A DNA stretch of 64,000 bases from an uncultured Chitinophagaceae bacterium (lineage in GTDB: Bacteria; Bacteroidota; Bacteroidia; Chitinophagales; Chitinophagaceae): NCBI GenBank assembly GCA_963783125.1, contig CAWAMQ010000009.1, positions 5,474-69,473 of the forward strand, written 5' to 3'. Below, one piece after another: positions 1 through 64,000 of this stretch. Positions within the stretch are counted from its first letter, which is position 1; every line of letters starts with the position of its first letter. Both the position numbers and the translations under genes were made by a program. The notes beneath the pieces were generated by a model. The model was not told where the DNA came from. It did no database searches and was given only the letters and a program-made list of their open reading frames with translations.

Positions 1-108
1 TTTTTTAACCAGCGAGCATACAGAATCGATTTTTTGTTGCTGATTATTTTGTGCCTGCGAAAGCGTACTCATCCCCAACAGCAGTGCTAAAATAAACAGA
101 TGTTTCAT
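1..108 (-). CDS. Partial (5' end only) secreted protein, possibly a serine hydrolase N-terminus
   Basis: ATG at 108 reads MKHLFILALLLGMSTLSQAQNNQQQKIDSVCSLVKK off the window edge; Sec signal peptide (SQA|Q). Not in the supplied ORF track. Confidence 0.7.
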   Translation of the reverse strand, partial: MKHLFILALLLGMSTLSQAQNNQQQKIDSVCSLVKK

Positions 109-194
109 TCCAATCTTATTTTTTTTGATTTGATAAAGAGGTGTATTCTAATTCAAAAGATAATTCATTCTACGCATTAATGAAAGTAATAAAC

Positions 195-773
195 TCACTC
201 TTCCATTAACTTCTCCCGCAGCATCAACAATTGTTTTTTCCTGGGGATATTGCAGGTTTTTTGTTCCCAACGCACCAAAAAGGTGGCCAGTACAAACATA
301 CCAGTTATTATTAACCATTTCTGCAACGGAGCTCCCACAACAACCATTTTTGAAATAGTTAAAACGCCCAAAGGCAAAAGATATCCTACAAGCATCAGGT
401 AATTGAACCTGATAATGGAATTGGTATTCGCTATCGCCTGGTCCAGTTCGCCTAACATGCTTCGGTCAAATGTATTTTCGATTGTTTTTCTTTTCCAACG
501 GAAATACCGGACATAGGCAACCGTAATTATCATTATTCCAAAATTGATAAAAGCCCAGTTGTGCGAACCGCCCAGCGCGAGAACTAATAAAAATATCGCG
601 GTCACACTGTTGATGATAGTCAACCCGGTTTCAACCCTGTTAATTCTTTTGCCCGCAGCATTTTTCTTGCGCGTTACACTCTTGTGAAGTGCAGTTTCGT
701 TTATTGCATACATAGTTTCTCCTTTTTGTTCGTTCCAAATTTTTTGCATTTCTTCAAACTCCATCATATTCAT
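195..773 (-). CDS. Membrane protein downstream of the ECF sigma factor (putative anti-sigma partner)
   Basis: 192 aa, short soluble N-terminus plus about 4 hydrophobic helices; overlaps the sigma factor 3' end. Confidence 0.7.
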   Translation of the reverse strand: MNMMEFEEMQKIWNEQKGETMYAINETALHKSVTRKKNAAGKRINRVETGLTIINSVTAIFLLVLALGGSHNWAFINFGIMIITVAYVRYFRWKRKTIENTFDRSMLGELDQAIANTNSIIRFNYLMLVGYLLPLGVLTISKMVVVGAPLQKWLIITGMFVLATFLVRWEQKTCNIPRKKQLLMLREKLMEE

Positions 774-1266
774 ATTGTTTAGAGTTGTTTACTAATTGTT
801 TTTTTATCCGGTGAATCTTCACCCCAATATTGCTCTCTGAAATCCCAATCATTTCCGCCATCTCTTTATAACTATATCCATCGAGCAGTAGCAGGGTAAG
901 CGACCGGTCTATTTCATTTAACTTCTTTATTTCAGCGTACAGCCAGCTAACGCGACCATCTTTAGATTCGTTACGCGTTTCCAGTACGTGAGCCATTGTC
1001 TCTATTTGCCGGTGGCCGTCAACATGTTTCTTTTCCTGTGTGCTCCATTTGATTGACGTGTTTAACGCAATCCTGTAAAGCCAGGTTGACACAGCACACT
1101 CAGCTTTAAAATTGGGAACAGATCGAAACATCTGCAGGCATACTTCCTGGAAGAGATCATCGCGGTCTTCCGCATTGAAAGCATATGCGTTAATGACTTT
1201 GAACACCAGCGCGCGATATTCATCAAGCCATTCCTGGAAAATTTTTCGCTGTTCTCTTTCTTTCAT
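754..1266 (-). CDS. ECF RNA polymerase sigma-70 factor
   Basis: Region 2 (DDLFQEVCLQ...STWLYRIALN) and region 4 (LDGYSYKEMAEMIGISESNIGVKIHRIK); 170 aa. Confidence 0.95.
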   Translation of the reverse strand: MKEREQRKIFQEWLDEYRALVFKVINAYAFNAEDRDDLFQEVCLQMFRSVPNFKAECAVSTWLYRIALNTSIKWSTQEKKHVDGHRQIETMAHVLETRNESKDGRVSWLYAEIKKLNEIDRSLTLLLLDGYSYKEMAEMIGISESNIGVKIHRIKKQLVNNSKQYEYDGV

Positions 1267-1286
1267 TTTTCGAATCGTTACCCCAT

Positions 1287-1314
1287 TAGTCCGGTATTAT
1301 GTAAATTTCTTACA
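1287..1314 (-). promoter_or_regulatory. Putative ECF-type (autoregulatory) promoter
   Basis: Minus strand TGTAAG-17 nt-GACTA just upstream of the sigma ATG; matches the general ECF promoter layout (inference). Confidence 0.35.
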
Positions 1315-1569
1315 AGGAAATTAAAATTTTTTATTAAACAATTTGTTAGGGCTATGGAAGATCGGTCTTAGCCGTGGAAAAAACCTGAGCGGTGCAGGAG
1401 CAGAATGAACGAAGAGGCAGGATGAAATACTAATAGTTTATACCAGCCGTACAGTAAATCAACTTTTACTAAAGATTTTTATTTCGTAATTTTCATCTTC
1501 GCATATATTTTATTACCCTTGGCGGTTACGACTTTCAGGGATCTTCCGAACAATTAAAATTTGCCTGAT

Positions 1570-3087
1570 ATGAGGATCAAAAAGAGAACGTTTATAATAA
1601 TTTGTGCAATTGCTTTTGCATTTACAACAAACGTAGCTGCACAATCATTGCCGGATTCAACCATAAAAAAAATCGACAACCTTTTCACGAAATGGAACTC
1701 AGCAAATAGTCCCGGTTGCACAGTGGGTATTGTCAGAAATGATTCGCTTGTTTTTTCCAAAGGATATGGAATGGCCAATCTTGAATATGCCATTCCAAAT
1801 GAACCACAGACGTTGTATCACATGGCTTCGGTCTCCAAACAATTTACGGCCTTTTCTATCATTTTACTGGCGAGACAATGTAAACTAAATCTTGATGATG
1901 ATATCCATAAATGGCTTCCCTGGTTTCCTGATCTGAAAGAAAAAATAACGATCCAAAATTTGTTGAATCACACCAGTGGCATAAGAGACCAATGGCAACT
2001 GCTTGCCATAGCGGGCACAAGGCTTGATGATGTGATAACGCAGGATCAGATCATAAAGATTCTGAGCAAACAACAGGCCCTGAATTTTAGACCGGGTGAT
2101 AAATACAGCTATTCAAACAGCGGGTTTACGATGCTGGCAGAAATAGTAAAAGCAGTGAGCGGACAAACATTGCGGCAATTTACAGACTCGGCGATCTTCA
2201 AACCTTTGGGCATGACCAGTACCCATATTCATGATGACTATACAGAGATTGAAAAGAAACGTTCGTATAGTTACGGTCGAAAAGATAGTTCCCATTTTTT
2301 CAATGCAGTTTTAAGCTACTCCGTGTCGGGCGCTACAAGTCTTTTTACCAATATCAATGACATGAGTAAATGGGTAATGAATTTTGATGACCACAAAGTG
2401 GGCGACCAGCAGGATATTGAGAGGCTGACACAAAAAGGAAAATTAAATAACGGTAAAGAATTGACCTACGCGCAGGGTATCGTAAACGATACGTGGAAAG
2501 GATGGCGGCAATATTCACATGCGGGGGCTGATGCAGGTTACAGAACTTACGTTGCAATCTTTCCAGATCTAAAAATGGGTTTTATGGTTTTCGGAAACCT
2601 GGGAGATTTCAATCCTGGTAAGAAAGTTTATGAGATGGCTGATTTATTTATAAAAGATACTACAGCATCCGCAAAAGTTAGAAAAAACAAAGACAAGAGA
2701 AACAGAACTGCAGCTACATTAACTATCACATCTGAAAAATTTACCGGCAATTATACCGGTGAAGTGGGGTCGGACCAATCATCCCATTTTCAAAAATTCA
2801 TAACCGACACGTCACATCCGGATGAAAGTTTGGAACCATATACGGGAGTCTATTATTCTCCGGAACTTGAATGCAGATATGGTATCGTTTTAAGAGATAA
2901 TAATTTATTCCTCACAAATTCCAAATACAACGATTCAAAATTGGTCTTAGTTGGCAAAGATCATTTAATGGGAAATACCTGGTGGATGAATCAGCTTATG
3001 ATGCTGCGTGACAGTAAAAATAATATTGTTGGCTTTGAAGTAAATTCGGACAGGGTAATGCATTTGAGGTTTAATAAAATTGATTAA
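1570..3087 (+). CDS. Secreted serine hydrolase, beta-lactamase/class C-like family
   Basis: Signal peptide; SxxK (ASVSKQF), YSYSN, LLNHTSG and HAGADAG motifs. ATG at 1570 preferred over TTG at 1561. Confidence 0.9.
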   Translation: MRIKKRTFIIICAIAFAFTTNVAAQSLPDSTIKKIDNLFTKWNSANSPGCTVGIVRNDSLVFSKGYGMANLEYAIPNEPQTLYHMASVSKQFTAFSIILLARQCKLNLDDDIHKWLPWFPDLKEKITIQNLLNHTSGIRDQWQLLAIAGTRLDDVITQDQIIKILSKQQALNFRPGDKYSYSNSGFTMLAEIVKAVSGQTLRQFTDSAIFKPLGMTSTHIHDDYTEIEKKRSYSYGRKDSSHFFNAVLSYSVSGATSLFTNINDMSKWVMNFDDHKVGDQQDIERLTQKGKLNNGKELTYAQGIVNDTWKGWRQYSHAGADAGYRTYVAIFPDLKMGFMVFGNLGDFNPGKKVYEMADLFIKDTTASAKVRKNKDKRNRTAATLTITSEKFTGNYTGEVGSDQSSHFQKFITDTSHPDESLEPYTGVYYSPELECRYGIVLRDNNLFLTNSKYNDSKLVLVGKDHLMGNTWWMNQLMMLRDSKNNIVGFEVNSDRVMHLRFNKID

Positions 3088-3255
3088 ATAAAATCGCGGG
3101 AGAATGATCACTTGTCACAACGCGTTACACTGAAATATTCAACAACATTTTCCCCTTGGTCTGACATTTTTTCCGTTCATAAAATTCTGACACAAATTAA
3201 CGGCGGTTCCGCTTAATTGTATTTATTTTCGAGCCTAACCGATATTAAAAAATTT

Positions 3256-4821
3256 ATGAAGAAATATTTTTTGCCGCAGCTCTCTTTAATAATTGTCGCT
3301 TTTTGTTTCGCAACGTCTTCTCTCAAAGCACAATCTAAAGACGTGCAGGAAATCAACCGTATTGAACAACCGTCTGTAGCCCTGGAACCATTGCGCTTCC
3401 TCGCTTCAGACGAATTGAAGGGAAGGGCTACAGCGCGCCCGGAGATCCAAATTGCCGCCCGTTATATCAGCGAAAAATTCAGAAGTATGCAGTTAAAAGA
3501 ATGTCCCAATACTACTGATTATTTTCAAAATTTTGATATTAAAATGATCACGCCAGCACAAACAGGAACGCTGATGGTTGGCGGGAACAATTTGCAGTTA
3601 GGTGAGGATTTGATACAGTTGAATGGCGTAGACATCAACATGGATGCACCGGTAGTGTTTGCAGGATATGGTAGCAAAAAAGATTTTGAAAACCTGGACG
3701 TAAAAGGAAAAATCGTTGTTACGCTTGCCGGCAAAAGCGATTCTTCCAACTTCCGGCAGGCATTTTCGATGGCGAGAACAAAGCGCAAACTGGCAGAAGA
3801 GAAAGGAGCGGCTGCGTTGATAGAACTTGCGGCCGGTTCGGATGTGCCGTGGAAAAGATTACAAAATTACCTGTCGCAGGAGCACGTGGCGAGACAGGAT
3901 GCAGCAGATACATTGGCGGTGTTTTGGCTAAAAGATTCAAATCACACTCTGGAAAGCGCAGTAAAAAATAAATCAATTTCTGCCAAACTAACGGTGACGG
4001 GCACACTGGAAAAAGATATTCCGGCGAAGAATGTGATGGGTTATGTAGAAGGCACCGATCCTCAGTTGAAGAATCAATACCTTATTCTTTCCGCACATTA
4101 TGATCATTTGGGCGTGGCCGAAACACCAGTAATGGAAGATGGAAAGATGGACTCGATTTATAATGGCGCACGGGACAATGCAGTTGGCGTTACCGCTGTG
4201 ATGGATGCTGCGCGCTACTTTGCACAACATCCTCCTAAAAGATCAGTTTTGTTTATTGCCTATACCGGCGAAGAAATAGGGGAGATAGGAAGCAAATATT
4301 TTGCGTCACACCCTGTAATTCCGCTGAAGCAGATTGTCTATAACATGAATATCGATAACGGTGATTATAACGATACAACGATCATTACGGTAGTGGGATT
4401 TGGCAGAACTTCTGCCGATGCCGATATTCAAAAAGGTTGTGAAGCGTTTGGATTAAAAGCCATTGCCGACCCGGCGCCCGAGCAGGATCTCTTTGACAGG
4501 AGCGATAATGTGAACCTTGCGGAGAAAGGAATACCGGCGCCCACTTTCAGTTTGGGTTTTACAAAATTTGATGCAGAAACAATGAAACATTATCATCATG
4601 TCAGTGATGAGGTAGGAAATATGAATCTTAATTATGTAATGAAATATATCAAGGCATATATTCTTGCTGCAAAAAATATCGCTGATGATCCAACTCCACC
4701 TACGTGGGAAAAGGGCGATAAATATGAAAAAGCGGGGAAAGAATTATATCATACAATAACTGAAAAGGTACAGAAGAAACCTGTTTTATTGCTGCAGCAC
4801 AAAACAAAAGATGGGCAGTAA
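3256..4821 (+). CDS. M28 family secreted metallopeptidase with PA insert
   Basis: SAHYDHLG, GARDN, GEE, NMNID and HYHHVSD Zn-ligand motifs; signal peptide from ATG 3256. Confidence 0.92.
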   Translation: MKKYFLPQLSLIIVAFCFATSSLKAQSKDVQEINRIEQPSVALEPLRFLASDELKGRATARPEIQIAARYISEKFRSMQLKECPNTTDYFQNFDIKMITPAQTGTLMVGGNNLQLGEDLIQLNGVDINMDAPVVFAGYGSKKDFENLDVKGKIVVTLAGKSDSSNFRQAFSMARTKRKLAEEKGAAALIELAAGSDVPWKRLQNYLSQEHVARQDAADTLAVFWLKDSNHTLESAVKNKSISAKLTVTGTLEKDIPAKNVMGYVEGTDPQLKNQYLILSAHYDHLGVAETPVMEDGKMDSIYNGARDNAVGVTAVMDAARYFAQHPPKRSVLFIAYTGEEIGEIGSKYFASHPVIPLKQIVYNMNIDNGDYNDTTIITVVGFGRTSADADIQKGCEAFGLKAIADPAPEQDLFDRSDNVNLAEKGIPAPTFSLGFTKFDAETMKHYHHVSDEVGNMNLNYVMKYIKAYILAAKNIADDPTPPTWEKGDKYEKAGKELYHTITEKVQKKPVLLLQHKTKDGQ

Positions 4822-4872
4822 ACAAAGAAATAATTTAAATTTTTATTTTCAATATAAACGTCAAAAACATTT

Positions 4873-5796
4873 TTAAAAAGTTTCGAGGTCTTTACCAACG
4901 ACAACATTTCCATTAAAGCCACCTTTTCTTACTCCATTAATAAGCACATCGCCTGCTCCGGAAACCCGGCCTAAATGAGTAAGTATTAAAAGTTTTGGCT
5001 GCGCCTCAGCGGCTATTTTCCCGAGTTCTACATCGGAAGTATGGAATTGCTTTGAATATTCCACCCAGTATTCACCGCCGGGCCGCTTTTCCGGTTTTAA
5101 TGTTTCTGACGGATACGCTTCGTGTATTAAAACATTTACTCCCGTTGATGCTTTGACCAACGCTTCACAGGGACGTGTGTCACCAGAGATAACAATAGAA
5201 CGGTCGGGAGTGTCAATACGATAACCGTAAGCTTCTTTCCAACTGCCATGCAACACGGGAATGGCTGTTATTTTTACGCCGGCACTGTCGTAAACAATAC
5301 CCGGCTTTATTTCATGTACGTTAACACGCAGGTACTCACGTTTTTCTTTTTCAAGGCCTTCGGTTCTGGTGTCAATGTCTTCAGACCACGCCTGTAATAA
5401 TAGGTTGGTCATTCGCTGTAATCCGTGAGGTCCGTAAACCTGTAAGGCTTTATTTCTCCTCATAATCCACGAGGTCAGGATCAGATCGGGATATCCCAAT
5501 GTATGGTCGCTGTGCAGGTGTGTAATAAAAGTAGCTTCCGGTCCGCTGATGGGAAGCTTTGCTGCACTGATCCTTCTTTCCACGCCTGCGCCTGCGTCAA
5601 AAAGAAAAAACCTCTTTCCATAAACCACAGCAGTGGCCGGCCCTGATCTGTCAGGATTGGGATACGGATTTCCGGTACCAAGCAAGATGATCCTCGTTTT
5701 TATTGTATCAGAATGTGTGGGTAAAGTCGTCGCGTTGCAATTGATAACAATGAAACCGGTTACCAGGAAAAAGATAAGTTTTATGGTCCGTTGCAT
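4873..5796 (-). CDS. MBL-fold metallohydrolase (RNase Z/AtsA-like), secreted
   Basis: LLGTGNP, FDAGAG, HLHSDH, ISGDT and LIHEA motifs; likely start ATG 5796 (MQRTIKLIFF signal peptide). Confidence 0.88.
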   Translation of the reverse strand: MQRTIKLIFFLVTGFIVINCNATTLPTHSDTIKTRIILLGTGNPYPNPDRSGPATAVVYGKRFFLFDAGAGVERRISAAKLPISGPEATFITHLHSDHTLGYPDLILTSWIMRRNKALQVYGPHGLQRMTNLLLQAWSEDIDTRTEGLEKEKREYLRVNVHEIKPGIVYDSAGVKITAIPVLHGSWKEAYGYRIDTPDRSIVISGDTRPCEALVKASTGVNVLIHEAYPSETLKPEKRPGGEYWVEYSKQFHTSDVELGKIAAEAQPKLLILTHLGRVSGAGDVLINGVRKGGFNGNVVVGKDLETF

Positions 5797-5876
5797 ATTG
5801 GTGGTATGCCCGTTATAATTTCTTACTGTTCTTGTTCCTGGCATCATATAGATGATCTTTAGCTATGGAATATCTG

Positions 5877-7712
5877 CTATTTTACAACTTTGTTTCCCAA
5901 CCATAACTTCCTGAAATCTTGTACTGATTCCGTTACCGGCTTTCCTTCTTTTTCAAAAGTTACCACTTTTAGTGAAGGATCTTCCTGTAAAGTAATTACC
6001 GCTTCATTCGGTACTTCGCGATGAATAAAGCTCACTTCAATTTTATCTCCCGGCTGATGAACAGCTAAAATGGATTCAATATCTTGTGCACTGGCAACCG
6101 GTTTGCCATCCAATTCGGTGATCACATCATCAACATCAAGTCCGGCATTGTAAACCGGCTGATCTTTTAATGTATTGGTGGTAATTTGTAAGCCATTGTT
6201 AGCAGCTTCGGTTCTGAAATTTCCCATCCATGCTTTACCAGGATTACTTTTTACAAGATCAAGACCTGCGTTTTCCAGTTGCGTTTTATAATCATTTTTC
6301 TGCCTACCATAAATGTATTTATCAAAAAAACTTTTAGCAAACGACGGATCTTTGGTTACTTCTCCCAGCACTTTTTCCAATCCTTCATTCGTATAAGGAA
6401 TGTAAGGCTTCCCAAATTTTTTCCAGACAGCACGCATGTAATCGTCTAATGTCAGGTGATAGTCATTGCGTAATTTAAAATCGAGTGCGAGCGCAGTAAC
6501 CGCGCCATAATAATAATAGGAGGTAAAGATATTGGGATAGTTGGTGCGATCAATAGCAACGCCTGCGTCGGTGAAGACCGCCTGGTTGCTCATGGTAACA
6601 GGTGAAAACTCTTTTGAGCCCGGACTATTTAAAACATAATTCAGCATGCCGCCAAGAATGTTGCAATATTCATTAAGATCTTTAAAGCCTGCCCGTTGCA
6701 AAACCAACTCGCCGTAATATTGTGTAAATCCTTCTGCAAACCACAGACTGCTGCTCATATCGGCTTCTTTAAAATCAAAAGGCTCAATATCGCGCGGACG
6801 AATACGCTTCACATTCCAGCAATGAAAAAATTCATGGGAGGAAGTGCTAAGCACATGCATAAAATTATCCTCCAGTTGCCCGCGATACGTAATGAATGTA
6901 GAATTGCGATGCTCCATTCCGTCGCCGTGTACAAAAGGGTTTACATTCTCAATAAATGTGTAAGTGCCATAATCGTAATCAGGCAATTCTCCAAACACGG
7001 CTTGTTCTTCTTTTACCACCTTTTGTTCCATTGAAGTATACGCATCCATCAAACTATCGGAAGCTTTGGCGTGCATCACCAACCGCAATTCTTCGTTTTT
7101 GCCGTCCGGATTTTTTACCGTCCATGTACGCAAATGATAATCGCTCAGTTCCGTTGGCGAATCCATCATGTATTGCAAATTGCGGGCATAGTATGTATTC
7201 TCTTCTGATAAAGGTTTTAGTTGTGTTGCTACCTTCCAGTGAAGAGATGAAGGCATATCAAATTTGAATGTAATCGGATCGGCATCGTGACCTTCAATCC
7301 ACATAAACGTGGCAGGCATGTTCAAGTGCGCGCCTGTTGAATCAATACCGTCATAAGTTCCATCTGCATAATCGCCATATAAAGTGTAAGTTATTTTTAC
7401 GGTTGAAGGGTGATGCACGACTTTATAAATATCACCTGAAACCCTTTCTAAAGTCAGGGGTTTTTCATTACCATCGAAAGCTTTTACATCATACACATTC
7501 TTTCCAAATTCAGCAGTAGCGTACCTTCCCGCAGAAGAACGGCTCATACGAAAAGTTGCCGGAGCACTGCTTAGATTATTAACTGTCAATTGCACCTGTG
7601 CCTCATGATGACGGTAATTAGGAAAAGAAATTTTGTAATGAATGTTGGCCTGGCTGAAACTACGTGTAGTCGTAAACGTTATAACTACTAAAAGAGCAAG
7701 AATTTTTTTCAT
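5877..7712 (-). CDS. M61 glycyl aminopeptidase with C-terminal PDZ domain
   Basis: GMEHRNST, HEFFH, WFAEGFTQY; PDZ-like AGLDVDDVITELDG; signal peptide. Confidence 0.93.
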   Translation of the reverse strand: MKKILALLVVITFTTTRSFSQANIHYKISFPNYRHHEAQVQLTVNNLSSAPATFRMSRSSAGRYATAEFGKNVYDVKAFDGNEKPLTLERVSGDIYKVVHHPSTVKITYTLYGDYADGTYDGIDSTGAHLNMPATFMWIEGHDADPITFKFDMPSSLHWKVATQLKPLSEENTYYARNLQYMMDSPTELSDYHLRTWTVKNPDGKNEELRLVMHAKASDSLMDAYTSMEQKVVKEEQAVFGELPDYDYGTYTFIENVNPFVHGDGMEHRNSTFITYRGQLEDNFMHVLSTSSHEFFHCWNVKRIRPRDIEPFDFKEADMSSSLWFAEGFTQYYGELVLQRAGFKDLNEYCNILGGMLNYVLNSPGSKEFSPVTMSNQAVFTDAGVAIDRTNYPNIFTSYYYYGAVTALALDFKLRNDYHLTLDDYMRAVWKKFGKPYIPYTNEGLEKVLGEVTKDPSFAKSFFDKYIYGRQKNDYKTQLENAGLDLVKSNPGKAWMGNFRTEAANNGLQITTNTLKDQPVYNAGLDVDDVITELDGKPVASAQDIESILAVHQPGDKIEVSFIHREVPNEAVITLQEDPSLKVVTFEKEGKPVTESVQDFRKLWLGNKVVK

Positions 7713-7836
7713 GGCAATGAGTAAAAGTTTATGCGTAAAAATAGTGTATTATGAGAGATTTTTTCCTTTAACAAAAACGAAAAAGAATTTACTTAAAAAT
7801 GGTCAAAACCCTTTGCGAGATTTCAATACGAAATAG

Positions 7837-7895
7837 CCCACAGTTAAGACCGTGGGATATTGATTTAACGGCGTTAAATAACCGTTTTAACGGTT
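7837..7895. repeat. REP-like palindromes
   Basis: CCCACAGTTAAGACCGTGGG hairpin (7837-7856) and near-perfect palindrome AACCGTTTTAACGGTT (7880-7895) between divergent genes. Confidence 0.5.
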
Positions 7896-8068
7896 TCTGA
7901 TAGATGTAACAATTCAGTAAACCAATAAAAAATAAACATTTTTGTTTTATTATTTATCAATGCAAAATGAAAAGCGATTTATTAGAATTTCTTCGTTAAA
8001 TTTATTGTAACAAACCGTATTGCATTTTTCAACACTTATCACATTTTTTACTTTAAAATCAATTCATC

Positions 8069-8989
8069 ATGAAACTCACCAGGAGAAAATTTCTCGTAAA
8101 CAGTTCAATGGCGCTTGCAGGGACCATGTTATTGCCTGACTTTATTTTTGCCAATAAAAAAGCCAGCGATCATATCCTCGGCATACAATTATATTCCGTG
8201 CGCGATGATATGCAAAAAGATCCGCTCGGAACGCTGAAACAGTTGTCAGCAATGGGTTACAAAAATGTAGAACATGCCAATTATATCAACAGAAAATTTT
8301 ATGGCTACTCTGCTTCCGATTTCAAAAAAGTGTTGGATGACCTGGGTTTGAATATGCCGAGTGGCCATACCGTTATGTCAGGCGCAGATTGGGACAGTAG
8401 CAAAAACGATTTTACCGATAAGTGGAAACAAACAGTTGAAGATGCTGCAACAGTCGGAGAGATGTACGTGATTAGCCCGTGGCTGGATGAAAGCTTGCGG
8501 CAGAATTATGATGAGCTGGTAAAGTTTTTGGACGTGTTCAATAAATCAGGTGAACTGTGTAAAAAATCAGGATTAAAATTCGGTTACCACAACCATGATT
8601 TTGAATTCAAATATTCATTGAATGGCAAACAGATATATGATATCATTTTAGAAAAAACCGATCCTGATTTGGTGTTGCAACAAATTGATATCGGCAACAT
8701 GTATGGCGCTGGTGGAAGAGCTTTGGAAATTGTCCAAAAACATCCGGGTAGATTCCAAAGCATGCATGTAAAAGACGAGATAAAAGCGCCGGGCAAAGGT
8801 GAGATGGGCGACAATTACGAAAGCACCGTTTTGGGAAAAGGTATTTTGCCGGTAAAAGAAATTGTCGATGTTTTCCAGCAAAAAGGCGGCACTACAGAAT
8901 TTATTATTGAGCAGGAATCTTACCAGGATAAGACGCCGTTGGATTGCTCAAGGGAAGATTTGGAGGTGATGAAAAGCTGGGGATTTTAA
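8069..8989 (+). CDS. Sugar phosphate isomerase/epimerase (AP endonuclease 2 TIM barrel), Tat-exported
   Basis: TRRKFL Tat signal; GIQLYSVRD, GYHNHDFEF, QIDIG, MHVKD and IIEQE motifs. Confidence 0.9.
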   Translation: MKLTRRKFLVNSSMALAGTMLLPDFIFANKKASDHILGIQLYSVRDDMQKDPLGTLKQLSAMGYKNVEHANYINRKFYGYSASDFKKVLDDLGLNMPSGHTVMSGADWDSSKNDFTDKWKQTVEDAATVGEMYVISPWLDESLRQNYDELVKFLDVFNKSGELCKKSGLKFGYHNHDFEFKYSLNGKQIYDIILEKTDPDLVLQQIDIGNMYGAGGRALEIVQKHPGRFQSMHVKDEIKAPGKGEMGDNYESTVLGKGILPVKEIVDVFQQKGGTTEFIIEQESYQDKTPLDCSREDLEVMKSWGF

Positions 8990-8996
8990 AATATCT

Positions 8997-9077
8997 GAAC
9001 CACTGATTGAAGCGATTACCTGATTTCCCGGAATTCGCCATTCAGTCTAATCAGTTAATCAGGCTAATCTGAGGTTC
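8997..9077. repeat. REP-like imperfect inverted repeat (GATT-periodic arms)
   Basis: Left arm GAACCACTGATTGAAGCGATTACCTGATT (8997-9025) pairs with right arm AATCAGTTAATCAGGCTAATCTGAGGTTC (9049-9077). Confidence 0.65.
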
Positions 9078-9178
9078 TGACCAACTGATACAAATCAACT
9101 CTCTTTATGACCAATGTTTTTTAAATTGTAGGTTACCTGGCGTAACTATGTATCTATAATTACCAAAAACATTGTATC

Positions 9179-11935
9179 ATGTCAAAAAATAAAAAGGGAG
9201 ATAAATATGTTTACTTCTTTGGCGGCGGGAAAGCAGACGGAAACGAATCTTTAAAAAATTTGTTAGGAGGAAAAGGTGCGAACCTTGCCGAGATGGCCGG
9301 CCATCCAAAACTTAAATTGCCAGTCCCCCCGGGTTTTACCATCACAACCGAAGTATGCACTCACTATTACCAAAACAATAAAACTTATCCCAAAAAATTA
9401 AAAGCCGATACCGAAAAAGCGCTTGCCAAAATGGAAAAGCTTACCGGTAAAAAATTCGGCAATGAAAAAAATCCGTTGCTGGTGTCAGTTCGTTCAGGAG
9501 CAAGGAAAAGTATGCCTGGTATGATGGAAACCATTCTCAATGTTGGCTTAACCCAAAAGACAATTGAGGGATTGATTGCTCAAAGTGGCGATGAAAGATT
9601 TGCGTATGACGCATACAGGAGATTGATAATGATGTATGCCGATGTGGTGATGGAAAAAGGTGCCGGCATGGAAGTTAAAAATGGAAAAGGAATAAGAAAA
9701 ATCCTGGATGAAAAACTCGAAGCGGTTAAGCATAAAAACAAATATCAAATTGACACAGATCTTACAGTTGAAGATCTAAAAGAACTTGTTGTCGATTATA
9801 AAAAGACAGTTAAAGAAGTATTAGGCAAAGAATTTCCTGATGACGCAATGAAACAGTTATGGGGAGGCATTGGTGCGGTGTTCAGCAGTTGGAACGGAAA
9901 GCGCGCCAAAGAATACCGGCACATTGAAAAAATTCCTGACGAATGGGGGACTGCCGTGAATGTACAATCGATGGTGTTTGGAAATATGGGAGATGACAGT
10001 TGCACAGGCGTAGGTTTTACAAGAAATCCCGGCACGGGCGAAAATAAATTTTATGGCGAATATCTTGTAAATGCACAAGGCGAGGATGTAGTGGCCGGCA
10101 CGAGGACACCGGCACCCGTAAATGAGTATTCAAAAAATGCTCAAAGCAAGCAGTTGAAAACGCTGGAAAAAACGATGCCGCGGCTTTATAAAGAACTTTA
10201 CACTTACCAAAATAAGCTGGAGAAGCATTATAAAGACATGCAGGACATTGAGTTTACCATTGAGAAAGGTAAATTGTATATGCTTCAATGCCGGGTTGGT
10301 AAGCGAAATGGAATAGCTGCCGTGAGAATGGCTACAGAAATGTATCGAGAAAAATTGATCGATGCCAAGACCGCAGTAAAACGCGTGGCGCCCAATCAAT
10401 TGATAGAACTTTTACTTCCCATGCTTGATCCAAAGGCAGAGCAACTCAAAAAGCCGATCGCCAAAGGTCTGCCGGCAGGGCCGGGTGGGGCCAAAGGCCG
10501 CGTGGTCTTCACTTCAGATGATGCAGTGGAATGGGCATCGAAAGGCGAAAAAGTGATTTTGGTAAGAGAAGAAACATCGCCGGAAGATGTAGATGGAATG
10601 CACAAATCGCAGGCAATTTTAACCACAAAAGGCGGAATGACATCACATGCTGCATTGGTGGCAAGAGGATGGGGAAAGTGTTGCATCGTCGGCTGCGGCA
10701 ATATTGAAATCCATTCTGACGCAAGGACCTTTCATTCAAAAGATGGCGTTGTTATCAAAGAAGGAGACTGGATCAGTTTGAACGGAACAAAAGGCCTGGC
10801 TTACGAAGGCAGCCTTCCATTAACGGATATTGATATCGACAAGAATCAATCTTACAAGGATTTGATGAAGCTGGTTGATAAAATAAAAGTGATTGGTGTA
10901 CGTGCGAATGCAGAAACACCGGGCGATGCCACACAGGCAATGAAATTCGGAGCGCAGGGCATCGGCCTCTTCCGGACAGAACACATGTTTTATGGCGAAG
11001 GAAGCGAACAACCGCTGTTTCTTTTGCGCAAGATGATCGTGAGCAAAACACTGGAAGAAAGAAAAGCGGCGCTGGATGAATTGTACAAATATGTAAAGAA
11101 AGATGTGAAAGACACCCTTAAGATCATGAACGGTTACCCGGTTACCATTCGTCTTCTGGATCCACCGCTACACGAATTCGTTCCACACGATAAGGAAAAG
11201 TTGCACCAGCTGAGCAAAGAACTCGGAATTAGTATGAGCCTGCTACGAAGGCGTGTGCTGGCTTTGCACGAAAATAACCCGATGCTTGGGCACCGCGGCG
11301 TGAGGTTGGGCATCAGTTATCCGGAAATAACCGAAATGCAGATCAGGGCCATCTTTGAAGCAACTGCAGAATTATTAAAATCAGGCAAAAAGGCTTTCCC
11401 TGAAATAATGATCCCGGTTACGTGCACCGTAAACGAACTTATTCACCAGAAAAAGATTGTGGACAAAGTTTATAAAGAAGTATGTGAGAAATCAAAGTTG
11501 AAACAGATTCCATACCTCTACGGCACTATGATAGAAACACCGAGAGCGGCTATCAAAGCCGGAAGGATGGCCGAAGCAGCGGATTTCTTTAGCTTTGGCA
11601 CCAATGATCTTACACAAATGAGTTTTGGTTTCAGCCGGGACGACATTGGCGGATTTCTGCCGAACTATCTTGATCTTAAAATTTTGAGCGACGATCCTTT
11701 TCAAACGATTGACCAGAATGGAGTGGGAGAGCTGATAAAATTCGGTACAGAAAGAGGAAGGGAAACAAAGCCGAAATTGAAAGTCGGTATTTGCGGTGAA
11801 CATGGCGGCGATCCGGAAAGTGTAAAATTCTGTCACCGCATCGGGATGAATTATGTGAGTTGTTCACCATTTCGAGTACCAATAGCAAGATTGGCTGCTG
11901 CGCACGCAGAATTAGAAACTCCGCGAAAAAAATAG
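9179..11935 (+). CDS. ppdK: Pyruvate phosphate dikinase
   Basis: LLGGKGANLAEM, GGMTSHAA phospho-His, GIGLFRTEHMF, FSFGTNDLTQM, GICGEHGG; 918 aa. Confidence 0.98.
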   Translation: MSKNKKGDKYVYFFGGGKADGNESLKNLLGGKGANLAEMAGHPKLKLPVPPGFTITTEVCTHYYQNNKTYPKKLKADTEKALAKMEKLTGKKFGNEKNPLLVSVRSGARKSMPGMMETILNVGLTQKTIEGLIAQSGDERFAYDAYRRLIMMYADVVMEKGAGMEVKNGKGIRKILDEKLEAVKHKNKYQIDTDLTVEDLKELVVDYKKTVKEVLGKEFPDDAMKQLWGGIGAVFSSWNGKRAKEYRHIEKIPDEWGTAVNVQSMVFGNMGDDSCTGVGFTRNPGTGENKFYGEYLVNAQGEDVVAGTRTPAPVNEYSKNAQSKQLKTLEKTMPRLYKELYTYQNKLEKHYKDMQDIEFTIEKGKLYMLQCRVGKRNGIAAVRMATEMYREKLIDAKTAVKRVAPNQLIELLLPMLDPKAEQLKKPIAKGLPAGPGGAKGRVVFTSDDAVEWASKGEKVILVREETSPEDVDGMHKSQAILTTKGGMTSHAALVARGWGKCCIVGCGNIEIHSDARTFHSKDGVVIKEGDWISLNGTKGLAYEGSLPLTDIDIDKNQSYKDLMKLVDKIKVIGVRANAETPGDATQAMKFGAQGIGLFRTEHMFYGEGSEQPLFLLRKMIVSKTLEERKAALDELYKYVKKDVKDTLKIMNGYPVTIRLLDPPLHEFVPHDKEKLHQLSKELGISMSLLRRRVLALHENNPMLGHRGVRLGISYPEITEMQIRAIFEATAELLKSGKKAFPEIMIPVTCTVNELIHQKKIVDKVYKEVCEKSKLKQIPYLYGTMIETPRAAIKAGRMAEAADFFSFGTNDLTQMSFGFSRDDIGGFLPNYLDLKILSDDPFQTIDQNGVGELIKFGTERGRETKPKLKVGICGEHGGDPESVKFCHRIGMNYVSCSPFRVPIARLAAAHAELETPRKK

Positions 11936-12196
11936 ACAGTAAACCAACAAATAACAGGGATTTCTCTTTTGGTCCGGCAAAGAGATGGAGTGTTTATGAT
12001 CATCTTTCAACCAGAGATGAAGTTTGCCCCCTTTTGTCTGCACCGCACCATTAACGCAAGCGGCAGGTTATCCATACTTAAAAAATTTGCAAATAATGCC
12101 TTGAGTGAAATTTTGTAATACCTGGTTTTAACTCTTTATTGATTTTCGTTAATTTTAGAGAACAGAATATCTGCAACATCTTTTCACGCAAAGCTG

Positions 12197-13870
12197 ATGG
12201 AAAACGAATTGCTACATAAAGGGCGCCAGGAACTCTCAGAAGGCCATTGGTACGAAGCGAAAACGCTGTTGGAAAAGGCCGCCGGGGAAAATCCATCTGC
12301 TGAGGCTTTCCAGGAGCTGGCAGAAGCATGCTGGTGGGTAAACGATATCCCCGCCGTACTCGCATATCGTGAGAAGGCGTACCAACTTTATCTCGAAAAT
12401 GGCGACAAGTATGGCGCGGCCCGCAATGCGTGCTGGCTGGGCATCGACTACCTTGAACTCAAGGGTGAATTTGCTGTGGCAAACGGATGGTTTCAAAGTG
12501 CAGAAACGCTTCTGCAAGGATCGGGCCCGTGCCCTGAACTCGGATTCATGATGTTGTTGAAAGGCCGCAAGGCTTTTATAACAGAGCCCGGCAACGAAAA
12601 TGCATTAAAATTTCTCAACGAAAGTCTTGCAATATGCCGCTCCCTGGGAAACGTGGATGGCTCTATGATGGCCGCTGCAATGAAAGGATTTTTGCTCACG
12701 ACTGAAGGAAAGATCCCCGAAGGAATGGCGTTATTGGATGAAGCTACGCTTATCGCTACAAGTGAACAAACAAAGAACATCAATTTTGTAACACTTACCT
12801 GTTGTATGCTAATAGAAGCATGTGAACGGGTGCGGGATTTTGACCGTGCAGGCCAATGGTGCAGGAAGGTGAAAGAAATATGTACCCGATGGCATTTTGA
12901 CGCCATGTTCGCTTCCTGTCGTAATCTATATGCATCTGTATTGGTGTGGATGGGTGAATGGAAGGAAGCAGAAACGGAACTTCTTGCAGCCAGGGACGAG
13001 CTGGAAAAGATGCGTCCGGCTTATGCGACCGCATCTGTGATAAGGCTTGCCGATCTTCGCAGGAAGCAGGGCCGGTGGGATGAGACGAAGAACCTGCTGG
13101 AGGAAGCTGACTCTCATTCGCTTAAATTATTGAACTGCGCTGCCCTGGCATTTGATCAGGATGATTATGTTGCGGCCTCAAATTTTGCTGAAAGATTTTT
13201 ACGGCAGATTCCTTCAAAGGAAAAAACACGGAAGCCCGAAGGTCTTGAACTGCTTGTGAGGATATACGTGGCGCAGGAGCGTATGGATGAAGTAGTTGCG
13301 GTTTTGGGCGAGTTAAAAGAAATTGCCGTATTGATTGATACCCTTCCGATACGGGCGGCAGTTAAAAGTGCAGAAGGAATCGTAAGGAAAGCTCAGGGGA
13401 AATACAAGTCTGCAAAACTACTTCTAGAAGACGCCAGTGATATCTACGATGCCGTCATTGCGCCATACGAGTCAGCCCGCACCCGGCTTGAGTTGTCAGA
13501 GGTGCTTGCAACCCTGGGGCAATTTCACCTCGCCGAATCGGAATTAAATAAAGCGCTAAAAATATTTCAAAGACTGGGCGCAGAAAAGGACGTGGATAAA
13601 ACCCGGCTTCTACTTAAGAATATCCACAAAACGAACGCCGAACTACTGGCAATAGATAAGAAATTGAAGTTTACAGGCCGCGAACTGGAAGTCCTGAGAT
13701 TGATTGCGGAAGGAAAGACCAATGAAGAAATCGCAGAACAATTATTTCTCAGTGTTCGTACCATTGAAAAGCATATTACGAATTTATACCTGAAGATGGG
13801 TGTTTCAGGCAAATCTGCCCGGGCCTTTGCTGCATCCTACGCCATTCGACATCATCTTATTTTTGACTGA
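12197..13870 (+). CDS. TPR-repeat/LuxR-family transcriptional regulator (MalT-like C-terminal half)
   Basis: Helical repeats plus C-terminal LuxR HTH (FTGRELEVLRLIAEGKTNEEIAEQLFLSVRTIEKHITNLYLK); no receiver or ATPase domain visible. Confidence 0.9.
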   Translation: MENELLHKGRQELSEGHWYEAKTLLEKAAGENPSAEAFQELAEACWWVNDIPAVLAYREKAYQLYLENGDKYGAARNACWLGIDYLELKGEFAVANGWFQSAETLLQGSGPCPELGFMMLLKGRKAFITEPGNENALKFLNESLAICRSLGNVDGSMMAAAMKGFLLTTEGKIPEGMALLDEATLIATSEQTKNINFVTLTCCMLIEACERVRDFDRAGQWCRKVKEICTRWHFDAMFASCRNLYASVLVWMGEWKEAETELLAARDELEKMRPAYATASVIRLADLRRKQGRWDETKNLLEEADSHSLKLLNCAALAFDQDDYVAASNFAERFLRQIPSKEKTRKPEGLELLVRIYVAQERMDEVVAVLGELKEIAVLIDTLPIRAAVKSAEGIVRKAQGKYKSAKLLLEDASDIYDAVIAPYESARTRLELSEVLATLGQFHLAESELNKALKIFQRLGAEKDVDKTRLLLKNIHKTNAELLAIDKKLKFTGRELEVLRLIAEGKTNEEIAEQLFLSVRTIEKHITNLYLKMGVSGKSARAFAASYAIRHHLIFD

Positions 13871-13984
13871 TACACTACAGTCTTCGCAAAAAATACGTGT
13901 TGCGGTAAAAAAATTACGTAGTACCGCGCTATTCTGCTATTTCCATTGTTTCTATTTTGCAGGCATCACCAAAAACATGTTGTC

Positions 13985-15124
13985 ATGCAAACAGATCACA
14001 TTGAAAAATACAAAGTAATTGTAATAGGCGGCGGACAAGCCGGACTTTCGATGGGGTACTACCTGTCGAAGTATAGAATACCTTTTATAATACTTGATGC
14101 CTCAGAAAGAGTGGGAGATGCATGGCGCAAGCGTTGGGATTCGTTGCGCCTGTTTACGCCGGCGAGATACGATGAATTGCCCGGGTTTCCCTTTCCGGCG
14201 CCGCGACATTCGTTCCCTACAAAAGATGAAATGGCGGATTACCTGGAATCCTATGCCAAGCATTTTAATTTGCCGGTTCGTTCATCCACGACGGTACACG
14301 AATTGAGTCGCGACCGTAACCGGTATCTTGTCAGGGCTGGCGATCAATGTTTCGAGACCGAACATGTTGTGGTTGCCATGTCAAATTATCAATACCCTAA
14401 AATCCCTTCCATGGCCAAAGCACTCAAAAGTGATATTGTACAGTTGCATTCACATGCCTACAAAAACCTTTCGCAGTTGCAGGAGGGGCCGGTGCTGGTT
14501 GTGGGCTCAGGCAACTCAGGTGCTGAAATTGCATTGGAGGCGGCAAAAACACATTCCGTATTTCTTGCCGGAAGAGATACGGGCCATATTCCCTTTGATA
14601 TTGAAAGTAATATCGGCAAAAGATTTCTTGTCACTCTGGTGATACGATTCCTTTTTTTTAAGATATTAAAAACCAGTAATTTTTTGGGTAGAAAAGCAAG
14701 GGAAAAAGTGATTAATATTGGAGGTCCTCTCATCCGTCATAAGCCGAAAGATTTTCGTTTGGCTGGCATAGTTAGGACTGGCCGGATGACGGGTGTAAAA
14801 GACGGTAAGCCTGTCGTTGATGATAAGGTGCTGGATATTAAAAATGTGGTATGGTGTACCGGCTATTATCCCCGGTTCTCGTGGATTGATCTGCCTGTGT
14901 TCGGGGAAAATGATCAGCCAAAGCAAAATCGTGGCGTAGCTGATGATGAGCCAGGGTTGTATTTTCTCGGATTGCATTTTCTTTATGCGCTCTCGTCAGC
15001 AATGATCCATGGGGCACCACGCGATGCAAAGTTCATTGCAGGGGTAATAAGGAAGCGTTTGAGCGAATCCAGTATCGGGATGGGAACCCATAGGATGAAA
15101 AAGGCGATTGCACCTGTTTCGTAA
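13985..15124 (+). CDS. Flavin-containing monooxygenase-like FAD/NAD(P) oxidoreductase (CzcO/TrkA-like)
   Basis: GGGQAG FAD motif, WRKRWDSLRL, QLHSHAY, VVGSGNSG NADPH motif, WCTGY; likely start ATG 13985. Confidence 0.9.
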   Translation: MQTDHIEKYKVIVIGGGQAGLSMGYYLSKYRIPFIILDASERVGDAWRKRWDSLRLFTPARYDELPGFPFPAPRHSFPTKDEMADYLESYAKHFNLPVRSSTTVHELSRDRNRYLVRAGDQCFETEHVVVAMSNYQYPKIPSMAKALKSDIVQLHSHAYKNLSQLQEGPVLVVGSGNSGAEIALEAAKTHSVFLAGRDTGHIPFDIESNIGKRFLVTLVIRFLFFKILKTSNFLGRKAREKVINIGGPLIRHKPKDFRLAGIVRTGRMTGVKDGKPVVDDKVLDIKNVVWCTGYYPRFSWIDLPVFGENDQPKQNRGVADDEPGLYFLGLHFLYALSSAMIHGAPRDAKFIAGVIRKRLSESSIGMGTHRMKKAIAPVS

Positions 15125-15283
15125 CAGTTCTGACAGTGATATGCGATGGGATTTTTTTATAAGCGATTTAAGCCCATGAAAATTACAGTAAACAAAGAAA
15201 TAAAAAGGATTTCTCTTTAGATCATGGTAAAAAAAATGAAGAACTTTTCGGTTCTTCATTTTTAAAAACTTTGTTCGAAAGAT

Positions 15284-17728
15284 TTATTTCACCCGCGCTT
15301 CTTTGCTGATAAAATCACCGGTCTTTAGTATATAATCGCTATACTTCTGTTGGATGGATGCAGGTTCTTTTTCGCCATTGATGTACAATTCTCCTTTCGC
15401 AACAGCCACAGAAAATGTATTGTTGGTGATTAAATGATCATCTTCAAGTACGTTGATAAAATTTTGAACTTCTTTTTCCGCTACCGCACGATCTGAACCC
15501 GGTGGTGTAATCAACGTCCATTGGTTCCGGTTAACAGGCTCTTCCGCAGCGGCTTTGTTCATATTATTAAGCGCTTCAATTTTTTGTTGCCTTTCAGCAT
15601 TTATCTTGGATGCAAAATTATGCGCCAGGGTAGGAGCAATAACCAAAGAAACAATACTCATTAACTTAATAAGAATGTTCATGCTTGGCCCTGAAGTATC
15701 TTTAAAAGGATCACCAACGGTATCACCGGTAACTGAAGCTTTGTGCGGTTCAGAACCTTTATAGTGAGTTTCATTATTAATTAAAGCACCTTTTTCAAAA
15801 GATTTTTTTGCATTGTCCCATGCACCACCTGCGTTGTTCTGGAATATTCCCATCAAAACACCAGTTACAGTAGCCCCTGCCAAAAATCCACCTAACACCT
15901 GCGGGCCAAAAATAAAACCAATGATAACAGGAGAAAGCAGCGCAATGGCACCCGGTAACATCATTTTCCTGATGGAGGCATTGGTTGAAATGGCAACACA
16001 TTTTTCATATTCAGGTTTTCCTTTACCTTCCATAATTCCCGGAATGGTGCGGAACTGGCGGCGTACTTCTTCCACCATTGCCATGGCGGCTTCACCCACA
16101 GCACGAATGGCCAAAGAGGAAAAGATAAAAGGAATCATTGCACCAACAAATAAGCCGGCCAATACATCGGCGCGGTAAATATCAATACCATCAATTTTGG
16201 CAATGCCCACAAAGGCAGCAAACAAGGCGAGAGAAGTTAGTGCAGCGGAGGCGATCGCAAAACCCTTTCCTGTTGCAGCTGTAGTATTTCCTACTGCATC
16301 AAGAATGTCTGTTTTTTCACGTACATCTTTAGGTAATTCACACATTTCTGCAATTCCGCCCGCGTTATCAGCAATGGGCCCAAACGCGTCAATCGCCAAT
16401 TGCATAGCTGTTGTTGCCATCATACCCGCAGAAGCGATAGCCACGCCATATAAGCCCGCGGCATAATAAGAAAGGTAAATTCCGGAGGCCAAAACCAGGA
16501 TTGGAAATAGTGTGCTCTCCATTCCGACGGCAAGCCCGCCAATGATATTGGTAGCATGGCCTGTGGAAGACTGGCGAACGATTGTTAACACAGGCCTTTT
16601 TCCCATGGCAGTATAAAATTCTGTAATGAAACTGATCAGTGTTCCAACTACAAGACCAACTATTATAGCGCCATAAACACCATATTTTGTAAAATGATAA
16701 TTTCTGAGAACCATATCGGAATCAGGCAAAAGCCATGTTACCAAAAAGTAGGCTGCAATAGCCGTCAGGACGATGGCGCCCCAGTTTCCGAGGTTAAGCG
16801 CTTTTTGTACTACCGCAGTATGCAAACCTGATTTATCAGATATTTTTACAAAGAAAGTACCAATGATCGAGAAAAGAATTCCCATTGACGCGATAAGCAT
16901 CGGCAATAAAATCGGAGCCATTCCTCCAAAAGCATCCTGCGAAATCGTTTCTCTTCCCAAAACCATGGTAGCCAAAATAGTTGCTACATACGATCCGAAA
17001 AGATCAGCGCCCATTCCGGCCACATCACCTACGTTATCACCTACATTATCTGCGATAGTAGCAGGATTTCGCGGATCATCTTCCGGAATACCGGCTTCTA
17101 CTTTTCCTACGAGATCGGCACCCACATCAGCCGCTTTGGTATAGATACCGCCGCCTACTCTTGCAAACAACGCAATACTTTCTGATCCAAGACTAAAACC
17201 TGTAAGTATTTCAATGGTACGCTCCATCTCAAAGCTGTTGGCAGCCGCATGAGGAGCGAAAATAAATTTCAAAATGATATAAAGGCCTCCGAGACCTAAA
17301 ACGGCTAAACCTGTAACACCAAGTCCCATTACACTTCCGCCGGTAAAGGAAACTTTTAGCGCCTGGGCCAAACTTGTCCTTGCAGCCTGTGTGGTACGTA
17401 CGTTCGCTTTAGTAGCCACTTTCATACCGATGAAGCCGGCAAGGGCACTAAAAAAGCCACCACAAATAAATGAGATAGCAATGCTCCAGCTACTGTTGGC
17501 ACTGCTGTACCCCATGATGCCCAACAAAATCGCTGCGATAATAACGAAGTAAGATAGTATCTTCCATTCTGCTTTCAAAAACGCCATAGCGCCATCGGCG
17601 ATGTAGGTACTAATCTCTTTCATCCTTTCGTTTCCTGCGTCTTGTTTAGATACCCAGGAAAACTTTATAAAAGTGTAGAGCAACCCAACAATTCCCATCG
17701 CCGGTATTACATAAATCAAATTATCCAT
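15284..17728 (-). CDS. hppA: Membrane-bound ion-pumping pyrophosphatase, predicted K+-dependent H+-PPase, with C-terminal extension
   Basis: [49 protein letters not shown]; about 16 TM segments. Confidence 0.95.
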
Positions 17729-17757
17729 ATCAGGTGATTACTTATTTTTTAGGGCTG

Positions 17758-17765
17758 CAAAAATA
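17758..17765 (-). promoter_or_regulatory. Bacteroidota -7 promoter box for hppA
   Basis: Minus-strand TATTTTTG (TAnnTTTG) 30 nt upstream of the ATG. Confidence 0.55.
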
Positions 17766-17982
17766 GGGTAAAAAGGCAATATTAAAAATGTTTGATAAAA
17801 CTGTTTACCACCGTTACATATTCGCTAACAGAGATTTTTTTGCGTATCCAAAAAATTAAGAGTCAAAAGTCACAGTGTCGTAACGGCATGCTTATAATAT
17901 TAAGTCTATATCGCCACCACGGAATTTTGCGCCATTAAAGTTAAAATAGATATTTTTGTACCAAACACATCCCTGATATTAC

Positions 17983-18897
17983 ATGCGAGATCGCAAAGCC
18001 TTATACCTGCTTATTTTCAGTCTTACGGCCATTACTATTTCCTTTATATTAATTACCATTTGGGGATATCATTTTTATTTTTCAAAAAAAGATACGCCAG
18101 CCATTGCGGCCACAGATACGACGACGGTAGTACGCAATGCATCTCCAAAGGATTCGCTCCTTGCTTTGTTCAATGCCACCATCGATCAACTGAACAACCC
18201 TGCTGATTCAGTCATTATTGATACTTCGGGTGACAAAACGTTGGCAAAAAAACTGGAGGAATATAACAAACTGAGAAGCGAAATCGCGGAGATGTTACGC
18301 AATAAAACATCAGCGGAAGACATGTCTCAAACCAGCCAGAAAATTTCGCAACTTCAACAAAGTGTCGAAGCTTTAAAAAGTCAAAATGAGCAGGTGGCCG
18401 CAGAAAATGAACGTTTAAACAAAATGGTCAACCAACTGATACAGCAAAAAGGCGCTTCACCGGCGCGCGCTACCAAAACAAAAAAAACAGCGGTATCAGC
18501 GTCTTCATTACCGGTGCTAGTCGCGCATCTGCGTTTTATGGGCTTATCAATTAGCAACAACAAAAGTGAACCCACCAACATCGCAGCCAAAACTGAAAGG
18601 TTATATGGTTCGTTCCAGGTGAATATAAAACCCACCAATACCAATCCCTATATTTATATAATCGTTATTCAGCCAAATGGTCAGCCATTAATAAATCCTT
18701 CTGTAAAACCCGGCACCTTTTCAACACAGGCAGGGCCTAAAACCTATTCCACCTATATTCGCTTTGACAATGTGAAGGATAATGGAAACCGGTTGGTATT
18801 TTCTATCGATTCGCCCAACTTTCAAAAAGGAAAATACGCGATGCAGATCTATCACCAGGGTGTGCTGATCGGGCGGCTTACGAGGACATTGTATTAG
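17983..18897 (+). CDS. Hypothetical membrane-anchored coiled-coil protein with C-terminal beta domain
   Basis: N-terminal TM, central heptad region (QKISQLQQSVEALKSQNEQVAAENERL), beta-rich C-terminus. Confidence 0.75.
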   Translation: MRDRKALYLLIFSLTAITISFILITIWGYHFYFSKKDTPAIAATDTTTVVRNASPKDSLLALFNATIDQLNNPADSVIIDTSGDKTLAKKLEEYNKLRSEIAEMLRNKTSAEDMSQTSQKISQLQQSVEALKSQNEQVAAENERLNKMVNQLIQQKGASPARATKTKKTAVSASSLPVLVAHLRFMGLSISNNKSEPTNIAAKTERLYGSFQVNIKPTNTNPYIYIIVIQPNGQPLINPSVKPGTFSTQAGPKTYSTYIRFDNVKDNGNRLVFSIDSPNFQKGKYAMQIYHQGVLIGRLTRTLY

Positions 18898-19008
18898 CCT
18901 GGTTGCAGTAAACGGACAAATATTAGTGATTTTCAATTAGGCCTTAACCATCCGCGATATAAAACAAAAATGTGTTGAGTTTGTCTTTCTACTGTGTTTC
19001 AAAAAAAA

Positions 19009-19029
19009 GACAACCTTTTTGGGGTTGTC
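19009..19029 (-). terminator. Intrinsic terminator between convergent genes
   Basis: GACAACC-loop-GGTTGTC hairpin with an A8 tract on the left (U tract on the minus strand) after the helicase. Confidence 0.6.
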
Positions 19030-19052
19030 AATATAATAAGGATCAAAAAAAA

Positions 19053-20291
19053 TTAGCGTCCCTGGCTCCAGCTTCTTGCCCTCCTGAAACCACTGTGTGA
19101 TGCAGGTTTCCTGTTCATCAGGTTGTTTTTATTAACGGGTGTTTGTACAAATTGAAGTTTACTTGCATATGGATGATCTTCAACTACGGGAATTGTTTTT
19201 TCAATCAGCTTGTGAATATCACGCAGGTAAGCTCTTTCTTCCATGTCACAAAAAGAAAGCGCAGATCCGGAGTTGCCGGCCCTGCCTGTACGACCAATAC
19301 GATGTACATATGTTTCGGGGATATTCGGCAATTCAAAATTGATCACATGGCTCAGGTCATCCACATCAATCCCACGGGCGGCGATGTCTGTTGCTACCAG
19401 CACGCGGATTTTTCCGTCTTTAAAATTACTTAATGCCTTTTGCCTTGCACTTTGGGTTTTGTTACCATGTATCGCATCTGATTTGATATTAGCCCGGTGA
19501 AGCGTGCGCGCAATTTTATCCGCTCCATATTTGGTTCTGGTAAAAACCAATGCATTTTGAATGGTTCCGTTTTTAAGAAGATGTATCAGCAACTCACGCT
19601 TGTCATTTTTTTCCACAAGGTAAATTTGCTGGTCTACATTTTCAGCAGTTGATGAAACCGGCGTTACTTCTATTCTTACAGGATTAGTCAATATAGAAGC
19701 CGAAAGCCGGGTAATTTCCGGGGGCATTGTCGCCGAGAAAAACAAAGTTTGTCTCTTTTCCGGGAGAATGGCAATGATCTTCCTGACATCATTGATAAAA
19801 CCCATGTCCAGCATGCGATCGGCCTCATCCAATACAAACATTTCAAGGCTTTTCAGATTCACAAATTTCTGGGCGATTAAATCCAGCAACCTGCCTGGTG
19901 TAGCAATTAACACGTCTACGCCTTTGCGTAATTGGGTAGTTTGATGATACTGTGAAACACCTCCAAAAATTACCGCGTGTTTTATGCCGGTATGCTTGCC
20001 GTAGGCTTCAAAACTTTCGTCAATTTGTATTGCCAGCTCGCGGGTAGGTGTTAAGATCAATGCTTTGATATGTGTATGCCCGTTTTCTTTTCCCTGCAAA
20101 ACCAGGTTTTGCAAAATGGGAATGGCAAAAGCAGCCGTTTTTCCTGTGCCTGTTTGTGCGCAACCTAAAAGATCTTTGCCACGAAGTACGTGCGGGATTG
20201 CCTGTTCCTGTATGGGCGTTGGTTCTGTATAACCTTCTGTTTCCAGCGCCTTTAATATAGGCGCGATTAAATGTAATTCTTTAAATAACAA
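19053..20291 (-). CDS. DEAD-box RNA helicase (RhlE-like)
   Basis: Q motif, AQTGTGKT, PTRELA, DEAD, SAT, HRIGRTGR; TTG start. Confidence 0.96.
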   Translation of the reverse strand: MLFKELHLIAPILKALETEGYTEPTPIQEQAIPHVLRGKDLLGCAQTGTGKTAAFAIPILQNLVLQGKENGHTHIKALILTPTRELAIQIDESFEAYGKHTGIKHAVIFGGVSQYHQTTQLRKGVDVLIATPGRLLDLIAQKFVNLKSLEMFVLDEADRMLDMGFINDVRKIIAILPEKRQTLFFSATMPPEITRLSASILTNPVRIEVTPVSSTAENVDQQIYLVEKNDKRELLIHLLKNGTIQNALVFTRTKYGADKIARTLHRANIKSDAIHGNKTQSARQKALSNFKDGKIRVLVATDIAARGIDVDDLSHVINFELPNIPETYVHRIGRTGRAGNSGSALSFCDMEERAYLRDIHKLIEKTIPVVEDHPYASKLQFVQTPVNKNNLMNRKPASHSGFRRARSWSQGR

Positions 20292-20430
20292 GTTTATTGT
20301 TTTAATATAAATAATAACTTCCCTGAAAATTGGTTTCTGAAAGTCTGTTTGTAAGTATGCTCAACGACCTATGACTTGATGAGCTTTTGGTAAAGAAGAT
20401 CCAGTCTGCTAAGTAGGAGAATAATTTTTG

Positions 20431-20438
20431 CAAATATA
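20431..20438 (-). promoter_or_regulatory. -7 promoter box for the DEAD-box helicase
   Basis: Minus-strand TATATTTG about 140 nt upstream of the start. Confidence 0.5.
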
Positions 20439-20537
20439 CTCTTTTCGTTTAGTATAACGCTATAACGTTTTTTTAGTTAAATAATTTTAACGAACTAAAT
20501 ATATCTTTCAGCACGACAGAAAGCTTAAAAAGGGTTG

Positions 20538-21833
20538 TTATGAAAGCATAGGGATTTTTTCAAACACCAGGTAGTCCCACGGATGGAGCCATACAAGGCT
20601 TTTCTGTTCAAAATCAATATCGTCGTTCCAGAACAAATTCCTGAAAAGGCCTTTAACACCTTTTACCTCAAAATTCAATCCCTGGTCGCTCAAATTAAGG
20701 ATCACAAATACCTGGCTTGATTTGTATTTACGCAGGTAGGCGAAAACGTGTTCATCTTCAGGATGTGAAATGATGCGGGTAAGACCTTTGGGATCGCCGG
20801 CGCGCAATGCCTTATTGGTAGCTTTCAGCGTTAGCAGCGTTTTGTAAAATTCGTGCAGTTCGAAATTGCCAGTCCACCCGATGGTATCTTTTTCAAAGAA
20901 TTTCAATCTCTTTTTATTTGGCAATTCCTGCCCGGAATAAATCAGCGGAATGCCATCCCATGTGCATGAAAATACAGCAAACAATTTCGCGGCGTCACCG
21001 TATTTTTCATACTCCGTTCCGTTCCAGCTGTTTTCATCGTGATTAGAAGTAAAATAAACGCGCATGCCTGTGCAGGGAAATTCTGTAACCGACTTATACA
21101 AAACTGTAAGCAAGCTATGAAGATTCATCTGGTGATGATAGTACTGTTCCGAAGCGTGCATCCATTTCCACGTGTAAGTTGCGTCAAAAACTTCGTGGTA
21201 TTCAGGTTCCTGGCATTCGCCCAGCCAAAACAGACCATCTTTCAATTTCGACACTTTCTTTTTCGCATATTTCCAGAAATCAAGCGGAACAAGGTGAGCC
21301 ATATCGCATCTGAATCCGTCAACATCATATTCCTGTATCCAATATTTCATTACTTCCATCATGCTTTTCCAAACCTCAGGAACACTATAATTTAATTGCG
21401 ATACATCTGACCATCCATGCGGATGAAGAAAATCGTCGTGCTCATTTTTTACAAAATATTCGGGATGGTCCTGTATCCACAAATGATCGTTACCCACGTG
21501 ATTGGCCACAAAATCCATTAAAACCTTAAACCCCAGTTGATGCGCTTCTTTGATCAACGCTTTAAAATCCTCTGCTGTTCCAAATTCGGAGTTGATCGAT
21601 TTAAAATCTTTTGCAGCATAATAGCTGCCCAGCTTACCAAGACGCCCTTTTTCACCGACAGGTAACACCGGCATAAACCACAAGGTCTGCACGCCCATAT
21701 CTTTTAAACGCGGCAGGTGTTTGGCGAAAGCGTTAAACGTGCCTTCCGGTGTATATTGCCGCACATTCACTTCATAAATATTGGTAGAATAACTCCAGTC
21801 CGGATGTCCTTTCTTTGTTTTTTTCTTCGACAT
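20538..21833 (-). CDS. GH13 alpha-amylase-family glycoside hydrolase, cytoplasmic
   Basis: DFVANH, DGFRCDMAH, WLGE and SNHDEN conserved regions; no signal peptide. Confidence 0.92.
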   Translation of the reverse strand: MSKKKTKKGHPDWSYSTNIYEVNVRQYTPEGTFNAFAKHLPRLKDMGVQTLWFMPVLPVGEKGRLGKLGSYYAAKDFKSINSEFGTAEDFKALIKEAHQLGFKVLMDFVANHVGNDHLWIQDHPEYFVKNEHDDFLHPHGWSDVSQLNYSVPEVWKSMMEVMKYWIQEYDVDGFRCDMAHLVPLDFWKYAKKKVSKLKDGLFWLGECQEPEYHEVFDATYTWKWMHASEQYYHHQMNLHSLLTVLYKSVTEFPCTGMRVYFTSNHDENSWNGTEYEKYGDAAKLFAVFSCTWDGIPLIYSGQELPNKKRLKFFEKDTIGWTGNFELHEFYKTLLTLKATNKALRAGDPKGLTRIISHPEDEHVFAYLRKYKSSQVFVILNLSDQGLNFEVKGVKGLFRNLFWNDDIDFEQKSLVWLHPWDYLVFEKIPMLS

Positions 21834-21932
21834 AATCTTTTTCTTAAAAAACGATAAAAGTAATCATAAAAATATTTACAAGCGGTGTGCATCGATTGTA
21901 GGTTGTAACTTTACGGCCGAAAGCAGAACGAT

Positions 21933-23195
21933 ATGAAAAAATTTGATGTTCCTGTTTTTTACCGCAGCCCGTTGATAACTGCCATAAAGAACAAGCGCAA
22001 AGCTGATGATAAATTAAAGAAAGATTTTTCGCCAACCTGTTTGGATTTTGGTAAAGTGCAGATTTTCCTCGCACGTCATTTTGGATTTTGCTATGGTGTA
22101 GAAAACGCTATTGATATTTCTTTCAGAACCATTGAAGAAAACCCCGGTAAAAAAATTTATTTACTGAGTGAGATGATCCATAACCCGCAGGTAAATGACG
22201 ATCTTAAAAGCAGGGGGGTGGAATTCTTAATGGATACGAAAGGCAACTCGATCATACCATTCGACAAATTAAATAAAGGTGACATCGTTGTGGTGCCGGC
22301 TTTTGGAACTACCGTTCAGATAGAAGAGAAACTTGCCCAAGCAGGCGTTGAGATTGAAAAGTACAATACTACCTGCCCGTTTGTAGAAAAGGTATGGAAT
22401 CGTGCGCAGGCAATCGCCAAAAATAAATATACGGTGATCGTGCACGGGAAGCCGCAACATGAAGAAACTCGGGCTACCTTCAGCCATAGCGCCGTACACT
22501 CACCCACTTTGGTGATAAAAGACATGGCTGAAGCCATCGAACTGGCAGCATATATTTCAGGAACAAAAAATCCACAGGATTTTTATGCCCGGTTTGAAGG
22601 ACAATATTCAGATGGTTTTAATGTAGAAAAAGATCTTGAAAGAATTGGCGTGGTAAACCAGACTACCATGCTTGCCAGTGATACGCAGGCCATCGCTGAA
22701 TACCTGAAAGAAGTGATGAAAAACAAATACCATCTTTCTGAATCAAATATTGAAGAACGGTTTGCAGATACGCGCGATACACTGTGCTACGCCACTAATG
22801 ACAACCAGGGCGCCGTATACGCCTTGCTGGATAATCCTGCAGACCTTGCGATTGTGGTAGGAGGGTACAACAGTTCCAATACATCGCACCTGGTAGAATT
22901 ATGCGAGGAAAAATTGCCCACTTATTTTGTCAGGTCAGAAAAAGAGATCGTTTCTTCCAAACAAATCAATCATTACAAAATTCACCGAAAAGAGGAAATA
23001 ACCACGCTTTCTTATTTGCCTGAAAAAAAACCTGTAAAAATATTGCTCACCAGCGGCGCCAGTTGCCCCGATGCGCTGGTAGAAGGTGTTATCAAAAAAA
23101 TAGTTTCATTTTTTAATTGCGAAAAAAATCCTGATGATTTGATTGAAGAATTTAGTCCTTCCAAAACAATAACGAAAGAAGCCTTTCAGAACTAA
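21933..23195 (+). CDS. ispH: 4-hydroxy-3-methylbut-2-enyl diphosphate reductase
   Basis: GFCYGV, TCPFV and TLCYAT Fe-S cysteines; GGYNSSNT, TSGASCP. Confidence 0.96.
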   Translation: MKKFDVPVFYRSPLITAIKNKRKADDKLKKDFSPTCLDFGKVQIFLARHFGFCYGVENAIDISFRTIEENPGKKIYLLSEMIHNPQVNDDLKSRGVEFLMDTKGNSIIPFDKLNKGDIVVVPAFGTTVQIEEKLAQAGVEIEKYNTTCPFVEKVWNRAQAIAKNKYTVIVHGKPQHEETRATFSHSAVHSPTLVIKDMAEAIELAAYISGTKNPQDFYARFEGQYSDGFNVEKDLERIGVVNQTTMLASDTQAIAEYLKEVMKNKYHLSESNIEERFADTRDTLCYATNDNQGAVYALLDNPADLAIVVGGYNSSNTSHLVELCEEKLPTYFVRSEKEIVSSKQINHYKIHRKEEITTLSYLPEKKPVKILLTSGASCPDALVEGVIKKIVSFFNCEKNPDDLIEEFSPSKTITKEAFQN

Positions 23196-23368
23196 ATCAT
23201 CATAGCTTTTTAAATCTGCCTGCCCCCAAAAAAGCAGGTGGGAGTTTTACAGTAAATCAACAAATACTTCAGATTCTTATTTTCATCAGGCTATAAAGCC
23301 GATGCTAATGTTAGCTTTAAACAATTTAAATTAAATTCTATATCTTGAATAAGTCAAATCATTGAAAT

Positions 23369-23935
23369 ATGAAGTGGATTTATTTATTATCCGGCATCAT
23401 GGTCTTATCATCATGTAATTTGCGTCAGCGGGAGATGGAGCTAAATAAAAAATCAGAAGAGCTAAACCGTCGCGAGCAGCAACTTGCTATCAAAGAACAA
23501 ATGCTGGCCGCTGCCGAACAAAAACTCAATGAGCAACAAAAAATTTTAGACAGCACCACGAATATCATCAATGATAGTTTACAGAAGCAACATCAAAAAA
23601 TAGAAGGATTGTGGCGTGTGGACATGCAATGTACAGAAACCAACTGTGCCGGATCGGCGGTAGGGGATGTTAAAACGGAACATTGGACGATCCGGATCGA
23701 GGGCAATGAAGTAATGGTGCATGCAAGAAGTAACCGCCACCCTGCAAAAAGCTATAGCGGTGGTTTTATGGGGAATATGTTAAGACTAACTGCTGAACAG
23801 GATTCTGCTGAAATAAATGCGAAGATCGTTGTGCGCCTTGAGCAATTAAAAGAAAATGAATTGGAAGGAGAGCGCGAGGTAATACAGGCAACAGGTTGCA
23901 GGATTTTATATTCGCTACGACTAAAAAAAGAATAA
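23369..23935 (+). CDS. Hypothetical lipoprotein with coiled coil
   Basis: Lipobox LSSC; Gln/Glu-rich coiled coil followed by a beta-rich domain. Confidence 0.7.
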   Translation: MKWIYLLSGIMVLSSCNLRQREMELNKKSEELNRREQQLAIKEQMLAAAEQKLNEQQKILDSTTNIINDSLQKQHQKIEGLWRVDMQCTETNCAGSAVGDVKTEHWTIRIEGNEVMVHARSNRHPAKSYSGGFMGNMLRLTAEQDSAEINAKIVVRLEQLKENELEGEREVIQATGCRILYSLRLKKE

Positions 23936-23969
23936 GGAACACTTTATTAATAATGCTTTAAAAGGATGT

Positions 23970-26129
23970 ATGATTTTATTAACAGACCTGGACTTTACTC
24001 TTCCGTTAAAGAACCCTGTGATCATTTTTTCACTGGTATTATTTATCATCCTTTTTGCACCCATTTTATTAAAAAAAATAAAAGTTCCTCATATTATCGG
24101 GCTTATCCTTGCCGGTGTAATCGTAGGTCCTTACGGAACAAACTTGTTGAGCAGAGACAGCAGCATCGTACTTTTCGGCACCGTGGGCTTGTTATACATT
24201 ATGTTTTTAGCGGGCATTGAAATTGATCTTAAAGAATTTAAAAAGAACAAATTAAAGATCGTCGTTTTCGGGCTCACCACATTTTTGCTTCCTTTTATTT
24301 TAGGAACCCTCGCCAGTTATTATATTCTTGGCTATGGTAAATTAACTTCTGTATTATTAGCCGCTATGTTCTCCACGCATACGTTGGTATCCTACCCGAT
24401 AGTAAGCAAATTTGGAGTCTCTAATAACAGGGCGGTTGCGCTCACCATCGGCGGCACATTGATCACCGATGTACTGGCGTTGGTAATCCTGGCCATTGTA
24501 GTTGGCATGACGAAAGGCGAAGTTTCCTCAACCTTTTGGGTCACGTTGGGTATTTCATCCGTAATATTTGTGGCCATTGTTTTTTTTATTTTCCCTTTGA
24601 TCATTCAATGGTTTTTTAAGAAAAATCACGACAGTGTTTCCCAATATATTTTTGTGCTGGCCATTGTTTTCCTGGCGTCCTTTTTAGCCGAAGCTGCCGG
24701 CTTGGAAGCGATCATCGGCGCTTTTTTCGCCGGGTTAGTGCTTAATAATTATGTGCCTCATTCATCTCCCTTGATGAACCGGATTGATTTTGTAGGCAAT
24801 GCATTATTCATTCCTTTCTTCCTGATAGGGGTAGGAATGCTGGTAAATTTCAATGTGCTTTTTATGGGATGGGGCGCATTAAAAGTGGTAGGCGTGATTG
24901 CTGTTGTTGCCATCGCCACCAAATACATCGCCGCATGGATCACTGAAAAAAGTTTTAAGCTTTCGAAAGATGAGGGCAGGATGATATTCGGATTAAGTAC
25001 GTCGCGCGCTGCGGCTACCCTGGCCATCGTGTTGGTAGGGTATAATATCATTATTGGTGAAACGCCCGGCGGCGAGCCTGTTCATTTGCTTGATGAAGAT
25101 ATTCTGAACGGAACAATTTTATTGATATTGATTAGCTGCGCTATCAGTTCTTTTGTGGTGGAAAAAGCCGCGCATAACCTCGCTTTAAAAGAAGCGGCAG
25201 ATGCTGGTGACGAGGAAACCGGGGAAAAGATCCTGATTGCTCTCGGCGATCCGGAAACGGTTACCGAATTAATAGATTTTGGATTGATGCTTAAGCCTAA
25301 AAAAAGCAACGTGCCCGTTTTTGCACTTAATATTGTAAGTGACGATTCTCATAATGAGACGACCCAATACAATGGAAAAAAAATGATGGACAAAGCGGTG
25401 AAGCAGGCGGCTGCCAGTGAAAACACTATTACACCGCTTACCCGTTTTGATATGAATACCAGTAACGGAATTATTTATACGATTAAAGAACAGAATATTA
25501 CTGATGTTTTAATTGGAATCAATAATGATCCGAAACAAAAAGATTTTCCGGGCCCGATAACCGAAAGCATCCTGAGTAAATCAGGCGAAACTATTTTCCT
25601 CTATAAAGCGCACCAGCCATTCAACACATTAAAAAGAATGATGGTAGCCATCACCTCCGGTGCAGAACTGGAACCGGGATTTCACCATTGGCTCAACAGG
25701 ATTGGAACAATAGCCAAAGCCGGTACACTACCTATTTATTTTTTTGCCAATGAAACCACCACAGACGAGCTTAAAAAATACAATGCGCATTCTGAGATAC
25801 CTGTTGAAGTGAGTTATAAACTATTGAGTGACTGGCAGGACTTTTTGATCATGAGCGGAGAACTAAAGCCAAATGATTTCTTTGTTATTATTTCCTCCCG
25901 GAAAGGATATATTTCCTATGATGAAACGCTTGAAAAAGTGCCTTACTACCTTTCAAAATATTTTAGCCAATACAGCAGCCTGATCGTATATCCAAAGCAA
26001 TTGGCCGAAGATAACATAACTGAAAGAGAGCATGACCGCTTTCTGCTGGATGCATTGGCTGAACGGGTACAGGTAGTGAACAAAGCCGGCAACTACCTTT
26101 CGCGAATCTTTAAAAAGAAAAATCAGTAA
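23970..26129 (+). CDS. Cation:proton antiporter (CPA2) with C-terminal USP-like domains
   Basis: About 12 TM, GLLYIMFLAGIEID, IIGAFFAGL, FIPFFLIGVG; soluble C-terminal half. Confidence 0.9.
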   Translation: MILLTDLDFTLPLKNPVIIFSLVLFIILFAPILLKKIKVPHIIGLILAGVIVGPYGTNLLSRDSSIVLFGTVGLLYIMFLAGIEIDLKEFKKNKLKIVVFGLTTFLLPFILGTLASYYILGYGKLTSVLLAAMFSTHTLVSYPIVSKFGVSNNRAVALTIGGTLITDVLALVILAIVVGMTKGEVSSTFWVTLGISSVIFVAIVFFIFPLIIQWFFKKNHDSVSQYIFVLAIVFLASFLAEAAGLEAIIGAFFAGLVLNNYVPHSSPLMNRIDFVGNALFIPFFLIGVGMLVNFNVLFMGWGALKVVGVIAVVAIATKYIAAWITEKSFKLSKDEGRMIFGLSTSRAAATLAIVLVGYNIIIGETPGGEPVHLLDEDILNGTILLILISCAISSFVVEKAAHNLALKEAADAGDEETGEKILIALGDPETVTELIDFGLMLKPKKSNVPVFALNIVSDDSHNETTQYNGKKMMDKAVKQAAASENTITPLTRFDMNTSNGIIYTIKEQNITDVLIGINNDPKQKDFPGPITESILSKSGETIFLYKAHQPFNTLKRMMVAITSGAELEPGFHHWLNRIGTIAKAGTLPIYFFANETTTDELKKYNAHSEIPVEVSYKLLSDWQDFLIMSGELKPNDFFVIISSRKGYISYDETLEKVPYYLSKYFSQYSSLIVYPKQLAEDNITEREHDRFLLDALAERVQVVNKAGNYLSRIFKKKNQ

Positions 26130-26194
26130 TCCCTTTTTTATTTTTGATTTTTTCGATTTACTTTTGTGCAACTTTAAACACAAAATGATATAAA

Positions 26195-26296
26195 ATGAAA
26201 GAAACAAGCGAAGAAAGAATGGCCTTCAGAGGTATTTTACTGGTTACTCTTTTTGAAATTTTAGGGATATTGTTTCTGATCTCTATCAACTTATAA
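26195..26296 (+). CDS. Putative 33-aa single-TM small protein (below the ORF-track cutoff)
   Basis: ATG...TAA reads MKETSEERMAFRGILLVTLFEILGILFLISINL; A-rich upstream sequence. Confidence 0.45.
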   Translation: MKETSEERMAFRGILLVTLFEILGILFLISINL

Positions 26297-26440
26297 TAGA
26301 TCCTGTATATCGTTATTGTTGTTTCGTCCGGGTAAATTTGCCCGGATATATTTGCTTCTCCTTAATCCTGCTTTACCATCCGGCTACTTTTTTTTGTACC
26401 TTCAATTTTCTTTTGATCCTTTACTTTTTAATTCAAAAAC

Positions 26441-26992
26441 ATGAATACAAACAGGTTGAGCGCAAGTCTGTGTGCCGCTCTTAATGCCCAAATGACAAAG
26501 GAAGCCCATGCCTCTCAAATTTATTTGGCTTATGCAAGCTGGGCCGCAGCGAGCGGTTATGACGGCGTTGCCAATTTTTTATTTCGTCACGCAAATGAAG
26601 AGCGAAATCACATGATGAAATTTCTGGAATACATTCTTGAGCGTGGCGCAACGGTAAAAATTGACGCAATCCCGGCGCCGGGTAAGATACCCACCAGTAT
26701 ATTTGATTGTTTTCAAAAAACCTTTAAACAGGAAGTTGAAAATACCGAATCAATTTACAAGATCGTAAAACAAAGCTTTGAAGAATCTGATTGGGCTACC
26801 TGGAACTTTTTGCAGTGGTTTGTAAAAGAGCAAACGGAAGAAGAAACGCTGATTATGTCTATGCTGGATAAATTGAAAATCGCGGGAGGAGAAAAAGCCA
26901 CCGGGGAAAGTCTCTATTCAATTGACCGGGATTTAAAGTCAACCCCTGATGAAGCAGCACTTGCACAGGAAAAAACAGTCGAGGAACCGTAA
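26441..26992 (+). CDS. ftnA: Non-heme ferritin
   Basis: Ferroxidase residues E..Y (KEAHASQIY), EERNH, EVEN, WFVKEQTEEE. Confidence 0.93.
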   Translation: MNTNRLSASLCAALNAQMTKEAHASQIYLAYASWAAASGYDGVANFLFRHANEERNHMMKFLEYILERGATVKIDAIPAPGKIPTSIFDCFQKTFKQEVENTESIYKIVKQSFEESDWATWNFLQWFVKEQTEEETLIMSMLDKLKIAGGEKATGESLYSIDRDLKSTPDEAALAQEKTVEEP

Positions 26993-27000
26993 TTGAAATT

Positions 27001-27894
27001 CTATTTTAGTTCAAGGTATACTTTAGCGTAATAACGTCCTAACGAATCAAGAACTCTTGTAGTATCGGCGAGAGGCAGTTTAAAGGGTTCTGCTATTTTA
27101 AAGATGGCCGAGTCATCGGTAAACAAGATTACGTTACGATTATAACTTTTTAATTTCTCCAATCTGAATTCCGCGGCACTCCTTGTGCGATATTCACTTA
27201 CCACCACATTAAATGGAACTGTGTCCGAAACAGTATCGGCCCCTGTGTTTATATTGGCTGAAGTATCCGGTTGAGAGGAAGAATCTTTAACCGGAACAAT
27301 ATCTTCTGTGGTTGTAAGATTTTGTGTTTGCTCCTTTTTGGTAAATGCATAACGCCAAACCGCCCACGCGGCAAATCCAAGTATGATAAGGACCAAAAAC
27401 ATCAGCACCATTTTTCCGGCGTTATTCGATTTTCTTTCTTTTTGATAATCTTTAAACATGCTTTCTTCTGCCGGCTCCATCTGTTCCTCTTCTTCGTTCC
27501 TGGTGCGGTTGGGCTCCATCCGTTGTGCAATCAATTGACCCGGAATAAAAGATAAAATACCGGAATTTAATTTTTCCAGCGTGCCGATATGTGGAAGATT
27601 GAAGGGTTTGCCGATATTTAAAAACTGGCGGCCCAAAGAAACAAATGAATCAAGATCGGAAGCAGCCAATGGCTTTATCTTTTTGGTATGTTCAACGATA
27701 AAATCTACCAGTCCTTCATCCTCCTTAGCCCTGGAGTCGTAAGTAAAGGTTATTGAGTTTTCAGGAATGATTATCGGCTTGTCAGAATCAGCAGAATCTG
27801 GAATGGAAGCATCAAGGTGAAAAGTACCGATGCCCTGTAAAGTAAGTTGCTTATTTTTTATTAAATAATGTACAAGTACTTGCTCAATTTTCAC
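27001..27894 (-). CDS. HU-like (HU-CCDC81-type) N-terminus + TM + SPOR-like C-terminal domain protein
   Basis: N-terminal LTLQGIGTF and FNLPHIGTL HU-like strands, one TM, C-terminal FNVVVSEYRTRSAAE SPOR-like fold; probable GTG start 27894. Confidence 0.7.
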   Translation of the reverse strand: MKIEQVLVHYLIKNKQLTLQGIGTFHLDASIPDSADSDKPIIIPENSITFTYDSRAKEDEGLVDFIVEHTKKIKPLAASDLDSFVSLGRQFLNIGKPFNLPHIGTLEKLNSGILSFIPGQLIAQRMEPNRTRNEEEEQMEPAEESMFKDYQKERKSNNAGKMVLMFLVLIILGFAAWAVWRYAFTKKEQTQNLTTTEDIVPVKDSSSQPDTSANINTGADTVSDTVPFNVVVSEYRTRSAAEFRLEKLKSYNRNVILFTDDSAIFKIAEPFKLPLADTTRVLDSLGRYYAKVYLELK

Positions 27895-28002
27895 AGAGGA
27901 GGTTTTAATAAGCAAACCTACATTTTATTAATTTAATTCACAAAAATGATAGCAAAATCAAGAGCCGGATATTTTTAGTTTTTTCATTGCTACCTTTGCC
28001 TC

Positions 28003-28326
28003 ATGCTTACAGAAGACGAAAAATCATTTATCATCTACTGGGAAAAAAACAGGGAAAAAGAAAAAAAGATCTTAACCAAATTTTTGTATGGATCACCGTG
28101 GGGCCTTGTTTTTGCCCTACCCATTCTCATCGCGGTCATCTTTCATGGTTGGTATAAAAATATGGTTTACATTTCTCCTTCACTGATTACCATTATCATT
28201 ATTGCCGTGATCGCTATCGCTGTGTTCTATACTTTGTTCAGCATGCAATTTAAGTGGGACAGAAACGAACAAATTTATAAAGAGTTAAAATTCAGGCAAA
28301 GCAAAGAAGATGCAGCGGAATTATAA
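28003..28326 (+). CDS. Hypothetical 2-TM membrane protein
   Basis: 107 aa, two hydrophobic helices; TACCTTTG promoter box at 27991-27998. Confidence 0.75.
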   Translation: MLTEDEKSFIIYWEKNREKEKKILTKFLYGSPWGLVFALPILIAVIFHGWYKNMVYISPSLITIIIIAVIAIAVFYTLFSMQFKWDRNEQIYKELKFRQSKEDAAEL

Positions 28327-28362
28327 ATTTAATGCTCTTTATTTGCAACTGAAAATTACTCT

Positions 28363-28869
28363 ATGAATAAAAAATTCTTCTTCTTTCTTGGTATTGCTTT
28401 GATTGTTTTCGCCAGTTGCCAAAAAAAGGTAAGCTCGTGCGGATACAGCGCCTCAACTATTATTGCGCCTGTTACTGAACAGGAAGCTTTGCATGACTCT
28501 CTTACAGCACATAATATTACTGCAACACTTGATCCTTCAGGGTTTTTCTATAATATTAACCAGGCTGGCAGTGGCAAAGCGGCTACTACTCTTTGCTCTA
28601 CGGTTTCAGTATTTTACCGTGGCGGATTTTTAAACGGGCAAGGCTTTGATTCTACATCAACCGGTGCGCCTGCAGTTTTTCAATTAGGGCAAGTGATTCC
28701 CGGCTGGCAAAAAGCGCTTCCTCTCGTAGCTAAGGGCGGCGATATTACTTTGTATATTCCACCGTCATTAGCTTATGGTTCAAGGGCTGTAAAAGATTCT
28801 TCAGGAAACGTAGTGATTCCGGCAAATACCAACCTGGTGTTTCGTGTGTTGATCGCGGATGTACAATAA
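28363..28869 (+). CDS. FKBP-type peptidyl-prolyl isomerase, lipoprotein
   Basis: Lipobox FASC; YRGGFLNGQGFD, VIPGWQKAL, YIPPSLAYG, IPANTNLVF. Confidence 0.93.
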   Translation: MNKKFFFFLGIALIVFASCQKKVSSCGYSASTIIAPVTEQEALHDSLTAHNITATLDPSGFFYNINQAGSGKAATTLCSTVSVFYRGGFLNGQGFDSTSTGAPAVFQLGQVIPGWQKALPLVAKGGDITLYIPPSLAYGSRAVKDSSGNVVIPANTNLVFRVLIADVQ

Positions 28870-28983
28870 GCAGCTTCAGGCCAAAACAGGAATCTTCATT
28901 ATTTCTTTGTTTACTACACATTTGTAGCCAACGTAAATTTGCCGGTGGCACAAAGCAATTATATTTGCTTTATAAATTATGCC

Positions 28984-30411
28984 ATGCAACACGAAGCCAT
29001 TTCGGTTTTTGATATGTTTAAAATAGGAGTAGGGCCATCAAGTAGTCACACCCTTGGCCCATGGCGTGCTGCACAGTCTTTTTTAAAATCTCTGCTTGAT
29101 AATAATATCCTTGAGCAGGTAGTTTCAATGGAAATTTTACTGTACGGTTCGCTCGCCAAAACCGGTAAAGGACATGGCACCGACCTAGCAGTTCAACTCG
29201 GTTTGGCAGGAGAAGATCCTGTTACTTTTGATGTGAACCTTATTGATGACAAAATAACTCGTATAAGGTCAGAAAAAAAGATATTTCTAAACGGCAGCCA
29301 CCCGGTGATTTTTGATCCGCAGGAAGATATAGAATTTTTAAAGACCGAATCACTTCCTTATCATCCCAATGCGCTCACTTTTATTGCCGTATTGGAAAAT
29401 GATGAACACATTTCTGAAACCTATTATTCTATCGGCGGAGGCTTCGTAAAAAAAGAAGGCGAAGATTTCAACACTAACGAAGACGTAGTACTTCCTTTTC
29501 CTATAAATGACGCAGATGACCTGGCACATTGGTGTATGCAAACCGGGATGAACATCAGCGAAGTGGTTTTGGAAAATGAAAACTCGTGGCGTTCTGAAGA
29601 AGAAACGCGGGCCGGTATCCTGAATATCTGGAAAACGATGAGCGAATGTATTTACACCGGCTGCCACACCCAGGGGATTCTTCCGGGAGGCCTAAATGTA
29701 AAGAGACGCGCAGCCAACCTGAATAAAAAATTAATTGGCGGAAAGCCTTACACTGATTATAATTCATGGATCGATGTGATCAGGGAGGGAGGAAATAGTT
29801 TTAAATACACTCTTGATTGGGTAAGTTGTTTTGCCCTGGCGGTTAATGAACAAAACGCTGCCTTTGGCCGCGTGGTTACTTCGCCCACAAATGGCGCTGC
29901 GGGCGTTGTTCCGGCAGTGCTGGCTTATTACATTATTTTTTGTGACGGTGATAATGAAGATAAGATCATCCAGTTCTTAGCGACTGCATCCGAAGTGGGA
30001 TGCATCTTTAAAAAAGGAGCCACGATTTCTGCAGCCATGGGCGGATGCCAGGCGGAGATTGGTGTTTCATCTTCGATGGCTGCTGCAGCACTCACCGAAT
30101 GTATGGGCGGCACGCAAAGGCAAGCGTTGATGGCTGCCGAAATTGCAATGGAACATCATCTTGGTATGAGTTGCGATCCGATTTCCGGCCTGGTCCAGAT
30201 TCCATGCATAGAAAGGAACGCAATGGGCGCGGTAAAGGCGATAACAGCCAGCCAGCTTTCGCTGCAAAGTGCGCCTGACTTTGCAAGAGTCACTTTAGAC
30301 AACGTTATTAAAACCATGTGGGACACCGCAGTAGATATGAACAGTAAGTACAAAGAAACTTCCGATGGAGGTTTAGCGATAAATGTGCCTTTGGGATTAA
30401 GTGAATGTTAG
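28984..30411 (+). CDS. sdaA: L-serine ammonia-lyase (Fe-S dependent, single chain)
   Basis: [52 protein letters not shown]; start ATG 28984. Confidence 0.96.
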
Positions 30412-30518
30412 TTGATAAGGTGGGGTAGGAATTATGGTTTCGAGGTTTAGAAAGTTTAGAGGTTTAGACAGTAGACGAATAAATTACCGCGATTTTTATT
30501 TTCCTGTTTTACTGATCA

Positions 30519-30956
30519 TCACACACCATATTTCCTTTTGATATCGCGGTCTGTTTCTCTCGCTTTGATCGTTTCTCTTTTATCAAATGTCTTTTTCCCT
30601 TTGCCAAGACCGATCTCTATTTTGGCAAATCCGCTGCCTGAGAAAAATATCTTTAAAGGAATGATCGAATAGCCTTTCTCTTTTATTTTGTTTTCAAGCT
30701 TGCGCAATTCTTTTTTATGCAACAGCAATTTGCGCTCCTGCATCGGCTCATGATTAAAATGCGTACCAAAATTGTATTCAGAAATATGCAGGCTTTTTAC
30801 AAACAATTCTCCTTTATGAAAAAAACAATAGCTGTCGTTAAAACTGGCTTTGCCGGCACGCAGTGATTTTATTTCCGTTCCGGTCAACACCATACCGGCA
30901 ACGTATTTTGCTTCAAAATTATATTCGTAATATGCTTTTCGGTTTCTTAAATCCAT
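30519..30956 (-). CDS. smpB: SsrA-binding protein
   Basis: NRKAYYEY, AGMVLTGTEIKSLR, RKLLLHKKE, GKGKKTFDKRETIK. Confidence 0.97.
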   Translation of the reverse strand: MDLRNRKAYYEYNFEAKYVAGMVLTGTEIKSLRAGKASFNDSYCFFHKGELFVKSLHISEYNFGTHFNHEPMQERKLLLHKKELRKLENKIKEKGYSIIPLKIFFSGSGFAKIEIGLGKGKKTFDKRETIKARETDRDIKRKYGV

Positions 30957-30967
30957 AATAAAAAAAA

Positions 30968-30994
30968 CAGCAGGAATTGTAAAAGTTCCTGCTG
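30968..30994 (-). terminator. Intrinsic terminator after accD
   Basis: CAGCAGGAA-loop-TTCCTGCTG hairpin with an A tract on the left (U tract on the minus strand). Confidence 0.6.
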
Positions 30995-31014
30995 CAAAGT
31001 TTCGTTTTTTAAAA

Positions 31015-31926
31015 TTAATGACTGAATAAAATCAATAATTGCTTCAGCTTTTCCTTCAGGTCTTTCCTGGAAACAATAAAATCGAGAAACCCATGTTCCA
31101 ATAAAAATTCACTTCGTTGAAATCCCGGTGGCAAATCCTTCTTTATCGTTTCTTTTATCACGCGTGGTCCGGCAAAGCCAATAAGGGCGCCTGGTTCAGC
31201 CATTATCACATCACCCAACATTGCGAAAGATGCTGTCGTTCCTCCAAACGTTGGGTCTGTGCACAAGGAAAAATAAGGGATTTTTGCATCGGTAAGCAGT
31301 GACAACCGCCCCGAAGTTTTTGCCAGTTGCATCAGCGAGAAAGCGCTTTCCATCATTCTTGCCCCACCACTTTTATTAATGATCATAAAAGGTACCTTAC
31401 GTTTGATACAATAATCACACGCAAGCGAAATCTTTTCACCCATCACGCTGCCCAGGCTGCCGCCGATAAATTCAAAATCCATGCACGCTACCACGAGTTC
31501 CATCCCATCCACTTTCCCATGCCCGACAGTTATTGAATCGTGAATGTTGGATTTGGCATAAGTTTCTTCCAAACGTTGTGCGTAAGGCTTGAGGTCTACA
31601 AAACCAAGAAAATCCTTTGACTTAATATTACTGAAAAGCTCGATGTACTGGCCTTCATCAAAAATGATATCAAAATATTCAGCGCTTCCGATCCTGTGAT
31701 GGTATTCGCACTTGGGGCACACAAATAAACTTTCCCTCAATTCAGAAACAGTACATGTATAGCGGCATTGCGGGCACTTGGTCCACAAACCATCAGGAGC
31801 TTCCTTCTTATCTTTGGTTGAAGTGGTGATTCCTTTTTTAATTCGCCTGAACCAGCTTCGTTTCGTTTCTTCCGATTCACCTTCTTCGCCCGCAAGATTT
31901 GCATCGAAATCTTCTTCTTGTTTCAT
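31015..31926 (-). CDS. accD: Acetyl-CoA carboxylase carboxyltransferase beta subunit
   Basis: KCPQC...CPKC zinc finger, GGSLGSVMGEK, SGGARMME, GFAGPRVI. Confidence 0.97.
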   Translation of the reverse strand: MKQEEDFDANLAGEEGESEETKRSWFRRIKKGITTSTKDKKEAPDGLWTKCPQCRYTCTVSELRESLFVCPKCEYHHRIGSAEYFDIIFDEGQYIELFSNIKSKDFLGFVDLKPYAQRLEETYAKSNIHDSITVGHGKVDGMELVVACMDFEFIGGSLGSVMGEKISLACDYCIKRKVPFMIINKSGGARMMESAFSLMQLAKTSGRLSLLTDAKIPYFSLCTDPTFGGTTASFAMLGDVIMAEPGALIGFAGPRVIKETIKKDLPPGFQRSEFLLEHGFLDFIVSRKDLKEKLKQLLILFSH

Positions 31927-31953
31927 AAGTCTAATCTTTTATCACAAAAAAGC

Positions 31954-33009
31954 TTACGCCACTGTGATACTGTCATCCAAATATACATCCTGTGTGGCAT
32001 TCAACAATTCAACACCTTCATTAAATGGCCGTTGGAAAGCTTTTCTTCCCAAAATCAATCCCATGCCCCCGGCGCGTTTGTTGACAACAGCAGTTTCTAC
32101 AGCTTCAGCTAAATCCGCCGAACCCGCGCTTGCACCACCACTGTTGATCAATCCGATCTTTCCTGTATAACAATTCAATACCTGGTAACGGCAAAGATCT
32201 ATCGGGTGATCTGAACTCAGATTTTCGTAAACCAAAGGGGAGGTTTTACCAAATTTCACCGCATTGTATCCACCATTGTTGGTCGGCATTTTTTGTTTAA
32301 TGATATCTGCCTGTAAAGTTACGCCCAAATGATTGGCTTGCCCCGTTAAATCAGCACTCGTTGAATAATCAGTGCCGTTTACTTTGAAAGCGTCATTACG
32401 CAGGTAACACCACAAAATAGTACACATTCCCAACTCGTGAGCACGGGCAAATGCTTCGCTCACTTCCTGCAACTGGCGGGTACTTTCGTGGCTTCCCCAA
32501 TAAACGGTGGCACCTACACCTACAGCACCCATGTCATAAGCCGTTTCAACGGAACCAAACATAGTTTGGTCATATTTATTAGGATAACTTAATAATTCAT
32601 TGTGATTGATTTTTACAATAAAAGGAATTTTATGGGCATATTTCCTGCTTAAAATTCCTAATACGCCAAAAGTAGAAGCAACCCCGTTACAACCGCCTTC
32701 AATTGCCAGTTTTACAATATTTTCAGGATCGAAATACATAGGATTAGGAGCGAAAGAAGCGCCTGCACTGTGTTCAATTCCCTGGTCAACCGGGAAAATA
32801 GAACAATAGCCTGTTCCACCGAGTCTGCCGTGGTTCATCAGTTGCTGCATGCTTCCAACAACCCGGTTGTTCCGGTCGCTTTGCACAAAAATATCATCGA
32901 TGTACGTTGGAGAAGGTAACGTAAGGGTTGATTTGTCAATTTTACATTTGTAATTCAATAAGTCTTCTGCTTTGTCGCCTAAAATCTCTGCGATCTTTTT
33001 TGATGCCAT
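31954..33009 (-). CDS. fbaB: Class I fructose-bisphosphate aldolase (DhnA/FbaB type)
   Basis: [42 protein letters not shown]. Confidence 0.96.
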
Positions 33010-33030
33010 TGTTTAAGTTTTAATTTTCGG

Positions 33031-33038
33031 CAAAAATA
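33031..33038 (-). promoter_or_regulatory. -7 promoter box for fbaB-accD
   Basis: Minus-strand TATTTTTG 21 nt upstream of the fbaB ATG. Confidence 0.55.
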
Positions 33039-33232
33039 GGGAATTACGCGATTACCCCGTTTTTGGTTTAAAAAATAATAGATCATATTAAATAATACCT
33101 ATTGTTTTTAGAAAATCGTTGAGGATATTTAGCCAGGGAAATTCTGCCAATGAGTGTATGTAAGATGATAACTTTGGCGCTGAAGTTACTTTGTTCTCCT
33201 GCCTGTAAAAAAAACATTTACAGCCGGATTCG

Positions 33233-33901
33233 TCAATGCCGTTGGGTATCAGCCAAATTACCTGGGAGAGGTTTCGCGGAAAAAGCTTTCCTTTTGAAAG
33301 CCAGTGCTAACATCAGCATGGCAAGCGGCGCTGTAATTCCCCATGGAAAACCAAGGAAAAGTAATTTCTCTGAATAAACCGGATAAAAATAAACGAATGT
33401 AATCATGGGAGTAACAACAGCATTGGCTAAAAAAGAAATTCTGACCCATTTTTGAAAGCCGTGTTTTTCAAAAACAGGAAGAGCTATCAGCATTGCCAAT
33501 CCCATAAATATGTAGCCGAGTGCGTCAAAGTCCCAAAAAAGCGAATGTGGTGTTTGATCAAGAACACTGATTTCATCAGCAACACCCTTAAGCTTTGCAG
33601 GAATTACCGTTGCCAGTTGAACCACATAATTAGCAACAACAAATACCGAATAAATAATTGAAAAGATTAAAGCTCCGTGGCTCCAAAACTTCTTATCCGC
33701 CGGTGATAAATAGTGAAGGGCAAGTACTTCAAGAAGAAAAGGTATAACAATAAAAAGGGACGTTCCGTATATCAAAATTTCGTCCAGGGGAAAGGTAAAA
33801 ACTCCAATGATTTGCAACGTTTGAACAACCACGTAAGCTATCGTTGCGCCAAATGCTATAAGTCCTGACAAAAAGCCTGTTTTGTAAATCACTTCGTCCA
33901 T
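33233..33901 (-). CDS. Hypothetical multi-pass membrane protein
   Basis: 222 aa, about 6 TM helices, no recognised catalytic motif. Confidence 0.75.
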   Translation of the reverse strand: MDEVIYKTGFLSGLIAFGATIAYVVVQTLQIIGVFTFPLDEILIYGTSLFIVIPFLLEVLALHYLSPADKKFWSHGALIFSIIYSVFVVANYVVQLATVIPAKLKGVADEISVLDQTPHSLFWDFDALGYIFMGLAMLIALPVFEKHGFQKWVRISFLANAVVTPMITFVYFYPVYSEKLLFLGFPWGITAPLAMLMLALAFKRKAFSAKPLPGNLADTQRH

Positions 33902-34065
33902 CAGTTGGGAGATAATCTTTAAAACAAAGGTAAACGAGCGATAAATTTTAAAAGATGATTTTCGTCAGATGGTAGAACTATTGTGTGTCATTTTGTGTAA
34001 GAGGCCAAGATTAGTGTCATGGTCGGGAAACCTGCGCAATTGGATCAATATCCCCGTACGGATCG

Positions 34066-34569
34066 TCATGACCCTCGCACGAAATGACTAAGATAAATTG
34101 AGATAGATAATAGGAACAAAAATGATCCGGCCAAAATAATAACAATGTCCAATTTTTTAGTACTAATAAACTTATTGCCTATATCGTATAATTTCAGTCC
34201 AAGAAAACCTCCGAGCGTATTGGTAATTACATCGGTTATGTCGCTGGCCCCAATGGCAAAGATGTATTGAATCATTTCAGCAGCAAGACTAAAAGCCAGT
34301 ATAAAAACAAGCTTGCGAACAAAGCCTGTTTTTTTGAAATTAACACTTAAAAGCAAGCCGAAGGGAATAAAGAATAAACAATTATCTATGATCTCTCCGT
34401 AATTTATTTTTCCCCTTACGATTGAAGGAGCAGCAAATGGAATAAGGTTAAGGCTTCTATGGTGGTAATGAAGTACTGACGCAATATTGAATTTAAGTTT
34501 AAATAACACTAACCAGGTTAATACCACTAAATACACAGCCAGCAATCCCTTGAACCATATTTTTTTCAT
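34066..34569 (-). CDS. VanZ family membrane protein
   Basis: SLNLIPF, DNCLFFIPFGLL, AEMIQYIFAIGASDITDVITNTLGG; probable start ATG 34569. Confidence 0.88.
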   Translation of the reverse strand: MKKIWFKGLLAVYLVVLTWLVLFKLKFNIASVLHYHHRSLNLIPFAAPSIVRGKINYGEIIDNCLFFIPFGLLLSVNFKKTGFVRKLVFILAFSLAAEMIQYIFAIGASDITDVITNTLGGFLGLKLYDIGNKFISTKKLDIVIILAGSFLFLLSISIYLSHFVRGS

Positions 34570-34889
34570 ATCCTGATTTGAATGCAATAGTATCCGGCCG
34601 TTCTTTTCTCACAGGTAACAATTACTAAATAAAAATACCAAATAAAAGTTCATTTACTGTCTTCTTACTTAGAGGAATGTCGCGTACCAGAGACGTTCCC
34701 GCGGAAAAAGTCGTTGTTTAATTGTTGAGATATTAACTCGGGACATAATTTTATCATTACACTTCCCGAAACTAAATCGTGAATAGCTCGCATTTTTTAG
34801 ATTACTGTTAATGAATCATCGCCGTATCCCGCCGCGCTAACGGTCGGAGTGGAGGCATGGCTTCGGCAAAAAAACTCCTCTTATCAATT

Positions 34890-35531
34890 CTATATTTTAC
34901 CAAACAAACCTACAAATTCTCCATTCGTCAATTGTTTCATTTCACCAGTGTTGGTATTATATAGTTTACATGAGAACTGCAATTTTACCGATAGATAGTA
35001 ATCTATGGGGCTTTGTGAATCCTGTTCACTAATAATTTTGATGGTACTGCCGGTTTGATCGCCGGTGCCGCTGGAAGTATTCCATTCTGTGCCATTCTCA
35101 TCAATCCAGGTCACGATAAAGCCATCACCATTTTTATATGGATCATAGTCAGGGCCGGTAGTATAATTATAGCTTCCCGGCGTAAAATAATCATAGAACT
35201 GCTGGTCGGTAAGGGAAAGATAATTATGCAATATTCCTTTTGTGATATCCATGTAAGTTCTGTTGGCCCCATATTGGGAATTTGACGGGCTGATAGTTGC
35301 AGAAACGGTTACGTCGTCAGTTCCTCCCAGGGCAGAACCTGCTTCATAGCCATTGGTTTGAGTAACTGTTTGTGCATAGGCTGTACCGCCAATGGTTGCC
35401 TTAAAATAATAAGTAGACGTATCGGTTTTATTATTTTTCCCCTTTTTGCAACCCGAAAAAATGAATGAAGAAGAGAGAAGAATTGCAGAGAGAAATAAAA
35501 GCAGGGCGTTTTGATTTGTTTTGATTTTCAT
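34890..35531 (-). CDS. Hypothetical lipoprotein
   Basis: Lipobox FSGC followed by KKGK; Thr/Gly/Tyr-rich beta-type body. Confidence 0.8.
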   Translation of the reverse strand: MKIKTNQNALLLFLSAILLSSSFIFSGCKKGKNNKTDTSTYYFKATIGGTAYAQTVTQTNGYEAGSALGGTDDVTVSATISPSNSQYGANRTYMDITKGILHNYLSLTDQQFYDYFTPGSYNYTTGPDYDPYKNGDGFIVTWIDENGTEWNTSSGTGDQTGSTIKIISEQDSQSPIDYYLSVKLQFSCKLYNTNTGEMKQLTNGEFVGLFGKI

Positions 35532-35768
35532 TTTAAGCAGTTGTTTTTTATTTTAGCAATGGTATATGTTAGTGAGAGTGGGTAGCACCTATCTCATAAA
35601 GAAAGCGTTGGTAATTTAGGAGATAATTGCTTACGAAGTCGCTTGTCGCTCATTAACAAAAAACAAAGTAAATTAAAATTTTGATTAGTAAGATCATTTT
35701 TTTTAGAAAAAGGTAATTATTATTAAAAGAAAAAGTTACGGGGGTCACCGGCAGGGCACCAGTTGCGA

Positions 35769-36089
35769 GTGCTGAAGACTTAGACACAAAGCAATCGCCA
35801 ACAATATTTACAAAATAAAAACACCCAATAAAAGTAGGTTTACTTTTCAACCGCAAAGGTCGCAAAGATTTTACGCAATGCCCGCAAGGTGCTATTAGAT
35901 CGAAGAACCTTTGCGTTCCTGGCGCTTTCTTTGCGTGCATTGCGGTCCGGTTTTAACCGCCATGAATATTGTATAAATATGAAAATAAAAATATCAAATA
36001 AAAGTTGGTTTACTGCAACTATAGCCTACGTCTGGATTTGCTAAAGGTATAGTAACGAACAGTCACAGGTCAATAGACCTGCGCCAGTT
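35769..36089 (+). repeat. ~320-bp direct repeat, copy 1 (copy 2 at 36759-37077)
   Basis: Collinear match including an identical core TTTACTTTTCAACCGCAAAGGTCGCAAAGATTTTACGCAATGCCCGCAAGGTGCTATTAGAT. Confidence 0.9.
35849..35946. repeat. CGCAAAG-type REP-like inverted repeat (second copy 36838-36940)
   Basis: Left arm CCGCAAAGGTCGCAAAG...CGCAATG..CGCAAGG; right arm CCTTTGCG...CTTTGCGTGCATTGCGG. Confidence 0.7.
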
Positions 36090-36291
36090 GCGAGTGCCGA
36101 AGACTTAGCCGCAGGGCAATCACCAGCAACATTTGCACAATAAAATACCCAATAAAAGTTTGTTTACGGCGACTCTTAAAATTAAGTGCCGTTGGTCGGA
36201 AGACCAGCCGGCGGCACAACTCCCAAATGGATAACTTCAAACAACCGGAACACCCACAGAGGCAAAGTGCCGGAGATGTCCCTGGGAGAAA

Positions 36292-36717
36292 TTATTTTGT
36301 TACTCTTTTCATACCGTTTGTGATTCCGCCTTTAATCATATTTCCATATCCATCGTCAGGTAACAAGTAGGTGAACGAAAGCGCTAATTCATAATTCCTT
36401 TTTGCATTATCAGGATCGTTTAAATCTTCGTAGCATTTAGCTACGTTTAAATATAATGAAGGAAAAGTTCCTTTGATTGTGTCGTCATTTATTTTTAAAG
36501 CCCACTGTAAAGCTGTTACGTCCCATTTCAATTTGTCGGCTGCACTTTTTTGATGTCGGGCTACATAATGAGCGGCAGTAAATTTTTCAAAGTCATTTGT
36601 TGCCTCGTCCCATGCTTTCAGAAAGAGTTTGCTTGCTTCTTCTAATTTACCTTGTCCTTCCATGTCCATTCCCAGGGCACAGAGTTTAACTATTTGGTTG
36701 TTTGGATCGAATTCCAT
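36292..36717 (-). CDS. TPR-like helical protein
   Basis: 141 aa of helical repeats (EEASKLFLKAWDEA; SLYLNVAKCYEDLNDPDNAKRNYELAL). Confidence 0.82.
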   Translation of the reverse strand: MEFDPNNQIVKLCALGMDMEGQGKLEEASKLFLKAWDEATNDFEKFTAAHYVARHQKSAADKLKWDVTALQWALKINDDTIKGTFPSLYLNVAKCYEDLNDPDNAKRNYELALSFTYLLPDDGYGNMIKGGITNGMKRVTK

Positions 36718-36758
36718 TTTCTAATTATTTCGTCTTTTTTCCGGCGTTGTTGGTGTTC

Positions 36759-37077
36759 GTGCTGATGACTTAGACGCGGGCAATCACTAACAACATTTAC
36801 AAAATAAAAATACCTAATAAAAGTTGGTTTACTTTTCAACCGCAAAGGTCGCAAAGATTTTACGCAATGCCCGCAAGGTGCTATTAGATAGAAGAATCTT
36901 TGCGCTCCTGGCGCCTTCTTAGCGTGCTTTTCATTCCGGTCTTAACCCCCATGAATATTGCATAAATATGAAAATAAAAATATCAAATAAAAGCTTGTTT
37001 ACTGAATTTATAGCGTAGGTCTGGATTTCTAACGATATAGTGACGAATAGTTACAGGTCAAGAGACCTGCGCCAGTT
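36759..37077 (+). repeat. ~320-bp direct repeat, copy 2
   Basis: Homologous to 35769-36089 with scattered substitutions. Confidence 0.9.
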
Positions 37078-37147
37078 ATATATTGTATAAATATGAAAAT
37101 AAAAATATCAAATAAAAGTGGATTTACTATAGTCTTCTCTGAATTAA

Positions 37148-37178
37148 AAAACCGCTCCAAACATTGAAACGGTTTTTA
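37148..37178 (-). terminator. Intrinsic terminator after the amino acid permease
   Basis: AAAAACCG...CGGTTTTT hairpin about 20 nt past the stop codon. Confidence 0.5.
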
Positions 37179-37198
37179 TAAATATTAATTAGAGGCAA

Positions 37199-38761
37199 TT
37201 AAATAAGCGGTGGAATATCTTCCGGAACCTCATGGGCCTCTTCCCGGTCATCATAAGGATATTTATCCGGGTTTCTTAAGCGGCTGTGATGGCGGCTATA
37301 TCCGAAATAGATAATAAAACCGATGAGTAACCAACCAAAAAGACGTACCCAGTTGGTCCAACCCAATCCGAAGATCATCGCTGCGCAAACTACAATTCCT
37401 GCAATAGAAATTACTTTAAACGCAGGAACCCTGAAACCTCTTGGTATCTCTGGATGTTTTACACGCATGATCCATACGCCTGCACACACAAGGATGAAGG
37501 CAAACAAAGTTCCGATACTGGTCATATCACCCACAATATCGCCGGGAATAAAGGTGGCAAAAGACCCCACCAGTAAAAGGAAAATCAAATTTGATTTGTA
37601 AGGTGTTTTGAATTTCGGATGAATATCAGCGAAAACTTTTGGCACCAATCCATCTTTACTCATCGAATAAAATACCCTCGACTGTCCCATAAGCATTACG
37701 AGGATCACGGAAGAAAATCCCAGCAAGATCGCGATGGTGACCAGGTCGCTGAGCCACTGGAATGCCGGAACCCAAACACCACCAACCATTGAGCCACTCA
37801 TGTGCTCGATAGCATATACAACGGAAGCTTCACTACCGGTGGTTCTGAATTCTTCTACCGAGGCAACACCTGTAAGTACGTATGAAAATAAGATGTATAA
37901 AATAGTACAAATAACTAATGAACCTAAAATACCAATTGGCATATCCCTGCTTGGGTTTTTGGTTTCCTGCGCTGCAGTAGACACAGCATCGAAACCAATG
38001 AAGGCAAAGAAGACGACGCCCGCCGCGCCAAGTATTCCGAGAATTCCTCCGTAATGGTAGGAGATACCCATATGATCAGTATAGATAGTTGGTTCAGGTA
38101 TAAATGGAGTATGGTTCGCCGGCTTCATATATTGCCAGCCCACCACAATTACTACTATTACAATAGCCACTTTTAAAAGAACAATAATCCCGTTTACCAC
38201 GGCCGATTCCTGCATTCCCCTTATCAATAAAAGCGAAAGGATAATCACAATGCCAAGAGCGGGCAGGTTTACTATTCCATGATGCAGGTGATCCGTCGAG
38301 ACATTAAAAGGCGAATGGCACCATTCATACGGGACCTGGACATGAAAAATTTCAAGGAATTTATTAAAATATTCTGCCCATGCAATTGCCACAGTTGCCG
38401 CACCTACTCCATACTCCAGCACAAGATCCCAGCCGATGATCCACGCGATAAATTCGCCCATCGTGGCATAAGAATACGTATATGCACTACCGGCAATCGG
38501 GATCATAGAAGCAAATTCTGCATAGCATAATCCTGCAAAGGCGCACCCAAGCGATGCGATTACAAAACCGTAGGTTACAGAAGGACCGGCGTGTTGGGCG
38601 GCCGCCGCGGCGGTCCTTACAAACAAACCGGCGCCAATGATAGCGCCAATACCGAGGGCAATAAGATTTAAAGGCCCTAACGTTCTTTTTAATGTATTTT
38701 CAGATTCACCTGCTTCGTGCATTAAATGACTTACAGGCTTCGTGATAAATAGACTACTCAT
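37199..38761 (-). CDS. APC-family amino acid permease
   Basis: LGIGAIIGAGLFV, CYAEFASMIP.AGSAYTY, FFAFIGFDAVSTAAQETKNP. Confidence 0.95.
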   Translation of the reverse strand: MSSLFITKPVSHLMHEAGESENTLKRTLGPLNLIALGIGAIIGAGLFVRTAAAAAQHAGPSVTYGFVIASLGCAFAGLCYAEFASMIPIAGSAYTYSYATMGEFIAWIIGWDLVLEYGVGAATVAIAWAEYFNKFLEIFHVQVPYEWCHSPFNVSTDHLHHGIVNLPALGIVIILSLLLIRGMQESAVVNGIIVLLKVAIVIVVIVVGWQYMKPANHTPFIPEPTIYTDHMGISYHYGGILGILGAAGVVFFAFIGFDAVSTAAQETKNPSRDMPIGILGSLVICTILYILFSYVLTGVASVEEFRTTGSEASVVYAIEHMSGSMVGGVWVPAFQWLSDLVTIAILLGFSSVILVMLMGQSRVFYSMSKDGLVPKVFADIHPKFKTPYKSNLIFLLLVGSFATFIPGDIVGDMTSIGTLFAFILVCAGVWIMRVKHPEIPRGFRVPAFKVISIAGIVVCAAMIFGLGWTNWVRLFGWLLIGFIIYFGYSRHHSRLRNPDKYPYDDREEAHEVPEDIPPLI

Positions 38762-38937
38762 CGTATTTCTGCGGAGTTTTAATTTTTAAAAGATTGAAAA
38801 ATAAAGAAATAAAATTAAATCGTAAATAAGAAATTGTTTCGGACTAGTATTAAATAACCGGAAAAGTAAGGAATAAATTAAAAACGCGGGAAAAAGTTTT
38901 TCTATGGCAACCGGGTTTTGCTGGAACGCGGGGTTAA

Positions 38938-39936
38938 TCACACCAATAAAGCGCCGGTGGTATCAACGTTTTTATTATGCAATAATTGATGAACATTATT
39001 CAAAGTAACGTCAGTGATTTGTTCCAACGCTTCTTTGGTAAAGAAGGCCTGGTGGGCGGTTACCAATACATTCGGGAAACTCATTAAAAGTTGCAATGTG
39101 TCGTCGGCAATAATATTTTCAGACAGATCGCGGAAAAATATTTTTTCTTCCTGCTCGTACACATCAATCCCCAGGTAGCCCAATTGTTGTTCTTTAAGCG
39201 CTTCAATCACAGCGGGCGTGTCAATCAACCCACCGCGGCTTGTATTTATGAGCATCGCGCCTTTTTTCATGGTGGCAAGCGTTTTGGCATTGATGAGGTG
39301 GTGTGTCTGCGGCATCAACGGGCAATGAAGTGAAACTATATCGGACTGCTTTAAAACTTCATTAAGCGGCAAATATTGAACACCTTTTTGGATCAGGTGC
39401 GGACTTTGGTTTACATCATACGCAATCACCTGGCAACCCATTCCCTGCATGATCTTGCAAAACTCGGCACCAATATGACCTGTTCCGATCACACCTACGG
39501 TTTTACCTTTCATGGTAAAACCCAATAAACCATGCAATGAAAAATTTTGTTCCCTCACGCGGTTATAAGCCTTGTGCGTTTTTCGGTTCAGCGTAAGGAT
39601 CATAGCCAGCGCGTGCTCTGCAACAGCCTCGGGAGAATACGCGGGTACACGGCAAACTTTTATATGATGTGCTTTGGCGGCATCGAGATCCACGTTGTTA
39701 AAACCGGCACATCGTAATGCAATTACTTTTACGCCTTTTTGAGCCAACACTGCAATCACCTGTTTGTTCACTTTATCATTTACAAAAACGCAGATTGCGT
39801 CTGCAGGCTCAACGGCCTGCACAATATGCGGCCCAAGGTGGGTTTCAAAAAAAGTAAATTCAAAGTTGAATGTTGAATTACCCTTGATAAAAAATTCTTT
39901 GTCGTAAGGTTTTGCAGAAAAAAAAGTAATCCTCAT
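38938..39936 (-). CDS. ldhA: D-lactate dehydrogenase-like 2-hydroxyacid dehydrogenase
   Basis: LRCAGFNNVD, VPAYSPEAVAEH, GTGHIG, LINTSRG, DVYEQE, TAHQAFFT. Confidence 0.9.
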   Translation of the reverse strand: MRITFFSAKPYDKEFFIKGNSTFNFEFTFFETHLGPHIVQAVEPADAICVFVNDKVNKQVIAVLAQKGVKVIALRCAGFNNVDLDAAKAHHIKVCRVPAYSPEAVAEHALAMILTLNRKTHKAYNRVREQNFSLHGLLGFTMKGKTVGVIGTGHIGAEFCKIMQGMGCQVIAYDVNQSPHLIQKGVQYLPLNEVLKQSDIVSLHCPLMPQTHHLINAKTLATMKKGAMLINTSRGGLIDTPAVIEALKEQQLGYLGIDVYEQEEKIFFRDLSENIIADDTLQLLMSFPNVLVTAHQAFFTKEALEQITDVTLNNVHQLLHNKNVDTTGALLV

Positions 39937-39972
39937 CCGGTAAAGATAATTAAGCTTTTTATTCAGGGCGCA

Positions 39973-40485
39973 TTATGGATTTACTTCGGGATTGATGGTT
40001 GAAGTTTCTCCTGTCTGATCCCGTTTGGCGGTATTCGAAAGTAAAAAGGAAACAAAAGATCCTGCAGCTACATTTCCGAAAACAGCATCCATAAATAAAA
40101 TGAACATCAATGCATGACCGTTTTCCATTAATGCGGGCGCAGGCTTACCAAGTTCGGTGGCAGTTTGGCTGACGGTTGCATAGCCAACGGGCTTCATTAT
40201 CGCAAGAAGAATAAAAATGGCAACGCAGGAGAGCAATATTCCCATAACGGTGGTAATATGTCCGGCGGCAATCATCATTTTTGTCATTGCATTTTTGTTT
40301 CGTTTTTTATTGAAGTTTAAAATAAAAACTACAATTACAAGCGCAAAAGCCACATTGCCGATATAGAGAATATAAGTTTGGGCATAATTATCAATTCCAA
40401 GGAAAATACCTACGGAAACAAGATAAAGTATGGCTGCCACGATTGAATATTTTAGATAAGAAAGGATTTGGTCTTTAGTAAACAT
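39973..40485 (-). CDS. Hypothetical 4-TM membrane protein
   Basis: 170 aa, hydrophobic helices. Confidence 0.72.
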   Translation of the reverse strand: MFTKDQILSYLKYSIVAAILYLVSVGIFLGIDNYAQTYILYIGNVAFALVIVVFILNFNKKRNKNAMTKMMIAAGHITTVMGILLSCVAIFILLAIMKPVGYATVSQTATELGKPAPALMENGHALMFILFMDAVFGNVAAGSFVSFLLSNTAKRDQTGETSTINPEVNP

Positions 40486-40709
40486 GACGATATTTTTCAG
40501 GTTAAAAAATCTAATTAGCTACCCCGGCTGAGCAATTTCCTGGTGGGGGCCCCAACCGTAAATGGGTTAAACTCAATTTTTTTTGCAACAGAAATCGTGC
40601 TAATTTGTTCGTTTACTATATCTGCCGCCTTTTTAAAACTAAATCGTTGCATAAAATGCACTTATCGCAGTATTCCTTAGTTTTGGCAATTATCATCTGA
40701 CTGATTTTT

Positions 40710-42086
40710 ATGAATAAAAGAAAAAGTGTACTTCTCGTTTTTTTTGTCTTGACGATTGTAGCGATTTTTCACCTCATCGATATTTATAATTTCAATAGCC
40801 TGTCGCCACTATTTTTAAGAATATTAAGATGGCTGTTTATCGCCACCTTAGTTATATATGGCTTTTACAAAAAAAGTCTCACCACGTGGATCCTTGTGAG
40901 TATGGTGATCGGCGTAGAAGTGGGTTTGGATTTTCCTGCATTTGCAAAAGAACTTCGGGTGTTAAGCCAGATCTTTTTGCGGATGGTAAAAACGATCATA
41001 GCGCCCATTCTTTTTTCCACACTCGTGGTAGGTATTGCCGGCCATTCAGATTTAAAACAGGTAGGAAGAATGGGGTGGAAGTCTTTGGTGTATTTTGAAG
41101 TAGTTACCACCATCGCTTTATTTATAGGGCTTTTAGCCATCAATATTTCGCAGGCTGGTGTGGGAATACATATCCCGCCGGGCTTTCATGAAGAACTACC
41201 TGCAACCGTTCCTCAAACGTGGCAGGATATCGTGCTGCACATCTTCCCCGAGAACTTTGTGAAATCCATTTATAATGGCGATGTGCTGCCTATTGTTGTG
41301 TTCAGCGTCATCTTCGGGATAGGTCTTGCATTGGTAAAAGAAGAAAAACGTAAACCCATGCTGATGTTTTCTGAAAGTCTTGCTGAAACCATGTTTAAAT
41401 TCACCAACATCATCATGTATTTTGCGCCGATCGGCGTGGGAGCAGCCATCGCGTTTACGGTGGGTCACCTGGGCCTTGATATTTTGTATTCGTTGCTGAA
41501 GCTGTTGCTCACGCTCTATGCTTCCCTTTTGGTTTTTGTAGGGCTGGTATTTTTTTCAATCGCCTGGTTTTTAAAAATTCCTATTCGCCCCTTTATTAAG
41601 GCGGTGTCTGAGCCTGTGGCCATCGCCTTTGCCACAACCAGTTCAGAATCCGCGTTGCCTATTGCGATGGAAAATATGGAGAAGTTTGGTGTACCAAGAA
41701 AAATCGTTTCGTTCGTGTTGCCAACCGGTTATACTTTTAACCTTGATGGCACCACCTTGTACCTTTCACTGGCAAGTGTGTTTGTTGCTCAGGCTGCGGG
41801 AATACATATGTCGATAGGGGCACAATTGATAATGGGTTTTACATTAATGCTCACCAGCAAAGGCGTTGCCGGCGTACCACGCGCATCATTAGTAATTTTG
41901 CTGGGCACGGTCTCTTCTTTTGGTTTGCCTGTATGGCCGGTTCTTGCTGTTTTAGGAATAGACGAACTCATGGATATGGCACGCACTTCAGTAAATGTTA
42001 TAGGGAACACGCTGGCCAGTTGCGTGATAGCAAAATGGGAAGGCGAGTTTGACCAGGAAAAAGCATTGGCTTTTGAACCCGATTAG
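40710..42086 (+). CDS. Dicarboxylate/amino acid:cation symporter (GltP/DctA family)
   Basis: FATTSSESALP, LPTGYTFNLDGT, TSKGVAGVPR, MDMARTSVNVIGN. Confidence 0.95.
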   Translation: MNKRKSVLLVFFVLTIVAIFHLIDIYNFNSLSPLFLRILRWLFIATLVIYGFYKKSLTTWILVSMVIGVEVGLDFPAFAKELRVLSQIFLRMVKTIIAPILFSTLVVGIAGHSDLKQVGRMGWKSLVYFEVVTTIALFIGLLAINISQAGVGIHIPPGFHEELPATVPQTWQDIVLHIFPENFVKSIYNGDVLPIVVFSVIFGIGLALVKEEKRKPMLMFSESLAETMFKFTNIIMYFAPIGVGAAIAFTVGHLGLDILYSLLKLLLTLYASLLVFVGLVFFSIAWFLKIPIRPFIKAVSEPVAIAFATTSSESALPIAMENMEKFGVPRKIVSFVLPTGYTFNLDGTTLYLSLASVFVAQAAGIHMSIGAQLIMGFTLMLTSKGVAGVPRASLVILLGTVSSFGLPVWPVLAVLGIDELMDMARTSVNVIGNTLASCVIAKWEGEFDQEKALAFEPD

Positions 42087-42165
42087 TAATTTCCATTCCT
42101 GTTAAGAATTTTTGTTGTTTCTTTATCGGGTAAATTTATTAAGTGCCCTGTAAATTTTATTTGAA

Positions 42166-42855
42166 GTGAGTTTGATAGAAATTTTAGGAATCAATATTAA
42201 AGATCTTTTAAATCCGCAGTTCTACATTGATAACGGCGGATTGTGGATGATACTTTTTATCGTTTTCGCCGAAACCGGTTTGTTTGCCGGCTTTTTTTTA
42301 CCGGGCGATGCCCTGCTTTTTGTGACAGGGATTTACAGCGAACAGGTGGTGGAGGCGGCTTTATTTAACGCTCACAGCCAATGGGCGAACCTTGGAATTT
42401 TGTGGGTGTCAATCACGCTCGCCGGTGTGCTCGGTAATTTTGTGGGCTATTGGTTTGGTGTCAAAAGCGGGCCGTTTCTCTTTGAAAAAAAAGACACCTT
42501 TTTCTTCCGGAAAAAACACCTGGTACAGGCACACGAATTTTACGAAAAGAATGGCGCAGGCGCAATCATCCTTGGCAGGTTTATCCCTTTCGTGCGCACT
42601 TTTGCCCCCATTGTAGCCGGTATTGTAAAAATGGACAAACATAAATTTGCTGTATACAATATAGTGGGAAGTATGTTGTGGGTCGGCAGTATGTTGGTGG
42701 CCGGTCACTTCCTGCAAACGTTGATCATGAATGAATTTAATTTTGATTTAAAAGAGCATCTGGAGGTAATTGTTTTGGGAATAATCGTGGTAACAACATT
42801 CCCGGTATTGTGGAAAATATTTACGGGAAATAAAAAGATGCCGCCGGTGGACTAA
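42166..42855 (+). CDS. DedA/VTT family membrane protein
   Basis: FAETGLFAGFFLPGD, GRFIPFVRTFAPIVAG; GTG start. Confidence 0.93.
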   Translation: MSLIEILGINIKDLLNPQFYIDNGGLWMILFIVFAETGLFAGFFLPGDALLFVTGIYSEQVVEAALFNAHSQWANLGILWVSITLAGVLGNFVGYWFGVKSGPFLFEKKDTFFFRKKHLVQAHEFYEKNGAGAIILGRFIPFVRTFAPIVAGIVKMDKHKFAVYNIVGSMLWVGSMLVAGHFLQTLIMNEFNFDLKEHLEVIVLGIIVVTTFPVLWKIFTGNKKMPPVD

Positions 42856-42945
42856 AATAAAAAACAGGATTATTTGTTCGTTTACTGTCTCTTATTTAAC
42901 GACTCCTTTTTAATTGTTTTGCAAATCTTTGCCAAAAAAAAATCA

Positions 42946-43998
42946 TTGGGATTTACAACTTTCTATAATAAAATATTTCGCCGCGCGGTTAAGGAAAATA
43001 AAACCGGCAAGTTTCTTATTATTCGTTTTTCTTCCATCGGTGATATAGTACTAACAACACCGGTTATACGAAATTTAAGAAAGAAATATCCGGAAGCCAA
43101 GATTCATTACCTCACCAAAAAAAAGTTTGCAACCATTGTTGAACACAATCCTTACCTGGATAAAGTGCTTTTGCTCGATGACGATTTAAATACTACCATC
43201 ACAGCAATTAAAAGTGAAGGATATGATCACATCATTGATCTTCATCACAACCTGCGCACCATGCGGATAAAAAGTGCTTTGCCGGGTGTTCCGTTTCATT
43301 CATTCAACAAACTGAATGTCGAAAAATGGATCTACACCAATTTTAAAATAAATGTATTACCACAAACACATATTGTTGACAGGTATATGGCAACGGTAGA
43401 AAAGTTAGGCGTAACCAATGACGGCTTTGGCCTTGATTATTTTATTCCTGAAGAGGATAAGGTAAAAGAAGGTGATATTCCTTTTTCACATACGCACGGA
43501 TATGTGGCTATTGCAATCGGGGCAGCACACAACACAAAAAAATTACCGTTGGAAAAGTTGCAGCAGCTGGTTCAAAAAATTAATTTCCCGGTTGTTCTAT
43601 TGGGAGGGAAGGACGATTTTTTGAACGGTGAAAAAATAGCGGAACAGGATAATATAAAAGTTTACAACGCATGCGGCAAATTTTCACTAAATGAGTCCGC
43701 AGATATTGTGCGCAATTCAAACCTGGTGATCAGTCATGATACAGGCCTGATGCATATTGCCGCGGCATTCAAAAAAAATACACTTTCTGTGTGGGGGAAT
43801 ACTGTTCCGTCTTTCGGCATGTTTCCTTATCAAACCACATTCGAATCTTTCCAGGTTAAAAATTTATGGTGCCGTCCTTGTTCCAAAACAGGTTTTGCAA
43901 AATGCCCGTTCGGTCATTTCAGGTGTATGCAAAAACAATCCATCGATGCCATAGCCGCCAGTGCTGAAGCAGGTTTCAGGAGTTTAGAGAAATTGTAA
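42946..43998 (+). CDS. GT9 glycosyltransferase (ADP-heptose:LPS heptosyltransferase-like)
   Basis: LIIRFSSIGDIVLT, IDLH, SHDTGLMHIAAA, CRPC; start uncertain, TTG 42946 preferred. Confidence 0.9.
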   Translation: MGFTTFYNKIFRRAVKENKTGKFLIIRFSSIGDIVLTTPVIRNLRKKYPEAKIHYLTKKKFATIVEHNPYLDKVLLLDDDLNTTITAIKSEGYDHIIDLHHNLRTMRIKSALPGVPFHSFNKLNVEKWIYTNFKINVLPQTHIVDRYMATVEKLGVTNDGFGLDYFIPEEDKVKEGDIPFSHTHGYVAIAIGAAHNTKKLPLEKLQQLVQKINFPVVLLGGKDDFLNGEKIAEQDNIKVYNACGKFSLNESADIVRNSNLVISHDTGLMHIAAAFKKNTLSVWGNTVPSFGMFPYQTTFESFQVKNLWCRPCSKTGFAKCPFGHFRCMQKQSIDAIAASAEAGFRSLEKL

Positions 43999-44154
43999 TT
44001 TTTTTCCATCCTGTAGTAAACAAATAAATAACCCGGATTTTCGTTTTCCTTTTGATTTATTCAAACCATTAATTGATGTTAAAATAAAGATGTTTAACCA
44101 ATCCTTAATATTTAAAAAATGAAATTCGCAATTGTATAAACCAGGCACCCTGAA

Positions 44155-44775
44155 ATGAATCCAAAAAAAATTTTATTGCTTATTATCGTTTCACTATTTT
44201 TTTCTTTTAAAATATCAGCCCAAAGAATAAGGGTACATGTTTTTACGGAGGATTATAAATCTACACCCGGAAGTGATACGATTTATTATAATTTCAACAG
44301 GCCACTACGCTGGGCCGACTTTGGAGGTAGCGTGCCCACTGGTGTTCCATGGGGCGCCATGACTGCTTCAGGATTTTCTTTTAATTCATCAATGAATGCC
44401 GCGGGAAATGTTATTGATATCAATGTAGGCGTGTATACTTTTTTCACCAGGCACGATTCATGGAAAAAACCGGAAGCCAATACTCCTTATCACCTTGAAC
44501 ATGAACAACATCATTTTGATATAACAAGGCTGGGTGCTGCCAAACTGGAGAATGAAATCCGGAAAGCCCATTTTACAACAACAAATTACCGGGTATTATT
44601 GAATTCAATTTTTGATAAAGTGTATGCTGAAGAAATTTCATGGCAAAAGCAATACGACCTTGAAACGCGCAACAGCATGGACACCGCAAAACAACTGGCC
44701 TGGAATAAAAAGATCTCAGAAGCGATCAGCAAAATAAAGAATGGAAATGATGGAGCTGTTTCATTGATAAAATGA
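44155..44775 (+). CDS. Secreted DUF922-like putative Zn-metalloprotein
   Basis: Signal peptide; LRWADF, HLEHEQHHFDI and YDLET motifs. Confidence 0.7.
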   Translation: MNPKKILLLIIVSLFFSFKISAQRIRVHVFTEDYKSTPGSDTIYYNFNRPLRWADFGGSVPTGVPWGAMTASGFSFNSSMNAAGNVIDINVGVYTFFTRHDSWKKPEANTPYHLEHEQHHFDITRLGAAKLENEIRKAHFTTTNYRVLLNSIFDKVYAEEISWQKQYDLETRNSMDTAKQLAWNKKISEAISKIKNGNDGAVSLIK

Positions 44776-44882
44776 CGTCATCATTTTATATTAAAATACT
44801 TTTCTTTTTTTTAATTTTCAGGTAACTTCATCTTTCCAAAAATCACGCAGTCTGATTACTTACAGGTAATACAATTAATCGC

Positions 44883-45272
44883 ATGCAAAAAAGAACACGT
44901 TTTTCATCAGGTGCCGCGTGGGAAAATATCGTGGGTTATTCGCGGGCTGTAAAAACAGGCGACGTTATAGAAATTTCAGGCACTACGGCCGTAGATGGCG
45001 ATAGAGTGATCGGCCATGATGTGTATGAACAGGCTGTATATATTTTCAGGAAGATTGAAAAGACACTCAAAGAAGCAGGTAGTTGTATGGAGGATGTGGT
45101 GAGAACAAGAATGTTTGTAACCAACATTCAGCAATGGCAGGAAGTGGGGAAGGCGCACGCGCTGTTTTTCAAAAACATTAAACCGGCCACAACGATGGTA
45201 GAAGTAAGCAATCTTATCGATAAAAGACTTTTAGTTGAAATAGAAGCTACAGCGATAATTGCAGGAAAGTAA
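44883..45272 (+). CDS. RidA/YjgF-family protein
   Basis: WENIVGYSRAV, ISGTT, DVVRTRMFV, PATTMVEV, LVEIEATA. Confidence 0.93.
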   Translation: MQKRTRFSSGAAWENIVGYSRAVKTGDVIEISGTTAVDGDRVIGHDVYEQAVYIFRKIEKTLKEAGSCMEDVVRTRMFVTNIQQWQEVGKAHALFFKNIKPATTMVEVSNLIDKRLLVEIEATAIIAGK

Positions 45273-45408
45273 TTTGCATAAAATTCAATTATTCAATTCA
45301 TGATTTTTATTTTTTCAAAAAAGTGCTTCTTTACCGTGCGGTTAATGGATTGTGTGTAAAATTTACACGGTGCTTTGGCAATACAATTAAATTCTTGTTT
45401 TTTACGTT

Positions 45409-45416
45409 TATATTTG
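45409..45416 (+). promoter_or_regulatory. -7 promoter box for the phosphorylase
   Basis: TATATTTG 27 nt upstream of ATG 45444. Confidence 0.55.
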
Positions 45417-45443
45417 CGCCCTCAATAAATACTATTGACAATC

Positions 45444-47096
45444 ATGAGTTTTGAAAATTATGTAATCCCCTATGAAATAAACGAACGTTATAAAAAGAAA
45501 GTTGCTTATTTCTCGATGGAATTTGCCATTGACCAGCCATTGAAAATTTATAGTGGCGGTCTTGGGTTTCTTTCCGGATCACACCTGAGAAGCGCTTACG
45601 ATTTACATCAGAACTTGATCGGTATCGGGATTTTGTGGAAGGAAGGTTACTACGACCAGCAAAGAAATATCGACCAGACATTAAAAGTAGTTTGGATCGA
45701 AAAAATTTATAACTTTTTGGAAGAAACAGGCATCAGGTTTCAAATAGATATACATGATCATCCGGTTTGGGTAAAGGTGTTATATCTTAATCCCAAAACT
45801 TTTAATACTGCCCCGTTGTTCCTGTTAAGCACGGATGTTCCTGAAAATGATTATGTGTCGCAAACCATCACGCATCGTTTGTATGATGGAAATGCAGCTA
45901 CCAAAATTGCCCAGTTTATTTTGCTCGGAGTGGGAGGGGCGAAACTGCTCGACCTGATGAATTACAATCCTGACCTGTATCATTTGAATGAAGCCCATGC
46001 GGTTAGTTCAGCGTTTTATTTATACAGGAAATTCGGGAATCTTGAAGATGTAAAAAAGCGCCTGGTATTTACTACTCATACTCCTGAAGAAGCAGGCAAC
46101 GAAAAGCATGATATTTATTTGTGCGAAAAGATGAGCTATTTCTGCGGAATGCCTCTTGACGAGGTGCGCCAGCTTACGGGAATGACAGACGATCTTTTCA
46201 ATCATTCATTGGCAGCTTTGCGTTTTGCCCATCTTGCCAACGGTGTGTCGCAATTACATGGAGAAGTGAGTCGCCAGATGTGGTACAAATATGATGGCAT
46301 CTGCGAAATAAAAGCAATTACCAACGCTCAAAACAAACGCTTTTGGGCAGACAAACAATTATATCGTGCCCGCGAAGAGCATAATGACGATTGGTTTGAT
46401 GACCGCAAACGACATTTGAAAAAAAGGGCTCTTGCGATCGTAGCCGATCAAACCGGAAAACTAATGGATCCCAAAGTGCTTACCATCGTTTGGGCCAGGA
46501 GGTTTGCTGGTTACAAAAGAGCAGAGCTTATTACCCGCGATCACGCTAGGTTCGAGGCTTTGCTGAACAATAAAAAATACCCGGTTCAAATCATTTGGGC
46601 AGGGAAGCCTTACCCGCTTGATTTTCCGGCCATCAATGATTTTAATCATTTGGTAAACCTCAGCAAGCGATATAAAAACGTAGCTGTTTGCACCGGTTAT
46701 GAAATTACTTTGAGTAAGCGTTTAAAACAGGCCGCCGATGTATGGCTAAATAATCCACGTGTGCCAAGAGAAGCCAGCGGCACCAGCGGGATGACAGCAG
46801 CGATGAACGGGGCGGTGAACCTGAGCACCAATGACGGATGGATTTGCGAATTTATTAATAACGGTAACAATGGTTTTGTGGTACCTCCCGCAGATTACAT
46901 GAACATGCATGTGGAAGAGCAGGATAATTATGATCTGGACAAGATTTACGAAATTTTAGAAAAAGAAATTCTTCCTATATATTATGATGATTTTGAAACC
47001 TGGAGGCAAATCGTGAAAAATGGTATGAGAGATGTTCAGTTTGCTTTTGACAGCGACAGGATGGTGGAAGAATATTACGAAATACTTTATAAATAA
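45444..47096 (+). CDS. glgP: Alpha-glucan phosphorylase family protein (short form; PLP Lys replaced by Thr)
   Basis: AYFSMEF, YSGGLGFLSG, HLNEAH, FTTHTP, WARRFAGYKR, WAGKPYP, EASGTSGMTAAMNG. Confidence 0.88.
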   Translation: MSFENYVIPYEINERYKKKVAYFSMEFAIDQPLKIYSGGLGFLSGSHLRSAYDLHQNLIGIGILWKEGYYDQQRNIDQTLKVVWIEKIYNFLEETGIRFQIDIHDHPVWVKVLYLNPKTFNTAPLFLLSTDVPENDYVSQTITHRLYDGNAATKIAQFILLGVGGAKLLDLMNYNPDLYHLNEAHAVSSAFYLYRKFGNLEDVKKRLVFTTHTPEEAGNEKHDIYLCEKMSYFCGMPLDEVRQLTGMTDDLFNHSLAALRFAHLANGVSQLHGEVSRQMWYKYDGICEIKAITNAQNKRFWADKQLYRAREEHNDDWFDDRKRHLKKRALAIVADQTGKLMDPKVLTIVWARRFAGYKRAELITRDHARFEALLNNKKYPVQIIWAGKPYPLDFPAINDFNHLVNLSKRYKNVAVCTGYEITLSKRLKQAADVWLNNPRVPREASGTSGMTAAMNGAVNLSTNDGWICEFINNGNNGFVVPPADYMNMHVEEQDNYDLDKIYEILEKEILPIYYDDFETWRQIVKNGMRDVQFAFDSDRMVEEYYEILYK

Positions 47097-47150
47097 CCCG
47101 GGTAATCCACATCAAATGATTTTTCGTACATATTGAAAACAAAATTCAAT

Positions 47151-47912
47151 ATGATGAAGATAAATCGCTCGTATCTCCCGATAATAAAAACGGTTATTTT
47201 TGGTGCATGTTTTATAATGATCATTTCATGCTCGAAGAAGCAGAATGGTTATTTTGCAGATAATTTACCAACGGATACCACCCTAAATAACAATGTTACG
47301 GATACCGGCGTATTAACATATTTGGCTCTTGGCGATTCCTACACGATCGGTGAATCAGTCAGCGTTTCAGAAAGATTTCCGCAACAGCTCGTCAGCCTTC
47401 TGAAGCAGAAAAATATCAATACCAGGGATCCGGATATAATTGCTGTTACCGGATGGACGACGGGAAACCTGTTGAACGCACTAAACAGCGATCCCCCCAA
47501 AAACAACTATTCGTTCGTTACATTATTGATAGGTGTAAACAACCAGTTCCAGGGCAGGCCAATAGATGAATACAAAATCCAGTTTTCGCAACTGCTTGAT
47601 AAGGCGATTGCTTATGCAGGCAATGATACCGGCCATGTTTTTGTGCTTTCTATCCCTGATTACAGCGTCACGCCATTTGCCGCCGGATACGACCGGCAAA
47701 AAATCGCCAAAGAAATTGATGAATTCAATAATGCCAATAAAATAATTTCAGGTAATGCCGGCGTTCGCTATGAAGATATTACCCCGATATCCCGCGAAGC
47801 GAAAAATGATCCCTCATTAATTGCGACCGACGGACTACATCCTTCCGGTAAACAATATTTAAAATGGGCTGAACTACTTGCTCCAGTTATTTCAGATCAG
47901 TTCGGGCAATAA
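47151..47912 (+). CDS. SGNH/GDSL hydrolase, lipoprotein
   Basis: LGDSYT, LLIGVNNQ, DGLHPS; lipobox IISC. Confidence 0.92.
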   Translation: MMKINRSYLPIIKTVIFGACFIMIISCSKKQNGYFADNLPTDTTLNNNVTDTGVLTYLALGDSYTIGESVSVSERFPQQLVSLLKQKNINTRDPDIIAVTGWTTGNLLNALNSDPPKNNYSFVTLLIGVNNQFQGRPIDEYKIQFSQLLDKAIAYAGNDTGHVFVLSIPDYSVTPFAAGYDRQKIAKEIDEFNNANKIISGNAGVRYEDITPISREAKNDPSLIATDGLHPSGKQYLKWAELLAPVISDQFGQ

Positions 47913-47932
47913 ATAATATGTGTTCGCACAAA

Positions 47933-47959
47933 AAAGACGGTTATAAAAACCGTCCTTTT
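47933..47959. terminator. Bidirectional terminator
   Basis: AAAGACGGTT-loop-AACCGTCCTTTT between convergent genes. Confidence 0.65.
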
Positions 47960-47978
47960 CATTTTATGTGATTTTTTT

Positions 47979-48731
47979 TTAACCTCTTCTGTCTCCAAAC
48001 ATGCGAAGTAAGAAAAGGAAAATATTTATAAAATCAAGATACAGGGTTAATGCACCAAGGATAGACATTTTTTTGGTATCATTCACCGAAACGCTTTGGC
48101 CGTTGTATTCCAGGCCTTCACCAATTCTTTTTAATTTTTGTACATCATATGCGGTTAAAGCAGTAAATACCATCACACCAATTATGCTGATGATGTAATC
48201 TAACTGGCTGCTGTTTAAAAAGAAATTAATTACCATCGCAATTACAACCCCAATTACACCCATCATTAAAATGCGGCCGAACTTGGTAAGATCCTGGTTG
48301 GTCGTATATCCCATAACTGCCATTACACCAAACATTGCCGATGCGGAAAGAAAACATCCTAACACAGAACCCGGCGTAAAAGCGAGAAGTATAAAGCTAA
48401 ATGTGATGCCGTTGATTACAGCATAGGCCATAAACAGACCCATCAGCGCGGTAGAAGAAAGTCTTTGAAAACCGAAAGACATGATGAGCACAAAAGCCAA
48501 AGGAGCGAACAGGGTAATTTTACCCAATCCTGTAAGACCCACAGGCGAAATAAGATAACTCATCAACTGGCTGTTTATAGAAAACTGCCACGCAATCAAC
48601 GCCGACACGCCAAGTGCAATAAACATCAGCAAAAATACATTCGCGAGAAATGAACGGGTCCGCGAAGCTTCGCCGGTAGGCACATAGGAGATGTTGGTAA
48701 TGTTGTTAGAATTCCTGTTAGTTAGTTCCAT
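47979..48731 (-). CDS. Bax inhibitor-1/YccA family membrane protein
   Basis: 7 TM; TAYDVQKLK, GALTLYLDFINIFLFLL. Confidence 0.94.
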   Translation of the reverse strand: MELTNRNSNNITNISYVPTGEASRTRSFLANVFLLMFIALGVSALIAWQFSINSQLMSYLISPVGLTGLGKITLFAPLAFVLIMSFGFQRLSSTALMGLFMAYAVINGITFSFILLAFTPGSVLGCFLSASAMFGVMAVMGYTTNQDLTKFGRILMMGVIGVVIAMVINFFLNSSQLDYIISIIGVMVFTALTAYDVQKLKRIGEGLEYNGQSVSVNDTKKMSILGALTLYLDFINIFLFLLRMFGDRRG

Positions 48732-48876
48732 AGTTTAAAAATTTGTCCGTAAAATTATTACTCTTTTAATGAAAAATAAAGGAAATGAAATAGAAATAAG
48801 AAATAATTATGAATAGATTAAGAGGATATTATATCGAACATTATAAGCAAAATAATTTTCGGTGAAATAAGTTTGT

Positions 48877-49932
48877 TTACTGTTTTGCAAATGTTACTGT
48901 GCAATCAAATTTATTATCTCCTTCGCCTAATTGCTGAGCGGCCGAATTGCTTATAACCGTTATCAGGCCATCGTTTTGGCTGATGTCAGGAATGGCGTCT
49001 AACACTTTGGCATAAACGCTTTTTCCATTTGATATATTAGTGATTTTAAGAATGGTGCCTGCCGCCGCATCATTGCTGAAGCAGTAATATTTTTGATCCT
49101 GCCAACCGCTTGTAGACTTAAACACTCCTGTGGTACCGGTTTTATCTGTTGTCGGTTTTCCGGAGGTTTGCCTTTCAAATAAATTTTTAAAATAACCGGT
49201 TGATAAGGCGCTGTTATTATTGCCGGTGCTGGTTACAGGTAAATTGTTGTTGCTACCAACTGTTGGCGATGCCGGTTCTGTTTCGGCAGCTGGAAGCGTT
49301 GAAACTTCCGCAGTTTCTTTGTTTTCGGGTTTTACTTCTGCAGCCTTGTTGTCATCTTTTCCTTTTATTTCGGATTGGTGTGTAACCGCTGGTTGTTGTG
49401 TTACGGCTGGTTGTGAAACCGGCACATTGGCCATTGGCTGTTCACTGGCCAGTGGTGATTGTTCTTTATCCACTTTTAAAAAACCGACAATCATGGGCTG
49501 GCCTACCGTTAGGGCGTCTGAGGCGAGATGATTCCATTTTTTTAAAGATGCCAGCGCCACTTTGTTATAGTTAACGCCCAGCCGGTAAAGGGTTTCACCG
49601 GAACTTACTATATGATAAACGGGAATAAGTGCTTCGTTCGGTGCTGCAATTTCCTGTTGTGTAAAATTGGTATTGCTTAACGGGATTTTTAGAACCTGGC
49701 CAATATTCAATCCACTCGCAAAATGGAGGTGATTAAAGGTTGCCAGTTCTTTCGGGCTTACATTAAACATCCTTCCTACACTGTAAAAATTCTCTTTAGG
49801 TGTTACTACATGTTCCACATAGATGGCCGAACCGGTACCTTTTATTTCAAGCTTATTTTGTTGTGCCCATAAAACATTACCTGTGATGAATGAAAAAACA
49901 ATAAGCATCAACCATTTAGACATACTGAGCAT
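48877..49932 (-). CDS. LysM peptidoglycan-binding protein with C-terminal RlpA/DPBB-like domain
   Basis: Two LysM domains (HVVTPKENFYSV; HIVSSGETLYRL), low-complexity linker, GTILKITNISNGKSVYAKVL. Confidence 0.85.
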   Translation of the reverse strand: MLSMSKWLMLIVFSFITGNVLWAQQNKLEIKGTGSAIYVEHVVTPKENFYSVGRMFNVSPKELATFNHLHFASGLNIGQVLKIPLSNTNFTQQEIAAPNEALIPVYHIVSSGETLYRLGVNYNKVALASLKKWNHLASDALTVGQPMIVGFLKVDKEQSPLASEQPMANVPVSQPAVTQQPAVTHQSEIKGKDDNKAAEVKPENKETAEVSTLPAAETEPASPTVGSNNNLPVTSTGNNNSALSTGYFKNLFERQTSGKPTTDKTGTTGVFKSTSGWQDQKYYCFSNDAAAGTILKITNISNGKSVYAKVLDAIPDISQNDGLITVISNSAAQQLGEGDNKFDCTVTFAKQ

Positions 49933-50077
49933 TATTTAGGTTCCAAAAATAAATCTTAACAAAGATGCGCAAAAGTATCTAATCCGGGAACAGATACCTG
50001 ATGTGTGAAGTTAAAATTTTTAGCCCATTTGTCCACTAAAATTTGTTGAAAATCAATAAGCTGCCAATCTAACAGGT

Positions 50078-51217
50078 TTATAAACGCTGTTGCCACAACT
50101 GGGTCATTTCATTTTTCCACGAAAGAAAAGTTCCAGCCGATATATGGTTGCGCGCCCGGGTAACCACATCAAGATAAAAGGCAAGGTTATGGATACTGGC
50201 AATTTGTAAGCCTAAAATTTCTTTTGATTTCATAAGATGACGTAAATAAGCTTTGCTGTAATAGTTGCTTACTTCGCATTCAATGCCATCGTCAATCGGT
50301 GAAAAATCTTTCTCCCACTTTTTATTATCTATATTGATAATGCCTTTACTCGTAAACAACATCGCGTTGCGTCCATTGCGCGTTGGCATTACACAATCAA
50401 ACATGTCAACTCCCATTGCAATGCATTCCAGTATATTCCACGGAGTGCCTACACCCATTAAATATCTCGGTTTATTTTCCGGGAGATTTTCACAGCACAG
50501 CGCACATATTTCGTACATTTTTTCTGTAGGTTCGCCAACACTCAGGCCACCGATCGCATTGCCGGTTGCTTCTTTTGAAGAAACATATTCGCACGACATT
50601 TTTCTCAGGTCATGATGAACGCCGCCCTGCACAATTGGAAATAAATTTTGCGTATAACCATACTTATCTTCCGTAGTATTAAATCTCTCCAAACACCTGT
50701 CCAGCCAGCGATTGGTGAGTTCCAAAGAAGTTTTTGCATATTGATATTCGCTTGCTCCCGGCGGGCATTCATCGAAAGCCATAATAATGTCGCCACCAAT
50801 AATCCTTTGAATGTCCATTACTTTTTCCGGTGAAAATAAATGCGTGCTACCATCGATGTGACTTTGAAAAACCGCGCCTTCTTCTGTTATTTTTCTTGTG
50901 CCGCTTAAAGAGAAAACCTGGTAGCCGCCGCTGTCTGTAAGGATAGGCCTGTTCCAATTCATAAATTGATGTAAACCTCCGGCTTCTTCCAAAACTTCCA
51001 AACCGGGCCGCAGGTATAAATGATAGGTATTTCCAAGGATTATCTGCGCATGTACATCATTCTTCAATTGTTGCTGGGTAACGGCTTTCACGCTGCCGAC
51101 AGTGCCTACCGGCATAAAGATCGGCGTCAGAATTTCGCCATGATCAGTGGTGATTTTTCCAGTCCTGGCTTTTGTTTGAGGATCTGTATCCTGAAGTTCA
51201 AATTGTAATGCGGCCAT
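50078..51217 (-). CDS. tgt: tRNA-guanine transglycosylase
   Basis: TPIFMPVGT, DSGGYQVFSL, FDECP, QGG, YLMGVG, DMFDCVMPTRNGR. Confidence 0.97.
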   Translation of the reverse strand: MAALQFELQDTDPQTKARTGKITTDHGEILTPIFMPVGTVGSVKAVTQQQLKNDVHAQIILGNTYHLYLRPGLEVLEEAGGLHQFMNWNRPILTDSGGYQVFSLSGTRKITEEGAVFQSHIDGSTHLFSPEKVMDIQRIIGGDIIMAFDECPPGASEYQYAKTSLELTNRWLDRCLERFNTTEDKYGYTQNLFPIVQGGVHHDLRKMSCEYVSSKEATGNAIGGLSVGEPTEKMYEICALCCENLPENKPRYLMGVGTPWNILECIAMGVDMFDCVMPTRNGRNAMLFTSKGIINIDNKKWEKDFSPIDDGIECEVSNYYSKAYLRHLMKSKEILGLQIASIHNLAFYLDVVTRARNHISAGTFLSWKNEMTQLWQQRL

Positions 51218-51243
51218 TAAAAAATCATATTTTTAAAAGGTGG

Positions 51244-51251
51244 CAAAGATA
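51244..51251 (-). promoter_or_regulatory. -7 promoter box for tgt
   Basis: Minus-strand TATCTTTG upstream of the ATG. Confidence 0.55.
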
Positions 51252-51330
51252 ACTTTCAAAAAATTCATTTTATAAACATTGGATGTTATTATTATTATTT
51301 TGCATCAACGAATAACGCAAGTATGTTTGC

Positions 51331-52470
51331 ATGCAAATGAAACTGGCTGAATTTTTTTCTGATCCGGGAAAATTGATCTTCCTGGTTTTTTGTATAATCA
51401 CTTTTATACAATTATTTTACTATTTATTTTTCTTTTTGCGACTGGCTCTTTTTAAATCAAAGCCGAAAAATATTTCACAAACACATCCTGTTTCTGTTAT
51501 CATTTGTTCCAGGGACGAAGCGGCAAATCTTGTAAAAAATCTCCCGGGCGCATTGGTACAAAAATACCGAACTACGCATGAGGTGATCGTGGTGGATGAC
51601 AATTCGCTGGATGAAAGCAAATACATTATTGAAGAGTTTCAGCGCAAATTCAGGCAGTTGCAATTTATTGAGTTGAAGCAGGAAGCTCGATTTATCCCCG
51701 GCAAGAAATATCCTTTGAGTGTAGGAATAAAAACGGCGAAACACGAGATCGTATTGTTGACAGATGCAGACTGCGTGCCGGCTTCAGAGTTTTGGATCGA
51801 AAAAATGCAGGAGGGATTTACAGATGGAATTGAAATTGTTTTAGGCTACGGCGCAATGCATAAAGCAAAAGGTTTGTTGAATAAATTGGTAAGATGGGAA
51901 ACCTTTCATACCGCGTTGCAATATTTGTCTTATGCAAAAAGCGGCCTTCCCTACATGGGCGTCGGTCGAAACCTGAGTTATAAAAAATCCGTTTTTTTCA
52001 GGCATAAAGGATTCTCGGCTCATAATCATGTGCCCGGCGGTGACGATGATCTTTTTATCAACAAGGCGGCAACTAAAAAGAATACGGCGATAGTAGTTGA
52101 TAAAGATGCGTTCACGTTATCTGCTGCTCCAAAAACCTGGAAACAATGGATAAGGCAGAAAAAGCGACATTACACTACCAGCAAATATTATAAAGCAGGA
52201 CATAAGTTTTTATTGGGGTTGTACGCCTTTTCTCTTTTTGTTTTTTATCCTCTTTTTGTTGTCTCTCTTTTTGTTTTTGATTGGCGATTAACGCTCGGTG
52301 TTTTTGGCATCCGTTTCCTGGTGCAGGCTTTCATTATTTTCAAAACTACGCGCAAACTGGATGAAAAAGATCTTTTTCCATGGTTTGTTTTCTTCGATGT
52401 GTGGATGTTTTTTTATTACCTGTTTTTTGCCACTTCTATTTTTAAAAAACCTGCAAAGAAATGGAAATAG
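51331..52470 (+). CDS. GT2 membrane glycosyltransferase
   Basis: VSVIICSRDE, VVDDNS, TDADC, GDDDL, QKKRH (QxxRW-like); flanking TMs. Confidence 0.9.
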   Translation: MQMKLAEFFSDPGKLIFLVFCIITFIQLFYYLFFFLRLALFKSKPKNISQTHPVSVIICSRDEAANLVKNLPGALVQKYRTTHEVIVVDDNSLDESKYIIEEFQRKFRQLQFIELKQEARFIPGKKYPLSVGIKTAKHEIVLLTDADCVPASEFWIEKMQEGFTDGIEIVLGYGAMHKAKGLLNKLVRWETFHTALQYLSYAKSGLPYMGVGRNLSYKKSVFFRHKGFSAHNHVPGGDDDLFINKAATKKNTAIVVDKDAFTLSAAPKTWKQWIRQKKRHYTTSKYYKAGHKFLLGLYAFSLFVFYPLFVVSLFVFDWRLTLGVFGIRFLVQAFIIFKTTRKLDEKDLFPWFVFFDVWMFFYYLFFATSIFKKPAKKWK

Positions 52471-52585
52471 GCAGGCTATTTGTTTTGAGTAAAGAAGTCG
52501 GTCTTAAATTGCAACGGTAACAACTAAAATAAGAATTCAATTTTTTTGTTTGTTTACTGAATTTTCATCATCAAATTTTCACGAA

Positions 52586-53953
52586 ATGAAGTATTGCAAA
52601 AACTGGATGTATTTAGTGTTGGTCACTGTTTGCTTTTCGTGCGGCAGTTCAAAAAAAACAGCACAGGTTACCGAAAGCACTGTTGATAAATCATCAGACG
52701 ATTCTCTGTTAACAGAGGTGCAACGTCAAACATTCAAATATTTTTGGGATGGCGCGGAACCTAACAGCGGGATGGCACCGGAAAGAATTAATGTGGATGG
52801 TGTTTATCCTCAAAATGATAAAGATGTGGTAACGACCGGTGGCAGCGGGTTTGGAGTAATGGCCATTCTCGCGGGAATTCATCGCGGCTTTATTACCCGC
52901 GCAGAAGGTGAAGCACGGTTAGAAAAAATTGTAAACTTTCTTGAGAAAGCGGATCGTTTTCATGGTGCGTGGCCACATTGGATGTACGGCGCTACGGGTA
53001 AAGTAAAACCATTTAGTAAAAAAGATGATGGGGGAGATTTGGTAGAAACCGCTTTTATGATGGAAGGGCTTTTGAGCGCCAGGCAATATTTTAAAAATGG
53101 TAATGAACAGGAAAAAAAACTGGCTGCACGGATAGATGCACTATGGAAAGAAGTTGATTGGAACTGGTACCGTAACGGACAAAATGTTCTCTACTGGCAT
53201 TGGAGTCCTGATTATGCATGGCAGATGAATTTCCCGATACACGGTTACAACGAATGCCTGATCCTGTATGTCATTGCGGCATCTTCTCCTACACACGGGG
53301 TTCCTGCATCGGTTTACCACGAAGGCTGGGCAGAAAACGGGAAAATAAAATCGCCGTCAGAACATTTCGGGTATACATTACAGTTACATCACCAGGGTGC
53401 GCCAAATGGTGGTCCTTTATTTTGGGCACATTACTCTTACATGGGCCTCGATCCTCACGGATTAAAAGATGAATATGCTGATTATTGGAAAGAAAATAGG
53501 GACCAGGCATTGATCAATTATACCTGGTGCGTAAAAAATCCAAAAAAATATGTCGGTTATGGTCCGGATAACTGGGGGCTTACTGCCAGCTATTCTGTAA
53601 AAGGATATTCAGGCCATGCACCTTCTGAAGAACGGGATTTGGGCGTCATATCGCCAACGGCTGCCATATCATCAATTCCTTATACGCCGGAAAAATCGTT
53701 GGCGGCAATGCGATATTGGCTTACCAATCAGCAAATGAAAGATAAACTGTGGGGGCCTTATGGCTTTTACGATGCCTTCAGCGAAACGGCCAACTGGTAT
53801 CCGCAAAAATACCTGGCGATAGACCAGGGTCCGGAAGTGGTAATGATTGAAAATTACAGAAGCGGGATGATCTGGAAATTGTTTATGAGTTGCCCTGAGA
53901 TACAGCAGGGGTTGAAAAAATTAGGTTTTCAAAGTCCGTATTTAAAAAAATAG
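52586..53953 (+). CDS. Glucoamylase-like (alpha/alpha)6 lipoprotein, probable GH144 endo-beta-1,2-glucanase
   Basis: Lipobox CFSC; FKYFWDGAEP, TTGGSGFG, FHGAWPHW, GGDLVETAF, YNECLI, GPLFWAHYSY, YLAIDQGP recalled as GH144-type motifs. Confidence 0.78.
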   Translation: MKYCKNWMYLVLVTVCFSCGSSKKTAQVTESTVDKSSDDSLLTEVQRQTFKYFWDGAEPNSGMAPERINVDGVYPQNDKDVVTTGGSGFGVMAILAGIHRGFITRAEGEARLEKIVNFLEKADRFHGAWPHWMYGATGKVKPFSKKDDGGDLVETAFMMEGLLSARQYFKNGNEQEKKLAARIDALWKEVDWNWYRNGQNVLYWHWSPDYAWQMNFPIHGYNECLILYVIAASSPTHGVPASVYHEGWAENGKIKSPSEHFGYTLQLHHQGAPNGGPLFWAHYSYMGLDPHGLKDEYADYWKENRDQALINYTWCVKNPKKYVGYGPDNWGLTASYSVKGYSGHAPSEERDLGVISPTAAISSIPYTPEKSLAAMRYWLTNQQMKDKLWGPYGFYDAFSETANWYPQKYLAIDQGPEVVMIENYRSGMIWKLFMSCPEIQQGLKKLGFQSPYLKK

Positions 53954-54018
53954 GTTATCTAAAAATCAGAATAAAAATCTTCACAATTTGTTGGTTTACT
54001 ATAAGCAGATTCAAAAAA

Positions 54019-54046
54019 AATCCCTTCACAAAAATGTGAAGGGATT
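54019..54046 (-). terminator. Intrinsic terminator of groES-groEL
   Basis: AATCCCTTCACA-AAAA-TGTGAAGGGATT hairpin with an A8 tract. Confidence 0.8.
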
Positions 54047-54082
54047 GAAATTGAAAATTTATTTTTTGTGGGAGTGCATGGA

Positions 54083-55729
54083 TTAATAACCCATATCACC
54101 CATTCCACCGCCCATTCCGCCACCCATAGGAGGCATTCCTGCTTTATCTTTTTCTGGTTTGTCAGAAACCACACATTCGGTAGTTAATAACATTCCGGCA
54201 ATTGAAGCGGCATTTTCCAAAGCGATCCTGGTAACTTTTGTAGGATCAATAACACCTGCAGCCAATAAGTTTTCATAAACTTCTGTGCGTGCATTAAATC
54301 CGTAATCAGCTTTGCCATCTTTGATTTTCTGAACAACAATGCTTCCTTCAATTCCGCTATTGATAACGATCTGGCGAACCGGTTCTTCAACAGCACGTTT
54401 GATGATCTGAATTCCGGTTGTTTCATCAGCGTTTACGCCTTTTAATTTTTCAAGGCTTTCGATTGCGCGGATGTAAGCCACACCACCGCCGGGAACGATT
54501 CCTTCTTCCACAGCAGCTCTTGTTGCATGAAGTGCGTCATCTACGCGATCTTTCTTTTCTTTCATTTCTACTTCTGAAGCAGCACCCACATAAAGTACAG
54601 CCACACCACCGCTTAATTTAGCAAGGCGCTCCTGTAATTTTTCTTTATCGTAATCTGAAGTTGTAGTTTCGATCTGAGCTTTGATCTGGTTCACTCTTGC
54701 AGTGATGTCTTTTTTATCGCCTTTACCATCAACGATAGTAGTATTGTCTTTGTCGATAGTAACAGAAGCTGCTTCACCCAATGAAGTGATGTCTGCATTT
54801 TCCAGTTTGTAACCTTGTTCTTCGCTGATAACGGTTCCTTTGGTAAGTACTGCGATATCCTGCAACATTTCTTTTCTGCGATCGCCGAAGCCCGGAGCTT
54901 TTACAGCAGCCACTTTCAGCACGCCTTTCAATTTGTTTACGATCAAAGCAGCTAAAGCTTCACCTTCCAAATCTTCAGAAATGATCAACAACGGGCGGCC
55001 GCTTTGAGCAACTTTTTCAAGAAGAGGAAGGATATCTTTCATTGAAGAAACCTTCTTATCATAAATAAGTATGTAAGGATTTTCCAGTTCTACCTGCATT
55101 TTTTCGCTGTTGGTAACGAAGTAAGGAGAAACATAACCCCTGTCGAATTGCATACCTTCTACCACGTCAACAGTTGTATCAGTTCCTTTTGCTTCTTCAA
55201 CAGTAATTACGCCTTCTTTACCAACTTTCTTCATTGCCTCAGCAATCAGGCTCCCGATTGATTCTTCATTGTTGGCAGAGATAGAAGCCACCTGCTTGAT
55301 CTTATCATTATCGTCTCCAACTGTTACAGATTGTTTTTTAAGATTTTCAACAATTGCAATTACTGCTTTATCAATACCGCGTTTCAAATCCATTGGATTA
55401 GCGCCTGCAGCTACGTTACGTAAACCTTCACTAATGATAGACTGAGCCAAAACAGTAGCAGTGGTAGTACCGTCACCGGCAATATCAGCAGTTTTTGAGG
55501 CTACTTCCTTCACCATTTGCGCACCCATGTTTTCAATCGGATCTTCCAGTTCAATTTCTTTAGCAACGGTTACACCATCTTTGGTAACCTGCGGAGCACC
55601 AAACTTTTTTTCAATCACTACATTTCTGCCTTTTGGCCCAAGCGTTACCTTCACTGCATTGGCCAGTGTATCAACGCCCTTTTTCATTTTATTGCGGGCC
55701 TCGATGTCAAAAAATATTTGTTTAGCCAT
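54083..55729 (-). CDS. groL: Chaperonin GroEL
   Basis: [36 protein letters not shown]-terminal GGM repeats. Confidence 0.99.
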
Positions 55730-55758
55730 AATATTTATTTTTCTTTTTTTTAAATGAA

Positions 55759-56058
55759 TTAACTAAGTTTCATCAGGATATCAGAAGAGCGCATGATCAG
55801 GTAATCTACCCCATCAATGGTTAGTTCTGTTCCTCCATATTTGCCATACATTACAGTATCACCTTCTTTTACCTGCATAGGAATCAGGTTGCCGGTTTGT
55901 TCTGCATATTTGCCTTTTCCCACAGCCACTACTGTTCCTTTTTGTGGTTTTTCTTTAGCTGTATCCGGAATGATAATTCCACCGGCGGTTTTCTCTTCAG
56001 CCGCATTCGGTTTAACCAGAACTCTGTCATCAAAGAGCTCAAAAGTTTGTTTTGCCAT
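55759..56058 (-). CDS. groS: Co-chaperonin GroES
   Basis: [41 protein letters not shown]. Confidence 0.97.
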
Positions 56059-56093
56059 AATTGTTAAATTTATTTAATTTATTATTTGGGTTG

Positions 56094-56101
56094 CAAATGT
56101 A
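56094..56101 (-). promoter_or_regulatory. -7 promoter box for groES-groEL
   Basis: Minus-strand TACATTTG. Confidence 0.55.
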
Positions 56102-56264
56102 CACGAATAATTGTACCAAAGAATTTTATCAGTTTAGTTGGCAGGAAATTGAATTGTGTGTCAGTTTTTTTAGGAAAAATAACCGTCAAAATTTCATTTT
56201 CGTTTGGCTATCCTGGTGAAGCGTGGATACGATTCAACTCTTTTGAGCAAAACAGGATGATGTT

Positions 56265-56855
56265 TTACTGCTCATCCACAAGTTTCCATTGCGTTTGCAA
56301 TTCATGCAATTTGTTTTCGGGTAAACGCGATTTGTCATAATGGCCTTTTTCGTTTTTTTGGCGGAAAGCTTCATAAAGGGTAACTGCACAGGCTACAGAA
56401 ATATTTAATGATTTGATAATACCAACCTGCGGAATAATAAAATCCCCGTGGGAATATTTCCGGATGTTATCACTCACCCCGAACGTTTCGTTTCCAAAAA
56501 CAAGGGCGATGGATTCAGTAAGATCCATTGAATATAAATCAGCCGATGCTTCACCCAGGTGAGACGTATAAATTTTGTTATACTTTTTAGAAACTTCATT
56601 AAAACACTCTTCTGCATTGGTAAATTGGTGAACTGAAAGCCATTGAGCGGCGGTAGAAGAACTTCGATAACCCCATTTTCTGTGGGGCGGAATGCGGTCA
56701 TTTAAAATATAAATATCCTGGATGCCAACCGCGTCGCAGGTGCGCATCACGGCAGAAACGTTGTGCGGGTCGAATACATTTTCCAACACGACAGTAAGAT
56801 CGGGCTGGCGGCGATTAAGAACTGATGTGAGACGGTTGAAACGTTGTGGAGTCAT
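56265..56855 (-). CDS. trmH: SpoU/TrmH-family tRNA 2'-O-ribose methyltransferase (Gm18-type)
   Basis: VLENVFDPHNVSAVMRTCDAVG, VFGNETFG, IPQVGIIKSLNISVA. Confidence 0.85.
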   Translation of the reverse strand: MTPQRFNRLTSVLNRRQPDLTVVLENVFDPHNVSAVMRTCDAVGIQDIYILNDRIPPHRKWGYRSSSTAAQWLSVHQFTNAEECFNEVSKKYNKIYTSHLGEASADLYSMDLTESIALVFGNETFGVSDNIRKYSHGDFIIPQVGIIKSLNISVACAVTLYEAFRQKNEKGHYDKSRLPENKLHELQTQWKLVDEQ

Positions 56856-56903
56856 AATCCGGCAAAAATAAGAATTGCTATTCTTTGTTGTTTTACTATC
56901 AAC

Positions 56904-57533
56904 TTACCCTTCTTTTTTTACCAATTCCACTTCGGTGATGGGGCTGAACAGGAACTGTTTTTTTGTAACCTCGTCTTTACATAAAAAGCGCGTTCTTATT
57001 TTTTTCTCTTTCCTGTAAATATGGCCGTTTTTAAACCTGAACAAACTATTATCAGGCAATTCTTCCAATAAATAAACTCCTGGTTTATGCGGATCGTATT
57101 TCTTTAAAACCCTGGTCAGTGGAGCTTCTGCGCAGGAACTTGCAGCCGGGTTACTTAAAGTTTTCAAAAGTTCTCTTTCTATATCAGCAGGAAATATTTT
57201 TTTTGAAATAAAACGTGCGAGAATCTTTCCAAATTCATTCTTCCATTCGGTTCCGTGGGCCTGTATCCTGTGGCCATGTTTTTCATACGCTACCAAATGG
57301 CCCAGTTCATGCAACAATGTAATAAGAAAAGAATATTTATTAAGATTACCATTGACACTGATCCGGTGATTTTTACCGAGATGTTTGTTCCGGTAGTCGC
57401 CGAGTTTTGTTAAGCGTTCACGGGTAACCGTTAGATGCACTTTATATGCTGTCAGGTAAAAAACCACGTCATCAAACGAGCCTTCGGGCAGATAAGGATT
57501 GAGTGCTTGTAAAGGAGATTCTTTTTTAGGCAT
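56904..57533 (-). CDS. SprT-like metalloprotease domain protein
   Basis: RLTKLGDYR, ITLLHELGH, HGTEWK. Confidence 0.88.
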   Translation of the reverse strand: MPKKESPLQALNPYLPEGSFDDVVFYLTAYKVHLTVTRERLTKLGDYRNKHLGKNHRISVNGNLNKYSFLITLLHELGHLVAYEKHGHRIQAHGTEWKNEFGKILARFISKKIFPADIERELLKTLSNPAASSCAEAPLTRVLKKYDPHKPGVYLLEELPDNSLFRFKNGHIYRKEKKIRTRFLCKDEVTKKQFLFSPITEVELVKKEG

Positions 57534-57927
57534 CGGGTTTCTTTCGCGCTATTTTCATTAACTGAATTACTTCCAGGGAAGTATACACCAAATAAATTCC
57601 CATCGAAGTAAGGATCGACGGCTTGTTCGCTTCTCCGCCCATCACCAAAATATAAATAACGATGGCCACAACGATCACAAACATCTTAAGCAGGAGAGAA
57701 GAGTAAACGCCCCTGATGAAAGCATTGATATTGGTAGAACGCACGCCTTTTGTCTGGATGTAAAATCCCAAAAAAGTGAGAATAAAAAGTATCGCATTGG
57801 CCACTAATAAAAAACCGATATTGAAGCCATATTCTTTCAATGAAGCGCCGAAAATGAAAAGCACAAGATTGATCACGAGGAAGAGGCCTATCACAGAAAT
57901 GAATTTTTTTATAAGGGCTTGAATCAT
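57526..57927 (-). CDS. 4-TM membrane protein, AtpI-like
   Basis: 133 aa, four helices, overlaps the upstream AtpZ-like gene; position typical of atpI. Confidence 0.6.
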   Translation of the reverse strand: MIQALIKKFISVIGLFLVINLVLFIFGASLKEYGFNIGFLLVANAILFILTFLGFYIQTKGVRSTNINAFIRGVYSSLLLKMFVIVVAIVIYILVMGGEANKPSILTSMGIYLVYTSLEVIQLMKIARKKPDA

Positions 57928-58133
57928 TTTTTTGAAGTGTCTTTTATTATTTTAATAGTAAGGGCAATAATGATCAACAACGGCAGCAGCCACACAAGCA
58001 AAGGAAAAGAAAATTTTAACCAATTATCAGCTTTTAAACCAATAAATATTCCGAGGGCGATGCTTGCTAAAAACTCCATCCCCATGCCGGCATATCTTAA
58101 CAAATCACTGTTGTTTTCTTTTTTTGTTTTCAA
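57924..58133 (-). CDS. AtpZ/AtpI family small 2-TM protein
   Basis: LRYAGMGMEF...IGLKADNWL...LVWLLPLL pattern of the ATPase_gene1 family. Confidence 0.75.
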   Translation of the reverse strand: MKTKKENNSDLLRYAGMGMEFLASIALGIFIGLKADNWLKFSFPLLVWLLPLLIIIALTIKIIKDTSKK

Positions 58134-58328
58134 ATCTTATAATAGTTAAATAAAGCTGTTCATTCTCCCTATCATTCCAGGTTGTTAAAAAATACGCGGG
58201 CCGCTGTATATATTGACATATTAGGCTAAAATAACCGTATTTTTAAAATATTTTTGCAGAAAAAGAGTTCTTATCAGTAAATAGACTTTTTTTGCTGATT
58301 CTTACTTCTAAAAATTTTAAAAATATTA

Positions 58329-61325
58329 ATGAAAAGCCGGATCATTAAGTCATTGTCTCTTTTACTGATCTTCTTTTTTTTGTTGCCGGATGTTCATGCT
58401 CAATTGGGCAAAATTACTTTTGATTTACAAAAAGACAAACCGCAAAAATTTAAAGATAAGCCGCTTCGGTCTGAAAAGCCGCAGGATAAAAAGTTACGCC
58501 TTGTCGGCAGGTTCGTTCAAAATACTACCAGCCATTATAACTACTTCTTTAACGCCAATAACAAAATCAATGCTACCATTGAAATGGCAAGGATGGCGAC
58601 AAAAGATGATTATTCTCAATTGTTACCTTATTACAGTTTTACTTTAGATAATACCGCTGCACAAAAAACACAGCTTGATTCTGTAATTCTTGAAGCCACT
58701 GCCGGAATCCTGCTCCATGATCTTCGCACCAACTGGGTTGATAATTTTTATTTATTGATCGGGGAGGCTTATTACCTGCGAAAAGATTTTGACTCCGCTT
58801 CAATGACATTCCAGTTCATCAATTACAATCTTTACCCGAGAAAAAAGAAAGATGAGGACCAAATGGTGGTAGGCAGTAACGACAATGGGAGCATCAATGC
58901 TTTAAGTGTTTCCAGTAAAGAAGACAGGAATATTATTGATAAAGCTTTTTCAAGGCCCCCCAGCCGAAATGACGCTTTGGTGTGGCAGGTGCGAACGCTC
59001 ACCGACATGGGTGATTATCCCGAAGCCGCAGGACTCATTAATACGCTGCGCAATGACCCGCAATTTCCTGGCAGACTGGAGCCTTATTTCCAGGAGGTGC
59101 AGGGGTATTGGTTTTTCAAACAACAGATGTATGACAGCGCTATAGCTTACATTAAAAATTCTATTCCTAATTCACTGGATTTGCAGGACCAGGCAAGGCG
59201 CGAATATTTGCTTGGCCAGCTTTACGAAATGAATAACAGCCAGGACACGGCATCTTCGTATTACAACCTTGCTATAAAACATACTACCGATCCGTTAATG
59301 GACATTTACGCCAATCTTAACCAGGCCAAAATGCTCAAAAGCGATGATCCTGCAGAAATAGATAATGCCATCGCACGCCTTTTGCGCATGGCCCGTAAAG
59401 ATAAATTTGATCCGTACCGGGATATTATATATTATTCTGCAGCGGAAATCGCCTTATTAAAACCTGATACAACAGCAGCGCTTTCATTTTACAAAGCCAG
59501 CACCGTTTATAATACCGGTGATCTGTCTCTGAAAAATAAAGCCTTCCTGAATCTTGCAGAAATAAACTACCAGATGAAAAATTATAAGCAAGCTTATAAT
59601 TTTTATGACAGCCTGCAGGCAGGCGATACTACATTGAAAAATTTTGCCGATATACAATTAAGGAAAAATGCATTAGCCCAAATTGTCAGGAACCTTAATG
59701 TTATTGACAGGGAAGATAGTTTGCAGGCAATTGCCGCAATGCCCGAATCTGAAAGAAATAGTTTCCTGAAAAAATTATCCAGGAAACTGATGAAAGAGCG
59801 TGGTATAAAAGCGGGGCAGGATAATTACAACTCTTCAGCTGCATTTTTCAACAAGCAAAACCAGGGGCAGGATTTTTTCGGAAATAATACAACGAAAGGT
59901 GAATGGTATTTTTACAATAATTCAGTAAAGGCACAGGGGTTTAATGAGTTTAAAAGAATTTGGGGAAAAAGGCAAAACGTTGACAACTGGCGCACCATGT
60001 CATCGAGCCAAAATTCTTCAATTGCCAATAACCCTGCACAGGTGAATGCAAACTATGGAGATCCGATGGCGCCGCAGGCCAAACCGGGTGACGGGGAATC
60101 TTTAGAACCGCCCATACAGCAGGACGTCTCAGAAGAAGGATTACTCGCCAATCTGCCGCTTACCCCACCACAACTTGATTCCAGCAATGCAAAAGTGGCG
60201 CGGTCTTTATTTGCCGTAGGTAAAGATTACCAAAACCTCCTTGAAGATTATACTGCTGCCATCGATGCGTACCAGCAATCGTTAAAACGATTTCCTGACA
60301 GCCTGTATAACGGCGAGCTGTATATGAATTTGTCTTTTTGTTATAGCAAGATTGGTAACCAGCAGATGGCAGATTATTATAAAAGCCTTTTGTTGAAGAA
60401 TTTTAATAATACCAAATATGCAATGATCGTTGCTCATCCTGAGGCTTTCAATCCTTCCAAAAAAGACACGGCTGCAGAAAGGAGATACGATAATATTTAT
60501 AATCTTTTCATTGAAGGCAATTTTGACAAGGCCATACAGGAAAAAAATGCGGCCGACAGCTTGTACGGACAAAGCTACTGGAACCCGCAATTGCTCTACA
60601 TTCAATCTGTTTATTACATTCAAAAGCGGCAGGATAGCGCGGCGATGAAAGTGTTGCACCAGATTGTTGACAATTACCCGAATACGCCTATGCAGGAAAA
60701 AGCGGCTACGATGATTGATGTTTTGGGCAGGAGAGACAGCATTGAGCGTTATCTTACCAATCTCAATGTGGTAAGAGCCCCGCAAGATTCCCAGGTGGTT
60801 GTTTTCGACGATTCTAAACCCGTCACCACGTTAAAAGCGCCCGAAAAACAGGCTCAAAAACCGGATATGCAGGAAGAAAAGGTAGTGGCAGGTAAAGCAG
60901 AATTAAATCCTGAAAAAAGATCAGCGCCACCGGTAAAGAAATCCGGCTTTATATTTGATCCTTTGGATTCACAAAATGTGGTGATGGTACTTACGAAAGT
61001 GGATCCGGTGTATAGCAGTGAAGCCAGGAACGCGTTTAACCGGTATAACAGCCAGAGCTACGCTACCAATAAGATCCGCATAGCAAAAGATACCCTCGAC
61101 AGTGAACGAACTTTATTGGTGTTTTCTCAATTTATTGATGCCGATGAAGCCATTAAGTACATGAACAAATTAAAGCAGGCAGCACCGGTACAAGTTTCCT
61201 GGTTGCCTGCTCAGAAATACGCTTTTTATATAATCTCAGACAGTAACCTTGAAGTTTTAAAAGAGAATAAAAATTTACAAAACTATATCCAGCTTCTGAA
61301 CAGTAAGTACCCCGGAAAATTTTAA
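58329..61325 (+). CDS. Large TPR periplasmic protein, PorW/SprE-like T9SS/gliding component
   Basis: Signal peptide; TTSHYNYFFNA, many TPRs, GEWYFYNNS..QGFNEFKRIWGKRQNVDNWR block typical of SprE/PorW; next to atpZ and PBP1A. Confidence 0.75.
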   Translation: MKSRIIKSLSLLLIFFFLLPDVHAQLGKITFDLQKDKPQKFKDKPLRSEKPQDKKLRLVGRFVQNTTSHYNYFFNANNKINATIEMARMATKDDYSQLLPYYSFTLDNTAAQKTQLDSVILEATAGILLHDLRTNWVDNFYLLIGEAYYLRKDFDSASMTFQFINYNLYPRKKKDEDQMVVGSNDNGSINALSVSSKEDRNIIDKAFSRPPSRNDALVWQVRTLTDMGDYPEAAGLINTLRNDPQFPGRLEPYFQEVQGYWFFKQQMYDSAIAYIKNSIPNSLDLQDQARREYLLGQLYEMNNSQDTASSYYNLAIKHTTDPLMDIYANLNQAKMLKSDDPAEIDNAIARLLRMARKDKFDPYRDIIYYSAAEIALLKPDTTAALSFYKASTVYNTGDLSLKNKAFLNLAEINYQMKNYKQAYNFYDSLQAGDTTLKNFADIQLRKNALAQIVRNLNVIDREDSLQAIAAMPESERNSFLKKLSRKLMKERGIKAGQDNYNSSAAFFNKQNQGQDFFGNNTTKGEWYFYNNSVKAQGFNEFKRIWGKRQNVDNWRTMSSSQNSSIANNPAQVNANYGDPMAPQAKPGDGESLEPPIQQDVSEEGLLANLPLTPPQLDSSNAKVARSLFAVGKDYQNLLEDYTAAIDAYQQSLKRFPDSLYNGELYMNLSFCYSKIGNQQMADYYKSLLLKNFNNTKYAMIVAHPEAFNPSKKDTAAERRYDNIYNLFIEGNFDKAIQEKNAADSLYGQSYWNPQLLYIQSVYYIQKRQDSAAMKVLHQIVDNYPNTPMQEKAATMIDVLGRRDSIERYLTNLNVVRAPQDSQVVVFDDSKPVTTLKAPEKQAQKPDMQEEKVVAGKAELNPEKRSAPPVKKSGFIFDPLDSQNVVMVLTKVDPVYSSEARNAFNRYNSQSYATNKIRIAKDTLDSERTLLVFSQFIDADEAIKYMNKLKQAAPVQVSWLPAQKYAFYIISDSNLEVLKENKNLQNYIQLLNSKYPGKF

Positions 61326-61375
61326 GCTTTTCTGTCAGATAAATTTGATACTTTTCGGTTTTTAAAGAATAGATA

Positions 61376-63790
61376 ATGCAAAATCCTCCCAAGAAAAAAG
61401 TAAACAAAAAAACGAAAATAAAGACCAGTGTTAAGATCTTATGGACTTTGGTGGCCGCCGGATTCGGGCTTTTTATAGTGGTACTTGCTTCCGCCTGGTT
61501 TGGCGTTTTCGGAAAACTACCTTCACTACAGGAATTAGAAAATCCCCAGGCAAATCTTGCAACAGAAATTTATGCCAACGATGGCAAAACCCTTATGGGA
61601 AAGATTTATACCGAAAACAGGGTTTCTGTTGATTATAAAAATATTTCCAAAAGCGTGATCGATGCGTTGATCTCTACCGAAGACATTCGTTTTTATGAAC
61701 ACTCCGGGATTGATCCTATTGCACTGGGAAGGGCTGTTAAAGGGTTTGGCAGGCAGGGAGGAGCGAGTACCATCACCCAACAACTTGCAAAAAATATCCT
61801 GCACCAGGGACGTGGTTCTGTGTTGAAACGGGGAATCGATAAGATTAAAGAATGGATTGTAGCGCTGAAGCTGGAACGCAATTTTACCAAACAGGAAATT
61901 ATCGCCTTATACCTTAACAGGGTTTCATGGTTAAATGTGTATGGTATCAGGAACGCTTCATTGGTTTATTTTCAAAAAGAGCCAGCCAAACTTACGCCGG
62001 ACGAAGCGGCTTTATTGGTCGGGATGCTTAGCGGGCCGGGAAAATATGATCCGAGACACAATCCAAAAGCTGCGCTGGCGAGAAGGAACCTTGTTTTGGA
62101 TCGCATGGTAACCAATAATGATCTTGCAGCGTCTGAAGCCGCTGTTCTAAAGAAAAAGCCGCTTGGTGTAAAATATAAGTTAGTAAGCGAGAGCCAGGGA
62201 ATTGCACCGTATTTCAGGTCTGTACTTATTAAAAAGTTACAGGATTGGTGTAATACCCACAAAGACCCTGTAACGGGTGATAACTATGATCTATACAGGG
62301 ATGGACTTAAAATTTACACGACAATCGATCCGAAAATGCAATTGTACGCAGAAGAGGCCGTGGTAAAACATATGACGTCGATGCAAAAGAAGTTCAACAG
62401 GCAATTGCCAAAGCACGTTTGGAAAGGAGAAGACAATATTTTAAACAGCGCCATGAAGGAAAGCGAACGCTGGAAAAATATGAAAGAAAATGGTGCATCA
62501 GACGCAGAAATTAAAAAATCTTTCCAGGAGCCTGTGAGCATGAAGATATTTGCATGGAACAAAAAGCGGGAAACAGATACAGTGATGACGCCGCTGGATT
62601 CTATAAAATACTGCAAGGAAATGATGCAAACCGGCTTTTGTGTCATGGATCCTGTAACAGGAGAGGTGAAAGCGTGGGTAGGAGGTATTGATTTCAAATG
62701 GTTCAAGTACGATCATGTTACTGCCAACAGGCAGGTTGGGTCTACGTTTAAGCCTATCCTTTATACATTGGCGATCACAGATGCGGGAATGACACCGGAC
62801 ACCTACATCGGTGGCAAGCCTATAACACTTGCCAATAAAACGATAACAGGTCCCGGCGGCACTATGGCGTATTGCCTTGCCAAATCCATTAACGTGGCGG
62901 CTTTTGATCTTATGAGCCGGATCGGCCCGAAAAAGACGGTAGAATTTGCCCATCAATGCGGCATAAAAAGCGATATACCTGAAGTGCCGTCAATCGCGTT
63001 GGGCTCGGCAGATATACAGTTGATTGAAATGCTGCAGGCTTATACAATGTTCCCGAACAGGGGCTTTAATACTGAACCGATTTATTTGACAAAAATCGAA
63101 GACAAAAATGGCAATGTATTGGAAACATTTGAGCCGAAAGTGAAACAGGTGATAAGTGAGATAGATGCATACACGATGGTAAAAATGATGGAAGGTGTGG
63201 TTAATTTTGGCACCGGCGGTTCTATGCGCTGGCGTTACGGGATCCAAAGTGATATAGGAGCCAAGACCGGAACTACCAATGACAATACTGACGGCTGGTT
63301 TATGGGCTATACGCCTCAACTGCTTGCCGGTGCGTGGGTTGGTAATGATGATCCTTTTCTGCATTTGCCAAAGTATGGAACCGGCGGAGGTAGCGATATG
63401 GCAATGCCTGAATGGGCTTACTTTATGCAAAAAGTATATGCCGACAAATCTCTTGGCATTGATCCGAAAGCTACATTTCAAAAACCGGTTGAATTAAACA
63501 ACAACCCGATTTACGCCGACCAAAATTTTGCCGCACTTTCCCAGCAAGGGCAGGGAATCGATTCGGCAGATGTGCAGGGCAACGGTAATGCTGATGATTA
63601 TGCGGCCCCGGCAGATGTTCCTGTAGAATCAGACTTTACCCAGCCTGCGCCGCAAAAACAGGCGACTAAAGAAGTAGCCAAGCCAATCGGGCCTAAAAAT
63701 TATATGCCTGCAAGTCCGCCAAACAACCAACCTGCCAAAAAGCCCAAAAATGTGATGCCCAAACCCGGCACCGCTAATAACGATTATTAA
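61376..63790 (+). CDS. Class A penicillin-binding protein 1A (transglycosylase + transpeptidase)
   Basis: EDIRFYEHSG, GASTITQQLAKN, RQVGSTFKP (SxxK), SIN, KTGT. Confidence 0.96.
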   Translation: MQNPPKKKVNKKTKIKTSVKILWTLVAAGFGLFIVVLASAWFGVFGKLPSLQELENPQANLATEIYANDGKTLMGKIYTENRVSVDYKNISKSVIDALISTEDIRFYEHSGIDPIALGRAVKGFGRQGGASTITQQLAKNILHQGRGSVLKRGIDKIKEWIVALKLERNFTKQEIIALYLNRVSWLNVYGIRNASLVYFQKEPAKLTPDEAALLVGMLSGPGKYDPRHNPKAALARRNLVLDRMVTNNDLAASEAAVLKKKPLGVKYKLVSESQGIAPYFRSVLIKKLQDWCNTHKDPVTGDNYDLYRDGLKIYTTIDPKMQLYAEEAVVKHMTSMQKKFNRQLPKHVWKGEDNILNSAMKESERWKNMKENGASDAEIKKSFQEPVSMKIFAWNKKRETDTVMTPLDSIKYCKEMMQTGFCVMDPVTGEVKAWVGGIDFKWFKYDHVTANRQVGSTFKPILYTLAITDAGMTPDTYIGGKPITLANKTITGPGGTMAYCLAKSINVAAFDLMSRIGPKKTVEFAHQCGIKSDIPEVPSIALGSADIQLIEMLQAYTMFPNRGFNTEPIYLTKIEDKNGNVLETFEPKVKQVISEIDAYTMVKMMEGVVNFGTGGSMRWRYGIQSDIGAKTGTTNDNTDGWFMGYTPQLLAGAWVGNDDPFLHLPKYGTGGGSDMAMPEWAYFMQKVYADKSLGIDPKATFQKPVELNNNPIYADQNFAALSQQGQGIDSADVQGNGNADDYAAPADVPVESDFTQPAPQKQATKEVAKPIGPKNYMPASPPNNQPAKKPKNVMPKPGTANNDY

Positions 63791-63880
63791 GGCAACCCCG
63801 TGGTGTAGGTATTCAAAAAAAATATTATAGACCCCGTATTAGTAGCATTATATTTGCAGCTCAAAAAAATAAATTTTAGT

Positions 63881-64000
63881 ATGAAAAAAATACAACTCTT
63901 TTTTGCGGCGGCAATCTGCAGTTCGACGGTTACCATCGCCCAATCAAATACTGCGTTGAAATTGCCAACAGGCAAAACATACCAGGTAGAAAATAAACTT
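63881..64000 (+). CDS. Partial secreted protein (5' end)
   Basis: MKKIQLFFAAAICSSTVTIAQSNTALKLPTGKTYQVENKL runs off the window; TATATTTG box at 63849-63856. Confidence 0.7.
   Translation, partial: MKKIQLFFAAAICSSTVTIAQSNTALKLPTGKTYQVENKL

Follow-up and report, generated by a model that had tools for sequence, protein, structure and literature searches.

An even, gene-tolerant pattern of copies of a single word has been described chiefly for the sequences that mark DNA for uptake in Haemophilus and Neisseria. In the H. influenzae uptake signal (USS), two phased A/T tracts come after a core, AAGTGCGGT, and core plus phased A/T tracts is reportedly the grammar of Haemophilus USS. Roughly 65% of USS copies in Haemophilus fall within coding DNA, and an information excess has been reported for the signal. 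Neisseriaceae DUS and their dialects are read by the minor pilin ComP; they are 10–12 bp long and commonly form inverted pairs that act as terminators. Other dispersed words behave differently. REP/BIME elements with RAYT (TnpA-REP) genes in Enterobacteria and Pseudomonas are imperfect palindromes that are found exclusively outside genes and go together with a RAYT gene. IHF sites (WATCAANNNNTTR plus an upstream A-tract) carry little information and are not known to be the top-ranked word of a genome. Cyanobacterial HIP1 (GCGATCGC) is palindromic, 8 bp long and associated with a methyltransferase, and Rickettsia palindromic elements (RPE) are insertions of 100–150 bp.

The window analysed here is a stretch of 64,000 nt from the 4.1-Mb genome G000, an uncultured member of the Chitinophagaceae, for which a preliminary description had reported AGTAAAC as a recurrent intergenic word. 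The enrichment belongs to a long asymmetric word: AGTAAAC is the core of a motif of about 35 bp (36 nt in coordinates; Table 1) with the consensus C-AGTAAAC-n-AAC-(AAATAA or TTTTAT)-N4-R-ATTTTT-ATTTT, in which the 6-nt block is also written W6. Its A/T tracts are phased about 11 bp apart, and motif positions 11–13 switch between AAA and TTT as one block. A weight-matrix (PWM) scan of the whole genome with a threshold score of at least 14 gives about 1,226 copies, compared with 7 in a reversed-sequence control. The window has 26 copies when weaker ones are included (Table 1). The window contains 24 exact AGTAAAC words, compared with 7.2 ± 2.7 in dinucleotide shuffles, and none of 100 shuffles reaches 24. 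All 16 exact positions reported earlier are present on the strands given, with flanks identical as quoted (AGTAAACAAAGAAATAA three times, AGTAAACGAACAAAT twice), and the remaining 8 of the 24 lie within coding DNA without the extended motif. Among seven variant sites proposed at the same time, those at 1453, 23251, 30470, 34652 and 37122 are clear PWM matches and 58276 is weak (10.6), while 26156 has the core and A-tract only and is not a full motif member. A Markov background trained on whole-genome intergenic DNA fails to explain the abundance of AGTAAAC, which is the top-ranked intergenic 7-mer with 637 occurrences against 85 expected at order 2 and 370 at maximal order (z = 13.8). Enrichment also extends over the rest of the genome, with a uniform motif density of 0.22–0.38 copies per kb on every contig >20 kb. 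The earlier observation is real and larger than first reported.

Table 1. Motif copies in the window, with strand, weight-matrix score, setting and orthologous sites in related genomes.
Positions	Strand	PWM	Setting	Orthologous sites
1451..1486	+	25.5	Core AGTAAAT, TTTTAC class; divergent gap	
4815..4850	+	40.2	Own TAA is stop codon of ORF 3217..4821	
7914..7949	+	32.7	Divergent gap	
11936..11971	+	43.1	1 nt past pyruvate phosphate dikinase stop	Copies in G015, G005
15185..15220	+	35.8	85% identity to 11936 copy	
18905..18940	+	30.5	8 nt past stop; convergent gap	
18960..18995	-	12.1	Weak/decayed; inverted relative to 18905 copy	
23249..23284	+	33.2	Core AGTAAAT	
28882..28917	-	36.5	Gap between FKBP gene and serine dehydratase gene; antisense to both	Copies in G015, G016, G005, G009; decayed in G024; partial look-alike only in G002
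30468..30503	+	34.5	Core AGTAGAC; convergent gap	Copies in G016, G015; none in G002
34625..34660	-	21.7	TTTTAT class; local array	
35811..35846	-	19.8	TTTTAT class; local array	
35981..36016	-	33.7	TTTTAT class; local array	
36135..36170	-	10.7	Weak; core CGTAAAC; local array	
36800..36835	-	28.2	TTTTAT class; local array	
36970..37005	-	26.6	TTTTAT class; local array	
37095..37130	-	17.9	Core AGTAAAT; local array	
40584..40619	-	31.2	Divergent gap	
42853..42888	-	42.2	Over DedA/VTT gene stop, antisense, ahead of GT9 gene	Copies in G015, G005; decayed in G016, G009; absent in G002
44013..44048	+	36.0	15 nt past stop	
48848..48883	-	27.2	Own TAA is stop of ORF 48877..49932(-)	
52525..52560	-	35.6	Antisense; tandem gap	
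53967..54002	-	38.9	Between glucoamylase-like gene and groEL	G015 copy adjoins groEL
56864..56899	-	22.8	5 nt past stop; not in preliminary description	
58274..58309	+	10.6	Weak; core AGTAAAT	
61099..61134	+	12.5	Weak; inside ORF 58329..61325	

Motif copies adjoin stop codons in either orientation, 0–25 nt past the stop, which bears out the placement first described. Convergent gaps are occupied most often (61%), followed by tandem (31%) and divergent gaps (28%), and the genome averages about one copy for every 2.7 genes. Many copies just downstream of genes recall DUS; gene 3' ends and convergent gaps, in either orientation, are also the habitat of REP/BIME elements, which share a length of about 35 bp, hundreds of copies and species specificity with the motif. 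This placement could suggest a transcription termination or insulation signal, either a protein roadblock or a hairpin-less bidirectional terminator at gene ends. The copy frequency is about that of operons, canonical hairpin terminators are found at only 10–17% of gene ends with no enrichment in the window, and both motif strands would read as U-rich RNA. Such a role is nevertheless quite improbable because divergent gaps are occupied although they have no 3' end, and because about 150 copies (about 12%), most of them on the sense strand, lie deep in real genes, including guaA, gatA and alaS. The motif is also missing in near relatives, its presence is independent of hairpin terminators, and tRNA and tmRNA genes have ordinary hairpin-T terminators with the motif often beyond them. 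Neither a hairpin signal nor long-range covariation was found in the motif copies, so the motif is read as DNA rather than as structured RNA.

Copies inside genes arose via substitution, not insertion. Alignments of guaA and gatA with solved homologues and orthologues agree within 1–2 residues, and one coding copy was made by four point changes in the common ancestor of G000 and G015. The host proteins are essential, and the copies sit in their tolerant loops. Across six genes and four sister species, third-codon identity is 94.1% (143/152) at informative motif positions, compared with 53.0% in the flanks and 43.8% in the spacer (Fisher p = 6e-27). Between species, informative positions remain fixed, but changes accumulate in the spacer and at synonymous sites nearby; the motif is a double-stranded-DNA word maintained by a force on the DNA sequence itself. 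It resembles HIP1 as a lineage-specific word in genes and spacers under DNA-level selection, but it is long and asymmetric. It also resembles RPE in occurring in frame inside protein-coding genes, except that here gene length is unchanged and the word arises from point substitution.

The motif is limited to one clade of the genus, which comprises a few sister species of uncultured soil Chitinophagaceae labelled Ginsengibacter or Hanamia; all carriers are metagenome-assembled genomes (MAGs). The exact 17-mer occurs 79–116 times in G000, G009, G015 and G016, 13–20 times in G005 and G024, and 0–3 times in 19 further congeneric species, and it was absent from the 16 other families searched. Enrichment of a core-less pattern (3–9 fold) is confined to the four sampled members of the clade (G000, G015, G005 and G009), and G005 has a divergent motif form. 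Sister species at 75–80% identity are without the motif. Clade restriction with a divergent form in one member is likewise a DUS trait, as is the bracketing of variable gene cassettes described for minimal mobile elements. Here, the copies at 11936..11971 (left) and 15185..15220 (right) bracket a two-gene insertion specific to G000. These two direct copies, the mostly direct orientation of close pairs (21 of 29), the patchy distribution and the fact that motif-bearing gaps are 30–125 nt longer than orthologous gaps in G002 could indicate a miniature repeat, non-autonomous and mobile or selfish (REP-, MITE- or RPE-like). Such a repeat would have multiplied through insertions in the ancestor of the clade and would now also be a recombination substrate at gene-cassette boundaries. 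This origin is unlikely, however. Coding copies are substitutions rather than inserts; palindromes, terminal inverted repeats, hairpins and target duplications are all lacking; and the N4 spacer has no shared ancestry beside motif positions conserved at 90–99%. The score histogram contains few decayed copies, and species agree at the informative positions. The occurrence of Y1/RAYT transposase genes does not follow that of the motif: G000 gives only weak matches, G009 none and motif-free species strong ones.

Genome-wide spacing is more regular than chance, at about 3.3 kb (CV 0.65); with intergenic gaps taken as units, the CV is 0.751 compared with a null of 0.897 ± 0.031. Coding copies are located in large gaps (median 7.7 kb vs 5.2 kb, p = 1e-14). 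Strands are balanced (615 plus, 611 minus), with no replichore polarity or link to GC skew when these were tested. Evenness of this kind is what the main competing explanation would predict, in which the motif is a binding-site array for an abundant clade-specific architectural protein. The protein would bend DNA like IHF/HU or anchor loops or supercoil domains, reading the 8-bp core as a monomer and wrapping the phased A/T tracts, with about one site per 3 kb selected for chromosome organisation. Asymmetry, length and 11-bp phasing fit such a protein, and interchangeable AAA/TTT forms point to read-out of shape rather than bases. Orientation independence, the filling of large gaps by coding copies, constraint at the DNA level and highest density in convergent gaps, where positive supercoils collect, are also consistent with it. 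IHF sites are similarly asymmetric, about 35 bp long and frequent in intergenic gaps, and their A-tract and specific element are separated by about one helical turn, but the motif does not match the IHF consensus. A site for a nucleoid-associated or global DNA-binding protein, as first proposed, is compatible with a motif read at the DNA level irrespective of orientation; a classical regulator is unlikely given about 1,200 sites, most of which lie within genes or at their 3' ends, and an information content of 31 bits, when 12.7 would suffice to specify that many sites. The architectural explanation is itself somewhat unlikely. A candidate protein was not found, the information excess is unusual among nucleoid proteins, and single orthologous sites are free to decay (in G016, G009 and G024). 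Sister species manage without the motif, so that the function would be a recent invention.

The best fit, which we hold tentatively, is a putative self-recognition sequence similar to USS and DUS. Like Pasteurellaceae USS, the motif has an asymmetric 8–9-bp core followed by helically phased A/T tracts, about a thousand copies equal on both strands and more even than chance, coding copies that arose by substitution at tolerant peptide positions, information beyond need and lineage-specific variants. The census, strand symmetry, even spacing, clade restriction, coding substitutions, DNA-level constraint and information excess together lend this possibility its support. The motif would be recognised by a clade-specific DNA-reading protein, most likely as a self-DNA tag preferred by DNA-uptake machinery, as in Pasteurellaceae and Neisseriaceae. 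Import and recombination would favour fragments with the motif, and the resulting molecular drive would propagate the word and keep it in place at every tolerant site, first beside stop codons and, where intergenic gaps are scarce, in variable protein loops. Evenly spaced architectural-protein sites under selection would leave an identical footprint.

Machinery for such uptake may be of the pilus-independent kind reported for Riemerella, which is naturally competent without type IV pili and in which R. columbina favours its own DNA (PMC7965970, PMC8459023). Competence in Riemerella makes the uptake-signal explanation plausible within the phylum. G000 encodes the competence proteins DprA, a ComEA-like 3xHhH protein and ComEC. 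A PilB/PilT/ComGA-type ATPase was sought in the genus and not found, which counts against uptake and means that the minor-pilin receptor class of Neisseria cannot apply. In G000 a 1-nt insertion splits the gene comEC; in G015 the gene is split elsewhere, and in G005, G009 and G002 it is intact. These apparent frameshifts, if real, would make present-day uptake unlikely in two of the most motif-rich genomes; the architectural explanation is unaffected by them. Further differences from USS are the low proportion deep in genes, the sparser copies (every 3.3 kb, compared with about every 1.2 kb), and the setting in Bacteroidota without a type IV pilus ATPase and with comEC apparently frameshifted in two assemblies. 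In contrast to DUS, the motif is 35 bp long and occurs as single copies, with close pairs mostly direct. The coding fraction, the direct pairs and the restriction of carriers to MAGs all weigh against an uptake signal.

An epigenetic GTWWAC methylation site, one of the possibilities first raised, or a promoter element is very unlikely. GTAAAC does match GTWWAC, but outside the 36-nt motif no GTWWAC form is comparably enriched between genes (per kb, GTAAAC/GTTTAC 0.60 vs 0.65, GTATAC 0.08 vs 0.13 and GTTAAC 0.18 vs 0.13). The motif is AT-rich like Bacteroidota promoters, but it has no TTTG/TAnnTTTG pair at the right spacing, and which way it points does not depend on the downstream gene (260 toward a same-strand gene, 382 not). 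REP/RAYT, terminator, promoter, GTWWAC methylation and integron readings all fail their tests. The preliminary description did not include an uptake-signal-like reading, coding copies, even spacing or clade restriction, and it also missed weaker copies at 18960–18995(-), 36135–36170(-) and 61099–61134(+). It had further raised the possibility that the motif is a footprint of the system that built the array at 34.6–37.1 kb. All contigs, however, carry the motif at an even density, and the array itself is a local tandem duplication of about 320 bp that incidentally contains minority-variant motif copies.

The studied genome (G000; 4.10 Mb in 24 contigs, 41% G+C), of which the window is C9:5474-69473, is populated throughout by an asymmetric DNA word with the core AGTAAAC. 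The preliminary description had listed 16 exact AGTAAAC copies in the window, and all were found on the strands reported. The window holds 24 copies in total compared to 7.2 ± 2.7 in dinucleotide shuffles; the eight unlisted ones lie in coding DNA and have no conserved flanks. The genome as a whole has 645 copies in its 0.5 Mb of intergenic sequence and 713 in its 3.6 Mb of coding sequence, counts that are approximate given crude longest-ORF gene calls (88% coding, with over-extended 5' ends). AGTAAAC is the top intergenic 7-mer (637 observed vs 85 expected from an order-2 Markov background trained on intergenic DNA) and keeps rank 1 against a maximal-order Markov model (z = 13.8). The genome-wide counts and the rank under both models thus dispose of two doubts raised in the preliminary description: that an intergenic background explains the count, and that the enrichment is confined to the window.

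Alignment of the 645 intergenic copies gives the consensus C-AGTAAAC-n-AAC-AAATAA-N4-R-ATTTTT-ATTTT, which spans ~35 nt between random flanks. Scanning with a 36-column weight matrix gives 1,226 sites that score ≥14, vs 7 in the reversed genome, including the core variants TAGTAAAC, CAGTAAAG, CAGTGAAC and CAGTAAAT. The motif carries 31 bits of information, where 12.7 bits would be enough for 1,226 sites. Its A and T tracts start ~11 bp apart, and at positions 11-13 TTT replaces AAA as one block in ~15% of copies. Covariation analysis detected nothing beyond this block, and nothing that links the A-rich and T-rich halves. Windowed folding energy near copies is weaker than background, so a hairpin is absent. 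That A and T tracts can replace each other and do not pair suggests that the shape of double-stranded DNA is recognised, together with an 8-bp specific core, rather than an RNA.

Copies are divided equally between strands (615 plus, 611 minus) and have no relation to local GC skew, which rules out a replichore-polar motif of the Chi or KOPS kind. Neighbouring copies share orientation in 54.7% of cases, slightly above chance. Convergent gaps are occupied most often (61%), compared to 31% of tandem and 28% of divergent gaps; tandem gaps contain 200 antisense vs 157 sense copies, which lie nearer to the upstream stop than to the downstream start. Most copies lie within 25 nt of a stop codon, whichever way they point, and the motif's own TAA serves as the gene stop codon in ~100 cases. 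Within the window, the motif stands between unrelated genes (DedA/GT9, FKBP/serine dehydratase and glucoamylase-like/GroEL). Given this pattern of gap occupancy, orientation and stop codons, placement wherever a copy does least harm fits better than a function tied to gene 3' ends. Spacing is also more even than gene arrangement predicts. Successive copies lie a median of 3.0 kb apart (CV 0.65), short and long distances both being scarce, and the gap-level CV (0.751) is below that of 300 simulations in which intergenic gaps were filled at the observed class-specific rates (0.897 ± 0.031; minimum 0.828). Coding copies fall where intergenic copies are unusually far apart (median interval 7.7 kb, compared to 5.2 kb at random coding positions; p = 1e-14), and closer to the middle of these intervals.

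About 150 sites are buried in long ORFs, most of them in sense orientation and in two of three frames, where they translate as (A/T)VN(E/Q)Q..N(L/F)I.. or SKQTN... Exact 17-mers deep in coding DNA (10/88) already exceed the whole-genome totals of motif-free relatives. These in-gene copies arose by substitution, not insertion. GuaA has just 2 extra residues at the motif relative to E. coli GuaA, and GatA just 1 relative to S. aureus GatA. In guaA of the clade, the motif reads TAC AGT AAA CAA ACA AAT AAT CCC ATT TTT GGT TTA CAG, and the motif-free relative G002 has an equal number of codons there with another peptide, SNENEKNKIYGLQ. In a 1,249-aa protein (X1249), the motif was made in the common ancestor of G000 and its relative G015 by four point changes, which replaced K by V and V by I and included a synonymous change; the prior sequence is kept in three other carriers (G016, G009 and G005). 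Codon positions of six genes from four sister species were compared with G000. At third-codon sites, identity to G000 is 94.1% (143/152) for informative motif positions vs 53.0% (846/1596) in the flanks (odds ratio 14, p = 6e-27) and 43.8% in the uninformative spacer; first and second codon positions do not differ between motif and flanks. Constraint therefore acts on the DNA word and tracks its information profile, with enough force to alter the protein sequence of GMP synthase and of a tRNA-dependent amidotransferase. Two peculiar in-gene sites are listed in the table: the insertion in guaA of G016 falls mid-motif and separates the core from the A/T tracts, and the copies in the histidine kinase family encode AVNQQKS.NLI.Y in the ATPase-domain loop that connects the N box to the G1 box.

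The shorter gaps of G002 bear on the reading of the motif as a small inserted repeat. In four examined gaps, G000, G015, G016 and G005 have retained orthologous copies that differ in their spacers, some copies have decayed in individual carriers, and in G002 the copies are absent and the gaps are 30-125 nt shorter; intergenic copies may thus have originated by insertion. A MITE or similar inserted repeat is rejected for coding copies, which leave gene length unchanged, and the lack of inverted ends and of a conserved flank speaks against it as well. A REP element is likewise excluded, with no palindromic hairpin (weak folding energy, no covariation) and with Y1 transposase (PF01797) matches that do not track the motif. 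An integron attC or cassette array would have inverted-repeat structure, which is missing, and would be clustered, where the motif has an even distribution across all contigs. Overall, we consider a small inserted repeat improbable as an explanation of the motif.

A termination or insulation signal is a poor candidate and, in our assessment, highly improbable. Genes for tRNA and tmRNA in G000 have ordinary hairpin-plus-T terminators, and the motif, if present, often lies beyond them. Predicted hairpin terminators are rare (10-17% of gene ends), statistically independent of the motif, and are not enriched in the window. An intrinsic (Rho-independent) terminator is ruled out by this independence, by the absence of a hairpin and by the presence of both orientations in tandem gaps. 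A literature search on termination gave no Bacteroidota-specific signal, and an Rfam search of the window matched no family. One convergent gap contains, besides two motif copies, a clear canonical terminator, of which the window has few; motif and hairpin terminator thus occur together there. The tandem tRNA-Lys genes listed in the table have a further copy on another contig, which may be a contig-end duplicate. Methylation and promoter readings have next to no probability in our view. The preliminary description had suggested a methylation site comparable to GTWWAC; this idea finds no support, as hexamer forms outside the 36-nt word lack comparable intergenic enrichment. A Bacteroidota sigma-A promoter (TTTG at -33 and TAnnTTTG at -7, ~19-bp spacing) is rejected, as the consensus lacks the box pair and motif orientation is unrelated to the downstream gene.

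The motif has a narrow taxonomic range. The exact 17-mer CAGTAAACNAACAAATA occurs in 88 copies in G000, 100 in G009, 116 in G015 and 79 in G016, with 20 in G024 and 13 in G005, where the motif has a divergent form. Nineteen further species of this GTDB genus have just 0-3 copies each, and 16 other families of the order have none; a backwards control gave 0 everywhere. A core-less pattern, AABWWWWWNNNNNNWTTYYTNTT, is enriched 9-fold in G000, 5-fold in G015, 4-fold in G005 and 3-fold in G009 and not elsewhere, so the other species probably lack a version with a different core. Repeat searches of 20-40 kb each from three relatives (G002, G012 and G011) found no comparable or alternative word, and a candidate in G002, TACTACTTWTTTC, turned out to be clustered locally. 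Every carrier identified is a MAG, labelled publicly as Ginsengibacter sp., Hanamia sp. or uncultured Chitinophagaceae, and 50 viral contigs have a single copy each, with none having more. In GatA, carriers are mutually closest (84%, 81% identity), with G002 the nearest motif-free relative (79%). A literature search for AGTAAAC in a Bacteroidetes context returned nothing relevant. Absence from sister species at ~75-80% identity marks the motif as young. It is a clade-specific, highly informative DNA word that is kept by a force on DNA itself, strand-symmetric, evenly spaced and substituted even into essential genes.

To our knowledge, genome-saturating DNA-level words with an established mechanism are few, namely uptake signals in two proteobacterial families, Chi and KOPS. 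Among known classes, the combined properties of the motif appear only in uptake signals of Pasteurellaceae and Neisseriaceae, and the Haemophilus signal has the same grammar of a core followed by phased A/T tracts. We tentatively read the motif as a self-recognition sequence of this type, with odds that we put somewhat short of even. Shared properties are the many copies on both strands without polarity, the origin of coding copies by substitution and the even spacing; the property not shared is a type IV pilus or pseudopilus ATPase, with no PF00437 match (PilB/PilT/GspE type) above cut-off in G000 or the clade. In Neisseria, the uptake-signal receptor is a minor pilin; a pilin-type receptor is impossible here. 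Evenly spaced sites for a putative architectural protein account for the same footprint, and we judge this reading unlikely, though a serious competitor; such an array would reveal a new chromosome-organising system.

The uptake reading is plausible in this phylum because Riemerella is naturally competent without pili, its route through the outer membrane being uncharacterised, and R. columbina favours DNA of its own kind (PMC7965970, PMC8459023). That this clade of soil Chitinophagaceae tags its own DNA with a 35-bp signal for pilus-independent, Riemerella-type outer-membrane import, so that Bacteroidota have sequence-specific uptake, is a more doubtful proposition. The signal would then be the first that we know of outside Proteobacteria, and its receptor would be of a new kind. 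An uptake role, if correct, would open natural transformation, self-recognition and gene-flow barriers in soil Bacteroidota to study. The 36-mer could serve as bait for the reader protein and as a marker that assigns metagenomic contigs to the clade. ComEC is encoded in almost all relatives, and DprA and a triple-HhH ComEA-like protein are intact in G000. The comEC gene is intact (~700 aa) in G005, G009 and G002; it looks broken in two motif-rich assemblies, which counts against uptake. A 1-nt insertion relative to three relatives splits the gene in G000, and in G015 it is split elsewhere; either split could reflect a true pseudogene or an indel error of the MAG. The N-terminal part of comEC in G000 also contains a motif copy.

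Coordinates of motif copies and other features in the window, elsewhere in the studied genome (G000) and in related species
Feature	Location	Strand	Observation
Motif copies flanking the two-gene block	window 11936 and 15185		direct; mutually 85% identical
Two-gene block	window 12197-15124		G000-specific; LuxR/TPR regulator and flavin monooxygenase
Canonical terminator	window 19009-19029	-	GACAACC-loop-GGTTGTC, then T8; downstream of ORF 19053..20291(-)
Motif copy	window 28882		decayed in G024
Local array	window 34560-37220		seven same-strand copies, each in the minority AAC-TTTTAT class; they surround small TPR and lipoprotein-like genes
Direct repeats of local array	window 35769-36089 and 36759-37077		~320 bp
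Motif copy	window 42853		decayed in G016 and G009
TPR-sensor histidine kinase family	C11:4212-20252 and C2:63638-88745 (outside window)		tandem; in-frame motif in each
tRNA-Lys genes	C6:238168-239241 (outside window)		four in tandem, ~335-bp period, near-identical hairpin terminators
Further tRNA-Lys copy	C15:99934		same downstream sequence
comEC of G000	C1:464098-466195 (outside window)		228-aa + 478-aa ORFs
Motif copy in comEC	C1:465674		
comEC of G015	L099 1817-3914		split at a different place from that of G000
Insertion in G015	L102, C14:176500-180300		807-aa gene + 430-nt upstream region
Insertion in guaA of G016	L103, alignment A8, columns 167-187		21 nt, in frame, CGCGCCGGAGGACGGGCAGG-like, G+C-rich

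Gene content also varies beside some copies. The two-gene block in the window lies between pyruvate phosphate dikinase and H+-pyrophosphatase genes; in G015 and G005 these two genes are neighbours, separated by one copy. G015 also has a 2.9-kb insertion between groEL and the glucoamylase-like gene, where it adjoins, on one side, the orthologous copy next to groEL; from its sequence, the 807-aa product looks like a GH95 fucosidase. These two cases suggest that copies may mark or promote cassette boundaries. A coincidence with synteny breakpoints, as proposed in the preliminary description, thus has one supporting case and one one-sided case, which are too few for a test. The local array of the window, with its pair of direct repeats, looks like a local tandem duplication and not the source of the genome-wide motif.

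Follow-up and report, generated by a model that had tools for sequence, protein, structure and literature searches.

Proteobacteria have well-studied interspersed repeats and gene-capture systems (REP/BIME elements, integrons and NIME), and arrays (rAID) are likewise well described from gut Bacteroidales. To our knowledge, little is known of such repeats and gene-capture systems in soil Bacteroidota. The attC sites of integrons are imperfect palindromes of 57-141 nt, which fold into hairpins and have a RYYYAAC...GTTRRRY core. In Neisseria, dRS3 is a 20-bp inverted repeat that is present in hundreds of copies and used by a Piv/IS110-type enzyme. The uptake signal sequences of Haemophilus combine a core with phased A/T tracts and are clade-restricted, and the insertion sequence IS608 inserts 3' of TTAC. 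Sigma-A promoters of Bacteroidota consist of TTTG at -33 and TAnnTTTG at -7, with a spacing of 19-21 nt. REP/BIME repeats and their RAYT systems are known in Enterobacteria and Pseudomonas (PMC2817692, PMC3116915, PMC5581495).

In the present study we describe an array of short related sequences in an uncultured soil Chitinophagaceae bacterium (GCA_963783125.1). The analysed window is a stretch of 64,000 nt from contig CAWAMQ010000009.1, which is contig C9 of the source genome (G000); G015, G016, G005, G009 and G024 are relatives. All genomes compared are draft MAGs, whose contigs often end in arrays, and genes were called crudely, as ATG ORFs no shorter than 80 aa. The array is a small, partly duplicated case of a genome-wide mosaic, integron-like and with no recombinase nearby.

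The array at the permease locus

The pattern AAATAAAAAYAYCHAATAAAAG-N3-RTTTAC occurs seven times in the array, always on the plus strand, and the expectation from shuffled sequence is 0.00 (Table 1). All seven related TTTAC ends listed in the initial annotation are therefore real, as are the copy-to-copy spacings of 1186, 170, 154, 665, 170 and 125 bp given there as unit lengths. The VanZ, lipoprotein and TPR genes all lie on the minus strand, as described earlier, and folding of B and REP-D agrees with the claim that the short units hold palindromic elements. The site fits neither attC nor CRISPR, which had also been recognized, and an Rfam search of window positions 30000-42000 (E≤1) returned nothing relevant. 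The proposed order of modules had to be revised and now reads motif, lipoprotein, X1, B1, C1+X2, D+TPR+X3, B2, C2+B-tail.

Table 1. Features of the array and its surroundings (window coordinates).
Feature	Position	Strand	Basis or remark
Solo motif copy (eighth in window)	1452-1484	-	pattern match
Membrane protein gene, 222 aa	33233-33901	-	no Pfam match; first non-syntenic gene past fbaB
VanZ-family cargo gene	34066-34587	-	Pfam VanZ, 4e-23
Motif copy 1	34627-34657	+	pattern match
Module R-a, small hairpin (GGAATGTC..GACGTTCC)	34674-34699	+	directly 3' of motif copy 1
Lipoprotein cargo gene, 213 aa	34890-35531	-	signal peptide then Cys; no Pfam match
X1 (X hairpin module + motif copy 2)	35756-35843	+	z -2.7
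Motif copy 2	35813-35843	+	pattern match
B1 (long imperfect hairpin, CGCAAAG-rich, + motif copy 3)	35844-36013	+	-25.8 kcal/mol, z -3.1
Motif copy 3	35983-36013	+	pattern match
C1 module ending in REP-C (36064-36087)	36014-36087	+	REP-C palindrome
X2 (X module + motif copy 4)	36081-36167	+	shared homology with X1 and X3
Motif copy 4	36137-36167	+	pattern match, 3 mismatches
D module with REP-D (36186-36214)	36168-36266	+	fold z -2.2
TPR cargo gene, 141 aa	36292-36717	-	bracketed by motif copies in three genomes
X3 + motif copy 5	36745-36832	+	in duplicated block
Motif copy 5	36802-36832	+	pattern match
B2 + motif copy 6	36833-37002	+	92% identical to B1
Motif copy 6	36972-37002	+	pattern match
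C2 module with REP-C (37052-37075)	37003-37079	+	in duplicated block
B-tail + motif copy 7	37080-37127	+	includes the anchor copy
Motif copy 7 (anchor copy)	37097-37127	+	pattern match
Hairpin then T run	37146-37177	.	likely intrinsic permease terminator; in conserved anchor; same in L082
Amino-acid permease gene	37199-38761	-	array anchored at its conserved 3' end
Degenerate solo motif copy	53966-54000	+	orthologous copy in G015 near GH95 gene

The array contains three cargo genes, low-copy REP hairpins, the hairpin modules X and B, and a duplicated block. Positions 35756-36089 and 36745-37077 are direct repeats of ~325 bp with ~90% identity and a period of 989 bp, which flank the TPR gene. 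Since this X-B-C block is duplicated, the seven copies do not represent seven independent events. Nor is the motif confined to the array, as further copies lie in the window at 1452-1484, ~48868, 53966-54000 and ~58275.

Several modules recur outside the window. R-a also stands 3' of motif copies in G015 and L082, members of the X family abut the motif at its A-rich edge in G015, in L082 and at C8:181824, the tail of D is found in G015 (unit pair p4), and X and B-tail with their motif have other partners in G015 and in metagenomes. The homology of X2 to X1 and X3 ends immediately past GTTTAC. REP-C occurs in inverted pairs around a RAYT gene (G000 C1:622710-623270) and REP-D in inverted orientation around RAYT genes (G000 C2:558-1960), one of them at C2:558-1082; these genes, with Pfam Y1_Tnp matches above cut-off, encode the RAYT (Y1/HUH) transposases of the array REPs and sit elsewhere in the genome. 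REP-C has 7 genomic copies and REP-D 10, short of a high REP copy number. At C2:1114-1184, a unit of REP-D and motif lies between two TTTACTG sequences.

The array had been placed between fbaB and the permease gene. The permease is indeed its anchor, but fbaB is not an ancestral neighbour and was brought beside the array by a later rearrangement; synteny with relatives stops ~70-100 nt upstream of fbaB. Between fbaB and VanZ lies a further gene, absent from the earlier description, for a membrane protein whose homologues occupy other contexts in relatives. The VanZ homologue of G015 (C3:94053-94645, 82%) has the same motif on its upstream side, and the lipoprotein homologue of G005 is located elsewhere. 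The motif is absent beside TPR homologues from other genera and is hence a property of the host and not of the gene.

The motif genome-wide

The genome-wide consensus is CAAAATAAAAAT-N7-AAAAAGTTnGTTTACTG, in which two conserved blocks are separated by a variable 7-nt spacer. The motif is 32-35 bp long, AT-rich and unstructured (0 kcal/mol), without dyad symmetry or hairpin, and aligned copies show no conservation outside the 35 nt. Genome-wide, the 60 nt on either side have the minimum free energy of random intergenic DNA, with no hairpin enrichment. The initial annotation proposed a genome search for the end motif, which in the source genome yielded 56 matches to a 16-mer core (control 2) and ~136 matches to a 15-mer with one mismatch (control 8). 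The motif is also found in relatives, with counts of 156 in G015, 97 in G016, 86 in G005, 39 in G009 and 23 in G024, and on more than 120 metagenome contigs. Similar abundance is restricted to the four closest sampled species, and ~35 other genomes of the genus or order are at control level. What had been described as the delimiting site of an array does bound variable units, but it is a genome-wide, clade-restricted repeat that is mostly solo. The locus is one instance of a wider mosaic, because the motif stands ~140 times behind genes and at the joints where modules are swapped.

The motif is placed directly 3' of ORFs in either gene orientation and overlaps stop codons in a fixed register: the TAA of AGTAAAC is the stop codon of 35 genes, and the opposite-strand TAA in the A-block that of 51. 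The AGTAAAC heptamer has a density of 1.27/kb in intergenic DNA versus 0.18/kb in genes, and its 704 intergenic copies compare with 60-245 for composition-matched 7-mers. Most copies are solo, lie 3' of core genes and are kept at orthologous positions, where the motif is more conserved than neighbouring intergenic DNA. Copies are not biased in their orientation relative to flanking genes, and convergent genes enclose 12 of the 46 full copies. Neighbouring copies less than 3 kb apart have the same orientation in 21 cases and the opposite in 1, and beyond 6 kb the ratio is ~50:50. Arrays in G015 are co-oriented (12/12, 8/8 and 5/5), though the intervening genes point both ways. Motif orientation is weakly associated with GC skew (p=0.05) and local gene strand (p=0.01), and motif copies show no long-range or replichore-wide strand bias.

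These properties bear on the earlier suggestion that each unit carries its own promoter, which was not supported. A promoter role of the motif is unlikely given the convergent copies, the lack of orientation bias and of conservation outside the 35 nt, and the variable distance from motif to TPR start (~30 nt in one genome, ~85 nt here). Inspection of both strands by eye for the sigma-A -33 TTTG and -7 TAnnTTTG boxes, and for ECF-type boxes, gave no consistent fit.

Variable modules at the motif and possible explanations

DNA to the left and DNA to the right of the motif are inherited independently, and homology between copies stops at both edges. When only the left flank is shared, homology is lost 0-6 nt past TTTAC in 22 of 25 pairs; when only the right flank is shared, it is lost at or inside the motif in 25 of 27, in 15 of these at the 5' edge. 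In total, homology breaks at the motif or within it in 47 of the 52 one-sided comparisons; these include orthologues and families and are thus non-independent. The counts cover motif copies, in genomes where background indels are common (~3 per 20 kb).

At a few conserved hotspots, including the permease 3' end, co-oriented copies separate genome-specific, gene-sized units, and arrays of 30-45 kb are found in a relative. The permease-anchored locus differs in content among four genomes (G000, G015, G016 and a third MAG) from the outermost motif copy, the permease-side homology ending at window position 37096 in both G015 and G016. Past this anchor, G015 has at least 27 kb of other genes, and the order in L082 is permease, terminator, motif, TPR, hairpin, motif, X. 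Cargo variation, which the initial annotation had anticipated, is thus present at this locus, and the motif bounds variable cargo elsewhere as well; relatives with identical content, which would have spoken for a purely local event, were not what we found. Pfam families in the window and the G015 arrays include VanZ, TPR, OprB, AraC, FMN_red, Arr, beta-lactamase and thioredoxin, among others, with VanZ, a TPR-Arr fusion and beta-lactamase being resistance-like.

Motif-bounded units in other contexts are 88-95% identical, versus 73-85% for core DNA. The TPR unit (36267-36826) is 94.7% identical to G015:C3:95603-96164, other recurring units are 88.5%, 91.3% and 92.8% identical, and cassette p1 recurs motif-to-motif in an unrelated context. 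In G015, direct motif copies bracket a 4.7-kb insert at a site that has a single copy in G000 and G005; the direct repeat of this insert runs ~30 nt past the motif into an aquaporin gene. Some sites have a single motif left where relatives carry genes. Unit pair p2 has the motif at one end in one genome only, and some motif-adjacent indels lack a second copy; for example, a 2.9-kb GH95 gene in G015 is inserted ~25 nt from the orthologue of the 53966-54000 copy.

No recombinase was found adjacent to the array, beside the G015 arrays examined, or tracking the motif-rich clade. The array has the permease gene as its anchor, with no intI or XerD-family recombinase gene beside it, and the two tyrosine recombinases (PF00589) of G000, at C10:135885 and C1:99462, are not near it. 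Y1/RAYT genes were rejected as the source of a motif enzyme, being present in 29 of 31 genus genomes whatever the motif abundance, and so was an IS110 element, which lies inside one G015 motif copy and is absent from G005, G009 and G016. The earlier idea of a co-occurring recombinase encoded elsewhere consequently found no candidate among the tyrosine, Y1/RAYT and IS110 genes. The gene-capture array as first conceived retains its variable cargo units and its breaks at the motif, and finds no support for a nearby recombinase or a promoter role. Two other origins were also discarded: the 35-mer, inspected by eye as a possible MITE, has no terminal inverted repeats and no target duplication, and a phage origin had one IMG/VR match.

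We favour, with a probability of about 0.58, the reading that the motif is a dispersed intergenic hinge repeat at which modules recombine, this array being one small instance. Campbell-type recombination between motif copies would account for the gain, loss and movement of units; an inserted unit would then have a copy at either end, and a single copy would stay behind when it is lost. Besides the three cargo units, small hairpin elements (REP-C, REP-D, X and B) would have lodged against both motif edges. As no recombinase lies beside the arrays or tracks the clade, we lean towards general or short-homology recombination by the host on ~32 bp of identity; a putative enzyme acting in trans is almost as likely. 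The function that conserves the motif is probably the binding of a putative protein to phased A-tracts at gene ends. Counting against the hinge reading, RecA makes poor use of 32 bp of imperfect identity, and homologous recombination alone leaves the abundance, conservation and local co-orientation unexplained.

More tentatively, this lineage of Chitinophagaceae may have evolved a ‘distributed integron’, in which a putative trans-acting enzyme would insert, excise and exchange cassettes and hairpins at ~140 chromosomal docking sites at gene 3' ends, with accretion arrays growing to at least 45 kb at a few hotspots. We consider it unlikely that the array reflects dedicated site-specific capture of an integron- or rAID-like kind, with a recombinase elsewhere, circular cassettes, a fixed point near GTTTAC and the ~140 solo copies as secondary docking sites. 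Such a system would account for sharp breakpoints at the motif edges, strict co-orientation of arrays whatever the gene orientation, a motif built of two blocks and a variable spacer, units that recur motif-to-motif in new contexts with raised identity, and single motifs left where relatives hold genes; the cargo also resembles that of integrons, being small and varied with some resistance-like genes (VanZ, Arr fusion, beta-lactamase). It is, however, at odds with the lack of a recombinase by any array examined (neither PF00589 gene is near the window hotspot), with a motif that has no dyad symmetry or hairpin, unlike tyrosine/serine recombinase sites and attC, with the many solo copies conserved orthologously 3' of core genes in both orientations, and with adjacent indels that have no second copy. 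That the motif is purely a cis-acting gene-end signal (a nucleoid-protein site, insulator, unconventional terminator or DNA-uptake signal) is improbable. Recombination would then be incidental, because surviving rearrangements all fall in 3' intergenic DNA, but the breakpoints lie within the 32 nt and are not spread over the flanks, inserts are bracketed by direct copies, local co-orientation is 21:1, and ~140 clade-specific sites fit poorly with a general housekeeping signal. Having no hairpin, the motif is not a canonical terminator, and such terminators are found nearby (37146-37177 and 47930-47960). The signal reading draws on the tight, orientation-independent placement after stop codons, including in otherwise empty convergent gaps, on conservation above that of nearby intergenic DNA at orthologous sites, and, by analogy with uptake signal sequences, on a core accompanied by phased A/T tracts and on confinement to a single clade.

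Single-strand transposition by an HUH enzyme (Y1, RAYT or IS200/IS605-like) has a still smaller chance of being correct. Hairpin units would be pasted 3' of TTAC, and arrays would grow by accretion because each unit ends in its own GTTTAC. The junction does fall 0-3 nt past TTTAC, hairpin elements make up the short units (B, C, D and X), RAYT genes elsewhere in the genome are bordered by REP-C and REP-D, and the unit at C2:1114-1184 is flanked as this model would have it. Set against this are Y1 genes throughout the genus regardless of motif abundance, the low copy numbers of REP-C and REP-D, the absence of genome-wide hairpin enrichment beside the motif and of replichore-wide strand bias, the lack of a hairpin in the motif itself, and the lack of a recognizable subterminal hairpin pair in cargo units of several kb. 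Least probable is that the locus arose by a single local tandem duplication and subsequent decay and has no broader significance. The ~90% direct repeats with a 989-bp period around TPR would explain four to five of the seven copies, and duplication holds for the X-B-C block alone; as a full explanation it is refuted by the ~136 genomic copies, the motif in four other species and the breakpoints, and it also has to contend with different cargo at the same anchor between genomes, and with X, B-tail and motif recurring with other partners in G015 and metagenomes.

Here, one short unstructured motif both marks gene ends genome-wide and lies at the very points at which accessory genes, resistance-like ones among them, are shuffled between species. 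A dedicated enzyme, should there be one, would make this a new cassette-exchange system; otherwise it would be a clear example from nature of a short repeat serving as portable homology and shaping the accessory genome. The motif also explains assembly breaks at these places in the MAGs, and provides a sequence handle for locating variable islands and predicting rearrangement points in them.

Comparison with known systems

Like REP/BIME elements (PMC2817692, PMC3116915, PMC5581495), the motif has more than 100 extragenic, clade-specific copies behind genes in both orientations, its copies cluster in mosaics with other short modules, and other mobile elements target the repeat; true REPs (REP-C and REP-D), whose inverted copies border RAYT genes, occur both in this genome and in the array itself. 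A REP, however, is a GC-rich palindrome with a stem-loop, whereas the motif is AT-rich and unstructured, overlaps stop codons in fixed register and delimits variable multi-gene arrays 30-45 kb in length. True REPs number 7-10 copies in this genome, and RAYT genes do not track motif abundance. IS200/IS605-type (PATE) insertion takes place 3' of a fixed tetra- or pentanucleotide and involves subterminal hairpins at both ends; here the junction falls 0-3 nt past TTTAC and the short units hold hairpins, but hairpins are not enriched genome-wide and motif abundance shows no link to Y1 gene content.

The rAID-1 arrays of Bacteroidales (bioRxiv 10.1101/471110; PMC12247911) are likewise found in Bacteroidota and have short, mostly co-oriented accessory genes, a conserved intergenic repeat between genes and strain-variable content. 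In contrast, this array is anchored by a permease gene and not headed by an XerD-like recombinase, its cargo does not consist of orphan immunity genes (Pfam finds no immunity families in the window and the G015 arrays), the motif is also dispersed behind core genes genome-wide, and there is no low G+C skew (array 0.37-0.40, genome mean 0.394).

The Neisseria NIME/dRS3 system differs in the symmetry of its repeat, the motif here being asymmetric, and in its Piv/IS110-type enzyme, IS110 genes here showing no association with the clade; it is similar in having intergenic units each bounded by a short repeat that serves for integration or recombination, and Neisseria minimal mobile elements similarly form hotspots of strain-specific genes between conserved genes. 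Compared with integrons, the genome has no intI, the 32-nt motif lacks the attC hairpin and the GTTRRRY core (GTTTAC/GTAAAC is one base off either attC core), and sites occur all over the chromosome. As in integrons, co-oriented sites delimit single-gene, genome-variable units with one site per unit, stop codons often lie within the site, small and varied genes, some of them resistance-like, form the cargo, and units recur in other arrays.

A clade-restricted repeat behind genes

The initial annotation delimited the array by seven ends, and these were recovered with the unit spacings it gave, 0 matches being expected in shuffles; the short units that it called palindromic fold as hairpins, and the motif itself showed no structure on folding. 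A search of the whole genome and its relatives revealed a dispersed repeat: a profile derived from those ends gave ∼130 matches over most contigs of this 4.1-Mb, 24-contig assembly (G000), in which the window is C9:5474-69473. Its consensus reads CAAAATAAAAAT-N7-AAAAAGTTnGTTTACTG; beyond these ∼35 nt, no information content remains. An exact 16-mer core occurs 56 times in G000, compared to 2 for the control. Allowing 1 mismatch in a 15-mer core, we counted 136 copies in G000 (control 8) and 156, 97, 86, 39, and 23 in the related genomes G015, G016, G005, G009, and G024; in ∼35 further genomes from this genus and order, counts stayed at control level. The motif-rich genomes are the nearest relatives by FbaB identity. 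More than 120 metagenome contigs carry the motif, and IMG/VR gave one match. The site is thus a genome-wide repeat confined to one clade.

Motif copies are mostly intergenic, and neither of the flanking genes predicts which way a copy points. Gaps between convergent genes hold 12 of 46 full copies, and some copies take up all of the space from one stop codon to the other. Intergenic DNA contains 704 copies of the heptamer AGTAAAC/GTTTACT (1.27/kb, versus 0.18/kb inside genes); composition-matched heptamers occur there 60-245 times. The stop-codon register is fixed: 35 genes end on the TAA within cAGTAAAC, and for genes on the opposite strand (n = 51) the stop is one of two TAAs in the A-rich block (peaks +22 and +27). 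The distance to the TPR start is ∼30 nt in L082, a locus from a third MAG, versus ∼85 nt in the window, where hairpin module X intervenes. Because of this register, the placement, and the variable distance, the motif is a gene 3'-end element and unlikely to be a promoter, contrary to the proposal that units carry their own promoter. Where solo copies are orthologous between genomes, they are more conserved than the surrounding intergenic DNA.

Between motif copies lie short hairpin modules. X (∼55 nt) always abuts the A-rich motif edge (window, G015, L082, C8:181824), B is a long CGCAAAG-rich hairpin (z -3.1), and R-a is a further small hairpin after the GTTTAC edge in several genomes. Modules C and D contain the palindromes REP-C and REP-D, each low in copy number (only 7-10). 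Inverted copies of REP-D bracket a tandem pair of RAYT-like Y1 (HUH) transposase genes with Pfam Y1_Tnp above cut-off; REP-C flanks a second RAYT-like gene, and a third has its own REP (REP-E). Hairpin modules set around an unstructured motif thus give the intergenic DNA a mosaic make-up, in much the same manner as BIMEs (PMC2817692). From copy to copy, the X stem shows apparent compensatory changes (GTTGCCGGT/ACCGGCAAC versus GTTGTTGGT/ACTAACAAC), a hint that a DNA or RNA structure is under selection. The second tandem Y1 gene is frameshifted, inverted REP-D hairpins flank each of the two, and a REP-D plus motif unit there sits between two TTTACTG sequences.

Flank reassortment and recurring units

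Homology was extended outward, without gaps, between pairs of 429 distinct motif instances from G000, G015 loci, and metagenome loci. Among these non-independent pairs, those sharing only the left flank (at least 30 nt; n = 25) lost homology 0-6 nt past TTTAC in 22 cases, and those sharing only the right flank (n = 27) lost it at or inside the motif in 25, 15 of them at the 5' edge (-33 to -30); 24 pairs were homologous on both flanks. Left families (X, Y, B-tail) and right families (R-a, R-b, B, D) are combined differently among copies. Neighbouring copies ≤3 kb apart are co-oriented 21:1, and those >6 kb apart ∼1:1.

Small elements insert into or against the motif. A ∼57-nt element (CCTGCCCGAATTCC...GGTCAGGCGG) breaks two G015 copies at the same spot, between AAAAGTTG and GTTTACTG on the GTTTAC side. 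Two duplicated IS110 copies are inserted in the A-rich block, and another is found ∼47 nt away from a motif copy. The IS110 left flanks are T/C-rich (TTTCTTTTCC).

In G015, twelve motif copies within C3:64-108 kb all point the same way, and the genes between them are on both strands. The cargo of G015 arrays is miscellaneous (OprB porin, AraC, FMN reductase, Na/Ca exchanger, TPR-Arr fusion, DUF2784, PEMT, DUF6064, Crp, YceI, SnoaL, beta-lactamase, thioredoxin) and includes IS110 and a group II intron reverse transcriptase. Units common to G015 and G000 stand in unrelated contexts, at identities above that of core DNA (table). The gap between the aquaporin and formate/nitrite transporter genes has one motif in G000 and G005, and in G015 4.7 kb between two direct copies (cupredoxin, YceI, DUF5777, and ECF sigma genes). 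At other solo sites, where G000 has the motif alone, at least one additional gene is present in relatives.

Since TPR homologues from other genera are without the motif, it is a property of the host genome and not of the TPR gene. Close homologues of the TPR protein (60-82% identity) are patchy in Bacteroidota and also occur in Acidobacteriota, Spirochaetes, and Nostoc MAGs, which suggests frequent horizontal transfer. A 247-aa protein fuses a homologous TPR domain to a rifampin ADP-ribosyltransferase (Arr-ms, 1.6e-45), so the stand-alone protein may be an Arr-associated module.

Coordinates of features (bare numbers are window positions; C plus number, contig; L plus number, extracted locus)
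Feature	Location	Strand	Remarks
Seven array ends	34627-37127	+	AAATAAAAAYAYCHAATAAAAG-N3-RTTTAC
Eighth motif copy	1454-1484	-	Same pattern search
VanZ gene		-	Array cargo; Pfam VanZ 4e-23
Lipoprotein gene		-	Array cargo; 213 aa; no family match
TPR protein gene	36292-36717	-	Array cargo; 141 aa; TPR domain
Duplicated block	35756-36089; 36745-37077		∼90% identical
X copies	35756-35812; 36081-36136; 36745-36801		Also in G015 and L082
Synteny break near fbaB	33010-33115		Versus L038-L040 (relatives)
D-lactate dehydrogenase-like gene	38938-39936		Beside permease
Tandem Y1 genes	G000 C2:558-1960		Region C2:500-2200, outside window
RAYT-like gene, REP-C	G000 C1:622710-623270		Single copy, inside inverted REP-C (C1:622630-623340)
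RAYT gene, REP-E	G000 C8:66893-67438		Single copy, inside inverted REP-E (C8:66830-67505)
∼57-nt element sites	L053:14620-14710; 16160-16225		G015:C3:94620-94710; 96160-96225
IS110-family element	G015 C3:10863-11885; C3:82056-83078; C3:106644-107666; C12:347476-348498		1.37 kb; four identical copies
TPR-Arr fusion	L053:14716-15459; G000 C24:431-1175		L053 part is G015:C3:94716-95459
Serine beta-lactamase-family gene	L055:10167-11976		G015:C14:206167-207976; two ORFs, 143 and 448 aa
Shared TPR unit	G015, G000		94.7% identity
Shared unit, motif to motif	C3:89050-90747 = C6:114211-115970		88.5% identity
Shared unit	C3:79931-81554 = C8		91.3% identity
Shared unit	C14:205988-208041 = C10		92.8% identity
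Core DNA comparator			73-85% identity
Further small G000 array	C6:113540-115970		Bordered by C6:112422

The array locus in relatives

The array is in part a duplication, its repeated block recurring with a 989-bp period and the TPR gene in between. Variation of cargo at the fbaB-permease locus had been proposed as a test, and content beyond the permease does differ in G000, G015, G016, and L082. On that side the anchor is conserved: homology with G015:C14 and G016:C132 spans the permease gene and terminator and ends at 37096, where the last motif copy has its outer edge. Past this point, other genes follow in G015 for at least 27 kb, among them eight motif copies in a single orientation; in G016, a contig end is reached with X and one motif copy; and L082 reads permease-terminator-motif-TPR-hairpin-motif-X. 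Homologues of the membrane protein, VanZ, lipoprotein, and TPR genes are on different contigs in relatives. Beside the permease, the D-lactate dehydrogenase-like gene is present in G016, and G015 has a different 250-aa ORF instead.

accD-fbaB is kept throughout the genus, and fbaB is a secondary neighbour of the array, because in G016, G005, and G015 it adjoins a homologue of G000 C6:112422. A single inversion, with one endpoint in an array and one where fbaB is joined, would account for both arrangements in G000. Synteny breaks 70-100 nt upstream of fbaB.

Proposed recombination and known systems

The mechanism we infer is Campbell-type recombination between motif copies, which would leave direct copies round an inserted unit and a single copy after its loss. 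Host homologous or short-homology recombination on the motif is slightly favoured, with the motif itself kept for another reason, probably because a protein binds its phased A-tracts. A dedicated enzyme may instead act on it in trans; no recombinase lay next to any array examined, and the two tyrosine recombinase genes of G000 are both away from the array. HUH-type insertion 3' of TTAC may also be at work, and neither Y1 nor IS110 genes track the motif-rich clade.

We rate the element a variant among known interspersed recombination-prone repeats, with roughly one chance in four that it represents a cassette system of a genuinely new kind. It differs from integrons in having no intI and no attC, from rAIDs in lacking both an XerD-like gene and immunity cargo, and from REP/BIME elements in that its motif is not a palindrome. 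In the way it works, it most resembles REP/BIME or NIME mosaics joined to arrays of the integron or rAID type.
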